From sequence record MK250027.1: a DNA stretch of 64,000 bases. The stretch is one strand, 5' to 3'. Shown here piece after piece: positions 1-64,000 of this stretch. Under the pieces are notes generated by a model, which made no database searches, was not told the DNA's origin, and saw nothing but the letters and a program-made list of their open reading frames with translations. Made by a program: the position numbers and the translations under genes. The stretch's first letter is position 1. Every line of letters begins with the position of its first letter.

Positions 1-3000
1 CTACTTTCTTTTCTGGTATCTCTGTACCATCAGCGGAAGGTGCTGGTAATTCAATCTCAGTATTACCTGATTTATATGTTGGAATAATTACATCTTCATC
101 GTCTGAATCTTCATCGTCTGAATCTTCATCGTCTGAATCAGCATCATCTACTTCCTTCATATTAAAACCAAAAGTATCATCGTCATCAGAATCATCTTCA
201 TTTGATTCTTCATCATCTTCCATTTTACTTAAAGGATAATCCCACTCCCAATCATCATCGTCATCATCAGAATCAAGTTTCTGTGAAAATACATCACGGT
301 CTTCATCATTACCGTCTCTTAAATATGCATCTTCCCAATCTTCATCATTGTCATCATCTGAACCACGTAAAGCGGCAATTGTTGGACCAACTTCCTCATT
401 TGCAGGTTCAGCAGTATCACAAATAGATGTATAATCAGGATGTCCCTTAATTGCGTCGATAACAGCGGCATAAAGTTCATTAGTCATAGGTTCGTTATCA
501 AGAATAGGATTATTGTTATCATCAAGATAGAATTCTATAGTCTTGTTCTCTACATACTTCTTACCTGTGCCATCAATCATAGGAACGATTACGATAACAG
601 AACCTGATTTTTCTTTCTTACCTTCCTTAACATTCTCATCAAACATTACATCTGCAATCTTATAAGAGAATTTAGGTTGGTATGCATCTTCTTTTTCTTC
701 TTCCTCTGTTTTAGGTGTATTCTCTGGATTTTCTTCAACATCCGTATTTGTTCCAAGAGGATCTTCTGTATCGCCACCAAATACATCTGTAGCTTCGTCA
801 CCTGGTTCAGCAACTTCATCATCAGACGTTTCATCATCTGTACCCATATCAACAGTTGTCATACCTGTATTTTCAGGTTCATCCTCATCAGAAGTGTCAC
901 CAATAGTATCATCTTCAGAATTCATTTCATCATTATCTTCATCAGAAATTGTATCATCTTCTGTTTCTTCTGGTTCGAAAATATCGTCATCGTCCTCTGA
1001 ATCAATTGAAGAATTATTATCGTCATCGAAACTTACTTCCTTAAATGCTTCTTCATCATCTTGATCATTATCATCATCAGAAGTAAACATATCTTCATCT
1101 GAATCTTCATCATCTGAATCCTCAAAATCTGGTTCATCTTCTGTTTCATCATTATCAGCATCTATTGCATCTGCGGCAGCATCATCAAAACCAGTACCAT
1201 CTTCCTCTGAATCTTCATCATCAGAATCACTACCTAAGAACTTAGCGAATTCATCATCAGATACTCTATCATCAGATTCATCAGACTCCTCATCACTAAA
1301 GTTATCAGTTGCTTCAGAATCTCCATTTTCTCCACTTAACGGTTGTGAAAGTTCATCTTTATTCGCGTCAACTTCATCATCAGACATTGGTTCATTTGGT
1401 TTTTCCTTAGTTACAGAACCATCATTTGTATCATCATCTGTATCTTCTGTATCCGCTTCTGAATCAGTATCTTCATCATCTGAATGATCTTCGCCTGTTG
1501 CATCATCTGCTTGTTTTTGCCATTCTTTATATTCAGCTTTAATATCATCAAGTTTCTCTTCTGCGTCAGAAATAGCTTTCTCAAGTTTCTCTTTATTTTC
1601 ATCAGAAGCAGACTCAAGAGCCTTATTAAGTTTATCAATCATATCTTCATATTTCTCGATAGAATCTTCATATTGATTCTTTGTCTCATTAAGTTTAAGA
1701 ATGATCTTATCTTGAGATGGAAGCAAATCACTAAACAATGAAGATACATTAATACCCATATGTTCATTCAACTTATTCTTGCAGAAAATAGGATTTACAT
1801 TTCTATAGAATGTATGTTGTCCAATAGCATCGTTATGAGTTGCAATGAAAATATTTTGGTCAAGTCTAAACAAATCCGCATTAATATTATTATTCTCATT
1901 AAGAGTTACATGCTTTGCCCAATCAATCTTTGCGATATTATTAAAGTTCTCCAAAAGGCATGAACACATAATATAGAAGTTTGTATCGTAATCATCATAC
2001 TTCATGCACATTTCTCTAAGATTACGAAGTGACTCTCTTGACTCCTTATGTCCATAAAGGTCTACATAGCCTTCATAAATCGTAGCATACTTATCATTAC
2101 CATGAAGAATAATATTATCCTCATTAATCTCTACATGTGGATCATTTACAAGTCTACAAAGTTCAACAAATCTCTCATCAAGTTCATCTACATACTTCTC
2201 ATCAAGAACTGTAATGTTATTTCCTTTCTTTACATAGAATTGACCATTAACATTGAAAATTGCTTCATTTTCCTTAACATATTGTACTGGTGTATAAATG
2301 TTAGAAACTGTAGCGTTCTCTCTAATAATATTAATTTGGTCCTTAATATTCAATGCTTTCTCTGTAAGTTCATTAGCTCTACGTGAGTTATCAGAATAAA
2401 TAACATTGAACATTTCGTTAATATATGGATCAGAAGCATATGGCATTAAAGCATTACGTAACTGAACTCTATTAATTGCATTTGGCTCCTTTACATAACG
2501 TGCAACATCTTCTTGAATAAGATCTACATAAATGAATGAAGAATGATCATCCTTCATTTCCTCCAAAATCTTAGTAAGTGTGATTTCCTCTCGTTTTGAA
2601 TCTACTTTCTCGACAATAGATTTCATTGCCTTACTAACAGGAAGAAGATAATTAAACTTAGATACATTCTGAAGGAAAGTCTCATAAAGTCTCTCTTCAT
2701 ATGCACCTTGATTAATTGCGTTTGAATAAAGATTAATAACCTCCATAAGACGTTGGTTGGAAGAAGCGTCTGAATGACGGATATTATTAATATGTTCGGA
2801 AAGATTAATACCTTGATTATTAGCAATAGCATTCAAACAGTAATTTTCTTTTTCTGTTAACTTTGCTTTTTCATCTTCATCAAGTTTTTCATCGATATAA
2901 CGTTGGACCTTTGAGAAAATTTGGTCCATTGTTTTCTTATCACGTTTTTCCTGAAGCTTCTTCTCAAAATCTCTTTGTTCTGATTCATTTACATAATCTG

Positions 3001-3541
3001 CATGAATAAAATTAGCGGACATTGAAGATTCTTCTGTAATAAGAATATTTAATTTTGTAGCAATAGGATTTCCTTCTTCTACAAGCGGTGACAATACATC
3101 TACCAATGTATCCTTTGTTTCCTGACATTTGTTTGCTACATATTGATTATAAGCATACTTAACCTCATCCTTTATATAAGGATCATTAAGTTGTTCAATA
3201 AGTTGATAACCTACAAGATTAGCACCATCTGTTGCTAAGGTATTGTTCATCTGCTCAATAACAGATTTAACAGACTTATTGCCTTTTGCATATTTAGTAA
3301 GTCCTTGTCCGAACTGTTCAAAAAGCATAAAGTCCTATGCACCATTAGAAAGTGCGTTATTATATTCAACCAAATAGTTCATCAAATCGGGGTTCTTATG
3401 ACCTTCTTCGATAAGACCATTCACATATCTATGAATATTGAACTTAGTAGTGCCATCAAAGTTTTCTGTATCTCTATTAAAACTTTCTTGAATAATATTA
3501 CGAACACCTGCTAAAAGCTCGTCTTTATTTAATTTTCCCAT
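1..3541 (-). CDS. Very large acidic protein (>1180 aa, runs off the left edge of the window); candidate prohead core/scaffold or internal head protein
   Basis: ATG at 3541 (MGKLNKDELL...). There is one TAG at 3335-3337, and the frame then stays open to position 1 (the ORF track shows no stop-terminated ORF in this frame). The C-terminal half is extremely D/E-rich. AATAAATA at 3569-3576 lies upstream. Function is inferred. Confidence 0.75.
93..137. repeat. 3 x 15-nt tandem repeat (tcttcatcgtctgaa) encoding DSDDE repeats within the acidic CDS
   Basis: Exact units at 93-107, 108-122 and 123-137, in frame with the minus-strand CDS. Confidence 0.9.
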
Positions 3542-3588
3542 TAAGTTTAAATATTATTTTATTTTTATTATTTATTTATGTAAAAAAT

Positions 3589-3612
3589 AAGCATATTTCA
3601 CAAAATATGCTT
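3589..3612 (-). terminator. Intrinsic terminator after the tail-completion-like gene
   Basis: 10-bp inverted repeat AAGCATATTT/AAATATGCTT followed by a T-run on the minus strand. Confidence 0.7.
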
Positions 3613-4981
3613 AAACTATTAATATAGAATCACTTATGCATTTATTCTCTGTATTATAATGATCTCTTAATATTAATTTAACTTGTTTTGTATTTACTTC
3701 TCTTGGATATACGAAACATTTGAATTCAATAGGATTTGTTTCATCTATCATGAAATTCTTAAGATTAAGTTTCGCTGGAATTTCTTTTACCTATCCTTTA
3801 TTATCTTCATATGATATTATACAATCAACTTGCGAATTTGCCGTAATAAAATATCCTTTATTTAATACATATACAGTCGATTCATCTACTATACGAGTTT
3901 CTGGATCCGGATACATATAGATTTCAGGATTTGTATATACTGTACATTCTTCTGTATTAGGTACGAGAATATCTATACGTGAAGGATTATCTATAAAATC
4001 TGTTGGTATTCTCCAATGATAGAAATTATGGTTATCTACTGAATCCAATACGAACTATTCGCCTTTTTCATCTTCATATAGAATATCAACTTGAAGAAGA
4101 TCTCTATCTTGATATGAATATTTCCATTCAACTAAAAGGTCCTAACCTGATACCAATATCATATCTTCAAAATCTGTTACCCAATGTAATGGCCCTGTTA
4201 CTTTTTCTGGATGATTTCTATTTACCCATATAGCATAACCATTATTCCTTATAACATTATCTGCTGGACGTTCATTATATCTATCAAATATAGGTTGATA
4301 TGTTTCGCACTATATAGTAAATGGAACTTTAATCATAGTCTCTGATGGAAGTTGTCCAAAAGTATAAGTTCCTCCTGCCGTTGGTTGATATGCGGATTCT
4401 GGAAACCCCACACGAACAGGAACAACAGTTCCTTTATAATTAATATGATATGTTAAATTCTTATAAAAGAATTCTCTATATGCTTGATTAATTTTCATTG
4501 CCTCTGCCATTGTTGAACATCTTATTTCAACATTGAAACTATATGTTAACGGCATAGAATAAAGATAAGATACATAAGATTTAAGTTTACCATTTTCTCT
4601 TTTTGTATACTTACCCATTACAAACCTGTTAGTGATATTTCCCGATTCTATTTGAACACTTGACATTGATAAACGTCCCTAAGGGTATCTATCAAAATTA
4701 CCGTCTATTTTTTGAAGTCCAATATCTGTACATTCATCACTTGTGAAATTTGTATAATTATCTTGGATAAACTTTTCTGAATTTTGATTTGAACCACCAA
4801 AATCATAAAAGAATGGAACACATACATTTTCTATTCCATCTTCTGTATCATCCCATCTTTGCTCGTAATATAATCTTCTGTTAAATACCTTAAGTAATCC
4901 TACCAAAACTGCTCTGTCAAAAATATCTGTTGTATTTCTATTTTCAAAAAGCTATTTAGGAGTTAATTGTGTTTTTGACAT
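3611..4981 (-). CDS. T4 gp15-like tail completion/sheath stabiliser (456 aa, 6 TAG read as Gln)
   Basis: Track ORFs 4679-4906, 4310-4666 and 3791-4048 are in one frame and joined by TAG (4952, 4679, 4310, 4142, 4055, 3791). ATG at 4981, TAA at 3611. Motifs VPFFY, PQGRLSMSS and QCETYQPIFD resemble gp15-like proteins (recognised from memory, no search). Confidence 0.6.
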
Positions 4982-5073
4982 AATTATAAACTAAAAATTA
5001 GTTTCAATATTTATTAAATAAAAAATGAGATCTATAAATTAATATAGATCTCATTTAATTATATTATATAATA

Positions 5074-6312
5074 TTACTTATCCATTTTTGACCAATATAA
5101 ATCTTCATCAACTAAATCAATAAGTCCCGACTAATATACTTTCCAATCGGTTTTTGAATATACATGGTCTTTTACTTTATCATCGTCGTAATCTAATTTA
5201 TATTGTATTATAATAAAATTACCTTTTTCATCTTTTCCTTTCTCTATAACTTTATTACTTGTCATATAATTTGATGAATAGTCAGATAAAGACTTTGCAT
5301 TTAATTTATTATTTTCTTGTAAATGTGAAATTACTTTATTTCCAATAATATTTATAATTTCATGCATATCTTTTTTATTACTAAACTTATAATTAGGTAT
5401 ATTATAGTCTATTAAGAATTGTTTAAATAAATCCTCACCATATTTAAAACCATTATACTCCGATGGATTCATAATAAGTGGTTGCTGTTCCATTTTGAAT
5501 AATTTAAATCCTAATTTTTTAAGATATAACAAAAATAGTTCAAATGTTTTTAAATTTTCACAAATTAAAGAATATCCAAGTATTACATTTTTACATAATT
5601 TTGTCAACTTAATAGGGTTTTCATTATTATTTGTAACAAATATATTAATTTTACTATATAAATTTATATATTCTTCTTTAATAGGAATAACTTTATTTGG
5701 ATCAATAACTTCTTTCCTAGCATCTCCAATAATTATATTTTTTGTTTTATGATATATATCATCTTCTGCGTTCAATATAATATTTTTTATTTTATACCCA
5801 TTTTCTATATATGTGTTTATAAGATAAAACATTTGTAAAAATAATTCATTACCTATATAATCATATGGTATAAACTCCATATTATAATGTGGTTGTCCCA
5901 TATTAAATATAATATCTGTTATCACTTTATCATTAACATGTAATATACAATTTAAATCATATTTGTTTGTTCTACCAAATCCATAAATTTCAATTGTATC
6001 AATATCAATTGAATTATCATAGTCTTTAAATTTACAATTAATCTGAAATTTTTTTACATTATTAAAATATCTTATATAATACTTATTTTTACATGCTTCA
6101 TTAATATATATTAATCCTATATTGTAAAGATTTTCAGCCCTATCAAAATTCACAAAACTATCAGGATATTCAGTGATATTATATGGTAGTTTTTTAAGCT
6201 ATCTTATTTCATTATTATATAATTCCTATGATACTGTACGTTCTGGTGTATCTACAATATCGTCTATATCATCAAAAAGGGACTCAACTAATTTCTTTAT
6301 TAATTTATTCAT
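5074..6312 (-). CDS. Hypothetical protein (412 aa, 3 TAG) with N-terminal LVESLFDD motif
   Basis: Extends track ORF 5131-6153 through TAG at both ends. ATG at 6312 overlaps the upstream TGA (ATGA). TAA at 5074. Confidence 0.8.
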
Positions 6313-9300
6313 TTTGTATATTTTTGTTCTATTATTTTTATAATAAATTTAATATTATCATAAGCAGGATCCGTATTTACAATAACTTCTCGTGTTCTAT
6401 TTTCTTGAGTAGGCCAACTATAAGATGAATTATATGTTTGCTTTATATTAAATTTAAAAGTTAATCTGTCAAAACTACAATTTATACCATTCTTATTGCT
6501 TTCTGTAACACTAAAACTATTAAAATACTACCAATATACACCTACTGAATTATTTCCATTAAATGAAGAACACAAATAACTACTAAAATCATATGTACTT
6601 GTATCATTACTTCTTTCACTATATGATATATTAATTGTTTTTAATGTAATCGTATCATCATACTATTTATAACCTTCTATATAAAAACATGCACTATTTT
6701 TATCTGCATATGTTCTATTAAATACTGTTAACCCATTATCAGTACTTTTTTTATAACCATATAAATTTCTAGAATCTAATTGTCCACTTCCTGTTTTTAC
6801 ATTATATGTAAGTCTTGCTAACCATGTATATGAACTTTTTATATTTGCTTCCTATACAGTTAAATTATATGTTTTTGTCTATTCTTTATTTACTTCTGTA
6901 TCAGTTGTATTAAAAATATATTTTTCTGTGCTTCTATCTAATGTTATTGATGGGTTACTCCCTTTATTCTTAAATGTACGATATGTTACTTTTACACGTC
7001 CATTACATAACTGACTCCACATATGACCATATAAATCTATGTAAATATATTTACATTTGTTTTCTAATAATGTATTACTAATCTATGCTAAAATTTCTTT
7101 CATATTAATAAATATAGATTCCTATGAACCTGATCTATTATCTCCAGAAAAACCTAGTATATCTTCATATTCTGTATAATTGTTCGTTTGATGCCAATAT
7201 TCAGTTGTACTTGGATATAAAGTCTCAGAAAATCCCATTGTTGTATTATTTAATATATATGTTTTATTATGAGATGTTATATTCATTTTAATATTTTTAT
7301 TATTTGTAATATGTGTTATTGTATCCAAATCAGAACCAGTCAATTTATTTTTTTCTGATGGAATATGTGAACTACCAGCATTATTTAAAAATATATATTC
7401 AAATAATAAAAAATCAAATGAAGCTAATCCAATAGCAAACGCACTTGCTTGATTAATTAACATTATTTTATTGTCAACTGAACCTATATTATATTTTACC
7501 GTAAAATTAACACACCTCTCATAATCATAATCTGAGTCTTTTGGATTCTAACTAAATTTACATTTTAATTCTAATTTATCATCTTTTAATGATGTTTCTT
7601 CTGTTTTAAAATCAGCAAGATACTCATATGTCATATCACCATCATTATATTTTTCATATGTAACTTCATAATGTGACTAATTAGTATCAATATATGTACC
7701 ATTTTTTACTTTTGCATAATACTATAAATAAAAATAGCCTGAATCAGTAGCTTGCAATGCTAATTCTTCCATATCATCTTCAACTTTTGTTGAACCTCTC
7801 ATATAATATGCATGAACAAATAATTCAAACTCTCCTGCACCTTGTGATAATGTTTTATCTGCTTTTGCTTGACTATCATGAAATGTATATGTAAATGTAA
7901 ACGTTAATGTTCTATCTGTTGATGATATACCAATTTCAATATTATATATACATCTTGTTCCTGATATTATAGGTTCAGGTATATTTATACTTGAATCTGA
8001 GCATGTAAGTTCACCGTCTGATTTTTCATCACCATTAAGTTCACCATAACACTCAAGAGTTATAGTTTCCCCTGCATTGTTTATTTTTCCATCTACTGTA
8101 CCACTCGTTAAATTTATAACAGCATTAATATTTGATTTACCCTGATATATTATAAAAGTAGACAAATATTCTTTTGTAATATCACTATACTAATATTTTA
8201 CTGTTATTTTATATATTTTATCAGAAGTTGTACTATCATTTTCAGGAATAGTAACAGTTATTTTATAACACGGTTTATCTTCATCTTCATATTTTTCTTT
8301 ATCACTTCGTATTACACTTATATCATCACATGTTATATTATAATGTGTTAAATTGTCATCAAATGATTTATCTGGTCCACCTTTAAAATATAGTGTCTAT
8401 ATAATCTTCTTACCATTTTTTCTATAATCGACATAATCAGAACCGTTAAAATCGGGATTGTCTCTTATAATTACACTATACGTTGTGCCTGACTATTTAA
8501 GTGTGTCTGATGCATTTAACGACTCATTAATTGAAACTGTAGCAACTAAATTACGTTCATTCTCTGTGATATTATCTGTTACTGCATATGGATATGAATA
8601 TACATTATCATCACTTTTTGTTATTTTTGAAAAATCAATTGATATATTTTCATCGCCTAATGTTAATTTAAAATCATATTTTATTTTTGATAAATCTAAT
8701 TTATTCTTTTGTTCTTTATCATCAGCTTTTGTTAAATAATAATGTATATATATTATATCATTATTCTCATTCTTATTATTAGATATAGATGTTATTATTT
8801 TATTTCCATCCTTATTATAAAATCCAATATATAATGTATAATTAGTAGTATTATATGCAAATCTTTTAATATATAAATAGTTTGATTTTCCAGTAGTATT
8901 TACCGACTTACCATTATTATAATTGTAATATGTATAATTTCGTTTATACTATAAACTATAAGTAGTATTTTCTGTTTTTGACGTTATATCACTTAACTAA
9001 ACAGTAAATTCATAATAATTATCAGTATCATTAAATTCTGGGTTTTTTACAATAGTAATTTCATCATTTGATGATAAATAAATATCATCTTTTTTAATTG
9101 TTATATGATTTCCTTTAAGTTCACCGGTTTTTTTATCAAATGGCTATTTATAATCTAAATCTATATGATCATTACAATATAATCCTAAATATAATGTTAA
9201 TGTTTGTTCTGTAGGATCACAATATATATAATAATCATTTATCTTTTTATAGATATTACCATCTTTATGTCTAATTCCATATATTTTATTGTTATTCGGC

Positions 9301-12300
9301 GTCTCATTATCTTCAATACTATCCTTAGGATCATCTACTAAATACGATAAATTATATGCTCTTGTTGCTTCCTTTTGACATATCTATATAATCCTAGTAG
9401 TAGAAGATTCTTTATAATTGTTCTAATAATGAATGCAAAAATAAAAATACTACTAAACATCATTAATATTTTCATTCATTGTTATTTCTTGACCTATATA
9501 ATTAATATTTCCGACTTTTTCACTTGATTGTTCTGATATTGTATAATATGGTACATTAGATATTAGTGTATAAATTCCTAATTTATTTTTATAATAAAAA
9601 TTCTTAAATGTTGTATCTATAAGTCTTTTACTAATATCCCTGTATTGATAAATAACATTATAATATATAATAAAATTTTTAACTTTTGTTGTATCAATAT
9701 TATATATTACCACATTTGATGTATTAGGACTAGTTGACATTATTCCTGCTTCTTTATCATTAATTCTATAATGTGATATATACGCATATTTATTTTTTGA
9801 TGCAGTATATATCTATGAAGCATCATCATATAATGTATATACTTTATCTTTGTATAAAACAAACTATGTATATGCATAATCAATATCTTTATACTTTTGT
9901 ATATATTTTAATATAATTTTATTATCAAATGCTAATAAATTCTACGGTATATTTAAACAACCATAATAATAATCTTCATCTTCATTATATATTATATTAG
10001 AAGTATATGGCATTAAATTATTTTGTGACCATAAAGTTAAATTATTTGTGTTATTAAGATTAATAGTTAAGTCACTATTATAGTTTCTTAAATCAATATT
10101 TACTAATTTAATATTTCCATTTTCAATAATTGACTCCTACATATAATATTTAAAATATAATACAGTATCATGTAAAATATTTTCAATAATATAACTATCT
10201 TTTGTTGAGTTATTATATGTTAACTTATCATCTAAACTACTATTACTATATAATTCTAAATTTAATTTTATATATGTTTGCTATAATGTTAATGTATCTT
10301 CTTCAATATTAGAATTAGTATTATACCTATATTTTCCTATAATTATTAATTTTCTTATCCTTTGATTATTATTTACATTTGTGTTATCTATATTTTTTAT
10401 ATCTAATTTTATATTTGTATAATCTGAAGTATTAACTAATTTTATTTGTGAATTCAAAATATTATCTGAAGTATTGTCTATCACAGCAGAAGTTAAATAT
10501 GTTGTATAGTATGCGTTTGAACTTGTTCCTTTATTTTTTTCTTCCTAATTATTATATAATATACCATAGCCTTTAACTATAAAATTACTATTACCTTCAA
10601 ATGATATAATATTCGTATCAGATACAAGCTTACATTCATACTATAGTGATTCCTATGTGATTTTAATATAATCGGTTCTATTAATTTCAGTATTTCCTAA
10701 TATATATGATATTTGATAATAAAATTCTCTATTACCATTTACATTATAATATTCATTTTTTAATCGAATATTTTGTGCACTAAGGAAATCATCGGTATCT
10801 TTAGTAGTTTCATATTCTATATTTTCTAAATCAAATAATGAATTAGCAGATATAAATTTATCCTAATTTTTCTAATAGAAATTTATGTCGAATAAATTGC
10901 TATCAATCACTATAGATTTTTCATTATCATAAACATTAACTGCATTAAAAACCAATTTAATTTCACTAAATTGAGGAATACCACCTATTGTGTCAGTTGA
11001 TAATTTTTCATTTATATTAACTTTAGTTTGCGTAGTATCAAAATGTTGTTGTATAAAAGTTATATTATTTAACTTTAATGTCGATAAACTTATATTTATA
11101 TATATTTCTGGATTTATAAATTTAGTTAATAATGGGAACTACAAATATAAATTTTTTTTATCAGTTGAATTTTCATTAATATCTTTAATATTATTATAAT
11201 CAAAATCAGTTAAATTTTTATTTGTTCTCGTATAATTAATCTCATAATATTCTGTTATTTCTGTATTATCAATATATTTAATATTACTCATAGATGTAAT
11301 TATATGTTGTCCGTCACTCGTTCTTGCATAATAATATAATGATATATCTTTACCAAATGGTGTTACTTTAAAAACAGATGGTGAATCATAAAATTCATCA
11401 TCAATTTCATAACATAGCTTCATATCCGTATCATATTTCTATATTATAACAATTTCATTACTTTTAATTTTATTCTTATATATAACATATACTTTTACCT
11501 TCCTTTCATATAATGTATAATTAGGATTTATGATTAAATTTAAATTATACTGTTTGTCTATATATGATGTTATACCTGTTTGATAATTTAATTCATATGT
11601 ATTATTAATAAACTCAAAATGAACATCCAAATCATCGCTTTGTGTATATTCATTATTTAAACTAAAAGTATATATTAATTTCTTTATTTCACCTTGATAT
11701 AATATATCATCCGCATTTGTGTTATTGATTGAGTCAATACCTAATTTTATAACATAATTATTAAATCTTTGTGTAATATAATAATCTCTCTACTTAGAAT
11801 TATATGTTGTTTTAAATATTACAGAAAATTTTAAATTTTTGGTAACTGTATTTATATTTTCATCGATTAAATAAATTAAATCTATTTCATTCTATACTGT
11901 TGTTCTTAATGATTTAATATTACTTGTATCTAATTGTTTGTCATTAATTAATAATGTAACATTAGACTAATTTATATCATTAAGAATTCCATAATATTTA
12001 ATATGAAGTTCTTGTTCATTACCAGATATTTTACCTCCAATTATATGTTCTGTTACTTTACCATTTTTATCAATCCAATTTTCTTTATTATTTAATTCAT
12101 CAGTTTTTTGCTATTCAGTAGGAATAAATTCTAAACGTACATCAACATCTTCATAAGGAGCTTGTGAAACTTTTGCATATATATGATTAATACCAGAAAT
12201 AAAAGATGAATCTGCTGGTATATTATTACTAACAGCAAATTCCATTATACCTTTACGTAATTTCTTTTCTGTATTATCATTAATAGATGTAATAGTTAAT

Positions 12301-12509
12301 TTATTATAATACTTATTTTCTGTTGTAAATTTATATCCAGTAATCCAATCAGGTTTATATATACATTCAATAGTAGATGTAATAGGTATATAGTTTTTTT
12401 CCAATACTGCATAATATTCCGTATCAGTACTGGTAAACTTATTTGCTGGTAATATAGGTAATGTAATTGTGTCTGATAATAATTTATTAAATTTATAATC
12501 GTTCATCAT
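6309..12509 (-). CDS. 2066-aa protein with tandem Ig-like/BACON-like beta repeats; probable virion surface or tail protein (about 35 TAG)
   Basis: Seven track fragments (12111, 11439, 11139, 10281, 9453, 7722, 7122) share one frame. Hand translation finds only TAG stops until TGA at 6309. The first repeat KPDW...NDN...R...VSQ has the W/N/R/Q pattern of BACON domains. Confidence 0.8.
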
Positions 12510-12531
12510 TTATATGCAATTAGTTTTTTAA

Positions 12532-14250
12532 TTAAAGAAATCCATGGAATATAAAATCTCCAAAGATTGATCTTGTAGTTGGTGCCCATGTAGTTAAAAT
12601 GGCGGCAATAAACCATATATTTGTTAATTTAAGTCTTTCATATGTCGGTAAGAAATCACCACCTATAACTATTGTTCCTTCTAGTAATCTTACAAGTTTC
12701 TCAATAGCTGGAGCATTCTGATCACTTAATGCTAATCTGACATCAAACAATTCAGGATCCATTAAATATTCTGGTGCAGTAATAGGCGGAAATGCTTTAC
12801 GAACAATAGTGTTTATTTTCTAAAAATCTACATTCTATAATGCTGACTTCATGCCAATATCCAATTTAAATTGGCACTTACTCATATCAAATGCTATATT
12901 CATAACTCCCATTCCCCAAAATGGTTTTCCTAACTATCCTGCTTTATATACAGTTGGATCAGTTTTATAAAATGGGCATACAGCCATATTAGATTTTAAT
13001 GTAAAGAAAAAACCATATTCCTATGGACCAATATAGAATAATCCACTTACTTTATTAATAGTGTTATAAGCTGCTGCCAATGCATTTTCCAATGCTTCTT
13101 TAGCTAATTGTACAGCTTTAATAACCTAATTGATAACGGCGAATAAGGGTGATAATTTCGCGTCTATCGTGCCGAATTTAATACGCCTTAGTAATTTTAT
13201 TATTAACTCATCTTTTTTGATTAGAAGCAAATTTATAATCTTTTTTAACTCAAGAAATACTATGTTAACTTTCGCAGTTACATAATTTCTGTACTCTTCT
13301 GGCATAGATGCTGTTCCTGCTAAAATATCAGGAACTTTAGAAACAACATTCAATACAAGATTAAAGTAATCAAGAATATTTTTTATTCTTTCTATAATCT
13401 CTGGAGTTTCAACAGTATATTCACCTTTTAATGTTTCCGATATTTTCCTAAGTAAATCTTTCGCGGCACATGTAAGCGAACAATATCCATTACTAGGCAT
13501 AAAATCTATATGCTTTCCACATACCGGGCATGTACCACCTTTCATTAAATAATGTCCGAACTAATCTATTCCAGAAGCTAATCCAATTGCTGCTTCCAAT
13601 GTACTCTTTTTCTTTTTATTTCCATCGTCATCTATGGAAATTTCATCATTAACAGCCTTAATTGTATCATCATCCTCAGCGTTCTATACAGAAGAACTCG
13701 CTAATGTGGTAGTATCTTCTAATGCAACTGTATCTTTTATTTTACCATTTAAATCTGTATCATCTCCCTAATGATACTCATCATTAGAAATTTTTACGCC
13801 AAATGTATCTTCTTCTATAATATTAGATTCATCAAATATAGAAGCACCTGTATATTCTTCAAGGTCTTCATCTGTTTGCTCTGTATGCCCTGTTGTATTT
13901 ACAAATTCTTCCGATGAATTATCATTTTGATCTTCTAACTGTTTCTATGTAAAAGAATTTACATATTTTTCCAATTCATCAAATGATAAATTTCTCTTAA
14001 CTTCATCCGTTGTTTTATTTGTAACATTATATGATAAATCAACCTATATTTTTGTATTTGTTAAATTTCCGTTCTAATCAACTTCATAATAATCATGCCA
14101 AGAAACAAATATTTCATTTCTAGGTTCACCGACATAATATGTTTTATATCTTAAATTCTATCTATAATATTTTTTGTTTGACTCAATCTAAACATCATCG
14201 TCATCATACTCATAATATATAGTTCCTGATTTTGATGTAATCGTATTCAT
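12532..14250 (-). CDS. Hypothetical protein (572 aa, about 13 TAG): acidic N-terminal region, CPVCG...YCSLTC zinc-binding motif, helical C-terminal region
   Basis: Track ORFs 13126-13545 and 12532-12762 are joined and extended upstream to ATG 14250 through TAG codons. TAA at 12532. Confidence 0.8.
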
Positions 14251-14252
14251 TT

Positions 14253-14966
14253 TCAAATAATTAAGTTTTCAATATTTCCTAAATATTCAACATCATTTAA
14301 GTTAAATCTCTACTTTATGTTGTTATCAAACTTAACAATACATGTATTCATTTTTTCTTGTATAGAATGTAATGTACCAAATTTATCTTTAGATATAATA
14401 TAAACTTTATTTTCCTATAATTTATTTTGTTTAAATTTATTATAGTTTTCCTATGTTAATGGATATTTGGTTTTCTTATTCTACTTATTAGCGATAATTT
14501 TACCAAATACTCTTGGTACACCATCGAATGTTTTAATATTGTTAAAGTTAGCATAGAGATTTCCATGTATAATATATGGGAATGCAGTCCAATCAGGTAA
14601 GTTATTTCCTGTATAGTTACAAGAGCCATCTACCTCATCGAATTTAAATAACTGCATTCCCATTCTATTTAATCCTTTATTAGAAAGGTATAAATTATCA
14701 TGGACATCCACCAAAATACCATGACCTGTACATTTAATCTCATAGTTCTCTACATCAAGTTCATCTAAAATTCGTTCGACTCTTGGTTTTATTTCTGTTT
14801 CTTCATATTCTGATGATATGTTGTCTGACAGTGTTGTATCACTATCAAGCCCTAAAAAATCATCATCTTCATCATCAAAATCATCAAACAGAGATTCATT
14901 CAACTTTGAGATTTTTGTGTTGTTATATTTTCTTATTTTCTTATATTCTGGAACTGAAATAATCAT
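14253..14966 (-). CDS. Hypothetical protein (237 aa, 4 TAG) with LNESLFDD motif and short LRR-like repeats
   Basis: Track ORF 14481-14966 reads through TAG to TGA at 14253. Repeats VDGSCNYTGNNL..FP and IHGNLYANFNNI..P. Confidence 0.75.
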
Positions 14967-15006
14967 AATTAAAAAATAAATAATATTTTATATTATTTAT
15001 TTTTGT

Positions 15007-15459
15007 TCATTTATCATCATTCATTATTAGAGTTGTTTTTCCTCTATCATCTTTTTTAATTCCCTAACATTCAATTATCTTATTCTTATAAAAACGTTCA
15101 TAAAAAAATACTTCTTCACACAAATCGTACAAGTCTGTATGTTTTGGCAATATTCCATTATCCAAAAGTACAATCTTGCTAATTTCCTTAATCTATTTAA
15201 ATTTAGACGAGATATTAAACAATAAATTTTCATCTAAATTTTTATTAATATAAATAATCCCCTGATATTTCTTTAATTTAGAAGCTTGCTAAATAGCGTT
15301 TAGAATTTCTGTATTAACGAAATATATATTTGACTATTTGTTTAGATCCAGTTTAAAACTATTTACGAACGACTATACATCAAGAATAAAAAAACTTTTA
15401 ATGTTAGTGAATAACATTCTTAGTTTATTTTCAGATTCAGTTGTTACGTATATATTCAT
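15007..15459 (-). CDS. Hypothetical protein (150 aa, 5 TAG), invisible in the standard code
   Basis: ATG 15459 to TGA 15007, open when TAG = Gln. It fills an otherwise empty 450-nt gap. Confidence 0.7.
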
Positions 15460-15513
15460 TAGAGTTATTAAATGGTTAGTTTTTAATTAAAATTACCAAA
15501 TATTTATTAACAA

Positions 15514-16632
15514 TTATTCAGTACTTTGATTTTTATTATCTGACAATGAAGTCTCATAATAATCAGTTAAACCTTTTGCTAACGCTTCCTTTAACATATT
15601 ATTATCAACTCTTCTTGATATACTGGTAACAAAATGTTCTGACATTCCATCAGGATATACATCCTTTATAGTCTTGTAAACTTCCTTAGGTGGAAGTTCA
15701 AGTTCAACATCAACACCAATGGTATATACTTTCTTCTTACTCTTATCAATCATATTAGTGATAAGAATATCTTCTGTATAATTTGGATCTTCATAAGGCG
15801 AAACTTTCTTTTCAGTTTTTACTGTAACCTCATTATTTAACCTTGAAATAAATTGTTCTATAGAAAGTTCTGTTGTCTTACCATTTGATATTACATTAAT
15901 CTTATCATATTCAGAATTTGAATTAATATTATCGAGATTAATTGTAATGCTTGCGTGTCGTACTGTTTCTATAACAGATGTTGTTATAGGTGAGTCTGCC
16001 TGAATTTTTCCTGTAGTTATAACTTGTTTTTCAACTGGTGCTGTAATTTCATTAACAATTTCTTTTTTATTTGCTGTAATTGTTGGTTCTGTTTTCTTTA
16101 CTACAGTACCAAATGTTACATTATCAGCAGATTTATTAACTGGTTTACCACCATTCAACAATTCAGGATGTAATGAAAGTAAATAATTTTCTTTATCTTC
16201 TACCTTCGGATTTTTCACAAAAGTAGGTGGAGTTGCATCTGTTCTTTTTCCTTCATTTCCTATTGTTCTTGATGTTGATTTGCCTTCACTATTAATTCCA
16301 ACACTTATATGTTCACCATTCATTCCAATACCAGGTTGAGGAACTTCATATGGATTACCATCTTTATCATAAACAGTTTTTGTCTCATTTAAATTAAACT
16401 CATATGTTTTAAAATCCCATTTATTAAGTGGAGATGATAATTCAGACATAACAAATTGCCCATTAAACGCGTCCATATTATTGACTTCCGCAATATAAGA
16501 TTCATCACATTTTGTTTGATCTTCAAACACATAAAGTGTTAACTCATCATCAGATATATCGTCGATATATTTAAGTTTTGTAATTTTACCAAGTGTATCA
16601 CCTGGTTGCATGTGCTAATAAAACTTTGCCAT
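15514..16632 (-). CDS. Hypothetical protein (372 aa, single TAG at codon 6)
   Basis: Track ORF 15514-16611 extended to the upstream ATG (MAKFYQHMQPG). Confidence 0.8.
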
Positions 16633-16641
16633 ATTTCCAAA

Positions 16642-16812
16642 TTAGTTTTCTTTTTCTTTTACATATCGTACCTTTACAGATATGACATTAATATTATTTT
16701 TTTCTAAATTATTTTCTTTATTTATATCGGTATGTTCATCCGGTATATTTTCATCTTTACTGGTAAATATACCGATGAACCAATACCAACATTTCTTAAT
16801 GAATTGAATCAT
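16642..16812 (-). CDS. Small hypothetical protein (56 aa)
   Basis: ATG 16812 to TAA 16642, directly upstream of the next gene. No homology recognised. Confidence 0.4.
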   Translation of the reverse strand: MIQFIKKCWYWFIGIFTSKDENIPDEHTDINKENNLEKNNINVISVKVRYVKEKEN

Positions 16813-17100
16813 GAAGTAAATTTATCCAATATTAGTTTTATCCTTATAATTAGATATTTAACTTAATAACATATATGAATTTTATAATATATGTGAAGTT
16901 AACCTAAGAAAACTATATATGATATATAGAAAGATAATTATCTAAATCTTATCTTTTTAAAGATATGAATTAATCTAAATTTTATATACATAATTTATAA
17001 ACTAAATTCTTCCGTCGACTTAATCCATAAATATTCAATATATATAAAACATAAATATTCATTTATTATATTGGATATTATATTATTAGTTTATTAATTA

Positions 17101-17496
17101 TCATTCACATGTATCACTGCTTCCTGTATTATCTTCACCTTCTAATTGTTCTGGTTTATTTGAAGTATTTTTCTTTGGTTGCTATACAATTTCTAATTTA
17201 CTCTTACCAAATGAACTTGTAATAGATTTAATACCCATAAGACCAGCTGATACAGTAAAATATGTAATTGTTCTATCTATAAATTCTAAAATATTTGCAC
17301 ATTCTCCAGGATTAATAAAATAATATCCAACGAGAATTACAAATAAAAATAAACATACGCATGATGCTATAAATCCTACTACTTTTGTTGAACTTGTCTT
17401 TCCGTTATTATTTGAAAAGATTTCAACTGGAGAGAATTTATGAGCATTAAACATTGGTATGCCATATACATTATTTGATGCAGTTTCCTTACTCAT
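17101..17496 (-). CDS. Two-TM membrane protein, holin candidate (131 aa, TAG at codon 105)
   Basis: Two hydrophobic segments (VVGFIASCVCLFLFVILVGYYF; TITYFTVSAGLMGI) and a hydrophilic tail after TAG read-through to TGA 17101. GATAAATA upstream at 17520-17527. The holin call is inference. Confidence 0.5.
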
Positions 17497-17519
17497 TATT
17501 TAATTGTTTTCATTTTAGT

Positions 17520-17538
17520 TATTTATCACTTATAAATA
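17520..17538. promoter_or_regulatory. Back-to-back T4-like late promoter motifs (GATAAATA on minus 17520-17527; TATAAATA on plus 17531-17538)
   Basis: Lies between divergent genes. TATAAATA is the established T4 gp55 late promoter. The motif is common by chance in AT-rich DNA. Confidence 0.5.
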
Positions 17539-17568
17539 TTATATGTAAAATTTTTATGTTAATAATAA

Positions 17569-18609
17569 ATGAAAAAATTTAGCTTTGATAAATCTATATA
17601 TAAATGTTTAAATGAATCTTTATTTGATGATACAGATGATATATTATCCAATGGAAATACAAATAGCATATCAGACTTATATATTGATGATGATTATCTA
17701 TTGGAAAAGTTTAATGAATTATATAGTAGCCAAAAATTAGGTAAATATAATTTATTAGAATATCCTGTATTTAGTAAAATAGAAACATATAATATTAATG
17801 GAACTGATTATAAATTTATAACCGAAGCATCTAAAAATGGCGGATATACAACAGGGTATCCAACAGGACTAAAATATTCTGGACTTTTCTGTTATTTTAT
17901 AACAACATAGGAATTAATGGATTTCATTAATACTTATAATATTATAATACAATATCCAGTGGATGATGGTAAATATGATATTTATAATTATATAACATAT
18001 ATATTAAATGATATAACAATACCACATAATTTTTTAAATAATTTCCATTTATATGAACATGAAAACGTATAGCAAAAATCATATTCAATAGGATTAATAT
18101 TAAATAATTGTAAAGTTATAGGGCATGAATTAATTTCTTTATTATAGTCGGGTAATCATAATTATTTAAATATCAAATATGTATTATTAAATAAATTACA
18201 TATTAATTCATTAAATTTACCAAATATGACATATGGTTATCCATTAGAAATAACAAATTGTAATTAGTTAACAGATTTAAATATAAATTATAATATTAAT
18301 AATTATACAGAAGGTTCATTATTAATAAAAAGTTGCAAAAAATTATCAAATATAGAAATTAATGATAATTCAAAAATGGTACAGCTATTGAAATTAAAAA
18401 TAGATAAATGTCCGAATATAAATACAGATACATTAATATTACCAAATCATAATACTAAAATGTATAACGCATAGTTGTTTAATGATAAGACAAAATAGAG
18501 AAAAATAAAATTCAGAGGCGATATAGTAAAACAATTTTATACAGAATTACATCCTGATTATAAATATAAATATTATCAATCCGGTTATAAAAATATGTAC
18601 TGGTTATAA
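17569..18609 (+). CDS. Leucine-rich-repeat-like protein (346 aa, 6 TAG) with LNESLFDD N-terminal motif
   Basis: Track ORF 17569-17910 reads through TAG to TAA 18609. Repeats LEITNCNQLTDL, LLIKSCKKLSNI and LKIDKCPNI. Confidence 0.75.
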
Positions 18610-18614
18610 AATAA

Positions 18615-18647
18615 AAGGTGAATAACAGATTTGTTGTTATTCACCTT
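18615..18647. terminator. Bidirectional terminator between convergent genes
   Basis: 13-bp inverted repeat AAGGTGAATAACA/TGTTATTCACCTT. Confidence 0.7.
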
Positions 18648-18653
18648 CATTTA

Positions 18654-18836
18654 TTAAAATAAGTTATTAATTCTGTTAACTATATTTTTCCGTATTTTAT
18701 AAAATATTTTATACATAGTCCAAACTTTTGGACGGAACAAATACAGGTAAAACTTATAAAGCTTCTTAATTTCTTTATAAGAGTATATATGAATTCCATC
18801 TGAATTCGTACTTAAAATATTAATAAACGTAAACAT
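18654..18836 (-). CDS. Small hypothetical protein (60 aa)
   Basis: Track ORF ending in TAA, between two terminators. Confidence 0.4.
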   Translation of the reverse strand: MFTFINILSTNSDGIHIYSYKEIKKLYKFYLYLFRPKVWTMYKIFYKIRKNIVNRINNLF

Positions 18837-18897
18837 AGTATTTAGAAAACTTATTTTAATTATTATATAATATTTATTGTAAAATGTCTAAAATAAA

Positions 18898-18930
18898 AAG
18901 AGAGACGATACATCACGTACAGTCTCTCTT
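18898..18930 (-). terminator. Intrinsic terminator downstream of the 735-aa acidic protein
   Basis: AAGAGAGAC/GTCTCTCTT inverted repeat with a T-run on the minus strand. Confidence 0.6.
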
Positions 18931-19044
18931 AAATCTAAATAATTTAGAAAAATGAAAACTAATTGAAAAACGAGCAAACGTTTTTTCTTAGTTTTTTTCT
19001 ATATCTATATATTTATCTAATTTTCAAAAATAATTTTTTACAAA

Positions 19045-21252
19045 TTAATTTCCACCGAATAACTTATCTAATTCTTCTTGTGACATTGCATCTACTGCAT
19101 CATCACCATTTGTAGATGGTTCATCGTCTTTCTTATCATCTGATTTATCTTCATCAGAATCTGAATCACTATCATCTGAAGAATCACTGTCATCTGTTGA
19201 ATCAGAATCGTCATCAACAATTTGTCCACCAATCATATCTTCAAATTCTTCTTTAGTAATACCATATTCGTTATTCAAAACATCTGCAAGATCATTTACA
19301 TAATCTGTATTTGTTAAAACAACTTTAACTGGTTTATCATCACCATCTGCATTATCATCTGTTGAATCATCTGCATTTGCATCATCAGAATCTGAATCAC
19401 TGTCGTCTGAATCATCTGCATTTGCGTCATCAGAAGAATCATCATTATTATCTTCAAGTAATTTCTTGAACTTATTATAATGTAAAGACTCATTTGAAGC
19501 ATTATCATCTGTATCAGAAGAATCATCTGAATTTTCATCATCAGTAGATGTATCATCTGCATTGTCATCTGTTGACTCACTATCATCTTTAGAATCATCA
19601 GTTTCATCATCTTCATCTTCAAACTCAATAGCATCATCTGGAACACCAGCATCTACAAGAGATTGCTTAAGCTCATCTGCTGCTGCTTGATTTGCAACTG
19701 TAATTACAACACGTGATAACTCAACTTCTTCATCTGTATCTGGATTTTCATCTGTAGATGAATCATCAGCTTTATCCGTTGAACTATCATCTGCATTATC
19801 AGCATCATCACTTGCATCATCTGAACCTGTTGGATCTACTGGTAATGGTTCCAATGGATTATCTTGTGTTTCTTCATCCTCATTCAACTTAAGACCTTTA
19901 GCTTTAATTAATTTCTTATATGTTAAACGGTATGTAAGTTCTTCATCAAGAATATTCATTAACTTTTCTTTATTAAGAATTGAATCACGAAGTTCTCTCT
20001 TTGTTGATTTAGAAGCAGACTCATTCAAAGACTTATAAGATTTCATAAGTTTTGTATGCTGTGCTTTAACAGTATTTAACAATTCAAGAAGTTCTTTTGC
20101 TGTATATTCTGTAATATTCTTACCATTAATAGTTTTCTTCTCATAAAGATTCTTCTTACCAGACTTCATTGCTTTACGAATGAACTCAAACTTCTCTGAA
20201 CCAATTGATTCCTTTAATGCAAGAAGTTCTCTTCTTTTCTGTTGAAGTTTTGCGTTTTTATTAACAGGTTCACTCTTAGCTTTATTAATTGCACGATTAA
20301 TAATAGATTCATTAAGTGTTGTTTTCTTTGCAGATTTTACAATATCCTTTGTGGTAAGTCCATTCTTTCTCATCTTCAATGCTTCAGAAAGATTTACAAG
20401 ACGTTTACCATTTCTTCTCTTTCCTGGACAACATCCTTTCTTTTTCTCAAGAAGCTTCTTTCTTTTTAAACGACGATCATTCTTTGATTCATAGCACTCA
20501 AACTCTTCATCTTCCATGCATTCATCAAATTCATCATCTGAATCATTCAAAGAATCTTCATCTGCAAATTCTTCATCTGCATCTTCATATGTCTCATCAT
20601 AAAGATCATCATCATCATCAAGTTCACCTTCTGCATCCATATCTGCATATGCATCATCTCTTGCATCCAATGCATCTGGATCATTAGGATCTACCTCATC
20701 ATAATCTGGAATCATATCATCATAATCATCTTCGTCATCAAGATAGTCATCATCAATAGACTCATCCATATCTACATAATCATCACCATATTCATCCTTC
20801 ATATCATCAATAGCTGTATCTCTTGCATCATCATCTTCTGGAATATCAAGCCATTCACCTTCATCATCAAGGCCATAGTCTTCATCCATATCTTGATAAT
20901 CATCACCATACTCATCTTCCATATCTGCTTCAGCTGCAGCACGTGCATCATCATCAGACTCTACATCGTCAAGTTCATCATCTGCGTCGTCATATGTAAA
21001 ATAAGTATCAACATCATCAATATTATATTCGTCTTCAAAAATATCAATAATATCATCTTGTGTAAGTCCGTCAATTACCATATATACGGTATCTCCATCC
21101 TCTTCCTTTGATACTGTAGCGTCTGCATTCGTATCTTCAATATGTGTAGCCAAATCATCCATATTACCTTGAAGTTCAGGATAATCATGAACAAGCTATA
21201 CAACATCAATCTTTACAGGAAATGCATAACTTTCATTAAGTTTTCTTTTCAT
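19045..21252 (-). CDS. Acidic 735-aa protein with many L-x-E sites; candidate prohead scaffold/core protein
   Basis: Track ORF 19045-21162 extended through one TAG (codon 19) to ATG 21252 (MKRKLNESY). D/E-rich flanks surround a basic central block. The GATAAATA leader (21284-21291) is nearly identical to the sheath gene leader. Confidence 0.8.
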
Positions 21253-21312
21253 ATTATATAAATAGAATTATTTTCTTTTTTATTATTTATCTTATTGAAA
21301 AATTACTATAAA

Positions 21313-21936
21313 TTAACTTAAATTAATTAATTTATTATAATATTCTTTCAATAATTGTTCACTTATTATATTATTACTCAACATATTGATATATGAAGTT
21401 TTAAATTCTTCATAATCTTTATGTTTTATATCATTTCTTATCACAGTTGATGAAACACATTCATTATTATATTCATCATCTCTATTTATATAATGAATTG
21501 GTTCTATATTTGCATTTATATATATAGTTTTAATACCTATATCTTTATTATAATATTTGCCATTAATTGAATAAAGATTACAAAATTCTTCTTTACGTTT
21601 TATATCTGTTCCTTTATCTGATGTAACTAAACAGAATTTATCATTGTTCAAAGAATTTCCAACATCATTATAACATTTTCTAATAGGTGCAGGATATTCA
21701 GATATATTCACTTTTATTTCTGTATTATATAAATCTGATAATTTATCTTTTATACTATTTAAAAACCAAAGACTAGAATCTGCTGTTATTGAATCTCTAT
21801 CTTTATATGAAATATAAATACGTGCTTCATCAATATGAACATTATCTGTATTAAAGATATGTGACCTTAATATAGATAAATGTCCATCATGAAATGGTTT
21901 AAAACCACCCGGAAATAATAATATATTTTTACTCAT
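21313..21936 (-). CDS. Cytidylyltransferase-like (HxGH) nucleotidyltransferase
   Basis: FPGGFKPFHDGH motif at the N-terminus and VSSTVIR at the C-terminus, typical of the Rossmann-like nucleotidyltransferase family. Confidence 0.75.
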   Translation of the reverse strand: MSKNILLFPGGFKPFHDGHLSILRSHIFNTDNVHIDEARIYISYKDRDSITADSSLWFLNSIKDKLSDLYNTEIKVNISEYPAPIRKCYNDVGNSLNNDKFCLVTSDKGTDIKRKEEFCNLYSINGKYYNKDIGIKTIYINANIEPIHYINRDDEYNNECVSSTVIRNDIKHKDYEEFKTSYINMLSNNIISEQLLKEYYNKLINLS

Positions 21937-21948
21937 TCATTTAATTTT

Positions 21949-24513
21949 TTAAATACCACGTTTACCAAATTTAGAAGTATCAATACCAATTAAATTCTTT
22001 AATGATATACCTCCTAATTTCTGCATTTCTGCAAAAGTCTTTAATATAAACTTGACATTTTGATTAAATACAACAAAAACAACATCTTTTCTTATTTTTG
22101 ATGGAATTAATTTAAGTTGTTCCCAACCTGTATCTTCACCATCTGTAAATACAATTATTGTTGTATGTTTCTCTCCATTATCGTAATAATATGGTTTCTT
22201 AAGTTTTGTAACACTTATAGTATTACCAGGAATATCTGTACCACCAGAACCACCACGATCTCCAAGAAGTTCAAGACGTTTCTTTATAGGTGTCTTAATA
22301 TTCCACATTGCTACATTTTCAGGAAGAATACGGCCTGTTGTAAAATATGCTCTGGCAGAATTCAATACCTTACATGTTTTCTCCATTGTACAAATTTCCT
22401 TGAATATCTGATAGAATATTCCATTTCCATTACCATACATAGAACCTGAATTATCTATAAGATAAAATATATTAGCCGCATTGTTTTCTTCAAATGGAAC
22501 TTTCTTATATGGATTGAATCTATCATCACGCCATGATTGTGACATTGTTCTTTTCGAACGTTTCATTTGTGTTCCCGCTTCCATTGCAGCTGTGAAATGT
22601 TTTCTTAACTTTTGTTTCCAGTTAGCCAATGATTGCATATTCTTTAATTTATCTGCAATATCATTAAGTTTGTTTGCTAAATCAGGAGAAATATTTCTTA
22701 ACTGATCCATGTGTTCTTCATTATACTTTCTTGATAATTCTTTAGGATCACATGTTAATTCTTCAGCTGTATAAGGATCACCAGATTCTTTTGCAATTTC
22801 TGCCATTTGTTCTTGTGACAACATATCAGCGCCACCGAAGGTAGAAGACGTAGTAGTATCAAATTCTTTACCTTCCAATTGTTTCTGAACTTCATCTTCA
22901 TTAGGTCCCGCTTGCATATCTCTATCGATTTTATTTTTCATATCATCAATAGCTTTCTTGACATCCTTACGCGCTTGTTCACGTGCAGCTTTTTCTTCTG
23001 CAGACATTTGTCCAGAATTTCTACCGGATTTTGAATTGCCAGTTGAACCTTGATCAGACATATCACCATTCATTGATGAACCATCATTATCAGACGAACT
23101 ATTACCAGATTGAGAATTACCTCGTTCATTTCCTTGTTCTCCTGATTGATTTCCATTACCAGTTTGTGAATCATTTTCTGAATTATCTCCTTCTTGATCA
23201 TCACCTGAACCATTACCATTCTGATTATCATCTGAATCTTCATCACCGTTACCAGAACCTTTACCCATTGCTTTATCTAATTCTTTCTTTACTTCATCAT
23301 TATAAGCATCTTGATATTCACTAGATTTATTTGTATTATCAGGCATTTGATCCATACCATAATCAGACATTGTATCTGGATCAGCTGCACTTAAATCTGT
23401 ATCATCATAATTTGATGAACCTCCTTGTTGACTACCGTCGTCAGATTGCTGTTGTCCAGATTGACCTGACTGATTTCCAGAATCACTTTGACTTCCAGAC
23501 TGACTGGATTGTTCACTCTGACCTTGTTGTCCTGATTGTGATTGACTTCCAGATTGTCCTTGTTGACCATCTTGCTGTCCGGATTGTCCACCTTGTCCTT
23601 GTTGCTGTTGTGAACTACCACTACCTTGACCTTGTTGTCCTTGCTGTTGTTGATTATTAACAGGATTTTGATTAATAGGTTGATTTGGTGTAGAAACCTT
23701 ATTATAGAAATAAGCATCAAAAATTAATTGCCATGGTTCCATTCGGAATCTATCATCAAATATACCATCACATTCTGCAGTTGCACCTGCAAAATATTTA
23801 GGAATTTGTTTTTCAAGATCTCTATTAATCTCTGCATCCATGGCAATATTTGCCAATTGATGATTCTTTCCTCCTTGTGTTTCTGTTTTTCTTTCAGCTT
23901 GTTCTCTATGCCTATATATTTGATGATATGCCTCATGACAAATAACATATAATACTAAACGTGCCATAGTAATAATTCTATCATTAGACGACATGCGTTT
24001 ACCTTGTGCAAGCATTTCCTTTACTTGTCCTTTTCCTTTATATAAAAGTTGTTCAGCAAATATAGGATTAAACGCAATACGGACACCATCACTGGCCGCA
24101 GTATCAATATTAAATGTCCATAGAATAGGTTTATTAAATCGTCCAAGAATTGGTCCTAATTCCCTTGTACTTGCAGCTTGCGTCTTTGCCATTTCGCAAA
24201 ATTGAGCAATCTCTGCAGGAACTATTTCCTCTTCTGTTTGAACACCGGTTATTGCATCAGTTATCTTCACTTTTACAGGAACACGCATTTTAGCAACAGG
24301 TATTGCCATACCCATATCTGCCATTGTTTTCCCTTTATATAACTTTCGTATATCAATACTCTTCTTTTTCATGAGTCTTCCCCATAATCCTTGAAGTTCT
24401 CGTTGTTTTTCTTCAGCAGTCTTCAACTTAATACCCATTGTTTGTTTAACAGTATTATTTGAATATGCTTCATATACTCGAGTTTTATTAGTTTTTAACT
24501 TTACTTTTACCAT
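21949..24513 (-). CDS. Metallopeptidase-like (HExxH) plus VWA domain protein (DUF2201-type MoxR partner), 854 aa
   Basis: CHEAYH motif, long Q/G/S/D linker, MIDAS residues DNSGS...GGTD...FTDG. No TAG in the ORF. Confidence 0.85.
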   Translation of the reverse strand: MVKVKLKTNKTRVYEAYSNNTVKQTMGIKLKTAEEKQRELQGLWGRLMKKKSIDIRKLYKGKTMADMGMAIPVAKMRVPVKVKITDAITGVQTEEEIVPAEIAQFCEMAKTQAASTRELGPILGRFNKPILWTFNIDTAASDGVRIAFNPIFAEQLLYKGKGQVKEMLAQGKRMSSNDRIITMARLVLYVICHEAYHQIYRHREQAERKTETQGGKNHQLANIAMDAEINRDLEKQIPKYFAGATAECDGIFDDRFRMEPWQLIFDAYFYNKVSTPNQPINQNPVNNQQQQGQQGQGSGSSQQQQGQGGQSGQQDGQQGQSGSQSQSGQQGQSEQSSQSGSQSDSGNQSGQSGQQQSDDGSQQGGSSNYDDTDLSAADPDTMSDYGMDQMPDNTNKSSEYQDAYNDEVKKELDKAMGKGSGNGDEDSDDNQNGNGSGDDQEGDNSENDSQTGNGNQSGEQGNERGNSQSGNSSSDNDGSSMNGDMSDQGSTGNSKSGRNSGQMSAEEKAAREQARKDVKKAIDDMKNKIDRDMQAGPNEDEVQKQLEGKEFDTTTSSTFGGADMLSQEQMAEIAKESGDPYTAEELTCDPKELSRKYNEEHMDQLRNISPDLANKLNDIADKLKNMQSLANWKQKLRKHFTAAMEAGTQMKRSKRTMSQSWRDDRFNPYKKVPFEENNAANIFYLIDNSGSMYGNGNGIFYQIFKEICTMEKTCKVLNSARAYFTTGRILPENVAMWNIKTPIKKRLELLGDRGGSGGTDIPGNTISVTKLKKPYYYDNGEKHTTIIVFTDGEDTGWEQLKLIPSKIRKDVVFVVFNQNVKFILKTFAEMQKLGGISLKNLIGIDTSKFGKRGI

Positions 24514-24623
24514 ATTAAAATACGTTAAAAATTCTTTTTATTATTTATTGTAAAAAGAAAAGAGTGAATATAATTCTAATAAATTATACTCACTCTCTTT
24601 ATATATTGTTTATTTATCTAATA

Positions 24624-27413
24624 TTATTTCTTTGCTCGTGATTTAGCGTTTGAACGAGTCTTATTAAATTCATAAGATTCAGATCTTGCCAAAATATTCA
24701 TCGCAGGTAAAATTGGAACTTTAGATTCTTCTACTTGATTTTCATGTGCAATAGATTTAAGATCAGAAGATTTCTATTGTCTAGCATTCTCTAACGCAAT
24801 TTTTGTCTTTCTAATAGCTACTGTATTAATGAATTCCTTACGAAGATCTGTATCAATATTATTAATACTATCAAACAATGTTGTATTCATATTATGAGCG
24901 ATACTACCAATTTCCGTTTGAATGCTAATCTTAGCAATCCATGATGCAAAATGTGCATAAAGTTGAGCAACACGAGAATTAACCAATGAATTAACCTTAT
25001 TACGTAATGTATCCATATCTGCTAATTCATTCTCATCAAATAACAAATTAATAGATTTACCATTAATATTAAATGAATATTCCTTGATAAGATTCTGTGC
25101 TTCAGCAGCAACATCAGAATCTGACATTGGTTTTGCTTTCTTTAATGCTTTCAAATCTGCTGCAACATCATCTTCAAGATTACCTGGATAAGATGCGAAT
25201 ACTTGTATTGGTAATTCCTTTGCAATACTAGAAATACACTTCCACTTAGAATATTCCGAAGTTGCATATTGATCAACAGATAATGGTTTTCTATCATCAT
25301 CATCTTGATATTCCTTAGGCATACTACCAGTTTCCCAAATAGTATCCATAACATCTGGTGTAAATACCTTAGCATATTCATTATATGTTTTCCATGCACT
25401 CATAACAGGACCGGTTGCTGTAGCACCATTTGTACCTGTATCATCACCAACCATATCTCTCATGTTATCAGTGAAATAATTCATGAAGATATTATAACGT
25501 CCACGAATACCTGTTGCAGTTCCAGCAGGATCTAAGTCATCAATACCACCATGTTCTTCTACCCAATAATTCCAATAATCATCATCAAGACTATTCAATG
25601 CATCTTGAAGAACATTAGGAAGAATACCACCATAATATTCCTTGTATGTATTACCTTCATCATCAGTCTTTTCTTCTACAGATTGATCAATTAATTTCTG
25701 ATAATATTCTTTACCTGAAATACCATCAGGATTTTCATCAAATAATTCAATTAATTCATTCTTATAGAATGGACCTACTGTATTAGCCCATGTACGAGGA
25801 GTAACCATTCTCTTAGTACGAAGAATAACTTCCTAATTAAGAACATCCTGTATAGATGATAAAGAATCTTCATTTTCATGTGCCCTCTTATCTGCCTCTG
25901 GATTCTCAAGCATATCATCATAACCACCGTTTGCAATAGTAGAATACCATACATAATCAGGAGATGCTTCAATGAAGTCTACAATAAATGGAGGTACATT
26001 TGCCTCATGTGTCAATGGATCAACTGAACGTGCCCAAGTAATCCATTCGTCCTTAGAAGGAACATATGTATAATGGATAAAACGGTTTGTCTGCGCAGCA
26101 GTTGGGAAATATCTCTTATCTTCTGAATCTGCTTCACCTTCATCAATAGATCTATTAGAAGCAAGAACAAATCCCCATTTAGATGCAACAACATAATTAT
26201 CACCAAACTTATGATCATTTACGATACCCATGATAATATTCTGAACATTAGGTTCAACACGTGAATATTCATCCATAAATACAACGCCACCTTCAAATGG
26301 ATGTCCGTTAGATGCAGTGATTTCACCATCATCATCAGTTGCAAGGAACTTACATGTATTACAGAAATAATCGCGACGTTTCTTTTCCTCTGGATCAGAA
26401 GTATTAAGATATACTGGAAGCCAGTTCTTAGGAGTATCAGTAAATCCTTCTCTCTTATATTTCTTAGGAACACTTGTTCTATCTCTCTTCTAACCAAGTT
26501 CTACACCATAATCAATTTCACGTGTAGAGTCACGAGGTAATGTCCAGTTTTCAATAGTATAGCCAGCAAGCATAATAACTTCAAGATTCAAGTTAATTGC
26601 CTTATATTTAGCATTAGCCATATCTTTGATAGTTTGCTTAATAATTGCAGTTTTACCAATACCTGGAGCACCCCAAATAAGGAATGGTACAACATCTGAG
26701 TGTCCGCCAAGAGGCCCAGAAATTTGATTCTTAATATTAGTCTTAAGCTTAGCGATTAATTGTTTTGAATTAACAGCGACGCCGAAATGACTAAACCCTT
26801 TACTGTCCTTTACTGCATCATATGAATAAACTGCTTCATTCAAAGCCTTATGTAATTTAGATTCTTTATAATATGTTTCATTTACATACTTAATAGATTC
26901 TGTGATAGTCTCATCTGTTGTACCAGCACGCTTAATAACACGACTCCAATAATTAACAATATTTTTCTTATCATTAGCAATACCTTCTGCGAATGCTTGA
27001 TCAATAGATAACCCACCAACTCCAGCGGTAGATTTAAGAGAAGCAGATGGCGCGAAATAAACACCTTTAGGTAATTGATGTTTCTATGCCATGATAGCAA
27101 GATTACCGACATTATTAAGAGACCAATTAATAACAGCATCTGTTGTCTCATCAATAAGTGCAATAAATCCCTTTACTTTATCTGTAATATATGAAGCTAC
27201 TTTCTTTCCGTATTCCTTAATCTTATCTAAGAAACCTTCATTAATTAAAATCTTATTTAATGGAATATTGTTCTCTGTGTAATTATCATCAAAACGCATT
27301 GAACAAGTATCGTTAGACTCGTTAATCGATAAAAGAATACCGTTAATCTTATACTATGTACCATTTACACAATGTACAAGAGTAGCAGGTATATTTAACT
27401 TAGTTTTTACCAT
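24624..27413 (-). CDS. MoxR-family AAA+ ATPase (929 aa, 5 TAG)
   Basis: Four track fragments in one frame are joined by TAG (27354, 27084, 26490, 25833, 24774). Walker A GAPGIGKT, Walker B VFMDEYSR, ASNR and TPRTW motifs. TAA at 24624. Confidence 0.88.
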
Positions 27414-27455
27414 ATTTTGAAAATCAAAAAATTATTTTTTATATTTATTATAAAA

Positions 27456-27487
27456 AAATGGATAGTATTTTGTAATACTATCCATTT
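27456..27487 (-). terminator. Intrinsic terminator
   Basis: 14-bp inverted repeat AAATGGATAGTATT/AATACTATCCATTT with a T-run on the minus strand. Confidence 0.75.
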
Positions 27488-27503
27488 AATATTATTAATA
27501 TAA

Positions 27504-28043
27504 TTATTTCTTAAAAATATCTATATCATTATCAATTCCAGTTTCCATAACAGCTTTTGATTTACTTGATGAAACAACCGTATATTCAATATCCGATGTA
27601 TTACTGATAAACCATCTACCAGGATAACGTGCACACAAATCTTTATGTTCTCTTACAATATCAAGCATTCGTTCCTGACTCTTCTGAAACTCACTTCTCA
27701 ATACTTCAACACTTTCCATAATATTCTTATAGAGAGATGAATCAAATTGAGGATTTGCCTCGGTAATCCACTTCATAAGTGAGCCATCATTTGCATCATA
27801 ACGTTCACTCATAATATGTGTATAAATACTATCAAAACTCTCTGCATACTTATCACTAATTTGTGCTTGTTGAGAAATAGTTTTCCACATACGATCATGC
27901 ATGCCTTCAATCTTACCTCTCTGTGCTTCAGCTTCATTTCTCAATGAAATCTCCTGATTATTATAAGAGAAATACATTGATACTCCAGAAATTACAAAAA
28001 TTCCAATAATAACTGAAACAATAATAATTGCAATCTTTTTCAT
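27504..28043 (-). CDS. Membrane-anchored LemA-like protein (179 aa)
   Basis: N-terminal TM/signal segment followed by a helical domain (MWKTISQQAQI, WITEANPQFD). Family recalled, not searched. Confidence 0.55.
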   Translation of the reverse strand: MKKIAIIIVSVIIGIFVISGVSMYFSYNNQEISLRNEAEAQRGKIEGMHDRMWKTISQQAQISDKYAESFDSIYTHIMSERYDANDGSLMKWITEANPQFDSSLYKNIMESVEVLRSEFQKSQERMLDIVREHKDLCARYPGRWFISNTSDIEYTVVSSSKSKAVMETGIDNDIDIFKK

Positions 28044-28076
28044 TTTTCTAAATTATTTATTAAGTTAAATTTATTA

Positions 28077-28220
28077 TTAATTACCATAAACTAATGTATG
28101 AATATCTTCATATGTAAAACCATTTGTTGATATATTATTTAATGATGGTTTTACTTTTCTAAAATCTATTTTATCCATACATATAGTAGAATAATTTATG
28201 CCATTATAACTTCTATTCAT
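28077..28220 (-). CDS. Small hypothetical protein (47 aa)
   Basis: ATG 28220 directly after the previous stop; TAA at 28077. Confidence 0.4.
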   Translation of the reverse strand: MNRSYNGINYSTICMDKIDFRKVKPSLNNISTNGFTYEDIHTLVYGN

Positions 28221-28221
28221 T

Positions 28222-28485
28222 TTACATCACTTTTCTATAAAATACATTTCCTTCTTCTTCAAATCCTTCAATAGAAGAAATATCATAATCAGTATATTCT
28301 TTTCCATCAGAAAAATCTGTTAACTTTCCATTTTCTGATTTAATAAACCCAGATACTGTCTCATCACCACATGGATGAATTTCAAATACACCATTAATTT
28401 CTTTAATATCAGAAATACTTCTAACTTTATCGCCTAAAAATATTTTATTATTCTTGCGTGATATATTAACATTATTAAATTCCAT
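28222..28485 (-). CDS. Hypothetical protein (87 aa)
   Basis: Track ORF with TAA stop, in operon context. Confidence 0.7.
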   Translation of the reverse strand: MEFNNVNISRKNNKIFLGDKVRSISDIKEINGVFEIHPCGDETVSGFIKSENGKLTDFSDGKEYTDYDISSIEGFEEEGNVFYRKVM

Positions 28486-28496
28486 ATTACTTCTAA

Positions 28497-28865
28497 TTAA
28501 AGTTTCTCAACAATTACAGTAGGATTAATAACAAAATCATACAAATCTGTCTTAATCTCAGTATTATTAACTTCAGTAATAGTTAATATATTATAATCAT
28601 AATATACTTTATCACCAACTTTAAGTGTTGACGCAAGAACTTTTTCAGATTCACCATAATTAAAAGTATCTCGCTCAAATTGATTCATTCCATCTGTAGG
28701 AATAGGACAAATTGCATCAAAATTATCAATCAACCATTCTTTTGATACATTACCTGAGACAATCTGAGGTCCACCAAGCTTAGAAAGTCCAAGATATGCC
28801 TTTACTTTAGACATCTTATCTGCATACTCAGAAACACTATACCATTTAATATTATTGTTATTCAT
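28497..28865 (-). CDS. Hypothetical protein (122 aa), first gene after a host-type promoter
   Basis: Track ORF with TAA stop. Confidence 0.7.
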   Translation of the reverse strand: MNNNNIKWYSVSEYADKMSKVKAYLGLSKLGGPQIVSGNVSKEWLIDNFDAICPIPTDGMNQFERDTFNYGESEKVLASTLKVGDKVYYDYNILTITEVNNTEIKTDLYDFVINPTVIVEKL

Positions 28866-28898
28866 AATTGTATATCTTTTTAATTGTTCAACTTATTT

Positions 28899-28923
28899 GT
28901 TTATTAACAATACAAAGATACAC
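28899..28923 (-). promoter_or_regulatory. Bacteroidetes-type (TAnnTTTG) early promoter
   Basis: Minus strand reads TGTGTATCTTTGTATTGTTAATAAA, with TATCTTTG at 28913-28920. The same extended motif recurs at 34212, 40324, 61433 and 63974. Confidence 0.8.
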
Positions 28924-28944
28924 AATTATTTCCAAAATAAAAAA

Positions 28945-30201
28945 TTATTCATAAGAATTTTCATAATCTTTTAATTTTTCTTTCGCATATTCTATAGTTA
29001 TATGAAATTCTTTTTCATTAGACGCCGGTAAATTATACATTGCATCATCCATAAGATTCTCTACTATTCCTCTTAACCCCCTAGCGCCTAATTTATTCTT
29101 AATAGATAACTTAACTATATAATCATAAACTTCATCATCTATTATAAGTTCAATACCATCTAATTTAAACAACTTCTTAAATTGTTTAATAATAGCATTT
29201 TTCGGTTCTGTAAGAATTCTCTTCAAATCATCTTCAGTTAAAGGATTAAGATATGTAATAATAGGAAGTCTACCTATTAATTCTGGAATCAAACCATAAT
29301 TCTTTAAATCTTCCGCATTTACATATTTAAATATGTTTTCTTTATTATCAGAAAAATCTTTCTTATCCTTTGATACAAATCCTAATGTAGATTTATTAAG
29401 TCGTCTCTCTATAATTTTATTCAAACCAACAAAAGCACCACCACAAATAAATAAAATATTTTTTGTATCAACCTCTACCATTTTAGCATCCGGGTGTTTT
29501 CTTCCTCCCTTTGGTGGAACATTTACAACAGAACCTTCAATTATTTTAAGTAATGCTTGTTGAACGCCTTCACCTGAAACATCTCTTGTTATAGATGGAT
29601 TTCCTCCGGATTTCCTTGCAATCTTATCAATCTCATCAAGAAATACTATTCCGTGTTCTGCTTTCTTAACATCATAATCACATGCTTGGAGAAGTCTTGT
29701 GATTGCAGTCTCAACATCATCACCAACGTATCCAGCTTCAGTGATAGAATTAGAATCCACTATACTAATTGGTACATCTAACATTTTAGCAATAGACTTA
29801 ACCAAAAGTGTTTTACCAGTACCAGTGTCTCCCAAAAGTATACAGTTACTCTTCTCAATCTCTACATCATCAAATCCTTTTTGCTTAATTCTCTTATAAT
29901 GATTATAAACTGCAACTGCTAACCTTTGTTTCGCTTTATCCTGACCAATTACATATTGATCCAAAAATTCTTTAATCTCTGTAGGTTTTTTTACATCATC
30001 CTTATGGAAATTATCATCTGGTGATAAAAACTGTGTATTATGATTTACTATACTCAAATTCATATTGTAAATCTGGTCACAACATTCATTACAAATACTT
30101 CCATATTCACCATTAAAAAGTAATGCAACTTGGTCTTTCGTCTTACCACAAAATGAACACTTATTTTCTTTTTTATTTGTATCTTTCTTTTTTTCTGCCA
30201 T
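28945..30201 (-). CDS. clpX: ATP-dependent Clp protease ATP-binding subunit ClpX
   Basis: C4 zinc finger CSFCGK...ICNECC, Walker [40 protein letters not shown] loop, GARGLR. Confidence 0.97.
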
Positions 30202-30304
30202 ATATCTTTTAATTAAAAAATCTTAAATAACAACAATAATTATACCATAATATTATAATATTGTTTACATTTATAAATAATAAAAATAACCGGTTAATTA
30301 ATAT

Positions 30305-30502
30305 ATGAAAACTATTAAAAAGTCTTCAGTTAAAAATAAAAATATAAAAGGTAAAATAGGATAGGATGGTGGTTATTATGTTGATAATTGTCCAGTCTTA
30401 ATCCCTAAGGAAAATATTAAGTTTTTCACTGCTATGCAAAAAGCATGTTCAATAAATCCATATGGAAAATATGGTAATGCATGTAATGTTAAATTATTGT
30501 GA
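30305..30502 (+). CDS. Small hypothetical protein (65 aa, 1 TAG)
   Basis: ATG 30305 to TGA 30502 with TAG read as Gln. Confidence 0.45.
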
Positions 30503-30652
30503 TAATAACTAATAAAACATAAAACTCGAAATTTGATACAATATCTCTCCTGCATCGCGTCAAAATCTCTTTACCTTATAGTTATTAGTCTTAATTAAAA
30601 ATAATGTGATACAGAGAGAATTTTATTAAATAATAATTTTCATAAAATAAAA

Positions 30653-30692
30653 AAGAGATTAATAAGTTTTGTTTATTGCTTATTAATCTCTT
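30653..30692 (-). terminator. Intrinsic terminator following the displaced gene tail and TnpB cassette
   Basis: 14-bp inverted repeat AAGAGATTAATAAG/CTTATTAATCTCTT with a T-run on the minus strand. Confidence 0.8.
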
Positions 30693-30717
30693 TACTTTTC
30701 TATTTAATATAATTTCA

Positions 30718-30771
30718 TTAAAACTTCAAACCATGTATCATTTCAAAAACCTTAATCTTATTATTTATGCC
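30718..30771 (-). repeat. Second copy of the last 17 codons plus stop of the UvsY-like gene (GINNKIKVFEMIHGLKF*)
   Basis: 49/54 nt identical to 32063-32116. All 5 differences are synonymous third-position changes. Confidence 0.95.
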
Positions 30772-30920
30772 AATATTTGTGTTTATATACTAATATATAA
30801 ACAATTATTTCTTGTTTCATAGACACTCTACTTTTTAGTATAATCATTAGTAATGATTTAGTCATCCATAGTTGGTATCTCCGCAAGCGTAAATTCGGGT
30901 AAATATACACCTATTATATT
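30752..30920 (-). ncRNA. Putative TnpB omega-RNA (scaffold about 30772-30920; predicted guide from 30771 leftward)
   Basis: Directly 3' of tnpB. Contains CCCGAATTTACGCTTGCGGAGATACCAACTATGGATGAC...CTAAAAAGTAG...ATGAAACAAGAA, which resembles IS200/IS605 right-end sequences, and a perfect 10-bp hairpin at 30780-30803. Boundaries are inferred. Confidence 0.65.
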
Positions 30921-32116
30921 TTAATAATTTATTTGTTTTAATCCTTCTGCTAAAATATTTAATGAAGCATTATAATCTCTATCAATCTCTTTACCACAAT
31001 GTGGACATATCCATTCTCTCTAACTTAATTTTAAATCTTTATAAATATGTCTACAATTATGGCAAGTTTTAGATGAAGGATAGAATCTATTTATTATAAC
31101 CAGCTATTTTCCATACCATCTACATTTATATTCTAACTATTTTCTAAATTCAAATAAAGATAACTCTTGAATAGATTTAGCAAGTTTATGATTAGACATC
31201 ATTCCATTTACATTTAAATCTTCAATACAGATAACTTGATTTTCATTAACTAGTTTTGAAGTGATTTGATGTAAATATGTATTTCTCTAATTTTTTATTT
31301 TCTCATGAACTTTTGCAATTTTAATTCTAACTTTATTCCGATTATTACTTCCTTTCTATTTCTTACTTAACAACCTCTATAATTTCTTTAATTTCTTTTC
31401 TTGATTTCTATAGAAATGTTTATTTTCATATCTATTTCCATTAGAATCAACGATAAAATCTTTTATTCCTAAATCTAAACCTATTACGGTATCTAATTTT
31501 TCTTTTTGTATAATATTATAATCTATTAAAATAAACAAATAATATTTTTCTGTAGAAGTTTTAATAAGCGTAATTGAATGTATTTTATTTTGATTATGAT
31601 TTAAATATATTTCATCTTTTTTAGAACATTTAAATAATATATTCTTTAACTATTTAATTAATGTTATCCTATTACCATTAATTTTCTTCTTTTTAAATTT
31701 AAATATAGTTCTTGTAAATCTACAACTTTGCTTAATATCTTTCTTTGATTTGAATTTAGGATAACCATTATGTAATTTAAAGAAATTATCATATGCTTTA
31801 ATTAAATCCTACATTGATTGCTATAAACACATAGCATATACATCATTTAAAAAAGTATATTCATCTTGTTTTTTTAAATTAGTCAAATATTTACCTAATT
31901 GTGTCCATGATACAACTTGTTTATTCTACTCATACTATGACTTCTTATAATCCAATAATTTATTATATATAAGTCTACAACAACCTAACTGTTTAGAAAT
32001 AAATTCTTTCTAAACATTATCAGGATATATTCGTATTTTAATATATTTTAACATAATATTTTTTAAAATTTTAAACCATGTATCATTTCAAAAACTTTAA
32101 TCTTATTGTTTATACC
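30772..32116 (-). mobile_element. Transposase-less TnpB cassette: gene tail copy + tnpB + omega-RNA scaffold
   Basis: Bounded by the two gene-tail copies. No tnpA is present, and only 8 nt separate the upstream stop from the tnpB ATG. Confidence 0.7.
30921..32054 (-). CDS. tnpB: IS200/IS605-family RNA-guided endonuclease TnpB (377 aa, 12 TAG)
   Basis: Absent from the ORF track because of TAGs. N-terminal KIRIYP...GCCRLIYN, Ruv[12 protein letters not shown], Ruv[11 protein letters not shown], zinc finger CHNC...CPHCG, Ruv[14 protein letters not shown]. All catalytic residues are present. Confidence 0.95.
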
Positions 32117-32593
32117 GTAAATAATATTATCAATAGTTGAGATGGTATCTTTCATATACTTACAGAAATTATCCAATAAATCAACTGATTCTTTTTCTGC
32201 TGATAGTTGAGATTCAATCTGTAAATTAATAGCACTTTCATTCGTATATCTAATTCCAGATGAACCAGATTTTAAAGCTAAATAAATTCCTGATGCTTTA
32301 GACTTATAATCTCTCGTTTGCTTTTGTAATATCTTTGCTGTTCCATAAAATAAGTCTATTGCTTCTTGTCTCTTTAAATAAACTTCATTCATCAAACCAT
32401 CAATAGATTTCAAATCTTTCATTCGTTCATTTAAATTCTTAATAATATCTGTCCACTTATCTTGAAGATTACTCAATGAATTTTCCAATGAATTTTGTTG
32501 TGAATTAACATTATTATTCTGATTAGTTTGTTGAACTTGATTATTATCTATAGAATTATTATTTTCTGTTACTACTTCATTTTCTTTATCCAT
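32063..32593 (-). CDS. UvsY-like recombination mediator protein (176 aa)
   Basis: Helical protein whose C-terminus (KYMKDTISTIDNIIYGINNKIKVFEMIHG) resembles the T4 UvsY-family C-terminal pattern. Recognition is from memory only. Confidence 0.5.
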   Translation of the reverse strand: MDKENEVVTENNNSIDNNQVQQTNQNNNVNSQQNSLENSLSNLQDKWTDIIKNLNERMKDLKSIDGLMNEVYLKRQEAIDLFYGTAKILQKQTRDYKSKASGIYLALKSGSSGIRYTNESAINLQIESQLSAEKESVDLLDNFCKYMKDTISTIDNIIYGINNKIKVFEMIHGLKF

Positions 32594-32657
32594 AAATCAA
32601 AAGTTTATAATAATACTTTATATATTATATCATTTAATAAAAATAAAGTTTTATTCT

Positions 32658-32817
32658 CAAAAAGAATTTCAATCAATAAAAAGAAAGAGTCAAAGAAAAA
32701 GTTTTCAAAAAGAAATCATAAATTAAACTTAAATAAAAATTGATCCTATAATATTTATCTCTCTAAAAATCTATGTTCAAAAAGAAAGTAGGCAAAGAAA
32801 AAGAACCAAAAAGAAAT
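32658..32817. repeat. Two triplets of 11-nt A-rich motifs (CAAAAAGAAAG / CAAAGAAAAAG / CAAAAAGAAAT); iteron-like
   Basis: Units at 32677, 32691, 32706 and at 32778, 32793, 32807 (same order, 14-15 nt spacing, 101 nt offset), plus a partial unit at 32658. Confidence 0.6.
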
Positions 32818-32944
32818 TAATTTTTCAAATCTAAATTTAATTTTCTTTATTTAATTTCTTAAATATCTATCATTACCTTAATATCTTAATATTAATTATA
32901 CTTCACTTTTCAAAAAAAGTCTACTTTTTGTTTAAATATTTTTA

Positions 32945-33227
32945 NNNNNNNNNNNNNNNNNNNNNNNNNNNNNNNNNNNNNNNNNNNNNNNNNNNNNNNN
33001 NNNNNNNNNNNNNNNNNNNNNNNNNNNNNNNNNNNNNNNNNNNNNNNNNNNNNNNNNNNNNNNNNNNNNNNNNNNNNNNNNNNNNNNNNNNNNNNNNNNN
33101 NNNNNNNNNNNNNNNNNNNNNNNNNNNNNNNNNNNNNNNNNNNNNNNNNNNNNNNNNNNNNNNNNNNNNNNNNNNNNNNNNNNNNNNNNNNNNNNNNNNN
33201 NNNNNNNNNNNNNNNNNNNNNNNNNNN
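32945..33227. other. Assembly gap (283 N)
   Basis: Run of N in the sequence. Confidence 1.
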
Positions 33228-33263
33228 AGTTTATAACTAATTGAAACTAAATAATTTAGATAT

Positions 33264-34034
33264 ATGGCAGATAGTAAAAATAATACAAAAAAGGTAAAAA
33301 CTGGTGTAGTTGAGTCTATTGATGATCCAACATGTTCAGGAAGAGTAAAAGTTAGGGTTGCAGGTTTACATGATAACATATCAACAGAGAATTTACCATG
33401 GTGTAATTACGCGGGAAGTGGTATGTTTTCAGGTTCAGGTGGTGGATAGATTTCTATACCACGTGTAGGAACAAAGGTAAGAGTTAGATTTGCATAGGAT
33501 GATGTAAACTCCATGGAATGGTATGGAACAAATACATTGGACAGAAAACTTTCAGAGGAATTGGCGTCTGATTATGCAGGTTCATAGGTTCTTCTTTATG
33601 ACTCGGAATATGATTTGTCTATTAAGTTTCAACCAGGTTCTGGTTTAGCTTTATATTATAAAGGTTCTTATATGTAGATGACACCTGATAATACTATAAC
33701 TATTCATTATGGTCCTGACGAGACAACAGGTGTACAAATATAGTTAACAGACGGTAAGGTTTATATATAGGCACCATAGTAGATTAATATAACATCAGGT
33801 AATGAAGTTAATATAGAGGGAAAGGTTATAACATTAAATGGAACATCTGCTGTCCGTATAAAAGGAACAACACCTAATACATGCGCTGTTAATGCTACAC
33901 AACTTATGACATTGTTATAGACGATGGCAGCTAATATCGATACAAAATTAGGTTAGTCAAAATCTGGTATATGTGCCGCTACTGTTTCAGGTTCTAAGGA
34001 AAAAATAATGAATCAACATATCCTTTATATTTAA
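33264..34034 (+). CDS. Baseplate hub/central spike protein (gp5/gpV-like OB fold plus beta-helix), 256 aa, 10 TAG
   Basis: GVVESIDDP..SGRVKVRV.GLH...LPW and ISIPRVGTKVRVRF motifs. Continues through TAGs to TAA 34034. Confidence 0.85.
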
Positions 34035-34208
34035 TAATAATGTACGCGCGTTATAACGTGTTTAAATAAGTATTTTCATTCGTTACAGTATAGATGTATT
34101 GGTTGAGAAAAAAGTTGAAAATTTTGCGAGTTTTCTTATGTTTTTCTTAAGAATTTTGAAGAAAAATTGAAGTTTTTCTTAGAAATATTTTTTATTTCAA
34201 AAAATTGT

Positions 34209-34222
34209 GTGTATCTTTGTAA
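34209..34222 (+). promoter_or_regulatory. Bacteroidetes-type early promoter
   Basis: TGTGTATCTTTGTA, with TATCTTTG at 34212-34219, about 50 nt before ATG 34269. Confidence 0.75.
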
Positions 34223-34268
34223 TAACAAATAAAATAACAAAGTAACAAACAATTAAAAAATAAAAATT

Positions 34269-34925
34269 ATGGATATTATTGATATTTTCAACGGTACAAG
34301 TAGTTCTTCAATTAAGATAGAGAATGATGTAAGAAATATGTTCATTTCTCTTAATAATAAGAACACCACATATAATTTGGGTTATAAGGGTATTCAGCAG
34401 TTTTTGTTTACTACTCTTTGTAATGTATTGAAGAAACATTTTTCATATAATGAGCTATATTCATTTTTGAAGACTTATGATATTCAATCATCGGAGAAGT
34501 TGACAGATGCTATTATAGATAATATGGATTATCTTACTGCTGTTGTGAAGTTGGATCTTCATAATTTTACATATACAAAGAAGATGACAAGTCGTGAGCG
34601 TTTAGCAAAAGAAATCTTTGATTCATATGATGGACATGGAGAAAATCCTTATAAGGATGAAGTTGATAAAGATAAGAAAGAGAATATTCTTGTTGTTCGT
34701 ACACATTATGGAACTCATAAGCCATTAATGTATACATTTGATGGCGAACTTACAGAAGATAAACGTCATCAGATTCGTATGATGTATTATTACGAGACAA
34801 AATGTAACTATTTTGAAACTCGTGATATTCTTTATTCTAATTGGATTAATCTTCCTGAAGAGTATCAAATGGCATCGGCACCTTATGAAGAAGAAATTGA
34901 AGAACTTCATTTTAAGGTTAAATAA
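34269..34925 (+). CDS. Hypothetical early protein (218 aa)
   Basis: Track ORF with TAA stop and no TAG. Confidence 0.8.
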   Translation: MDIIDIFNGTSSSSIKIENDVRNMFISLNNKNTTYNLGYKGIQQFLFTTLCNVLKKHFSYNELYSFLKTYDIQSSEKLTDAIIDNMDYLTAVVKLDLHNFTYTKKMTSRERLAKEIFDSYDGHGENPYKDEVDKDKKENILVVRTHYGTHKPLMYTFDGELTEDKRHQIRMMYYYETKCNYFETRDILYSNWINLPEEYQMASAPYEEEIEELHFKVK

Positions 34926-35019
34926 TAAAATACATAATTTTCATATTTTTAAATTTTTAATTTTTAGACAAAGTGAAACGTTTGAAGTATAAATATTTCA
35001 AACGTTTCTTTTTTATTTT

Positions 35020-35541
35020 ATGAACAATAGAAAATATCTTAAATATGTAATTGATGAAGTTGTATTCAGAGAGTTTCCAGATGAAGTTACTCTTGCATTA
35101 AATATATCAGGCTGTCCAAATCATTGTATAGGTTGTCATTCATCTTATCTTGCAGATGATATAGGTGAAGAATTAACAGAAGATGTATTGGATAAACTTA
35201 TAGATAAGAATAAAGGAATTACATGTGTAGGATTTATGGGCGGTGATAATAATCCTCAGGAAGTTGTTAGATTATCTATGTATGTGAAAGATAAATATCC
35301 AAATTTACATACAGGGTGGTATTCGGGAAGAGAAGTATTTCCACTTCATCATGGTACATTTGATTATATTAAATTAGGTCCGTGGAAAGAAGAATGCGGA
35401 CCATTAACATCAGAAACAACAAATCAAATCATGTATCAGAAGGTAGATGGAGGAATTGATAATCCTACGTTTATGGATATAACAAAGAAAGCATTTAGAT
35501 CTCATAAACCTTGGGAAACTGAATCATTAAATGATGATTAA
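35020..35541 (+). CDS. nrdG: Anaerobic ribonucleotide reductase activating protein (radical SAM)
   Basis: VFREFPDEVTLALNISGCPNHCIGCHS (CxxxCxxC), FMGGD, YIKLGPW...GPL...TNQ. Confidence 0.93.
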   Translation: MNNRKYLKYVIDEVVFREFPDEVTLALNISGCPNHCIGCHSSYLADDIGEELTEDVLDKLIDKNKGITCVGFMGGDNNPQEVVRLSMYVKDKYPNLHTGWYSGREVFPLHHGTFDYIKLGPWKEECGPLTSETTNQIMYQKVDGGIDNPTFMDITKKAFRSHKPWETESLNDD

Positions 35542-35786
35542 TGTAAATTTTGGAACAAAATGATACAATTTAACAGATCTAGATCAGAAAATGTTATAAT
35601 TTTATGTTATAAAGCATATTTTTTGAAAACAATTAGATAAATAAAATGTAAGATAGTTATAAATTGATTAGTTAAAGTAAATTATAATATAAAAAGAAAT
35701 TAAAATACGGTTTTCACAAACAGTATCTTAACGATGGTTATGTTATAAAGATAGTTAAAATTAAAAATAAATTTACGTTAAAGATT

Positions 35787-35891
35787 ATGAAAACAATTAT
35801 TAATGCAGTTAAATATGCATGGAATGCATATTGCAATGGAAGCTACATTATGAATAAATCCGTTTATGAAGCTGGACTTATTCCAATGTAA
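35787..35891 (+). CDS. Small protein (34 aa, MKTIINAVKYAWNAYCNG...)
   Basis: Preceded by TTACGTTAAAGATT-ATG. Shares its leader and an AYC motif with the next small ORF. Confidence 0.5.
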   Translation: MKTIINAVKYAWNAYCNGSYIMNKSVYEAGLIPM

Positions 35892-35962
35892 TTTTCAAAA
35901 TTTGATAGTTAAAAATTAGATGGTTAAAAAGAAGTTTTAAAATTAAAGTTACGTTAGAGATT

Positions 35963-36097
35963 ATGAGTAAAATTATTAGTTTATTGAAGCGTGCTGGTAA
36001 AGCATACTGTAATGCATATGCTGAAGCAAATACTATTAAGATGGGTGATGGTACTGTTGCCTATATTGGTACTAGCGGAATGGTATATGTAGCTTAA
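35963..36097 (+). CDS. Small protein (44 aa, MSKIISLLKRAGKAYCNA...)
   Basis: Preceded by TTACGTTAGAGATT-ATG. Paralog-like N-terminus to the 35787 ORF. Confidence 0.5.
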   Translation: MSKIISLLKRAGKAYCNAYAEANTIKMGDGTVAYIGTSGMVYVA

Positions 36098-36417
36098 CCA
36101 AAGTTAAGTTTAATTAGATGAAGTATGAAATTATTAACACACATCAAATGGCAATACGGCCATTTGATTTTGATTGTAATGGATAATAAATAATGTAAAT
36201 TGTTAATGTGTTAATATTATGTATTCATCTTTATTTTTAGAAACAATGGCAATCCTAAAAGGATATATTTATAATAAACAAGATATGATTTAGAATTACT
36301 ATGATCATATTAATGTCAATCAAAAAGAGGAAATAGTTTAATTTTTGTTAAAACTATTTCCTCTTTTTCTTATATAATAATTAATAACTATTTTTTAGAA
36401 ACATAAATTATTCTTAA

Positions 36418-37536
36418 ATGACAACAACAAAGAAAACAATATAGATAAAGGCAAATAAATGTTTATTCTTAGCAGATATTCACTTAGGTGTTAGATCTGC
36501 ATCAGAAGAATGGCAAGAAAATATATCATCTTATTTTTATAATTGGTTTATTCCTTATGTTAAATCATTAATAGCAAATGATCCTAATTATTTTTTAGCA
36601 GTATTAGGAGATGTTTATGATGATAGAAAATCTATCGATATTAATGTAAATGATTTAACTATTGATATATTTGAAGATTTAGGTAAATTATTACCTGTTT
36701 ATATTATCAATGGAAATCATGATTTATCTAAGAGAACGAATAAAGGTAATACATCATTAAGAAGTTTGGAAAATATTCCTAATGTTACTGTTATAAAAGA
36801 ACCGACACTTATTAAGATTAAACCATCAACTAAAATATTATCAAATATCATTGCGATACCTTATTTAGGTTCACATGAAGAAGAAAACAAAGTATTGCTA
36901 GATTATTCAGGAAAAGCTAATTACGCATGGATGCATACTGATATTTCACAAATGAAATTTGATAATGGCATGACAATTATAGGTGCAGTTGATTCAAATA
37001 TATTTAAAGGACGAATCTTTTCAGGACATATACATAAACGTCAAGAATTAGGAAATGTTATTTATGTAGGCTCGCCTTATCAATTAAGAAGATCAGATAT
37101 AGGAAATACTAAAGGAATTTATAAATTAGATTTTTCCAATAATGAATTATCATTTGAAGAAAATGCTTATAGTCCAATATTTCATAAAATAAAAGTTGAA
37201 GATTTTTTAAAGTTATCAGTAAAAGAAAGAGATGAATTTCTTGATAATAATTATAATGATATTATTATAGAAGAATCAGATTTAAGAAAATATAAGTCAG
37301 GAACTATTTATGACATGGCAAATCTCTCTAATGCAAAGAGAGTTCAGATTATAGTTAATAAGTCACATCATGATTTAGATAATATAGATGATGAAGAATA
37401 TAAAGAGTTGTCTATTGAAGAACTTATAAATGAATCAATATCACAATTGGATGTTGATGATGATACTAAAGAAAGATTGAAAAATATAAGTAGGGAAAGA
37501 CTTAAACAAGCAGAAAATGAGATGAATGAAGTTTAA
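36418..37536 (+). CDS. Mre11/SbcD-like recombination endonuclease subunit (T4 gp47-like), 372 aa, TAG at codon 9
   Basis: Phosphoesterase motifs DIH, GDVYD, GNHD, HTD and GHIH. The track ORF at 36766 lacks the first three motifs, so the upstream ATG 36418 through TAG is required. Confidence 0.92.
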
Positions 37537-37625
37537 CATAATAAATAAATTAATTATTATAAAGGATATAGCATTTATTTGTTATATCCTTTAATTATAA
37601 TTAAAAATGTTAAACAAATAATTAT

Positions 37626-37823
37626 ATGGATAATATAATATTCATAGTAGTATATGTTTTAATAGGATTAATAACATATGGATATTTTTTATATATAACA
37701 AAAGATAATGAAAATATAGATAGAAAATATAAGATAAAAATGTTTATTATTTCATTAATTGCGAGTCCATTGATGATCCTGTTTGAATTATTTCTTTTAC
37801 TATTAAATAGATATGATTACTAA
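37626..37823 (+). CDS. Small two-TM membrane protein (65 aa)
   Basis: Two hydrophobic stretches, TAA stop, between gp47 and gp46. Confidence 0.6.
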   Translation: MDNIIFIVVYVLIGLITYGYFLYITKDNENIDRKYKIKMFIISLIASPLMILFELFLLLLNRYDY

Positions 37824-37826
37824 AAT

Positions 37827-39503
37827 ATGAAGATAGAAAAAATTGAATTTCGTAATTTATTTTCTTATGGTGAGTAGGTATAGGAAATTAATTATGATGA
37901 TACAGGTAAGTTAATCCTATTGAAGGGACAAAGTGGCGCTGGAAAGTCAGCCATTCTTTCATTACCATGTTTATTGTTATATGGAAAGTTGGAGAAGGTT
38001 CCAAAGACTTCTATAGCAAATCGTATTAATAAGAATGGTTGGATGCGAGGAACAATTAAACAAGGTTAGCATACTTATGTGATAGAAAGAAAATTTTCAC
38101 CCAATGGTGTAACTGTTTTTAAAGATAATGAGAATATAGAGAATTACGGTACAAAAGATGCATAGTCATTTATTGATTCTGAAATTATCGATATTCCACA
38201 AGCAACTTATTCAAATATGATTTCTATATCTATGAAGTCGTTTAAGTCATTCCTTAAAATGTCACCAGCAGATCGAAAACAAATCATTGATAGAGTTTTT
38301 GATTTGGAAATTATTAATGTTGTTTTTGAGAATCTTAAGAAAGATATGAGAGATTTAGGTTCATCTATTAACGCTGATAATTCTACCATATTTTCTTTAA
38401 ATTAGACTATTCAAAACGCTAATAATGAGTTAATTCAAATTCAGTAGAAAGTATAGTCAAAAGAAAATCAAGATAAGATATAGGAAAATAATTTAATGAT
38501 AGAAGAAAATAATAAGAAATTAAAAACATTAAATGATGGATATAACCAATATGTTTAGAAACAATAGGAAATATCAAATCAATTTAATGTTATTAAGAAT
38601 AAGCAAATTGAAAATTCTGTTAATATAAGATAGATTCAAGAGAAGATAAATCTATTTAAATAGGAAAAGTGTCCAACATGTGGATGTTCATTTTCATCTG
38701 AATAGTTTAATGAATTAAGAGAAAACCTTAATAAGTTAATGCAAGATAAAATGAATATTGATACTACATTACAAGGATAGATGAAGACACTTACTGATAA
38801 TAGTAAAGTTGTTACAGATTATCTTAATAAAATTACGTCTGCTGTATCAAAAATTAATTAGAGTATAAATACACTTAATTCCGAAAATCTTGTGATACAA
38901 GAGAAATTAAAGTCTAATTCTGAATATAAAGCTGTATAGAATATTATAAAGAAAACAACAGATCAACTTAATGTAATTAAGAAAAGTATTGAAGATAAAA
39001 ATCAATAGATGTTGGATTTACAGAATTTATCATTAGTTTATTCTATAGATGGTGTAAAACAAAAGGTAATTAATAATTATCTGCCTTTATTAAATAAAGA
39101 GATAGAAGATAATCTTATATTATTAAATGTTCCTTATGGATTAGAATTTGATAGTAAGTTTGATCCTCATCTTAAAGATTTAGGAAATGAATTAGATCCA
39201 GTTACATTAAGTGACGGTGAGATGACACGTGTAGATATTGTTGTATTATGTAGTTTGTTTAAGTTACTTAAGCGCAGATACCCATCTATTAATACATTTA
39301 CGTTAGATGAAGTAATATCTACATTGGATAACTCAAATTCTGGAGCTGTATTGGAATTCCTTAAGAATTTTGCAAAAGACAATAAGTTGAATTGCTTTGT
39401 TGTTTCACACACTGATTTATACCTTGAGAATTTTGATGAGATAATAGAGGTTGAGAAACATAATGGGTTTTCTAGATTTTCTGTTATGTTAACTTCACAA
39501 TAA
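37827..39503 (+). CDS. Rad50/SbcC-like ABC ATPase recombination subunit (T4 gp46-like), 558 aa, about 17 TAG
   Basis: Walker A GQSGAGKS, coiled coil with CPTC zinc hook, signature LSDGE, Walker B FTLDEV, H-loop VSH. One frame when TAG = Gln. Confidence 0.93.
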
Positions 39504-39598
39504 AATAAAAATGTGAAAAGAATAATTACTATAAGTTATTCTTTTCACATTAATTATTTTTTAACAGAAAACATATAATTTGATAAATTTATTTTCTA

Positions 39599-40024
39599 TC
39601 ATCTATCATATTTTCCACCAAAAATTTTTGACATATATTCACATAAACTTGCATATAAATCTGCATTTGGTGATTTTACTTGTTTATATGTAAAGAAATA
39701 ATATTCATTTTTTTCTACTAATATATTATTTAATTTTCTTAAAAAATTAATATTAGTATCAGGTGAAACTGTTATTACCCATGCGGTAAATTCATCAAAG
39801 TAATATACTCCTTTTACACGATTTCTTAAAAATTCCTCATATTCTTCAAATGTATTATTTGAAATTAAATATATATAATCGTCTTTACTTGTTTCTTTAC
39901 ATAAATATGTTGCTTCGTTCTCATCATCTTCATCAACATAATCTTCATTAAGTTTTCCTTTTACTGTTTTAGAAATACTTTTCATTATTGACTCATAAAG
40001 TCTTTTCTTTTGTATTTTATCCAT
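39599..40024 (-). CDS. Hypothetical protein (141 aa) with LYESIMKSIS...LNE leader
   Basis: Track ORF with TGA stop. AATAAATA upstream at 40045-40052. Confidence 0.75.
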   Translation of the reverse strand: MDKIQKKRLYESIMKSISKTVKGKLNEDYVDEDDENEATYLCKETSKDDYIYLISNNTFEEYEEFLRNRVKGVYYFDEFTAWVITVSPDTNINFLRKLNNILVEKNEYYFFTYKQVKSPNADLYASLCEYMSKIFGGKYDR

Positions 40025-40319
40025 AATAAAATTTATATTTTTATTATTTATTATTGAAATATAAATTTAAAAATATTACTTACTATACAATATATTATTT
40101 TACATAACTATATTTTATTTTTCTTCTTTTAATTTCCAACACCAACAACCATGATCATTTGCATATGTATGTCCGAATAAACCTGATTTACATTCATTCC
40201 AATTTTCATCAGGGTTATAGAAAATACAATTCTTACAATAACGCTGGATATAATTATTCTCTTCCATTTATTAAAAATTTATTTTTATTACTATATTTAT
40301 TTTTTTATTCCAAATATTA

Positions 40320-40345
40320 TGTGTATCTTTGTATCGTTAATAAAA
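40320..40345 (+). promoter_or_regulatory. Bacteroidetes-type early promoter
   Basis: TGTGTATCTTTGTATCGTTAATAAAA, with TATCTTTG at 40324-40331. Confidence 0.8.
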
Positions 40346-40367
40346 CAATAAACAATTAAAAATAAAA

Positions 40368-40688
40368 ATGAATATGAAAAAGATTAGTTCAAATGCAGTT
40401 CATAACTTTACTGTTCGTCTTCGTGTTGTTTCTGAATTTATCGACGACCAGAGAATTTCTGATGTACGTAAAGTAATGAGTACACAGTTGATTTTACCGC
40501 TTGGTACAGATAATACTGTATTGAAGAGAGCATACGCATATAATAATGATAAGGACGAAATTAATTTTAAGATTTGGTTCTTGAATACTGTTAAGCAGTG
40601 TTGCCCATCAGATATGAGTATTTCTTTTGATGACGCTATGGAGATGACATGGTGTATGTTGCTTCAAGCATGTGGTATAATTTATTAA
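40368..40688 (+). CDS. Hypothetical early protein (106 aa)
   Basis: Track ORF with TAA stop. Confidence 0.75.
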   Translation: MNMKKISSNAVHNFTVRLRVVSEFIDDQRISDVRKVMSTQLILPLGTDNTVLKRAYAYNNDKDEINFKIWFLNTVKQCCPSDMSISFDDAMEMTWCMLLQACGIIY

Positions 40689-40710
40689 TCTTTAAAAAAT
40701 AGAATACATC

Positions 40711-41241
40711 ATGGAATATAAGAATAAGAAAATTCGTATTGTACGTAAACAAAAGGATGGAATTACTCTTCGCGTAAAGGGTAATGAAGTTAAATTCTCA
40801 TGGGAGGAATTTAATTCTGGATATAATATTGTTGATAACGTTTATGCTGTTATGAATGATACTATGGTTGAGCGTATGAATAAATTGGATGATTTGATTT
40901 CTACTGCAACCACTGCATTTTTCATTGTTCAGAATTCTGTTCCTGATATTAAGCAATTGAGTTACGCAGCTGTTCTTACAAATACAATTGAGGAAATTCA
41001 GAAACTTCTTAATTGTACAGGACTTGAAGCTATCCAACTTGTTCGTAAGAATATTGATTCAATGAATAGTATGTTCAAATCAGATAAGTCTTCACATACA
41101 CGTGAATATTATAAGAAGCAAAAAATGGAAATGAATAGAGATAAATTTCCAAAGCGTGTAGAAACGCCAGTGAATTCAACATCATGTGTATTAGAAGATA
41201 ATCCTGCATTGCTGAAGTTGAAAGAGAAAATGTGTTCATAA
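40711..41241 (+). CDS. Hypothetical protein (176 aa)
   Basis: Track ORF with TAA stop, followed by a terminator-like hairpin near 41270-41300. Confidence 0.8.
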   Translation: MEYKNKKIRIVRKQKDGITLRVKGNEVKFSWEEFNSGYNIVDNVYAVMNDTMVERMNKLDDLISTATTAFFIVQNSVPDIKQLSYAAVLTNTIEEIQKLLNCTGLEAIQLVRKNIDSMNSMFKSDKSSHTREYYKKQKMEMNRDKFPKRVETPVNSTSCVLEDNPALLKLKEKMCS

Positions 41242-41400
41242 TAAATAATATTTTTAATTGTTAGACTGAAGTGAGATTAGATAATATTTTTAATCTCACT
41301 TTTCTTTTAATTCGTTTAACATTTATTAATATCATGATTATAAACAATAAATGTAATACTTTGTATACTATATAAATTTTATTTTTAATTTAAATTTAAT

Positions 41401-41883
41401 ATGGTAAAGAAATACGACGAAAATGCATATGTGGAGTTGATGAATACACTTAATAAACATATTGATGGTGGAAATTCACTTCCTGTATTTACAAAGATGA
41501 TTAATGAAGTAAATGAACAATTTCCTGGTTTGAAGGATAATTTTATTCATGATATGGGAAAGTTCTTGACACATTGGTTTGAACTTGTTAATGATTGTAA
41601 ATCATGTTCATTGAAGCTTCAGGCAAAGATTTTGAGTATTGATACAATTTCAGAATATAGCGATTTTAATAGATTTGTTTCTTTTTGTTATGATGTAATA
41701 GATCAAACAATTAATCCACATACAAATAGATTATATGCATCTGACTTGACTAGTTATCTTGCATGCATTGTTAAAGCTGTTATTCAGACGACACGTAGAG
41801 CAAAGGGATTGGACTTAAACAGTAAGAAGTATGGCAACACAACTAAGGATGACACAACAGCAACTGGAACAGCTGAAGCATAA
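41401..41883 (+). CDS. Hypothetical protein (160 aa)
   Basis: Track ORF with TAA stop. Confidence 0.8.
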   Translation: MVKKYDENAYVELMNTLNKHIDGGNSLPVFTKMINEVNEQFPGLKDNFIHDMGKFLTHWFELVNDCKSCSLKLQAKILSIDTISEYSDFNRFVSFCYDVIDQTINPHTNRLYASDLTSYLACIVKAVIQTTRRAKGLDLNSKKYGNTTKDDTTATGTAEA

Positions 41884-42121
41884 AAATATTAGTAATTTTC
41901 CAAATGGTGTTGTACGATTAATTAAAAGGAATAATAATGAGTTTCTTGTAGTAAACATATTTAAATTATGTAATATAAGTGGATGTACTCGTGCAGAATT
42001 TTTAGATTTTATTATGCAATATGAAAAGATAGGATGGAAGTTCTATACGAGTTTTTCACAATATGTTTATTTTAAGAAGAAACAAACATTAATAGAAAAA
42101 ATTAAAAATATATTCAAATAA
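41831..42121 (+). CDS. Hypothetical protein (about 90-96 aa; true start may be a few codons downstream)
   Basis: Track ORF overlapping the previous gene end. Confidence 0.6.
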   Translation: MATQLRMTQQQLEQLKHKNISNFPNGVVRLIKRNNNEFLVVNIFKLCNISGCTRAEFLDFIMQYEKIGWKFYTSFSQYVYFKKKQTLIEKIKNIFK

Positions 42122-42207
42122 AGTAGACAATTTGAATTATTTTTAATATAGTTTAAAGATTTTTGAATAAAGATTTTTTAGTAACAAATATTTAATGTAA
42201 TTTTGTA

Positions 42208-42873
42208 ATGAATAAGACAAAGAAGAATGAGTTTAAGCCTGAGTATAAGTACGAAACGCTTACAGGCAAGTTTACTGATTATCGTGGAATGGTACGTGAT
42301 TTTACAATGGTTGCAGTTTCAATTCCCATGAAGAATGATGATGCAGTTGTAACACGTCCAATTGAAGTTGAAGATGAATATGAGATTCCTTCAAAGAATG
42401 TATTGGACCCAGAAACAGGACAGATCGTTTATGTACCTGAGTCTACTGAGAAGTTTGTAGATGAGTATGATGAGCTTCTTGCACCTATTACTAAGATGCT
42501 TTCCGTTGGTGTTGCAACACGTTGTGTACGAGATACACATGATGCAGACCTAGGTGTTCGAATTGCATATGGTAAGGCATTGAAACTTTGGGACCATACA
42601 TTGTATGTTTCACATCCTGGTATGATTAATACAAAGATGGTTAAGGCATTGCTTGAGCAAGAAGCAGAGCATTTTAAGAAGGACCCAGGTTCTTATCTTG
42701 TAGGATATAATGATGCTAAGGCACGTTATGCAAAGGATGGTAAGATTGCAGAGGTCGAGATGACAGATGAGGAGATTGCTGATACAAAGAAATCAGAAAA
42801 GAAGAATTTTCCAGTTAAAGCAACAGATGTAAAGAAGAAGTTTTTGAAGGAAGCTGATGAGAATCAGAAGTAA
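42208..42873 (+). CDS. Hypothetical protein (221 aa)
   Basis: Track ORF with TAA stop, followed by a hairpin near 42908-42945. Confidence 0.8.
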   Translation: MNKTKKNEFKPEYKYETLTGKFTDYRGMVRDFTMVAVSIPMKNDDAVVTRPIEVEDEYEIPSKNVLDPETGQIVYVPESTEKFVDEYDELLAPITKMLSVGVATRCVRDTHDADLGVRIAYGKALKLWDHTLYVSHPGMINTKMVKALLEQEAEHFKKDPGSYLVGYNDAKARYAKDGKIAEVEMTDEEIADTKKSEKKNFPVKATDVKKKFLKEADENQK

Positions 42874-43017
42874 TAATAAAAACATATTAAATAAATAATT
42901 TTACGATAGTCATAGGTGATAGAGTTCTTCTATTACTTATGACTATTTTTACATATATAAATATTAACTAAGATAAATGATAACATAAAATATTAATAAT
43001 TTTAAATAATAAACATT

Positions 43018-43560
43018 ATGGATAATGAAGTTTTAACATTAATGAATATGCTTAATGATAAGTATGTTCATGTATATAGAGATGAAAATAATAATATTAT
43101 AGTAGATGGATCTATTATAATATTTGATAAGCAATATGATGAGTTTCCTGTAAAGATTCATCAGATAAATGGTTCTATTAATTGGTATGGTAATATATCG
43201 GATGATTCACATGGTTCATTGAAATCGTTAAAGAATTTTCCTGATATTGTAAATGGAAATGTATATATATTTAATAATCCTAAATTAACATCATTAGATG
43301 AATGTCCAAAAGAAATTTTAGGTTCATTGGTATGTGATCATTGTAATATTTCTGATATATCAGGAATTGCGAAGAGGATCAATAATTGCTTTATTGCTTC
43401 ACATAATCCCATTTCTGATATTAGCGTATTAGAAAATGTAAATATTGGAGGTAATATAGAGTTAATAGATACAATATGGAGTAAAACACATAAAGAAGAT
43501 ACATCTATTAAAGATTCATCTGTTATCGTACATGAAGATAATACACCTAAATTATTTTAA
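43018..43560 (+). CDS. Protein with short LRR-like repeats (180 aa), paralog-like to 14253-14966
   Basis: Repeats SLKSLKNFPDIVNGNVY, KLTSLDECPKEILGSLV and NPISDISVL. TATAAATA upstream at 42956-42963. Confidence 0.75.
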   Translation: MDNEVLTLMNMLNDKYVHVYRDENNNIIVDGSIIIFDKQYDEFPVKIHQINGSINWYGNISDDSHGSLKSLKNFPDIVNGNVYIFNNPKLTSLDECPKEILGSLVCDHCNISDISGIAKRINNCFIASHNPISDISVLENVNIGGNIELIDTIWSKTHKEDTSIKDSSVIVHEDNTPKLF

Positions 43561-43603
43561 CAATTTATAATAAATAATTTAAATTTATTATAAATGAGTT
43601 ATT

Positions 43604-44242
43604 GTGCATACATTTGATGAAGTCTTTGATGACGAATTTTATAATATAATAGATGAAAGCTATGATGATAGTATATACAATATAATAAAACCTAAATTTG
43701 GTGATTTAGTTGTATATAATTATGAAACAAAATAGTTTGATACGATGTCTAAAGAAAGATGTGGTATTGAAGATGATAAAGCTATAGTAGGTATAGTTGT
43801 TTAGGTAAATGATGATATGACGATGGATGTATTAATGAAGAATTATTTGACAACTGAATCTTTATTAATACCGTATAGATATGTATAGAATCCTGGTTTT
43901 ATACCTGCATATTTAAAAGATATGTTTGATAGATATTGTAATAAATATTAGAGAACATCTGTTATAGATTTAAGTTCATTTAGGTATAAAATTCCTTAGA
44001 TTGCTCTATTAGATTTTGTTAATAAAAATTTATATACATTATTAGATATTATTAAAACAATATGGGGCGATGATAGACATGATTAGTTTATAGAAAGACT
44101 TTATAAACATGGATTATTATCGCAACATAAAGGGAAATATTATCGATGGATTCCTAAAATAAATGAAAAACGAAAAATAGAGAATCTTTTAGGATTAACA
44201 AGAATTGAATTTTTACCAGTGTTCACATTAAAATACAATTAA
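43604..44242 (+). CDS. Hypothetical protein (212 aa, 6 TAG; GTG start uncertain)
   Basis: Frame open from GTG 43604 to TAA 44242 with TAG = Gln. Confidence 0.7.
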
Positions 44243-44252
44243 CTTAATTTAA

Positions 44253-44939
44253 ATGGAAGAAATGTAGGATAATAATATACATAAAAATCTTTATAATAAA
44301 ACAAGAGAATATGACATACGTGGTATTATGATACCATGTATAGGAGATATTTTATATTATGATACAGTAGATATGCAAGCTATCATTTAGGAAGTTAATG
44401 ATGACAGATATATAAATCCTAGATTTTTACCAATTGGTGTTATTGCTGATATATCAACAGATTTAAAAACAATAAAACTTATAACTCCATATCTTATTAA
44501 AGTTTCATTAGACATGAATGAAAGAATATCTGAGAAGAATATAATGAAAGAACTTAAATCTTTTGTTCGGACATATACAAAGGATTTATTTAAGGAAGAT
44601 ATAGAAGATATGAAGTTTAATATTGCCACTACTGCAGATTTACAATTATTAATTAATAATTCTGATGCAGTATTAAAAGGAATAGATTATTTCAATAAAC
44701 TTAATGTTCCTGAAAATTTAGATATAAAAGAATTAATATCAGATGGAATTCTTATATATGATAATAAAGGAAACATAAAACTCACATATGGCATTAAAGA
44801 TAATTTTCATATGGAATATAATAAGAAAGATGATGATACTGCATGGAATAATGTTAAGACATTAAAAGATTTTAAAGAAACTAATATGGAAATATTAGAT
44901 TGTTATATTATTCCAATGGCAACAATTAAATTAGATTAA
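44253..44939 (+). CDS. Hypothetical protein (228 aa, 2 TAG)
   Basis: Track ORF 44514-44939 extended to ATG 44253. Confidence 0.75.
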
Positions 44940-45043
44940 TATAAATATGAGATTATTACTTTAATGTAGTAATCTCTTTTTAATTTATAAACTTTATCTA
45001 TTATTTTATCTATAAAATTATAATAAACTATATTTAACAATAT

Positions 45044-45907
45044 ATGAAAGATATAAGGAAAATTATTGAAGATAAGAATAATTAGATAAAGCAAGAATAT
45101 AAAGGTTGTGTATCTGTTTCAAAACTTTGTAATGAATATATAAAGAAAAAATTTGATGATCAAGTGCAAGCAGAAATATGTGCTAAGAAAGGTTTGAATG
45201 ATCCGAATTATAAATATGCTGGTATGGATGCAACTCAAATTCTGGAAGCATGGCATGCAAAATCATCTGAATCAAAAAGGTATGGTTCACTTCTTGATGA
45301 TTATGCAGGGATGAATCTTAATAATGAAACAGATAAATTAGAATTATGGAAATTAGATAATGGTTATGATTATGATGATAGATTGAAATCTATTTGTAAA
45401 GGATTTGATGATTTTTATAATTATATATTAACAAAGACAAATTATAAGTATGTAGCAAGAGAATTACCATTATATTGCAAGACACCAAAAGATGGATTAA
45501 TTAATGGTAGATTTGATTGTTTATTCTATGACGAGAATACCGATGCATATATTATTATAGATTGGAAAACAACGGATGGAATAACGACATCATCTAAATA
45601 CGGAAAGAAACTTCAAGGACCTGCATATATGTTAGATGAATGTGATATGAATACATATACAATTCAATTACATATTTATAAGAAAGCATTGGTTGAAACA
45701 TATGGATTATCTTCATATGATAAGATAAGTGTTTATGTATGTAACTTACTTAAACAACCAAATGAACAAGGATTAAATTTTAAATTATTTAAACAAAATT
45801 TTGATTTTGATGTTAATAGATTAAATTCATTTATTGATTTTGGAAATCAAAAGTTTAAGTTAATGAAAACAATTCAAGAATCATGTTAGAAGAATCAAAC
45901 AGTATAA
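45044..45907 (+). CDS. PD-(D/E)XK (Cas4/RecB-like) exonuclease (287 aa, 2 TAG)
   Basis: INGRFDCLF...IIDWKT and YTIQLHIYK motifs. Extended through TAG at codon 14 and through the TAG at 45887 to TAA 45907. Confidence 0.85.
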
Positions 45908-46593
45908 TTGATATATTATCTACAAATGATAATGATGTTATTTTAAATAAAGCAAAAGAGTATATATTTAAAGTATTTCATAATAATGATATTAATCCAC
46001 ATAATTTATTTTGTGGGTGGTTTTTATTTACAAAGACATGTAAACATTATTTTGTTGATTATACTTGGAAAGAACCAATACAAAATAAAATATTAAAATT
46101 TTTTAATATTAAAATTAATGAGCATTCATATATTGATGACGAATTAACAAAAATGTTTTGTATATATGTATATTCTCTTAAGTATAAAAGAAAAATAACA
46201 GATTATGATAGATTGACCCCAATTGCTGAGACTCTTTCTAATCTGTTGATTAGAACAGAAGAGACTTACTATGGAATAAGAAAATTACTTAGAGATTTAT
46301 GTTTAGGTTTAATATGTAAACCAAAAGGAATAACAACATATAATGTTATCGAACATTATGAAGATATGATTACTTATAAATTAAATAATGTTGCATATCA
46401 TTGTTATAGTTGTAAATTAGATGTAAAAGTAGATAATGAACAAAATAAATTAATAGTGAATATTAACTTTATTAAAACAGATACATATTCTAGATATATG
46501 AATTTATTTGAACAAGTGGAACCATTATTTAATTTATTGCAAGAAGATTTAGCATATTTTAATACATATGGATATTTCTATGACATGAAATAA
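45883..46593 (+). CDS. Hypothetical protein (236 aa)
   Basis: Track ORF with TAA stop. Confidence 0.75.
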   Translation: MLEESNSIIDILSTNDNDVILNKAKEYIFKVFHNNDINPHNLFCGWFLFTKTCKHYFVDYTWKEPIQNKILKFFNIKINEHSYIDDELTKMFCIYVYSLKYKRKITDYDRLTPIAETLSNLLIRTEETYYGIRKLLRDLCLGLICKPKGITTYNVIEHYEDMITYKLNNVAYHCYSCKLDVKVDNEQNKLIVNINFIKTDTYSRYMNLFEQVEPLFNLLQEDLAYFNTYGYFYDMK

Positions 46594-46626
46594 ATAATGT
46601 AAATATCAAATTGTTTATTTGAAATT

Positions 46627-48063
46627 ATGATAATTAAATCACTATATGAATCATTGGTAAATTGTTTGAATGAAGCACGTGTTTAGAGAACTATAGATAA
46701 GAAACTTTGGTTAAGTATAGCATCTACATGTTCACGAAATAAATCAACTGAAGCTGAAAATATTAAACCACGATCAACATAGACGAAAGAATAGTTGTTA
46801 CCGAGATATGTAGCTGCTCTTCTTATAATGAAGAAGCAATGTCCAGAAAATGAATAGGATATTGATGATATAAAGACATTTAAATTAGTCGGTAAACGTT
46901 TACTATAGTTAGGTTGCACAATAGATGAAATAAAGCAAGAGTATATTAATAACGGAGGTAAATTAGTTACTAATACAATTAATGTAAATTCTTAGAAAAC
47001 TACATAGGTTAATCAAAAACTTAATCAAGAAGTAAAGAAAGAAGATTAGGTTAAAGTTGATAAAACAAAAGAAGTAAAGAATTAGAAACCAAAGGTATAG
47101 AAACAATTACCGCCAGGTATTAAATCTTATGATGAAGTATATGATTTTGTAAAACGTTCATATAATGATTTATATGAAATCTGCAGTGAAATATATGATA
47201 TTCTTGATATGACATATTTTACATTAAAGAAATCTTTTTATAAGATAGAAACTCCTAAATATAAATTGTATTTCAGAGATGTTACAACAGATGAGAATCA
47301 GAAACTTTATTACAATGATAAACATTGTGTTTATATAACATGGATAAAAATTGTTAAAACTAAAGTAGTTGAAGGTACATTTTGTATATTAACTAATAAT
47401 ATGACAATTAATGATGACCCTATTGGTAATACTATATAGTTAGATGATAATACAGTAATTACTAAACAATAGTTATATGAAATATGTTTAACTATATTAG
47501 CAAAATTAAGATATGCTACATAGAGTAATTATAATAATCCATTATTACCTAAAATAAAAGAGAAAACAACTTCATTCGGTATATTTGGAAATAAATCACG
47601 TGATTTTAATTCTATAATAGATAAAGGTGAAATTGAAAAGATATTACCATTTGTAATTAAGAAATATAATACCATGAAAAAATGTAATGATATTCTTGAA
47701 TTATTTTTATATAAAGCAAGGATGGGTAATAGAAATAGTGGTAAAGTATTAGAATTAGATGAACCTATATATACAGGTAAATTCTTTAATTCATAGGAAA
47801 CTTTTGATTTGATAGGATATGGCTTTAAACCAGCCGCATAGTTTATTATTCAATTTAAGTATGATGATAAATATACGACACAAATAATATATGGATATGA
47901 AGCTAGAGAATATGGACCTCCAGCAAATATTGCATCGTATTATACATCTAACAAAGATTTTTCAGCATATAGGGTAGATATGAAAGAATTACAAAAAGCT
48001 TTATGGTATACTATAGCTGTTTTATTATATTATAAAAATAATTATAGTAATGTAATTAAATAA
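46627..48063 (+). CDS. Hypothetical protein (478 aa, about 15 TAG) with LYES...LNEA leader
   Basis: Continuous frame from ATG 46627 to TAA 48063 with TAG = Gln; includes track fragment 47209-47439. AATAAATA at 46589-46596. Confidence 0.8.
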
Positions 48064-48102
48064 AATAAAGGATAGAGAAATACATCTCTATCCTTTTATA
48101 TT

Positions 48103-48558
48103 TTAAATACCAACAAAAACTAATTGATTTTTCTTTTGTATATTTTTTGTATGATTTACACTTATATGAATCCACTTGGGACCTAATTTTTTATTACCAT
48201 ATTCCCAAATAATCTATCTACATGAAATCTTACCTTTATTCTTTAAGGTGATAATTAAATCCCATAATTTTTTGTTATCTTCATATGTGTTAGAAACTGT
48301 ATGTATATCAGCAGCAGCACCAAATAAATGATCCGAATTTCTTGCGCCACCAACCTTTGAATTTAACTATGAACAACGGTAACCAGAACTTATGATAATA
48401 GGTTTACCATATGCTTCACGTATAGGTTGTAAAATTTTAGTTGCAAGATTTTTTAAATTGGTTAATTCCAATTGATTTGGATTATTTTTAATTCCACATT
48501 TATTAGCTGTATCTGATTTGATAAGTTCCTCTAAAGAAAAATTATTACTTAATTTCAT
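48103..48558 (-). CDS. Peptidase M15 (Zn DD/LD-peptidase) endolysin candidate (151 aa, 2 TAG)
   Basis: NFSLEEL...SGYRC-(TAG)-LN.KVGGA.NSDHLFGAAADI...R-(TAG)-IIWEY...WIHIS, with the SxHxxGxAxD and WxH zinc ligands. AATAAATA upstream at 48582-48589. Confidence 0.88.
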
Positions 48559-48646
48559 AATATATAATTTATATATTTAAATATTTATTAATAATCTATA
48601 TTTATAAAAATAGACTAAAAAGAATATACATTGTATAAATGTTAAT

Positions 48647-49777
48647 ATGGATAGTAATATATTTGATACATCATCTTTGACAATTAAGAATATGTCGGAT
48701 GATGAGTTTTATGAAGAGACAACATCAAAATTGTCTGAGATATTACAACATGAATTTAGAGGAATTCCATATAAGCAACAAATAAAGAAAACTGTAGATG
48801 GCTTAAATTTTGCATGTCCATTTTGTGGTGATTCAGCAACAGATGTAAGAAAGAAAAGAGCTCATTTCATTCTCAAAGGAAATTGGTCTGGAAATTTCAA
48901 ATGTTTCAATTGTGGAAAATTTATGAAGATTAATAATTTTTTCAGAGCATTTGATGTTCCGATGTCATTATCCGCAATATCTTATGTTAATGAACATGTA
49001 ACTAATTTAACACCATTCCATACGAATTCAAATGAAGTTACATCAGAAGTTTTAGATAAATCTTCTGTTATACAATATTCTGTAAAGAAAGAATATATTA
49101 AAAAATATTTAGGATTATATGAGATTGATAAGAATAATATAAATTCTGTAGAAGGATATAATTATTTAATAGATAGATGTCAATATAATTTTAATAATTT
49201 TTTATATGATCCAAGGGGGAAATATATAGTTATTTTAAATATAGTTGATACAGATAAAGTATTCGGTATTCAAATAAGAGATATAACAGGAAAGAAAAAA
49301 GCGAAGTATCTTACTATGTCTTTATCAAAAATTCATAATAAGATATTAAAAGATGATATTGAAATACCGTCAAATGTAGAAGCATTATCAACTGTATTTA
49401 ATATATTTAATATTGATTTATATAGGCCTATTCTTGTTACAGAAGGTCCATTTGATGCATTTCTTTTACCAAATTGTATAGCAACGTCAGGAGCCTCTAA
49501 ATCCATAGGAATTGATTTACCATTTTGGTTTGTATATGATTCTGATAAAACTGGAAATGAACATGCGATGAAAATGTTAGAGAAAGGATATAATGTTTTT
49601 ATGTGGGAGAAACTAAAGAAAGATTTAGGATTACCAAATAAAAATCCATATTCATCTAATAAGTTTAAATGGGATATTAATGACGTGATTAAATGGTGTC
49701 GTGATAATAATTATACACAAAAGATATATTGGTCTAAATATTTTTCTAATGATATGTTAGATGGATTAGACATTTGA
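48647..49777 (+). CDS. DNA primase (T4 gp61-like)
   Basis: Zinc finger CPFCGDS...CFNCG, TOPRIM VTEGPFDAF and YDSD..G. Confidence 0.88.
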   Translation: MDSNIFDTSSLTIKNMSDDEFYEETTSKLSEILQHEFRGIPYKQQIKKTVDGLNFACPFCGDSATDVRKKRAHFILKGNWSGNFKCFNCGKFMKINNFFRAFDVPMSLSAISYVNEHVTNLTPFHTNSNEVTSEVLDKSSVIQYSVKKEYIKKYLGLYEIDKNNINSVEGYNYLIDRCQYNFNNFLYDPRGKYIVILNIVDTDKVFGIQIRDITGKKKAKYLTMSLSKIHNKILKDDIEIPSNVEALSTVFNIFNIDLYRPILVTEGPFDAFLLPNCIATSGASKSIGIDLPFWFVYDSDKTGNEHAMKMLEKGYNVFMWEKLKKDLGLPNKNPYSSNKFKWDINDVIKWCRDNNYTQKIYWSKYFSNDMLDGLDI

Positions 49778-49835
49778 TAATAATTATTATATAATATTTA
49801 AAAGTAATAACATAAATTTTTAAATTGAATTAATT

Positions 49836-50858
49836 ATGAAGAAAGAGAATATTTCAGAACTCTTGTCTAACGCGGATCAGAAGTTGTTGAAATCTGTTAA
49901 GGATGAATTTGGTAAGTTGTCTAATGTAGACAAAAAGAAAGTTATCGATTCTACTAATAGTATTATGGATTCATTCTGTGATGTATTGGGTATAGAGAAT
50001 AAGTATAAGGTAACAGAAGATATGTTTACTGATTGTAAGGATAAGTGTAAAGATATTAAGTCTAAACTTAAGAATAAAAAAGAAGATCTCAAAGATCTTG
50101 CATCAGATACACTTTCAAAACTTGGTATTTCTGATGAGTTTATTAAGAATTGGAAGATTGATGGAGATAAGATTTACATTGATGTTCAAATGCCTATTGA
50201 AGATGATAATGTTACAGATATTGATTTGAATGTTGATGATGGAGGAGTTTCTTATGATGATTCACTTTATACTAATATTAATAAGGATAATGATCCTGAA
50301 TATGATGAAGCTGTAAAGCACGGAAAGATTAAAGAGGAAGATCATCCAGAATATTTTGATACTATAGGCGATGACGTAAATATTCCTAAGTATACACGTA
50401 AAAATAAAGTAAAGGATAAGAAATCTCGTAAGATTAAGTTTAAGAATAATCTTAATATGCAACAGGTAAAACCTGTAGTAGAGCAAGAACAAGTTAAACC
50501 GTCTGTTCTTGATAGACTTAAATCTGAAGCAAAACCTGTTGAAAAGAAGAAAGAGATTGATTGGAATGAAATTAAGAAAATTCTTCTTGATAAGATTTGC
50601 GCAATTCTTGAGGATGAAAATACTCATGATTATGTTGTATATCCACGAGAAGGTAATATTCCTGCATCTGTTCAGGTTGATTTACATGAAGTTTGTTCAT
50701 GTGTAGTGGATAATTATAAAATTCTTGATGATATTGCAGAAGCACTTAAAGAAAAGTATGATTTTCCTGATGTATATATTCATGCAACAGAAGTAAAGGA
50801 TTCATGTGATAAAGATTCAACAGTAACATTATCAGTGGTAATGACATTGGAAGATTAA
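49836..50858 (+). CDS. Hypothetical protein (340 aa)
   Basis: Track ORF with TAA stop, followed by a hairpin near 50892-50918. Confidence 0.8.
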   Translation: MKKENISELLSNADQKLLKSVKDEFGKLSNVDKKKVIDSTNSIMDSFCDVLGIENKYKVTEDMFTDCKDKCKDIKSKLKNKKEDLKDLASDTLSKLGISDEFIKNWKIDGDKIYIDVQMPIEDDNVTDIDLNVDDGGVSYDDSLYTNINKDNDPEYDEAVKHGKIKEEDHPEYFDTIGDDVNIPKYTRKNKVKDKKSRKIKFKNNLNMQQVKPVVEQEQVKPSVLDRLKSEAKPVEKKKEIDWNEIKKILLDKICAILEDENTHDYVVYPREGNIPASVQVDLHEVCSCVVDNYKILDDIAEALKEKYDFPDVYIHATEVKDSCDKDSTVTLSVVMTLED

Positions 50859-51002
50859 ATTCTTTCATACTATAATAATTGATGAGTTTAATGCTAACCT
50901 ATTTTTATAGGTTAGCATTTTTTATTTTATACTGTTTTACTATCTTATAAATATAAAAATGTTTATAGTTATTATTCTAAATTTATTCAGTTAAGAATAA
51001 TA

Positions 51003-51042
51003 GATAAATAATAAAAAGAAAATTTATTTAATAAAACATAAT
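51003..51042 (+). promoter_or_regulatory. T4-like late promoter/leader (GATAAATAATAAAAAGAAAAT...)
   Basis: Nearly identical to the leader upstream of 21252 on the minus strand. TATAAATA is also present at 50946-50953. Confidence 0.65.
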
Positions 51043-54000
51043 ATGGGAAAAATTTCTATTGACTTATCTACTATAAAATCAGCTGGTATTTATACTATAG
51101 AAATCGATAACTCACAGAGAGAAGTAACTAATCCTACTTCACTTCGTTTGTTACCTGGTTTTAATAACAAAGGTCCATTCAACCGTCCTGTATTCATGCA
51201 ATATGAATCTGAACGTCAGAAGATCTTTGGTGATATTGACAGTAAGCTTGAGTAGAAAGGTTGTTTCTTTAATAGAATGGCATAGACTATGCTTAAGGAA
51301 GGCCCTGTATTAGCTCTTAATTTATTGAAGGTTGATGAATCAATTGATGGTCCTGATTAGGTAAACTATGCAACTATGTCATTAGACTCATGTAAACCTA
51401 ATCCTAAAGTTGTTAATGCAGGAAAGACATATGGTGAATACGATTATTAGGCGGAAACTATTGATAATAAGTTATATGGTACAACACAAGGTGCAGTAAT
51501 TCCTTATGTAGGTAAAACTCCATATGCAAGTTTGTTTGACCGTGCTAGATTCTGGGTTCCTTCCAAGAATAATCTTCAAGGTGTTGCAGCTAATGGATTG
51601 TTAAGTAATGATCAAGGTTCATATGAACATACGAACTTACTTAATTTTGCTAATACCGGTACAGATGAAATTTCAATTCTTGTTTATAAGCCTGAAAATA
51701 TTACTGGTTATGATGTAACTGCTAAAGAATGGTGGGGTGGTGATGAGAACATCCCTTATGGATGGATTCGTCCATCAGATTATATTTCTGATTATTTTAT
51801 TCGAGTTGTTGCTATTAAAGGTAACTGGACAAATTATCCTGTTCTTGCGAGTGATCCTATTTGGAGTAAATATTTTGACAAAACAGGTGTAATTAAATCA
51901 AAAGTTTCATCTTTATGTTCAGCAGAAGGCGTAACATTTATTGGTTCTTGGACAGGTACTATTATTCCTGATTTTACTGATAAACAAGGTAATTACATGT
52001 ATATTGAATCAAAGGTAAATGCTAATACAGAACGTACTGGCCTTTTGATGTCTGTTAATGAAGATGCTCTTCAAGTTATTTCATATGATAAGAATAGCGT
52101 TGATGTTGAGACAGGTAATGAAAACGGTACAGGTACATGGGTATTTGATTTCGATGGAAATAAACAAGCAGAATCAGAACTTGGAGAAAGTGAGATTAAC
52201 GAGTCAGGGTATCTTGTTGATATGGTTGGACATAATCTTCAGACAGGTATTTATTCAGATAATTATTATTTGAATCTTGCACATCCGCAAAGCGATATGA
52301 GTGCGTCAGATATAGAAAATGCAGGTATAGTTGTACCTTCATATTATTTCCAAAAGACACAAGCATTTGATCCAGACATTAAAGACCCTACGTTTAATAG
52401 TCAGAAAGCATGGTGCTTATCATTTAATGGTAGAGAAACTGCAAATTTAACAGATGATGTAGTACCATCAGCATTAGTTAGAGTTTTATATGCAAACAAT
52501 GATAAACCAATGAAGGCATTTGCCATTTATAATACAAAAACTAATTAGCCAGTTAAAGCAAAAAATAGCAGATATGGAGCGAACTTTTATATTATATTAG
52601 ACGAAAATAGTATAAATAAGTTTAAAACATCCACTGGTGATACATTAACAAATTTAATAAAAGACAAGTTTGTTTATGCGCAACCAAATTTAAATGTTTC
52701 ATATAATATAAAAGATAAAGTTTATAAATTAGATTCAACAGGAAAGAAATTTACAACAAATCAAGCTATTGTTTCTGATGTTATATCAACAGATGATAAA
52801 TCATTATTTATTAAGGAAGTACCAGTCGTAAAAGATACTAATGATATTTACGTATATGAAGATAAAACTTTGTATTATGGTACATATGCAATTCCTTCTG
52901 TTGAAAATGAATCAGTACAATTATTTGCTGTAATTGGCGGTAATAAAGCTAATGCTTATGCAGTTATCAGAGATATTGATACAATAACAACAAGTACACA
53001 AGGAAATAAATTAGAAAAAGTTTCAATTACTAATTTTAAAGATCATAAAACAGATTCATTTACAAATGCAACAGCTGGAGGATATACTTTCAGTTATGGT
53101 GGTAATGATTACTTCATTAGAGGTTTGGAGCAAGTGGATACATTATTCAATAATAAGAATCTCATGTATAAACTTGTTAAATCTGATACTCCTACATATT
53201 TCGGTGTAAACTTCTTATCATATAATTATATAACAGAACATATTAATGAAGTTGTTTCTAATGTATATCATGCATGTTATTTCAATGGTTATACAAATAA
53301 TTCTGAAACTTCTGAAAAAATTAATTTGGTTTATAATGATTTATATGATAATGATGCAGTTCCTGTAACAGATACTAATTTAAATTCATTTATCATTACG
53401 GATGATAATGAAGCAAGTAATATTTCAGTTGGTGATTACGTTAATAACATTTCATTCTATAATAATCAAGGTGAAGCAGAAAAATATAATTTGATTCCAG
53501 GTATTACAAGAGTTATTACAAAAGTATTTATTAACGTTGATGCTCGAAATGAATTTAATTATAAAGGTACTAAATATCATATTAATGTTAGTAAAACTAG
53601 TGACGGTAATTTGATTGAAACAAAATCTGGTAAACGCGGTTTCTATTTGTTCACTACATTAGACCCTGTTTATATTAGTAAGACTAATTATGTTATTCGC
53701 TAGAAAGCTATTACAAATGATGTGATTTCACATAACTTAAAGTTTATTCCACTTAAAGGTTTACATATTTCTGCTAAGCACCGTCCAGGTTTTGATGAAT
53801 ATGGTAAACTTGATATTGAAGGAGGTATTGAGAAGATTTATTCAATGCTCGAGGACGACGGAATTCACAGAGGTCTTTGTAATCCTAATATGGTTGATTA
53901 TCGTTATATCGTTGATTCAATGTCATATGGTTTATCAAATGAAATGGGTGGTAAGAAATACCTTGCAATTCTCGCTAAAGATCGTATGAAGACAACAGCA

Positions 54001-54804
54001 TTGCTTAATCTTCCATCTAAGAGACAGTTTGAACTTTCTATAGATCCATGTTTCTGCGATACTTATGATTAGGGTGTTTATACAAAACCTTCATTCGATA
54101 CTAAGTATATTCCTCAAGGTGGTAATACTGATATGTATTCAACTACAATGTTTACACTTCCTACAGAAGATGATGGTTCTAAGTTCGCAGCAGCTTTCTG
54201 GCCTCACTTAGTATATAATGTAAACGGTAGAAAGATTAATGTTCCACCAGCAGCTGATGTATGTAACGTGCTTATCCGTAAGTTCAACGGAGGTGATCCT
54301 TATGTAATTGCAGCTAATAGAAACGGTATCATTAGAAATTCTGATGTTTCTGGTATTGAGTTTAATGCAGATACTACAGATAGAAATTATCTTGAACCAT
54401 TCGGAGTTAATACAATTATTCAGGAAGGTAATAATATACTTATCTACGGTAATCAAACATGTTATCAAACAACAAAGAGTGATTTCAATAAGTTACATGT
54501 TCGCGAGAACCTTAATACTCTTGAAATTGCATGTGAGGATGTTCTTAAGCAATATAACTTCTTGTATAACACTCCAGCAGTTCGTGCTTCAGTTGTTACT
54601 GCGCTTACTCCAATTCTCGAAACTATGAAATTGTCTAATGCGATTGAAAGTTATGAAATCGTATGTGATGAGTCAAACAACACACCGGACATCATAGCAG
54701 AAGATTTTGGAATAGTGGACATAAGTGTTATAATGTCACATGGAATGGAACGCATTGTCCAAAGAATTACGTTGAATCGTAGAGATACATTACAAAATTC
54801 ATAA
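51043..54804 (+). CDS. Contractile tail sheath protein (T4 gp18-like), 1253 aa, 7 TAG
   Basis: Five track fragments share one frame and are joined only by TAG. N-terminal SAGIYTIEID; C-terminal GVNTII..., YGNQT, KLHVRENL and YEIVCDESNNTPDII sheath motifs. Confidence 0.92.
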
Positions 54805-54916
54805 TATATTTAAATAGGTTAGAATTATATATTCTAACCTATTTTTTATTTTTAATCTTTTTATATAACTTTTTCCATAATTTATTATATAATATATAAA
54901 TATTAAAATTTTGTCA

Positions 54917-56734
54917 ATGAATGATAATTTAATAATACAGCGATTTATAACAAGTAAAGATAAAATTAATCCTCATTATAAACAAATTATAAATAGTAAT
55001 CAAGAAATAAAAAATTATTTAGATAATCGTTATACTGATGGTAATGATGATTATTGCGAAACATTATATAGAATTCAACATCATATAGAAACACATCCAG
55101 TATGTCCAAATTGTGGGAAATATGTTAGATATATAAATGGAACGGGCTATAGAGAATCATGTTCAGTAAGTTGTAGTAAAAAATATATAAAAGAAAAAAG
55201 TAATAATATTATTACAGATGATATAATTAAAAATGATTATTTAGAGAATAATAAGATAAACACAAATAAATTACAAATTAAATATATTAAAGAACATGGA
55301 TATGAGAATTATTTATTAAATAGATATAAAGATACTAAAAATTTTGGGGAAGTAATTTATAGAATATGTAATAATATATTTGAAATACCCAAGTGTAAAG
55401 TATGTAATAAACAAGTAAAATTTTTAAGTTTAATAAATGGTTATGATGATGTATGTTCAGATAGATGTAAAAATATTTCATTATTACCAGAAATAACTGA
55501 TGATTATATAAAATCATTAGATAAGAAAGGCGGTTTATTTAAAGGTATATGGTATGGTCATGATAAAATTGAGGAATATTTAAAAAATAAGTTTAAAGAA
55601 GAATATAGGTCATATGATGAAGCAATTTATATGGTATTAGAAAATTTAAAACATATTCCAAGATGCCCAGTTTGTGGGAAACTTTTAATGTTTAAAAAAG
55701 ATAGATCTCAGTTTAGTAGTAGATTTATGAAATATTGTTCACATGAATGTCAATCAATAGGTAAACGTTTAAAAACAATTAATAAGATAAAAAAATTAAC
55801 AGGGTTTAATATTGAGTTAATTAATAACAATCAATATAAATTTATTAATGTATGTGATATTCATAAAGAATTCATTTTAACACATGATCAATTTCATAAT
55901 AGGTGTTCAACGACAAGATATATGTATGGAGTATTATGTCCAATTTGTAATCCTGAAAGAAATCCACAAACTTCTATTGAAACTATTATGAAAGATATAT
56001 TAGATAATTTAAAAATAAATTATATTCAACATGATAGAAAAATAATAGTTCCAAAAGAATTGGATTTTTATTTACCTGATTATAAAATAGGAATAGAATG
56101 TAATGGCACATATTGGCACAGTACAGATAAAAAAGATAAAGATTATCATATAAACAAATATAATTTATGTAAAGATAAAGATATACAATTATTATCGTTT
56201 TGGGAATATGATATTAAACATAATGAAAGTTTTATTACTAATATTCTAAAGATATATACAGATAAAATAGATAATTATATTATATTAAATAATAATTATG
56301 AAATTAAGTCTATTGATAATAAAACATATAAGAATTTTTTAAAAACTTATGATTTGGATAGAAATAATAAAAGAGTTTCTGAAAAGTATGGATTATTTGT
56401 AAATGATAAATTAATATATGTTATAGGATTTAATTATAATAAAACAAATATGCATATTATTAAAATATGTTCAAGGTATAATTATTATATAAATGATATT
56501 ATATATTATTTTATAAAGTTTTTAAAATATGATAATAAAATAATTATAGATGTTAATAATGATATTGGTGATATTTATAATATAAAGAAATATAGTAATT
56601 ATTTAAAAACTGTTGATAATTATACAGAATTTAAAGTTAAGAAAGATGATACAGTATTAGCAAAAAAGAATGATAAATTTATAGTAAAATGTTATGGTAG
56701 TGGAATAATACAATATGAATTTAATAAATGTTAA
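54917..56734 (+). CDS. Putative free-standing homing endonuclease: three zinc-ribbon repeats plus a Vsr-like PD-(D/E)XK nuclease domain
   Basis: Three YLxNRY...P.C..C...CSxxC repeats, then ELDFYLPDYKIGIECNGTYWHS. No TAG codons. Confidence 0.7.
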   Translation: MNDNLIIQRFITSKDKINPHYKQIINSNQEIKNYLDNRYTDGNDDYCETLYRIQHHIETHPVCPNCGKYVRYINGTGYRESCSVSCSKKYIKEKSNNIITDDIIKNDYLENNKINTNKLQIKYIKEHGYENYLLNRYKDTKNFGEVIYRICNNIFEIPKCKVCNKQVKFLSLINGYDDVCSDRCKNISLLPEITDDYIKSLDKKGGLFKGIWYGHDKIEEYLKNKFKEEYRSYDEAIYMVLENLKHIPRCPVCGKLLMFKKDRSQFSSRFMKYCSHECQSIGKRLKTINKIKKLTGFNIELINNNQYKFINVCDIHKEFILTHDQFHNRCSTTRYMYGVLCPICNPERNPQTSIETIMKDILDNLKINYIQHDRKIIVPKELDFYLPDYKIGIECNGTYWHSTDKKDKDYHINKYNLCKDKDIQLLSFWEYDIKHNESFITNILKIYTDKIDNYIILNNNYEIKSIDNKTYKNFLKTYDLDRNNKRVSEKYGLFVNDKLIYVIGFNYNKTNMHIIKICSRYNYYINDIIYYFIKFLKYDNKIIIDVNNDIGDIYNIKKYSNYLKTVDNYTEFKVKKDDTVLAKKNDKFIVKCYGSGIIQYEFNKC

Positions 56735-56786
56735 TTTATGAACTATTGTATATTTTTATTATATAGTAATATAGAGTTATTAAATA

Positions 56787-57263
56787 ATGAAGGTTATGAA
56801 GACAAATATTAATATAAAGAATAAGAAAGCATATTTTGATTATACTTTTATAGAGACATTTATAGCAGGTATTATATTAACAGGAACAGAGATTAAATCT
56901 ATAAGGCAAGGTAAAGCATCTCTTGTAGATACATTCTGTTATGTTAAAGATAATAGGGAAGTATGGATGACAAATTCTTATATAGCACCATATGAAAATA
57001 GTGGATATATTAAACATGAAGAAAGACGTCAGAGAAAACTTCTTCTGAATAAGAATGAGATTAAAAGATTATATAGAGAAACAAGAATTCCGGGTATTAC
57101 AATTGTTCCTGTGAGAATGTTTATAAATGAAAGAGGATTATGTAAAGTAGAGATTGCTTTATGTAAAGGTAAAAAAGAATATGATAAGAGAGATTCTATT
57201 AAGGAAAAAGATAATAAGAGAAATCTTGATAGAGTTATGAAGAATTATACATATGTTAATTAA
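56787..57263 (+). CDS. smpB: SsrA-binding protein SmpB
   Basis: NKKAYFDY...[50 protein letters not shown]. Confidence 0.96.
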
Positions 57264-57333
57264 ATTATAGAATATCATATTGTAATATTAGTTAATTGAT
57301 AAATATATTAAAGTATATTTTTCTAATCTAATC

Positions 57334-58239
57334 ATGAAATATATAAAATTATGTGGTACTAAAAAAGCATTAGACGAAACAATATGTTCAATTAAACATG
57401 GAGATGGCGCTTATGTATTTAATGTAAAGAATACATCAGATAATTTAACATTTTATAATGAAATACATCCAGGACCAAACTGTATACATGTTGAAAATAT
57501 AAATATGAAGCCATTAAAGATTGATTCATCATCAATTAAATAGAATTTTGAAATTGGAGATGTTTTATATTCAACACTTGATGGTAAATTAACATTAGAT
57601 GAAACAACAGATGATAAGAAAAATATAGCTATTGCTATTTGTGTAATTCCTTCTGTTTTGGAAAATTTTGAAAAAGGTGATCAATCAGATGACGCTGTTG
57701 AAACTGCACGATTTATTGCTCTTGAATATATGACATATGATATAGAGCATCTTGAGTTAACAAGAGATACTGATTAGGAAAATCGAAAAATAATGTTTGG
57801 TAATTATAGTGTAACAATAGGAAATAGATATGGAGATAAAACTTCATGTGTTGGTGGTAAAATAAATACATAGAAATGTTTAGATAAGTCATATAATTAG
57901 GATTCACGTTTATGTAATGGAATTACTAATAATCCTGGTGCTGGATATTGTCCAGCAGCATGTTCTTGTGTTGCATATTCAACAATAGGTACAAAACCAG
58001 GAGATTGGTATTTACCTTCACCTGGTGAAATGACAGCGTTTATTAATAATAAAACACTTATAAATAATAAGAAGAAATAGTTAAACGGAACTACATTTGG
58101 TAATTATTATTATTGGACTTGCTTAGAGTATAATAATAATTATAATTATTGTGTACATTTTAGTGATCCAACGCCACGCTGGCAAGGTGCGAAAAATGTA
58201 ACTGCACATGTTATTTCTTTTTTATCAGTTTCATTATAA
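57334..58239 (+). CDS. Protein with C-terminal DUF1566/CLec-like domain (301 aa, 5 TAG)
   Basis: Read-through of track ORF 57334-57543. GDWYLPSPGEM and YYWTCLEY...VHF motifs resemble DUF1566-type folds. Confidence 0.65.
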
Positions 58240-58317
58240 TATAATTTTATGTAATATATTAAAACTAAAATCTAATTTTACAGTATAAATTATTGTAAAA
58301 TTAGATTTTTTATTTTT

Positions 58318-59208
58318 ATGGAAAAGTATAATGTATTCCTTGGAGGAACATGTGCGGAATCTACATGGAGAGATTAGTTAATACCTATGTTGGATTAGTA
58401 TAACATAACATATTTTAACCCTGTAGTTGATGATTGGACAGAAGAATGTCAGGTAATCGAGAATTGGCATAAAGAGAACGATGATTATAATTTGTTTGTA
58501 ATTACGAAAGAAATGCAAGGTTGTTTCTCTATTGCAGAAGTTGTTGATTTATCTAATAAGAAACCCGCATAGACTTTATTCTGCGTCTTATATGATGGAA
58601 TGGAAAAGTTTATGGTTAAATCATGTAAAGCTACATCTGATCTTGTTAAAAAGAATGGAGGAATTATATTAGATACATTGGAAGATATTGCAGATTATCT
58701 TAATGGAAAGATTAACCAAACAACAGATAATGATATGTTTGAATATACTAATATACAAGAGATTAAACCAGATTCCGAAGTTCAAGATATTAATGATGAA
58801 TTTAATGATGTTCCAAAGATATTTCTTGCAGGAACAATAGATATGGGAAATTCAGTAGATTGGTAGAATTATCTTTGTAAATTCCTTGATGAACATAATA
58901 AGAGATGCGTGATATTTAATCCTCGAAGAAATGTTTGGTCTGATAATAAATTAGATGAATTCGAATATCAAGTTAATTGGGAATTAAATCATCTTGAAGA
59001 ATCTGATATTATATTGATGAATATTTTAGGAACAAGTAAATCTCCTATTACATTATTGGAGATGGGATTGTTTATGAAATCAGGGAAGTTGGTAGTTATA
59101 TGTGAAAAAGATTTTTATAGATATGGTAATGTTGAAATAACATGTCATAAATATAATGTTCCGTTATATAATAATTTAGAGGAATATCTAAATAATAATA
59201 TAAATTAA
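58318..59208 (+). CDS. Tandem two-domain nucleoside 2-deoxyribosyltransferase-like protein (296 aa, 4 TAG)
   Basis: Domain 1: VFLGGTC..STWRD...FNPVVDDW. Domain 2: IFLAGTIDMGNSVDW-(TAG)...FNPRR...QVNWELNHLE...SPITLLEMGL. Confidence 0.8.
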
Positions 59209-59210
59209 TT

Positions 59211-60236
59211 ATGAAAAAACTTAATATTAAGAAGATATTAAAGAATACATGGTTATGTATTAAATATCCATTTTTGTATCCAAGAAATAGATTTACAGAT
59301 GAACATTATAATAATAGAAAAATATCAAATAAAATTTGGGATTTAAGAAATAATGGTATTAAAACAATATCAATAAAAGTATTAAAAGAAGATGATTTTA
59401 ATAACGAATTAAAATCATTATTAGCAAAAAAAGATAATGTTGATAGGAAAACTACAATATCTTTTGATTATAAAGGTTCCAATATAACATTAAGACATCA
59501 TAATATTCCAAATTGTTCTATAGAGTTAACAGTAATTCGTGATGGTAAAGAAATATATAATACTATATATAAGTTAGATGAATATCATATTATATATAAT
59601 GCATTATTTTATATAACAACAAGGAAAACATTATCAGGTGATATTATAAATCCTGTTATATATGTTTCAGTTAAATCAATAGATGATGCAAAAGATAATC
59701 TATTTAAATATGTAACCCTTAATATAATTAAATATGCAAATATTAAATTATATCTATATAAAAAATTAAATTCATTTTTAGGATTATTCCATATATTACC
59801 ATCTTATACAGAATTAGATTCATTAGATAAAGGATGGAGAATAAGATTTGGTGAAGATATATGTAAAGACATAAGGAATAGTTTATTGCATACATATACT
59901 AAAGAAATTAAAAATAAAATTTCTATTTCTTATATAATAGCATATGTAAAAGGAATACGTATGTTATTGAATTACAGGATTGAACAGATTAAAGAGAAAT
60001 ACGGAGGTCTCCGTTGGTATTCTAATGGAGATACAGAAGAAATACATAATATTATAAACAAATATGAAACTATTTCTTATAATACATGTATAGTATGCGG
60101 TAAACCTGCAAAATATATAACTAAAGGATGGATTTGTCCTTATTGTGAAGAACATGTTCCAGATAAAGATAGAGCAAGTTTAATAAAAAAAGGTGAAACT
60201 CCATATGAAACTATTAATAATGAAAATCCTTTTTAA
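59211..60236 (+). CDS. Hypothetical protein (341 aa) with C-terminal QIKEKYGGLRWY...CxxCG...C domain
   Basis: Track ORF. The C-terminal motif is recalled as common in phage proteins. Confidence 0.75.
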   Translation: MKKLNIKKILKNTWLCIKYPFLYPRNRFTDEHYNNRKISNKIWDLRNNGIKTISIKVLKEDDFNNELKSLLAKKDNVDRKTTISFDYKGSNITLRHHNIPNCSIELTVIRDGKEIYNTIYKLDEYHIIYNALFYITTRKTLSGDIINPVIYVSVKSIDDAKDNLFKYVTLNIIKYANIKLYLYKKLNSFLGLFHILPSYTELDSLDKGWRIRFGEDICKDIRNSLLHTYTKEIKNKISISYIIAYVKGIRMLLNYRIEQIKEKYGGLRWYSNGDTEEIHNIINKYETISYNTCIVCGKPAKYITKGWICPYCEEHVPDKDRASLIKKGETPYETINNENPF

Positions 60237-60238
60237 TT

Positions 60239-60796
60239 ATGAGTAATAAGATTTTAAAATTACCGGGAAATGTATATTATGAAGTTGTTTCAAATAATGA
60301 GAAAAACTGTGATAATTGTTCATTTGCTGGAAATTGTGGAAATTGTTGGTTAACATGTAACGGTTATCAGTGTGATATAGATAATAAGAAATTTATATAT
60401 CGACGATTACCAGATTTATTTAGTGGTTATCAAAATGATGATAATTATAAACAGATATTAGATATTGTAGAAAATACAAAGGTAAATGATTTTCTATCAG
60501 AACAAGAACAAGATATGATTAAGTTGGTTATTAATACATATCTTAAACATGATGAACATTATCTCGTGAAAGATGGTAGAATTCTCTATAACAAGACTTT
60601 TGCATTGAGGCTATATAATTTCTTATCTGATATAAAATCGGATGATACAGAAGAAATAAACAAGCTTAATGGAAGTGTTTCATTTGCTAAGGGATTATTG
60701 AATTTACAATTGAAAACTTGTACAGATGAAAAAGAGTTTGATTATTTCAAGAATGTTGGGTTGTGTGATGAGAATAATAATGTTAAATTAGTCTGA
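60239..60796 (+). CDS. Hypothetical protein (185 aa) with Cys-rich N-terminus
   Basis: Track ORF with TGA stop. Confidence 0.75.
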   Translation: MSNKILKLPGNVYYEVVSNNEKNCDNCSFAGNCGNCWLTCNGYQCDIDNKKFIYRRLPDLFSGYQNDDNYKQILDIVENTKVNDFLSEQEQDMIKLVINTYLKHDEHYLVKDGRILYNKTFALRLYNFLSDIKSDDTEEINKLNGSVSFAKGLLNLQLKTCTDEKEFDYFKNVGLCDENNNVKLV

Positions 60797-60802
60797 TATA
60801 TT

Positions 60803-60940
60803 ATGGAAGAAATAATGGATGCATTACGGATAAAGGATAATAAATCCGTAAAGGTTAAAAGAATGTCAAAAATTCAATGGATTGATATAGAAACAAATGA
60901 AACTTATTTGCTTCATATAGATATTGAGCTTTTATATTGA
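60803..60940 (+). CDS. Small hypothetical protein (45 aa)
   Basis: ATG 6 nt after the previous stop; TGA at 60940. Confidence 0.4.
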   Translation: MEEIMDALRIKDNKSVKVKRMSKIQWIDIETNETYLLHIDIELLY

Positions 60941-61102
60941 AAAATATTTTAAAAAAATTATTGATAAAAATCAAACTTTTGAATATTTTATCAATAAATA
61001 TTATAATCAATAACGTAATTTAAAATTTATTTTAACTATCTGGTCCTGTCTGTTTGTGAAAATCGTCAGGACTTCTTTTTATTTAACATAACTCATATTA
61101 TT

Positions 61103-61396
61103 ATGCAAACATTAAAAATTAAATATAAATCAGATAATATAGATATAATTAAAAAATATATACAGTAGTATAATTCTGTATATAGGGTTGCATATAATAA
61201 ATTAAATAATTCTGAACATGTTTCTTATAAAATATTATTAAAGTTGAATAATATAGAATTATTAGATAGTTGGTTTATATTATCTGCATTAACTGATGCT
61301 AAAACATTATTATCTATTATTGGTAAAGGTAATCGTAAATTTAAATTAAGCTATAATTTGACATCAGTTATTTTAAAGTTAAAAGATAAAAAATAA
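61103..61396 (+). pseudogene. Truncated TnpB-like remnant (97 aa, 1 TAG), unrelated in sequence to the 30921-32054 TnpB
   Basis: MQTLKIKY...QQYNSVYRVAYN...LNNIELLDSWFILSA..DAK and KGNRKF resemble the N-terminal part of a TnpB subfamily common in phages. No RuvC motifs are present. Family recalled, not searched. Confidence 0.5.
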
Positions 61397-61429
61397 ATTT
61401 TAAATTGATTTTTTAATTCCAAAAATTAT

Positions 61430-61455
61430 GTGTATCTTTGTATTGTTAATAAAAT
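61430..61455 (+). promoter_or_regulatory. Bacteroidetes-type early promoter
   Basis: TGTGTATCTTTGTATTGTTAATAAAA, with TATCTTTG at 61433-61440. Confidence 0.8.
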
Positions 61456-61490
61456 AAGATAATAAACAATTAAAAATAATATAAAGAATT

Positions 61491-62057
61491 ATGGCACAGA
61501 AATCATCAATAGAAAGACAGCATGAATTTGATATTGCATATATGAACATGGCTCTCGCTATGAGTAAACTTTCATATGCAATTAAGAAACAAGTAGGTTG
61601 TATTATTGTATCTAAGGATGATCAGGTAATTTCCCAAGGATTTAATGGTATGCCTATTGGAATGCCTAATATCTGTGAGGAAATCTATAATATCAATACA
61701 GGTGAACATACAACACTTGAAACTCCTGAATCATATCATGATAAGAAGAAGCAAGAGGAAATTCTTGTACAGTACCGTAATATCAATAAAGGTATGATGC
61801 CAGGCTTTCGACTTATTACAAAGGATATTACCTTGCATGCTGAAAGCAATGCAGTAACGAAACTTGCTAAGTATAATTCATCAGCAAAAGGTGGAACCGT
61901 ATATGTAACACTTTCTCCTTGTATTCATTGTGCTAAACTTTTGGTACAATCAGAGGTATCTCGTGTTGTTTATCTTAATAATTATAAGAGTGATGCAGGT
62001 ATTAAACTTTTGGAAGAATGTGACATTGTAGTAGAGAAACTTAATATTGATGAGTAA
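61491..62057 (+). CDS. dCMP deaminase
   Basis: VGCIIV, GFNGMP, HAESNA and TLSPCIHCAKLL zinc-deaminase motifs. Confidence 0.92.
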   Translation: MAQKSSIERQHEFDIAYMNMALAMSKLSYAIKKQVGCIIVSKDDQVISQGFNGMPIGMPNICEEIYNINTGEHTTLETPESYHDKKKQEEILVQYRNINKGMMPGFRLITKDITLHAESNAVTKLAKYNSSAKGGTVYVTLSPCIHCAKLLVQSEVSRVVYLNNYKSDAGIKLLEECDIVVEKLNIDE

Positions 62058-62974
62058 TGAATATAGATAAATTAAAAAAAGATATATCAATATCTATTAA
62101 AGATACATTAAAAAAATATAATTTTAATGATTCCAAAATTAATGATATTTTGGAATCATTAAATTCATATATGGATGAAGGAATAGAGTTTGATGATGAA
62201 ACACATATTGTTTCATTCAATCCAAATCATCAAGAATATGTAGATACAAATGATCCTTGGAACCCGAAACCTATATATAATGAAGTAGAAGGTTATAAGG
62301 TAATTTCGATATTTAAACGTAAAGAAACAGAAGATAGATATGATGGTAATCCATTAATTTATGCATTAAAAGGTTTGCATGGATGGAAATTTTCAAATCC
62401 ATCATATGATATATTTGCTTTATTACGTAGATTCGTTGCAGTTACAAAAGAATTAAAAGAAAAGTTTGATGTAATTATTACTATACCTTCTTCAAATAAA
62501 TTAAATACAGAAGTATTATATAGAGTTAAAAAACTTATTACGTGCGAACATACATATACTGATTTTTTCCAGAAGCTTGATGCAAATGACGTATATGAAG
62601 GTTTTTTAAATACTGATTGGTTTGATACTCATTGTAAAAATAAAGAAGAGGAAGAAAAAATACATAAGTTAATATCAAGATCAATACGGCATATGAATTT
62701 ACCAAAAAATAAAAATGGCAATGATGGAATATTTTCATATAAATTTTTAGGTAAACCATTAAGGAATGCAATTATTCAATCTATGTATATTAATGATATA
62801 TATAAAGATGAAATTACATATGGAAAATATCTTAATGATAAGAAGATATTGGTTATAGATGATACAGTTACATCAGGTAAAACTATATCAGATTCTGCTG
62901 ATGCTATATTGGAAACTTATGCACCAAAATCAATAACATTTTTAACTTTATTTTCTCCATTAACAAAAAATTAA
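62057..62974 (+). CDS. Phosphoribosyltransferase-fold protein (305 aa)
   Basis: PRPP-binding loop ILVIDDTVTSGKTI; IPSS motif. Confidence 0.75.
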   Translation: MNIDKLKKDISISIKDTLKKYNFNDSKINDILESLNSYMDEGIEFDDETHIVSFNPNHQEYVDTNDPWNPKPIYNEVEGYKVISIFKRKETEDRYDGNPLIYALKGLHGWKFSNPSYDIFALLRRFVAVTKELKEKFDVIITIPSSNKLNTEVLYRVKKLITCEHTYTDFFQKLDANDVYEGFLNTDWFDTHCKNKEEEEKIHKLISRSIRHMNLPKNKNGNDGIFSYKFLGKPLRNAIIQSMYINDIYKDEITYGKYLNDKKILVIDDTVTSGKTISDSADAILETYAPKSITFLTLFSPLTKN

Positions 62975-63290
62975 TATTTTTTTGAAAAAAAGTTTCAAAA
63001 ATGAGAGACTTTTGAAAAAAATTTAGATATATATAATAAAGAAATAATTTTTAAAAACAAAAAAACTATGAAGCAATTTAATAACATATATAAAAATAAC
63101 GTTGATATTTATGCCGATTCATTTAATTGGTATGAACAAGATTGTTATGCAGATATGTTACGAGATATTGTGATTAGTTAATACGTTTATAAATAAAGAA
63201 ATAATAGTAAAACGATTAATATATTTTAAATCTTGAAACATTCTGCAATAAACAGAGAGTTTCAAGATTTTTTTCATTTATTATAGAAAT

Positions 63291-63381
63291 ACACAGATGT
63301 GCGAGTGGTTGATGCAGTTGGTCTCCAAAACCAATAACGGTATATATGTACTGTTCGAGGGTTCGAATCCTTCTCTGTGTG
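63291..63381 (+). tRNA. tRNA with CCA (Trp) anticodon and a long variable arm
   Basis: Acceptor ACACAGA/TCTGTGT, anticodon arm TTGGT-CTCCAAA-ACCAA, 22-nt variable region with an 8-bp stem, T arm GAGGG-TTCGAAT-CCTTC, G73. No encoded CCA end. Confidence 0.85.
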
Positions 63382-63573
63382 CAAATTAAAAATTTATACA
63401 AATAAAATAAGAATAATATGACAAAGTTAATACGACATATACATAAGCATCGAATACAGTTATAAATTGTTGATCTTATATTATACATTATTATATATAG
63501 GATTGACATAAGAAATCATGTTCCTATATGTTTAATGATATATTGTTGTATTATATTTAGGAACACTCCATAG

Positions 63574-63648
63574 TGGGGTGTAACTCAAAGGTCAGAGTGG
63601 TATTCTTAATAAGAATACTGGTAGTGGGTTCAACTCCCACCACCCCAA
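63574..63648 (+). tRNA. tRNA with an extended anticodon arm (central triplet AAT; identity uncertain)
   Basis: Acceptor TGGGGTG/CACCCCA, D arm ACTC/GAGT, T arm GTGGG-TTCAACT-CCCAC, A73. The anticodon arm GTATTCTTAATAAGAATAC is 2 nt longer than canonical. Confidence 0.75.
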
Positions 63649-63672
63649 CTAAAAATAAATTAAATTAGAAAA

Positions 63673-63921
63673 ATGGAAAAGATTAATTTAAAATCTTTAG
63701 TTAAGGGTACAGCAGACATTGTTTGTGTAAATTCAGGTGGTATTGTTGTTTATAACATTACATCAGATGATAATCATATATATTAGTTAGAAATAGATTT
63801 ATCAGATAAACATGATGTAGGTGAAACAGCAGCATTCTTGCCACATTATGATAGAGCTCTTATTCTTATGAGATGGATTAGACGTTCTATAGATAATGAT
63901 ACTATAATAAAGATTAAATAA
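63673..63921 (+). CDS. Conserved-looking small phage protein (82 aa, 1 TAG)
   Basis: ATG 63673 to TAA 63921 with TAG = Gln; C-terminal LMRWIRR motif. Confidence 0.7.
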
Positions 63922-63970
63922 AAATATTTTTGATTTTTTATCAGACAAATTTTTTTATTTGAAATATATT

Positions 63971-63996
63971 ATGTATCTTTGTATTGTTAATAAAAT
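63971..63996 (+). promoter_or_regulatory. Bacteroidetes-type early promoter for genes beyond the window
   Basis: ATGTATCTTTGTATTGTTAATAAAA, with TATCTTTG at 63974-63981. Confidence 0.75.
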
Positions 63997-64000
63997 AACA

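What the first reader, a model, noticed from the sequence alone, without database searches (positions are those of the whole stretch)
5074..48063. Shared N-terminal basic leader ending in L-x-E-S/A on many late proteins: candidate capsid-targeting and prohead-protease signal
Seen: MNKLIKKLVE-SLFDD (6312), ...KISKLNE-SLFDD (14966), ...IYKCLNE-SLFDD (17569), MKRKLNE-SY (21252), ...KTRVYE-AY (24513), ...LSINE-S and KILINE-G (27413), KKRLYE-SIMK...KLNE-D (40024), IKSLYE-SLV..LNE-AR (46627) and RNIIQE-SF (3541). Three otherwise unrelated proteins share E-S-L-F-D-D-x-D-D. Nearly all have an (A/G/T)ATAAATA motif 25-45 nt upstream (3569, 14994, 17531, 21284, 24542, 27442, 40045, 46589). Established: T4 gp21 cleaves after Glu in I/L-x-E, and T4 internal proteins carry a cleaved N-terminal capsid-targeting peptide. 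Inference: this phage packages a large, diverse set of cargo proteins (LRR proteins, ATPase, VWA) through a portable leader, possibly for injection into the host.
Basis: partly seen in the sequence, partly recalled or inferred. Interest (0 to 1): 0.7.

Follow-up and report, generated by a model that had tools for sequence, protein, structure and literature searches.

The report
Lak megaphage head-protein cleavage leaders
A giant gut phage (Prevotella Lak megaphage) tags dozens of otherwise unrelated late proteins with short N-terminal leaders that end in the cut site of a T4-type head protease, so it probably loads a large and varied protein cargo into its capsid the way phage T4 loads its few internal proteins.

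Summary

The window is a TAG=Gln recoded Prevotella Lak-B-type megaphage.
- In three related genomes, [LIVM]-x-E-[SAG] at residues 3-30 occurs in 27-38% of genes with an ATAAATA late promoter. It occurs in 7-9% of other genes, which is about the chance level.
- Control motifs show no such enrichment (Asp, Gln or Lys instead of Glu; reversed order; non-hydrophobic P3).
- The phage encodes a T4 gp21-family prohead protease, a gp23-family capsid protein with an invariant L-N-E near its N-terminus, and a gp55-like late sigma factor.

The "leader" is really two portable modules.
- Class A: MNKxIKKLxE|SLFDDxDD in the window's lineage.
- Class B: MxKxxKKxLYE|SIMKSxSKxVKxKLNE|.

In the Lak-A/B genomes examined, neither module's carriers share anything detectable beyond it. 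Class A protein bodies specifically avoid the cut motif, which argues that they meet the protease inside the prohead.

Cleavage, packaging and injection remain unproven. I read this as a new, greatly expanded variant of the T4 capsid-targeting/prohead-protease system. The assembly gap does not touch any part of the finding.

The parts
6259..6312 (-). Class A leader of gene 5074-6312 (412 aa): MNKLIKKLVE|SLFDDIDD, putative cut after Glu10. No promoter of its own; it is the last gene of operon 14966->5074.
   Evidence: shares only residues 1-18/38 with other class A proteins
14871..14966 (-). Class A leader of gene 14253-14966 (237 aa): ...KISKLNE|SLFDDFDD, putative cut after Glu24.
   Evidence: the Lak-A orthologue keeps TLNE|SMFDDFDD
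14994..15000 (-). ATAAATA late-promoter motif, 34 nt upstream of start 14966
17569..17640 (+). Class A leader of gene 17569-18609 (346 aa): ...IYKCLNE|SLFDDTDD, putative cut after Glu16.
   Evidence: the Lak-A orthologue has a diverged pre-cut part (KKLYE|SLFDDTDG)
17532..17538 (+). ATAAATA late-promoter motif, 37 nt upstream of start 17569
39944..40024 (-). Class B leader of gene 39599-40024 (141 aa): MDKIQKKRLYE|SIMKSISKTVKGKLNE|D. Two putative cuts (Glu11, Glu27) flank a basic amphipathic stretch.
   Evidence: The DNA pattern occurs in 29 stretches of IMG/VR; every long contig among them is a Lak-like megaphage contig. In most of the 25 distinct genes (21 have it at residues 6-27) Leu sits at residue 9.
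40045..40051 (-). ATAAATA late-promoter motif, 27 nt upstream of start 40024
46627..46674 (+). Short class-B-like leader of gene 46627-48063 (478 aa): MIIKSLYE|SLVNCLNE|ARVQRTIDKKLW. The following ~120-140 residues are shared with two paralogues outside the window.
46590..46596 (+). ATAAATA late-promoter motif, 37 nt upstream of start 46627
3485..3541 (-). N-terminus of the large (1682 aa in G001) late protein that runs off the window: ...VRNIIQE|SF, Glu19. The site is conserved as IITE|S in the 673-kb standard-code relative.
3569..3575 (-). ATAAATA late-promoter motif, 34 nt upstream of start 3541 (an overlapping second copy lies at 3573-3579)
19045..21252 (-). Hyper-acidic 735-aa protein with a basic central segment: MKRKLNE|SY at Glu7, plus five internal [LIVM]xE[SA] sites (164, 290, 315, 348, 411). 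A prohead core/scaffold-like candidate. Promoter at 21284-21290.
   Evidence: weak similarity to the C-terminal extension of the protease protein
21949..24513 (-). 854-aa protein: ...KTRVYE|AY (Glu15), no other site in 854 residues (2.3 expected). Promoter at 24542-24548. Only a sub-threshold DUF2201_N hit.
24624..27413 (-). 929-aa MoxR-like AAA ATPase with LSINE|S (Glu32) and ILINE|G (Glu59). Promoter at 27442-27448. The second site is conserved (IYINE|GF) in the 673-kb relative.
32945..33227 (.). Assembly gap; not part of any leader gene. Flanks are collinear and the sequence is continuous.

Best explanation
The window belongs to a Lak-B-type Prevotella megaphage whose head is built on the T4 plan. 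It has a gp23-family capsid protein, a gp21-family (Peptidase S77) prohead protease, and gp55-type late transcription from ATAAATA promoters.

The protease most likely cuts after Glu in (L/I/V/M)-x-E followed by a small residue. That site closes short N-terminal leaders on many late proteins. Two leader modules are portable.
- Class A: a 10-residue basic piece, MNKxIKKLxE, joined to an acidic tag SLFDDxDD.
- Class B: a 27-residue piece, MxKxxKKxLYE-SIMKSxSKxVKxKLNE, with a cut site at each end.

Inferred mechanism: the leader docks the protein to the assembling prohead core, the shell closes around it, and the protease then trims the leader and degrades the scaffold-like proteins. The cargo stays in the head with the DNA and may be ejected into the host.

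Shown here: the motif statistics, its portability, its conservation, the encoded machinery, and the avoidance of the site in cargo bodies. Inferred only: cleavage, packaging and ejection.
For: 1. Identity. The capsid protein is 99.8% identical to Prevotella phage Lak-B1 to B9.

2. Machinery.
- Peptidase_S77 hits at E=3e-16 and 1e-14, and phrog_207 'head maturation protease' at 2e-30.
- The T4 gp21 His85 and Ser140 columns are invariant across T4, Lak-B, Lak-A, the 673-kb relative and PTm1. T4's I-T-E187|S188 aligns with Lak Y-L-N-E|S at the end of the protease domain.
- The capsid protein matches Pfam Gp23 at 3e-32.
- A gp55-like sigma factor matches phrog_234 at 9e-11.

3. Capsid protein site. 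L62-N63-E64 is invariant or nearly so in 12 capsid proteins that are 63-95% identical to the first sequence, and the residues just downstream vary. Its position is like T4 gp23 FLTE|A.

4. Enrichment confined to late genes.
- G001: 19/52 against 13/179 (OR 7.4, p=1e-6).
- Lak-A, complete 554 kb: 31/115 against 35/457 (p=1.2e-7).
- Standard-code 673-kb relative: 45/118 against 48/528 (p=2.4e-13).
- The D/Q/K, reversed and non-hydrophobic-P3 controls are flat.

5. Selection by the downstream tag alone. P3 is Leu in 17/20 and P1 is Glu in 17/20, while P2 is free (L, N, M, Y, V, I). In the relative, P1 is Glu in 35/40. This alternating pattern is the one described for T4 gp21, L/I-X-E (PMC9026906).

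6. Highest site density. The protein with the most sites in all three genomes is the protease protein itself (9, 8 and 11 sites against about 1.5 expected). In the Lak-A/B genomes it is followed by scaffold-like and acidic core-like proteins.

7. Portability. The 13 class A bodies in Lak-A and the 7 in G001 fall into 13 and 7 unrelated clusters.

8. Selection acts on the protein. The ESLFDD codons vary synonymously: Ser as TCT, TCA, TCG, TCC or AGT; Glu as GAA or GAG; Leu as TTA, CTG or CTT.

9. Site avoidance. Class A bodies are depleted in [LIVM]xE[SAG]: 25 against 47 expected (z=-3.3), and 1 against 8.1 (z=-2.5). No control motif is depleted, and other gene classes have ratios of 1.0-1.2.

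10. Gene position. Leader genes sit among head-core genes, next to the scaffold-like gene and the protease gene.
Against: - No proteomic or biochemical datum exists for this uncultivated phage. Nothing shows that any site is cut or that any of these proteins is in the virion.
- In class A the most conserved segment is downstream of the putative cut. In the 673-kb relative, 5 of 40 members lack the L-x-E altogether, so the acidic tag can work without cleavage.
- Some pre-cut pieces are only 4-5 residues long (MKINE|), too short to be a targeting signal themselves.
- Class A bodies carry binding-type repeats (DUF285 LRR, WG repeats), which would also suit external adhesins.
- 35 of the 40 class A proteins in the relative are paralogues, so their site depletion is not 35 independent events.
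- About 7-9% of all genes carry the motif by chance. One example is the tail sheath of the relative, where it is not conserved.
- The protease gene lies outside the window, in the near-identical record.
- The N-terminal region of the capsid protein could not be aligned to T4 gp23 by sequence.
Confidence: 0.7

Rival explanations
1. The class A module is an N-terminal anchor that fixes external fibre- or adhesin-like proteins (LRR, WG-repeat) to the outside of the capsid or to the baseplate. On this reading L-x-E is simply part of the docking motif and is never cut.
For: - Class A bodies have binding-repeat domains: DUF285 at 1.6e-61 and 1.3e-48, WG_beta_rep at up to 2.8e-23.
- The conserved part lies after the putative cut, and 5 of 40 members in the relative lack L-x-E.
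- The tag changes in concert within a lineage, as expected for docking to one partner.
- From my own memory, not checked here: a cultured distant relative, Tenacibaculum phage PTm1, was described as having head-fibre-like appendages.
Against: - The bodies specifically avoid [LIVM]xE[SAG] and none of the control motifs. Proteins that never meet the protease have no reason to do so.
- P1 and P3 are fixed while P2 is free, which is a protease-type pattern.
- A class A gene lies between the scaffold-like gene and the protease gene.
- The same cut motif closes class B leaders and sits at the invariant capsid-protein site.
Confidence: 0.12
2. The leaders are recognised by some other machine, for example the phage's own ClpX-type unfoldase (window 28945-30201), a chaperone, or the ejection apparatus. 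The Glu site would then be incidental to that recognition and not a capsid-targeting signal.
For: - The phage encodes a ClpX homologue: AAA_2 at 1e-31 and the ClpX zinc finger at 7e-11.
- The leaders are N-terminal, basic and then hydrophobic.
- The class A acidic tag would remain on the mature protein, so it could act later, for example during ejection.
Against: - Nothing links ClpX to these genes.
- This reading does not explain the specificity for Glu plus a small P1' residue, the invariant capsid-protein L-N-E, the very high site density in the protease/scaffold proteins, or the site avoidance.
Confidence: 0.08
3. The shared N-termini are leftovers of a repeated DNA cassette (late promoter plus the first codons) spread by duplication or recombination, with no function of their own.
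For: - Promoter and leader travel together.
- Many leader genes lie in tandem arrays in the 673-kb relative.
- Closely related T-even phages are known to shuffle promoter-bounded cassettes (my own knowledge).
Against: - Codons of the conserved residues differ synonymously, including TCN against AGT for Ser.
- The 5'UTRs between promoter and ATG are not alike.
- The modules persist between phages whose capsid proteins are only 72% identical and whose G+C content is 25% against 41%.
- Several leader genes have no promoter of their own.
Confidence: 0.04
4. The motif is a by-product of composition or of selection on the 5' coding region of highly expressed genes in an A+T-rich genome.
For: K, N, I, E, S and L are all very common residues. 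By chance alone 6-9% of proteins carry the motif in their first 30 residues.
Against: - The controls with Lys, Asp or Gln at P1, the reversed motif, and non-hydrophobic P3 are not enriched.
- The effect is equally strong in the 41% G+C relative.
- Composition cannot explain 10- to 27-residue shared modules.
Confidence: 0.03

Closest known systems
Phage T4 capsid targeting sequence (CTS) on internal proteins IPI-III and Alt, removed by prohead protease gp21 (L/I-X-E)
   Same: - Short N-terminal leader (10-19 residues in T4; 10 or 27 here) that ends in hydrophobic-x-Glu, carried by otherwise unrelated proteins (PMC9026906).
- A gp21-family protease and a gp23-family capsid protein are encoded.
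- The protease carries its own sites at both ends of its domain.
- Scaffold-like proteins carry many sites.
- Genes are driven by a TATAAATA-type late promoter.
   Different: - No evident sequence likeness to the T4 head-protein leaders fetched here. The T4 IP leaders themselves were not fetched.
- Two leader families, not one.
- Dozens of carriers per genome: 13 class A + 7 class B in Lak-A, and about 40 + 11 in the 673-kb relative.
- Carriers are large (up to 750 aa) and built of repeat domains.
- In class A a conserved acidic tag lies after the cut and would stay on the mature protein.
- A small P1' residue appears to be part of the site.
Head propeptides and ejection/inner-body proteins of giant phages phiKZ, 201phi2-1 and SPN3US (protease gp175/gp245; S/A-X-E or A-X-E)
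   Same: - Giant myophage heads with many processed proteins.
- Cleavage after Glu by a diverged gp21 homologue.
- Paralogous families of packaged, ejected proteins.
- Preference for Ser at P1' in SPN3US (PMC10052503, PMC9026906).
   Different: - P3 here is Leu/Ile/Val/Met as in T4, not Ala/Ser.
- The leaders here are short and modular. The propeptides of those phages are mostly 111-254 residues long.
- The Lak protease matches S77 directly, above Pfam's threshold.
T4 late transcription (gp55 sigma, TATAAATA promoter)
   Same: - ATAAATA at a fixed distance (the motif starts about 30-39 nt from the ATG) upstream of 52 of 231 genes, against 1.4 expected per 10-nt bin.
- It is also the top upstream 7-mer in a relative found de novo.
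- A gp55-like protein is encoded.
   Different: - The first T of the T4 octamer is not required (A, G or T occur).
- The host is a Bacteroidota member.
- The cultured distant relative PTm1 uses ATACATA instead.
Cargo-loading peptides of other protein shells (encapsulin C-terminal targeting peptides; MuF-fused phage toxins)
   Same: A short portable tag directs diverse cargo into a capsid-like shell.
   Different: Those tags are C-terminal peptides or whole-domain fusions, and no maturation protease removes them. The likeness is one of concept only; nothing was tested here.

Membership tests
T4-type prohead maturation system (Peptidase S77 / gp21) | A gp21-family serine protease is encoded by the phage | tested here: met
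   Pfam PF03420 at E=3.4e-16 and 9.6e-15, above the curated cut-off; phrog_207 at 2e-30. The gene lies outside the window, in record G001, which is 98.8-99.2% identical to the window over the shared part.
T4-type prohead maturation system (Peptidase S77 / gp21) | Catalytic His and Ser conserved (His85 and Ser140 in T4 gp21; the residue numbers come from my own knowledge of the literature) | tested here: met
   In a MAFFT alignment of T4 gp21 with the Lak-B, Lak-A, 673-kb-relative and PTm1 proteases, H85 and S140 are invariant columns.
T4-type prohead maturation system (Peptidase S77 / gp21) | gp23-family major capsid protein with an N-terminal piece that ends in L/I-x-E | tested here: met
   Pfam Gp23 at 3.1e-32. 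L62 is nearly invariant and N63 and E64 are invariant in 12 sequences. Equivalence to T4 E65|A66 rests on position only, because the sequence alignment of the N-terminal part failed.
T4-type prohead maturation system (Peptidase S77 / gp21) | Substrates are actually cleaved after Glu | not testable with these tools
   Needs proteomics or an enzyme assay. Indirect support: enrichment, the P1/P3 pattern and site avoidance.
T4 capsid targeting sequence (CTS) | Short N-terminal peptide ending in the protease site, shared by otherwise unrelated proteins | tested here: met
   - Class A: cut after residue 10 in 10 of 20 members.
- Class B: Leu at residue 9 in most of the 25 distinct genes; 21 have it at residues 6-27.
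- The bodies are unrelated in Lak-A/B.
T4 capsid targeting sequence (CTS) | Sequence relatedness to the T4 IP leader | not tested
   The T4 IP genes were not fetched. The T4 head-protein leaders that were fetched (gp21, gp22, gp24, gp67) share only the L/I-x-E ending with the Lak leaders.
T4 capsid targeting sequence (CTS) | The leader alone is sufficient to load a foreign protein into the head | not testable with these tools
   Needs leader-reporter fusions in a prohead assembly system.
T4-type late promoter / gp55 | TATAAATA-like element at a fixed distance upstream of late genes, and a gp55 homologue | tested here: met
   - ATAAATA: 40 occurrences against 1.4 expected at 30-39 nt.
- Association with TAG-containing genes: OR 7.7, p=1.5e-9.
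- Top de novo 7-mer in the relative: 120 genes against 5.5 expected.
- phrog_234 'late sigma transcription factor' at 9.1e-11 in Lak-A.
- The gp33 and gp45 partners were not looked for.

The most novel reading that the evidence does not exclude
Lak-type megaphages give a substantial share of their genome (on the order of a tenth in the 673-kb relative, where 40 class A genes encode about 22,000 residues) to a leader-tagged arsenal of fast-diversifying repeat-domain binding proteins. These are loaded into the head, trimmed by the prohead protease, and injected with the DNA as host-takeover or anti-defence effectors. The acidic tag that stays on the mature N-terminus (SLFDDxDD / SLLDxVxxDEVxD) would be a second signal that acts after cleavage, for example for ordered exit through the portal and tail. 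No such signal is known in T4.
Probability: 0.3. Interest if true: 0.8.

Novelty: new variant of a known kind. Interest (0 to 1): 0.62.

Why it matters
Lak megaphages are among the largest known phages. They are common in human and animal guts, they are uncultivated, and most of their genes have no assigned function.

A leader that can be recognised from sequence alone would give a provisional role (packaged in the head, perhaps injected) to dozens of orphan genes per genome. It would define the specificity of the Lak protease. It would also show that the T4 trick of a portable capsid-targeting leader has been scaled up from about four cargo proteins to tens.

It yields simple predictions that existing metaproteomes can test, namely the neo-N-termini. 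It also offers a candidate tag for loading foreign proteins into very large capsids.

Tried and rejected
- Own assembly. The window's own assembly is not held. I used the near-identical record G001 and two complete relatives.
- Complex prediction. Protease domain (residues 22-178) with a class B leader (residues 1-45): no verdict, score 0.02. This is evidence neither for nor against binding.
- Capsid protein against solved structures. Searches by sequence and by profile found nothing. The profile comparison with T4 gp23 aligned only the C-terminal part, so the match between the Lak L-N-E64 site and T4 E65|A66 rests on position alone.
- Exact ESLFDD pattern. It is absent from five more distant relatives, which led to the finding that the tag differs by lineage (SLLDxVxxDEVxD).
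- Cultured distant relative PTm1. It has a different promoter word (ATACATA), only weak motif enrichment (7/34 against 17/250, p=0.015) and no class A or B leaders. It is therefore not a ready experimental stand-in.
- Protein atlas. I did not send them to any other outside tool afterwards, so the folds of the in-window class A bodies remain unknown.
- Pfam and PHROGs. They give nothing for most leader-bearing proteins in the window.
- Motif hits rejected as chance. The baseplate-hub protein 33264-34034 (VVE|S) and the relative's tail sheath (IDE|S) are not conserved in orthologues.

Full report
**What the window is**

The window is 25% G+C, and under the standard code many long frames are broken only by TAG. 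Reading TAG as a residue joins them; for example, 6309-12509(-) becomes 2066 aa with 35 TAG codons. The choice of Gln is shown by the genomes themselves. At 773 in-frame TAG positions aligned to orthologues in a standard-code relative, Gln is the commonest partner, at 20.8% against 3.3% background.

The capsid protein of the near-identical record is 99.8% identical to Prevotella phage Lak-B1 to B9 and 94.5% identical to Lak-A1. The window also holds these genes:
- a tail sheath (51043-54804);
- a gp5/VgrG-type hub (33264-34034);
- ClpX (28945-30201);
- SbcCD (36418-39503);
- a TnpB (30921-32054);
- an M15 peptidase (48103-48558).

**The assembly gap**

The window's own assembly is not held. 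A 249-kb virus record, G001, matches window 1-32944 at 98.8% and window 33228-64000 at 99.2%. The match is collinear, and 282 bp separate the two blocks against 283 N in the window. The two sides of the gap are therefore continuous.

The gap lies between the divergent genes 32063-32593(-) and 33264-34034(+), and no gene of the finding crosses it. I masked the corresponding stretch in G001 and in the Lak-A relative in every script and did not read it.

**The observation**

All nine quoted N-termini are present, and all eight promoter positions are correct.

The residues involved are common, so chance must be counted. In G001 (231 called genes), [LIVM]xE[SAG] at residues 3-30 occurs at 2.4 times its internal rate (p=5e-6). 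Motifs with Asp, Gln or Lys at P1, the reversed motif, and a non-hydrophobic P3 are not enriched.

ATAAATA starts 30-39 nt before 40 start codons, against 1.4 expected.
- The 52 genes with this promoter are strongly enriched in TAG-containing genes (OR 7.7, p=1.5e-9).
- They hold nearly all of the excess motif: 19/52 against 13/179 (OR 7.4, p=1e-6).
- The 7% in the other genes is about what chance gives.

**Replication in relatives**

The capsid protein retrieved 17 loci from IMG/VR, on contigs of up to 673 kb. I fetched two complete relatives.
- G008 (553,716 bp) is Lak-A-like, about 80-85% identical to the window in DNA, and recoded. It gives 31/115 against 35/457 (p=1.2e-7).
- G002 (673,114 bp, terminal repeats) has 40.7% G+C, uses the standard code, and has a capsid protein 72% identical to the window phage's.
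  - A de novo count of upstream 7-mers puts ATAAATA first, with 120 genes against 5.5 expected.
  - The motif is in 45/118 promoter genes against 48/528 others (p=2.4e-13), at 6.9 times the internal rate (p=3e-28). All controls are again flat.

The effect therefore does not depend on A+T richness or on recoding.

**The machinery**

G001 encodes a 581-aa protein whose residues 47-153 match Peptidase_S77, the family of the T4 prohead protease gp21, above the curated threshold. It also matches phrog_207 'head maturation protease'.
- Aligned with T4 gp21, taken from the T4 record, the columns of His85 and Ser140 are invariant. I recall these as the catalytic residues (my own knowledge).
- T4's I-T-E187|S188 aligns with Lak Y-L-N-E|S at the end of the protease domain.
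- T4's N-terminal L-I-E9 has a Lak counterpart, T-L-N-E21|S. The review PMC9026906 records both the LIE-9 site and C-terminal processing for gp21.

The capsid protein (667 aa) matches Pfam Gp23 at 3e-32. In 12 capsid proteins that are 63-95% identical to the first sequence, L62 is nearly invariant and N63 and E64 are invariant, while the residues just downstream vary. An earlier [LIV]xE|[SA]W site is nearly invariant. By position the L-N-E resembles T4 gp23 F-L-T-E65|A, although the N-terminal parts could not be aligned by sequence.

A gp55-like late sigma factor is encoded in the Lak-A genome (phrog_234, 9e-11). This fits the T4-like promoter word.

**Anatomy of the leaders**

There is not one leader. 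There are two modules, plus ordinary maturation sites.

Class A, in the window's lineage, reads M-N-K-x-I-K-(K/R)-L-x-E | S-L-F-D-D-x-D-D.
- When members are picked only by the downstream F-D-D tag, P3 is Leu in 17/20 and P1 is Glu in 17/20. P2 is free (L, N, M, Y, V, I). The cut falls after residue 10 in half of them.
- In G002 the tag is S-L-L-D-x-V-x-x-D-E-V-x-D. Forty proteins carry it, 35 with Glu at P1 and 35 with L/I/V/M at P3.
- Each tag version is confined to its own lineage in IMG/VR. The tag has therefore changed in concert across many genes, as expected if all of them dock to one partner.

Class B reads M-x-K-x-x-K-(K/R)-x-L-Y-E | S-I-M-(K/R)-x-(V/I)-(S/A)-K-x-V-K-x-(K/R)-L-N-E |. 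It is almost the same in Lak-B, Lak-A and G002.
- A 40-bit DNA pattern for it finds 29 stretches in IMG/VR. Every long contig among them is a Lak-like megaphage contig; a few short contigs could not be classified.
- Among the 25 distinct genes, 21 have the Leu at residues 6-27, most of them exactly at residue 9. Nineteen have ATAAATA upstream.
- Shorter or looser class-B-like leaders head the 46627-48063 family, a scaffold-like coiled-coil protein and a neighbour of the protease gene.

After removal of the leader, the 13 class A proteins of Lak-A and the 7 of G001 fall into 13 and 7 unrelated clusters. In G002, 35 of the 40 are one WG-repeat paralogue family. Two class A bodies in Lak-A/B are DUF285 leucine-rich-repeat proteins.

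The codons of E-S-L-F-D-D differ synonymously between copies, including TCN against AGT for Ser. Selection therefore acts on the peptide, not on a DNA cassette.

**Two further tests bearing on the mechanism**

First, site density. In each of the three genomes, the protein with the highest whole-length density of the motif is the protease protein itself (9, 8 and 11 sites against about 1.5 expected). In the Lak-A/B genomes it is followed by the scaffold-like protein, a 108-aa neighbour, and the hyper-acidic 735-aa protein of the window (19045-21252). This is the T4 pattern, in which the core and scaffold proteins are cut to pieces (PMC9026906).

Second, site avoidance. The bodies of class A proteins avoid the motif: 25 against 47 expected in G002 (z=-3.3), and 1 against 8.1 in Lak-A (z=-2.5).
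- Motifs with Asp, Lys or Asn at P1, the reversed motif, a non-hydrophobic P3 and a non-small P1' are not depleted.
- All other gene classes have ratios of 1.0-1.2.
- Avoidance of a protease's site makes sense only for proteins that meet the protease, that is, inside the prohead. It also suggests that a small P1' residue is part of the site.
- Caveat: the G002 proteins are mostly paralogues, so that result is not many independent events. The Lak-A set is small but its members are unrelated.

**Most likely mechanism (confidence about 0.7)**

Late genes are transcribed from ATAAATA promoters by a gp55-type factor. Leader-bearing proteins join the assembling prohead core through the leader. The gp21-family protease then cuts after Glu in (L/I/V/M)-x-E-(S/A/G).
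- It removes the 10-residue class A piece, leaving the acidic tag in place.
- It removes the 27-residue class B piece, cut at both ends.
- It trims the capsid protein and itself.
- It fragments the scaffold-like and acidic core proteins.

The cargo stays in the head. The statistics, portability, conservation, machinery and site avoidance are shown. Cleavage, packaging and ejection are inferred from the T4 and giant-phage precedents (PMC9026906, PMC10052503).

**Rivals**

- External fibre or adhesin anchor for class A (about 0.12). It fits the repeat domains, the fact that the conserved tag lies after the cut, and the five G002 members without L-x-E. It does not explain the site avoidance or the P1/P3 pattern.
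- Recognition by another machine, such as the phage ClpX (about 0.08). Nothing supports it directly.
- A spreading DNA cassette (about 0.04) and a composition effect (about 0.03). The synonymous codon variation and the control motifs speak against these.

**Individual cases in the window**

- Well supported:
  - the three class A leaders (6312, 14966, 17569);
  - the class B leader (40024);
  - the 46627 leader;
  - the 3541 protein, whose site is conserved as IITE|S in G002;
  - the acidic protein at 21252.
- Less sure:
  - 24513 (RVYE|A), which is conserved only in the close Lak-A relative;
  - the first ATPase site, LSINE|S.
- The ATPase's second site, ILINE|G, is kept as IYINE|GF in G002 at 37% identity.
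- 'VWA' for 21949-24513 was not confirmed.

**Comparison with what is known**

The system works like the T4 CTS/gp21 system and passes the membership tests that can be run on sequence. It differs in four ways:
- the leader sequences themselves;
- two modules instead of one;
- scale, with tens of carriers per genome, many of them large repeat proteins, against about four in T4;
- the retained acidic tag of class A.

The giant phages phiKZ and SPN3US also cut after Glu, but with Ala/Ser at P3 and mostly long propeptides. The one Lak paper I searched for the relevant terms (N-terminal, propeptide, cleavage, promoter) contained none of them, and a phage G paper had no relevant mention either. I therefore rate this as a new variant of a known kind.

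Noticed in passing
window 30921-32054 (-): A TnpB/IS605 OrfB-type gene (OrfB_IS605 at 1e-25, Cas12f1-like TNB at 3e-25) with 12 in-frame TAG codons, so this mobile-element nuclease is written in the phage's recoded code. Four related copies (73-85% DNA identity) lie scattered in the Lak-A genome.
   Followed up: partly
window 37827-39503 (+) and genome-wide: TAG codons are not confined to late-promoter genes. SbcC has 17 TAG and no ATAAATA promoter, and 50 of 179 genes without the promoter in G001 contain TAG.
   Followed up: partly
window 28945-30201 (-): Phage-encoded ClpX homologue with the ClpX zinc finger. By its N-terminal sequence, gene 56787-57263 looks like SmpB (my own reading; not run against a library).
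   Followed up: no
window 16846-17084: An intergenic stretch of about 240 bp has a second copy (87% identical) elsewhere in the genome (G001 6696-6937). Its nature is unknown, and it has no Rfam or tRNA match.
   Followed up: no
window 63291-63382 and 63574-63649 (+): Two tRNA genes: Trp(CCA), unusually long at 92 nt, and Ile(AAT).
   Followed up: no
window 58318-59208 (+): A protein with two nucleoside 2-deoxyribosyltransferase-like domains (5e-42), possibly tied to nucleotide or DNA-base metabolism.
   Followed up: no
L032-L065 (G002, 673,114 bp): A complete relative (capsid protein 72% identical) has 40.7% G+C and uses the standard code, yet keeps the ATAAATA promoter and both leader modules. 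Recoding and the A+T drift are therefore recent within this clade. Its 40 class A genes, mostly WG-repeat paralogues in tandem arrays, encode about 22,000 residues.
   Followed up: partly
window 5074-14966 (-): A four-gene late operon starts and ends with class A genes (14253-14966 and 5074-6312). Between them lie two large orphan proteins of 574 aa and 2066 aa (13 and 35 TAG) with no family match.
   Followed up: no

What the first reader, a model, noticed from the sequence alone, without database searches (positions are those of the whole stretch)
30718..32116. Transposase-less TnpB flanked by a synonymously recoded duplicate of its target gene's 3' end: candidate RNA-guided homing element
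Seen: on the minus strand the order is UvsY-like gene (intact), 8 nt, intact tnpB, omega-RNA-like scaffold with a perfect 10-bp hairpin (30780-30803), 8 nt, a second copy of the gene's last 54 nt (30718-30771), then a terminator. The two tails encode the same GINNKIKVFEMIHGLKF* and differ at exactly 5 positions, all synonymous (GGT/GGC, AAC/AAT, AAA/AAG, TTA/TTG, AAA/AAG). There is no tnpA and no room for an IS200/IS605 left end. Established: a TnpB omega-RNA takes its guide from the sequence just past the element right end and cuts TAM-adjacent empty alleles, promoting homing. Inference: the downstream copy is the displaced native tail and serves as guide (GGCATAAATAATAAGATTAA). The empty allele would read ...ATTATTTAC|GGCATAAAT..., giving a candidate TAM of TTTAC. 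The upstream copy keeps the TAM but carries seed mismatches at guide positions 3 and 9, while the downstream copy matches the guide but lacks the TAM, so both are protected. The cassette would therefore invade the coding end of a conserved recombination gene and repair it with a cleavage-resistant tail. This differs from IStrons (which splice out) and from canonical IS200/IS605 insertion (no duplication). An alternative reading is a guide retargeted against a competing phage's allele.
Basis: partly seen in the sequence, partly recalled or inferred. Interest (0 to 1): 0.9.

Follow-up and report, generated by a model that had tools for sequence, protein, structure and literature searches.

The report
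TnpB cassette with duplicated gene tail
A transposase-less RNA-guided nuclease gene (TnpB) sits at the end of a conserved gene of the gut megaphage Lak-B, flanked by two slightly different copies of that gene's last 54 bases. The downstream copy lies exactly where the guide RNA is templated and closely matches relatives that lack the insert, which fits a natural RNA-guided homing element but has not been tested.

Summary
On the minus strand the order is a 176-aa gene, 8 nt, an intact tnpB (12 in-frame TAG read as Gln), an omega-RNA scaffold ending in a 10-bp hairpin, 8 nt, a 54-nt second copy of the gene tail (5 synonymous transitions), then a hairpin with a T-run. The window is Prevotella phage Lak-B, and the arrangement recurs in many independent assemblies.

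- **Family.** The element belongs to a multi-copy, ISDra2-like TnpB family. Most paralogs have a structured left end of about 200 nt. This copy has lost it.
- **Downstream copy.** It starts at the family's right-end boundary, the guide position.
- **Element-free alleles.** One (L117-120) carries all five downstream-type bases, the same post-stop sequence and a TAT motif, and matches the guide 19/20. A second occupied lineage has a guide that matches another free allele 20/20.
- **TAM.** The likely TAM ends in TAT, not TTTAC. The upstream copy has lost it (TAC).
- **"Recoded" bases.** They are ordinary polymorphisms.
- **Generality.** Target duplications of about 50 nt flank this family at three other sites, and at none of 75 more distant phage TnpB loci.

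Verdict: partly supported. It is a new variant of TnpB homing that resembles fungal mitochondrial endonuclease ORFs with duplicated gene ends. Cleavage and homing are untested.

The parts
32063..32593 (-). Conserved 176-aa megaphage gene (possible distant UvsY relative). It is intact and has no TAG codon.
   Evidence: ORF. 43 homologues, all from phage-like contigs. No Pfam or PHROG family. Weak UvsY leads only.
32117..32121 (-). TTTAC immediately 5' of the upstream tail copy. All element-free alleles read (T/A)TTAT or TATAT here, so this is the putative TAM with its last base changed (synonymous Tyr TAT>TAC).
   Evidence: TAC occurs only in two of the three element-bearing lineages.
32063..32116 (-). 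Upstream (U) copy: the functional last 17 codons plus stop. Its last codons, TTA AAA TTT TAA, are linked to tnpB in all occupied lineages.
32055..32062 (-). 8-nt spacer AAAATATT. Its last ~5 nt match the 3' end of the family's left end. The rest of the ~200-nt left end is missing.
   Evidence: Alignment of upstream regions of paralogs. Left-end structure of paralogs.
30921..32054 (-). tnpB, 377 aa, 12 TAG=Gln codons, ISDra2-like, with RuvC D/E/D and zinc finger conserved.
   Evidence: dN/dS is 0.08-0.18 against paralogs.
30772..30920 (-). Right end and omega-RNA scaffold. The conserved block continues into the 3' end of tnpB. A long-range stem shows covariation. The terminal 10-bp hairpin lies at 30780-30803, followed by an 8-nt linker.
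   Evidence: No Rfam family.
30752..30771 (-). Predicted guide: the first 20 nt of the downstream copy (GGCATAAATAATAAGATTAA).
   Evidence: Boundary mapping. Matches 19/20 to free allele L117-120, and 18/20 plus a lost TAM to its own upstream copy.
30718..30771 (-). Downstream (D) copy: the displaced, non-translated gene tail, contiguous with native downstream DNA.
30642..30703 (-). AT-rich hairpin followed by a T-run. It is the gene's native terminator-like element and also follows the single tail in element-free alleles.
   Evidence: (I5). Not called by the GC-biased scan.

Best explanation
This is a left-end-truncated, TnpA-less IS200/IS605-type TnpB/omega-RNA cassette lodged in the 3' end of a conserved Lak megaphage gene.

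Shown:
- The native tail has been displaced downstream of the right end.
- A second tail copy, fused 8 nt upstream of tnpB, keeps the gene intact.

Inferred:
- The first ~20 nt of the displaced tail are transcribed as the guide, and the rest serves as right-hand homology.
- tnpB is co-transcribed with the gene, since the left end that precedes tnpB in the paralogs is gone. It can be translated only where TAG is read as Gln.
- In a mixed infection, TnpB-omega-RNA cuts TAT-flanked tails of element-free relatives. Recombinational repair from the occupied genome then copies the cassette in (non-restorative homing, as for free-standing phage homing endonucleases).
- The phage's own upstream copy escapes through seed mismatches at guide positions 3 and 9 and a TAT>TAC change.
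- The downstream copy escapes because the right end, not a TAM, precedes it.

How the duplication first arose is unknown.
For: - **Anatomy.**
- **Guide position.** The right-end boundary from 13 copies at unrelated sites coincides with the start of the downstream copy. The scaffold is structured, with a conserved long-range stem.
- **Likely active nuclease.** TnpB is ISDra2-like with its catalytic residues kept. It is under purifying selection and adapted to the phage code.
- **No transposition route.** No TnpA in five related records and no left end in this copy.
- **Occupancy is polymorphic among close relatives.** Four free allele groups and three occupied lineages. Contigs in two further public runs skip exactly 1345 nt.
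- **Free allele L117-120.** It has all five downstream-type bases, 39 identical post-stop bases and a TATAT motif, and matches the guide 19/20. The guide of lineage L115 matches free allele L102 20/20. Each guide matches its own upstream copy less well.
- **TAM.** The other insertion points with empty alleles read ..AT|G, the same as TAT|GG here. TAC is seen only in occupied alleles.
- **Replicates.** At the L021 site the empty alleles have one copy of a 51-nt gene tail and the occupied allele has two, with four synonymous differences. At the L022 site a 52-nt duplication preserves the head of the downstream gene.
Against: - There is no biochemical or expression evidence. The one RNA-library contig over 30750-30900 is weak.
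- The window's guide has no perfect target among sampled free alleles.
- Lineage L115 keeps TAT before its upstream copy and differs from its guide at only one position. Either one seed mismatch protects, or the nuclease does not cut there.
- The U/D differences are common polymorphisms, and free allele L102 is upstream-like.
- The TnpBs at this site in the three lineages are no closer to each other than to paralogs elsewhere (87% and 69% aa). Flank mosaics gave no clean conversion tract. So gain by homing and ancient insertion followed by recombination cannot be separated.
- At the L022 site the start of the downstream copy is not next to a TAT-type motif.
- The TAM rests on about seven sites in AT-rich DNA.
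Confidence: 0.55

Rival explanations
1. Rescued scar. An ordinary IS605-type insertion at TAT|GG cut off the gene's last 17 codons. An illegitimate recombination with a wild-type genome then put a complete gene end in front of tnpB, deleting the left end. The duplication exists only because gene-disrupting insertions survive when repaired. The downstream copy has no guide-related role in spread.
For: - The left end is lost exactly where the duplicate abuts tnpB, here and at the L023 site. A different junction in L103 suggests independent events.
- The U/D differences look like two ordinary alleles.
- At the L022 site the duplication clearly restores an interrupted gene.
- The insertion at L028 truncates a gene tail without any duplication.
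Against: - At L021 the upstream copy ends exactly at a complete left end. That is not expected from a random illegitimate junction.
- Duplication lengths cluster at 51-54 nt.
- The guides match co-circulating free alleles 19/20 and 20/20.
- TnpB and its scaffold are conserved under selection.
- This origin story is compatible with later homing, so it is partly a sub-case of the best explanation.
Confidence: 0.25
2. Inter-phage weapon. The cassette is kept because its guide directs cleavage of the same gene in competing Lak strains. This lowers their yield (marker exclusion) without necessarily copying the cassette into them.
For: - The guides match alleles of other lineages better than their own upstream copy.
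- The nuclease is intact.
- There is precedent for competitor killing by phage homing endonucleases (review PMC13565253).
Against: It cannot be separated from homing with these data. The long downstream homology and the linked upstream tail are what a homing donor needs, and a weapon would need only about 20 nt.
Confidence: 0.12
3. Exapted RNA-guided regulator (TldR-like). The protein binds the gene's own tail, or a relative's, without cutting.
For: The copy is immobile, with no left end and no TnpA. It forms an operon-like fusion to a phage gene.
Against: The RuvC D/E/D residues and the zinc finger are conserved. The full-length protein is 82-88% identical to most Lak paralogs at other sites, most of which keep a full left end. 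Its own upstream copy carries mismatches to the guide.
Confidence: 0.03
4. Assembly artefact: a collapsed or chimeric repeat.
For: None found.
Against: The structure is identical in nine Lak-B genomes and in independent IMG, ENA and Logan assemblies. A diverged version exists in L115/L116.
Confidence: 0.01

Closest known systems
IS200/IS605 TnpB-omega-RNA elements (ISDra2 type) and their guide-directed 'restorative homing'
   Same: - TnpB is homologous to ISDra2 TnpB (E 4e-61).
- The scaffold spans the tnpB 3' end and the right end, with a subterminal hairpin.
- The guide position is immediately outside the right end.
- An AT-rich motif lies 5' of the target.
- Paralogs have a structured left end and make simple insertions without duplication.
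   Different: - No TnpA anywhere in the phage genomes searched.
- This copy has no left end.
- It carries a 54-nt imperfect target duplication.
- The target would be another genome's allele in a mixed infection, not the excised donor site on a sister chromosome.
Mobile endonuclease ORFs of fungal mitochondria with carboxy-terminal gene duplication (Allomyces atp6; Glomus atp6, atp9, cox2, nad3; PMC3630166)
   Same: The architecture is the same: a gene body, an inserted functional C-terminus, a nuclease ORF, then the displaced native C-terminus left downstream. The two ends differ, and the native one resembles element-free relatives.
   Different: - The nuclease here is RNA-guided, so the displaced end doubles as the specificity determinant.
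- The fungal ORFs are LAGLIDADG or GIY-YIG proteins fused in frame.
- Here the host is a phage, and tnpB is a separate cistron 8 nt downstream.
Free-standing homing endonuclease genes of T-even phages (Seg, Mob; intronless homing, localized marker exclusion; PMC13565253)
   Same: A nuclease gene sits between conserved phage genes. Self is told from non-self by a few substitutions in a nearby conserved gene. Spread is by break repair in mixed infection, with co-conversion of flanks.
   Different: Those nucleases recognise DNA through protein, need no duplicated target, and are not derived from transposons.
IStrons (group I intron plus IS605 TnpB)
   Same: Both are TnpB elements that insert in genes while keeping the gene functional.
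   Different: No intron was detected (Rfam). Gene function is kept by a duplicated gene end, not by splicing.

Membership tests
IS200/IS605-type TnpB/omega-RNA element | TnpB with HTH, RuvC (D/E/D) and zinc-ribbon domains | tested here: met
   Pfam domains. Alignment to solved TnpB structures with the DLG, EDLN and DRD motifs kept.
IS200/IS605-type TnpB/omega-RNA element | Conserved structured RNA scaffold overlapping the tnpB 3' end and the right end | tested here: met
   13-copy alignment and consensus fold: 19 pairs, 4 with compensatory changes. Single-sequence fold. No Rfam model matches.
IS200/IS605-type TnpB/omega-RNA element | Guide templated by the DNA just outside the right end | tested here: inconclusive
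   The DNA boundary maps to 30772/30771. The RNA 3' end could not be mapped. One RNA-library contig covers 30750-30900, which is weak.
IS200/IS605-type TnpB/omega-RNA element | Left end with subterminal hairpin | tested here: not met
   Only about 5-8 nt remain in the window. Paralogs have a 24-bp covarying hairpin.
IS200/IS605-type TnpB/omega-RNA element | Y1 (HUH) TnpA transposase in the element or genome | tested here: not met
   PF01797 is absent from five related phage records, while controls were positive. A host-encoded TnpA was not examined.
IS200/IS605-type TnpB/omega-RNA element | Insertion 3' of a short motif (TAM) without target duplication | tested here: not met
   A 54-nt duplication here, and 51-52 nt at L021 and L022. 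Other family members do insert without duplication at ..AT|G.
IS200/IS605-type TnpB/omega-RNA element | RNA-guided cleavage of TAM-flanked target | not testable with these tools
   Needs biochemistry.
Homing nuclease cassette with duplicated gene end (mitochondrial mORF type) | Inserted functional gene end, then nuclease gene, then displaced native end downstream | tested here: met
Homing nuclease cassette with duplicated gene end (mitochondrial mORF type) | The displaced end resembles element-free relatives more than the inserted end does | tested here: inconclusive
   The downstream copy is closer to three of the four close free allele groups (L117, L112, L108). The upstream copy is closer to L102.
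Homing nuclease cassette with duplicated gene end (mitochondrial mORF type) | Presence/absence polymorphism among close relatives | tested here: met
IStron | Group I intron ribozyme at the 5' end | tested here: not met
   No intron hit in the window copy or in full-length paralogs.
TldR-type exapted TnpB | Inactivated RuvC site | tested here: not met
   Catalytic motifs intact.
UvsY recombination mediator (name given to the target gene) | Match to Pfam PF11056 or to a solved UvsY | tested here: inconclusive
   - No hit for the window protein.
- One of 22 relatives hits PF11056 at E 0.021.
- The language-model look-alike search gives UvsY clusters at 0.93.
- The profile search of solved structures gives nothing.

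The most novel reading that the evidence does not exclude
Lak megaphage TnpB cassettes are a natural, transposase-independent RNA-guided gene drive between co-infecting phages. The cassette brings a replacement gene end and leaves the resident gene end behind the right end, where it becomes both guide and homology arm. The guide therefore tracks the alleles of the lineages being invaded. Target duplications of about 50 nt would be the signature of this mode of spread. The guides do differ between occupied lineages, and each matches local element-free alleles.
Probability: 0.3. Interest if true: 0.9.

Novelty: new variant of a known kind. Interest (0 to 1): 0.72.

Why it matters
TnpB is known to restore its own transposon after excision. 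Spread to other genomes ('non-restorative homing' between co-infecting phages or plasmids) is so far a predicted category (review PMC13565253).

This locus offers a concrete natural test case:
- a likely active nuclease with no transposase and no left end;
- guides that match element-free alleles in circulating relatives;
- self copies carrying seed and TAM changes.

It also shows a splicing-free way for a TnpB element to occupy coding sequence, by duplicating the gene end. That links RNA-guided nucleases to an architecture known only from protein homing endonucleases of fungal mitochondria. Finally, it supplies defined substrates (occupied, empty and self alleles) for a direct cleavage and homing experiment.

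Tried and rejected
- **Rfam.** Scans of the window copy and three full-length paralogs found no known omega-RNA, RAGATH or intron family.
- **Target gene identity.** Pfam, PHROGs and a profile search of solved structures found no family. 'UvsY-like' stays a weak lead.
- **Terminator scan.** It finds nothing because the hairpin is AT-rich.
- **Reads.** Only Logan contigs were available. RNA ends, strand and within-sample polymorphism could not be read.
- **Recombination tracts.** Sliding-identity and variable-site analyses of occupied against free genomes gave a mosaic with no clean conversion tract. Gain and loss remain unresolved.
- **Deletion origin of L117.** A simple U x D deletion origin is rejected. 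L117 has TAT and GGC at the extreme 5' end of the repeat, which such a crossover from a Lak-B-type allele cannot give.
- **Left-end boundary.** The exact 5' boundary could not be fixed. It differs between copies.
- **L022 and L023.** These sites show duplications, but their right junctions do not fit a simple 'TAM then guide' reading.
- **Wider survey.** Among 75 more distant phage TnpB loci the only long flanking repeat (L150) is a tandem array of paralogous lipoprotein genes, not a target duplication.
- **Position of U/D differences.** Enrichment in the first 10 nt of the guide is not significant: by hand count from the sequences, 5 of 14 differences against about 2.6 expected.

Full report
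**What is there.** On the minus strand a 176-aa ORF (32593..32063) is followed after 8 nt by a 377-aa ORF (32054..30921). The second ORF is open only if its 12 TAG codons are read as glutamine. It carries the three TnpB domains. It aligns end to end with solved ISDra2 TnpB structures (E 4e-61), with the RuvC DLG, EDLN and DRD motifs and the zinc finger kept. About 150 nt past its stop, a 54-nt stretch (30771..30718) repeats the last 17 codons and stop of the upstream gene. The repeat has five differences, all third-position synonymous transitions. A perfect 10-bp hairpin (30803..30780) and 8 nt precede it. An AT-rich hairpin with a T-run follows it. The window is Prevotella phage Lak-B. It is 100% identical to Lak-B8, and all nine Lak-B genomes and several independent assemblies share the structure. 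It is therefore not an assembly artefact.

**The element family.** IMG/VR holds 23 close tnpB loci at about 11 sites in Lak-like genomes, with several copies per genome. Their downstream regions share a conserved scaffold. It has a long-range stem and a variable subterminal hairpin, and it ends in ...AT. In the window, the conserved part stops at 30772 and the second tail copy starts at 30771. That is the position from which IS605-type omega-RNAs take their guide (established for ISDra2; here inferred from DNA boundaries only). Most paralogs also have a left end of about 200 nt with a 24-bp covarying hairpin. The window copy keeps only its last few bases. So 'no room for a left end' is true of this copy, not of the family. 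No Y1 transposase is present in five related phage records, including a complete 553-kb genome. TnpB is under purifying selection (dN/dS 0.08-0.18) and each copy carries 7-17 in-frame TAG codons. The family is therefore long resident in TAG-recoded phages.

**Element-free alleles.** Pattern scans and exact-protein look-ups recovered many alleles of the 176-aa gene.

- Distant free alleles (65-96% aa identity) have a single tail followed by the terminator.
- Four free allele groups come from close relatives (at least 97% aa identity: L117-120, L108-111, L112-114, L102).
- Contigs in two further public runs join 30763 to 32109, skipping exactly 1345 nt.
- L117-120 reads TAT|GGC ATC AAT ... AAG ... 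TTG AAG TTT TAA, followed by 39 bases identical to those after the window's downstream copy.
- However, the same variable bases (GGT/GGC/GGA, AAC/AAT, AAA/AAG, TTA/TTG) segregate among free alleles, and L102 is upstream-like at four of them.
- The upstream copy is thus not specially recoded. Its one change never seen in a free allele is the neighbouring Tyr codon. It is TAC in Lak-B and in a third occupied lineage (L103), and TAT in every free allele.

**Other occupied lineages.**

- L115/L116 (a 531-kb genome) has the same left junction and the same right-end tip. Its tnpB is 87% identical in protein sequence. Its displaced tail is GGT ATT AAC..., and its upstream copy keeps TAT.
- L103 has a much more divergent tnpB (69% aa) behind a TAC-type tail, with a different junction.
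- All three upstream tails end TTA AAA TTT TAA. Both downstream tails seen (L103's contig ends before its own) and three of the four close free allele groups end TT(A/G) AAG TTT TAA; L102 ends CTT AAA TTT TAA.

**Guide-to-target comparison.**

| Guide | Best free allele | Own upstream copy |
|---|---|---|
| Lak-B | L117-120, 19/20, TAM TATAT | 18/20, mismatches at positions 3 and 9, TTTAC |
| L115 | L102, 20/20, TAM TATAT | 19/20, mismatch at position 9, TAT kept |

**TAM.** Empty sites were found for six other insertions. Where the junction is clean, the empty allele reads ..AT|G at the insertion point:

- TTTAT|G at L022
- AATAT|G at L032 and L035
- AAAAT|G at L028
- GGAAT|G at L021

This matches TAT|GG at the tail studied here. 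The Lak-B upstream copy has a synonymous change at the last TAM base. This inference rests on few sites in AT-rich DNA.

**The duplication recurs.**

- L021: the empty alleles have one copy of a 51-nt gene tail and the occupied allele has two. One ends at the left end and one starts at the right end. They differ at four synonymous sites, two of them in the first 7 nt of the guide.
- L022: a 52-nt duplication covers the promoter region and first nine codons of the downstream gene. The inner halves equal the empty allele and the outer halves are diverged. That is the pattern expected if break repair copied the cassette between two crossovers inside the repeat.
- L023: shows a 46-nt repeat and, like the window, a truncated left end, but its details are unclear.
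- L028, L032 and L035 are simple insertions.
- None of 75 more distant phage TnpB loci has such a repeat. The one apparent hit was tandem paralogous genes.

**Interpretation.** It is shown that the displaced tail is native-type DNA at the guide position. It is shown that the upstream tail end is linked to tnpB. Occupancy is shown to be polymorphic among close relatives, and the nuclease looks functional. It is inferred that the RNA guide extends into the displaced tail. It is also inferred that TnpB cuts TAT-flanked free alleles, that repair copies the cassette in, and that the self copies are protected.

Three points weaken the homing reading:

- The window's guide has no perfect target among sampled alleles.
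- The single-mismatch self copy in L115 still has its TAM.
- Phylogenies are incongruent and flanks are mosaic, which does not separate gain from loss.

The main rival is that the duplication is only the scar of rescuing a gene-disrupting insertion. That origin is compatible with later homing.

**Comparison with known systems.** The cassette works most like an IS605 TnpB/omega-RNA. As a member, however, it fails three defining features: no TnpA, no left end, and a target duplication. Its architecture is that of fungal mitochondrial endonuclease ORFs with carboxy-terminal gene duplication (PMC3630166). Its presumed ecology is that of free-standing phage homing endonucleases (PMC13565253). No paper in the searched library links Lak phages with TnpB. 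I rate it a new variant of a known kind.

Noticed in passing
L018:2770-3003, L019, L021:2395-2610, L022, L025, L028, L031, L032, L035 (left ends of paralogs; absent from the window): The ~200-nt left end holds a 24-bp hairpin just upstream of the tnpB start, with compensatory changes in 7 pairs. By eye, its loop pairs with an upstream segment that also covaries between copies (TTGGCGATTGG / CAATCGCCAA, and so on). It matches no Rfam family. It could be a DNA hairpin for a transposase or a 5' UTR structure.
   Followed up: partly
L025:4296, L032:4319, L035:4326, L020:4302: The right end finishes in ..AT and the next base is G. The resulting ATG is the start codon of the downstream gene (ORFs of 156, 180, 216 and 48 aa). 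Empty alleles confirm the same ATG at L032 and L035. So the family inserts inside start codons and rebuilds them.
   Followed up: partly
L019 versus L020/L034, from locus position 4302: These loci share the same element and left flank. In L019 about 88 nt of the right flank are deleted, starting exactly at the right-end boundary. This gives that copy a different guide.
   Followed up: partly
L028:2790-2806 versus G002 (L099): This simple insertion replaces the last nine codons of the upstream gene (...NYYNN VKNETRDLS*) with ...NYYNNF*. The family therefore does truncate gene tails when no duplicate is present.
   Followed up: partly
window 32120-32165 (minus strand, the 50 nt before the tail): Lak-B differs from every other allele at 6-9 of these 50 bases, against 0-5 in most neighbouring windows. 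It shares the synonymous ATC and TAC codons with the other TAC-type occupied lineage (L103), although their tnpB genes are only 69% identical.
   Followed up: partly
window 30750-30900: One 151-nt contig from an RNA-seq library (run X6) matches this stretch without a difference. It covers the scaffold and the first 22 nt of the displaced tail, and nothing else of the locus is covered. It could be the omega-RNA, or DNA carry-over.
   Followed up: no
L021:1609-1860 and L018:2158-2249: Two dispersed intergenic repeats (about 250 nt and about 90 nt) occur in a dozen or more copies per Lak-like genome at 75-96% identity. Their nature is unknown.
   Followed up: no
window 32063-32593 versus 30921-32054: The 176-aa gene has no TAG codon and tnpB has 12. 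TnpB can therefore be made only once TAG is read as Gln, although it sits 8 nt behind the gene. The window holds no suppressor tRNA (only tRNA-Trp and tRNA-Ile at 63291-63649).
   Followed up: no
window about 32945-33230: A run of N (masked) lies just upstream of the 176-aa gene, inside the neighbouring divergent gene.
   Followed up: no
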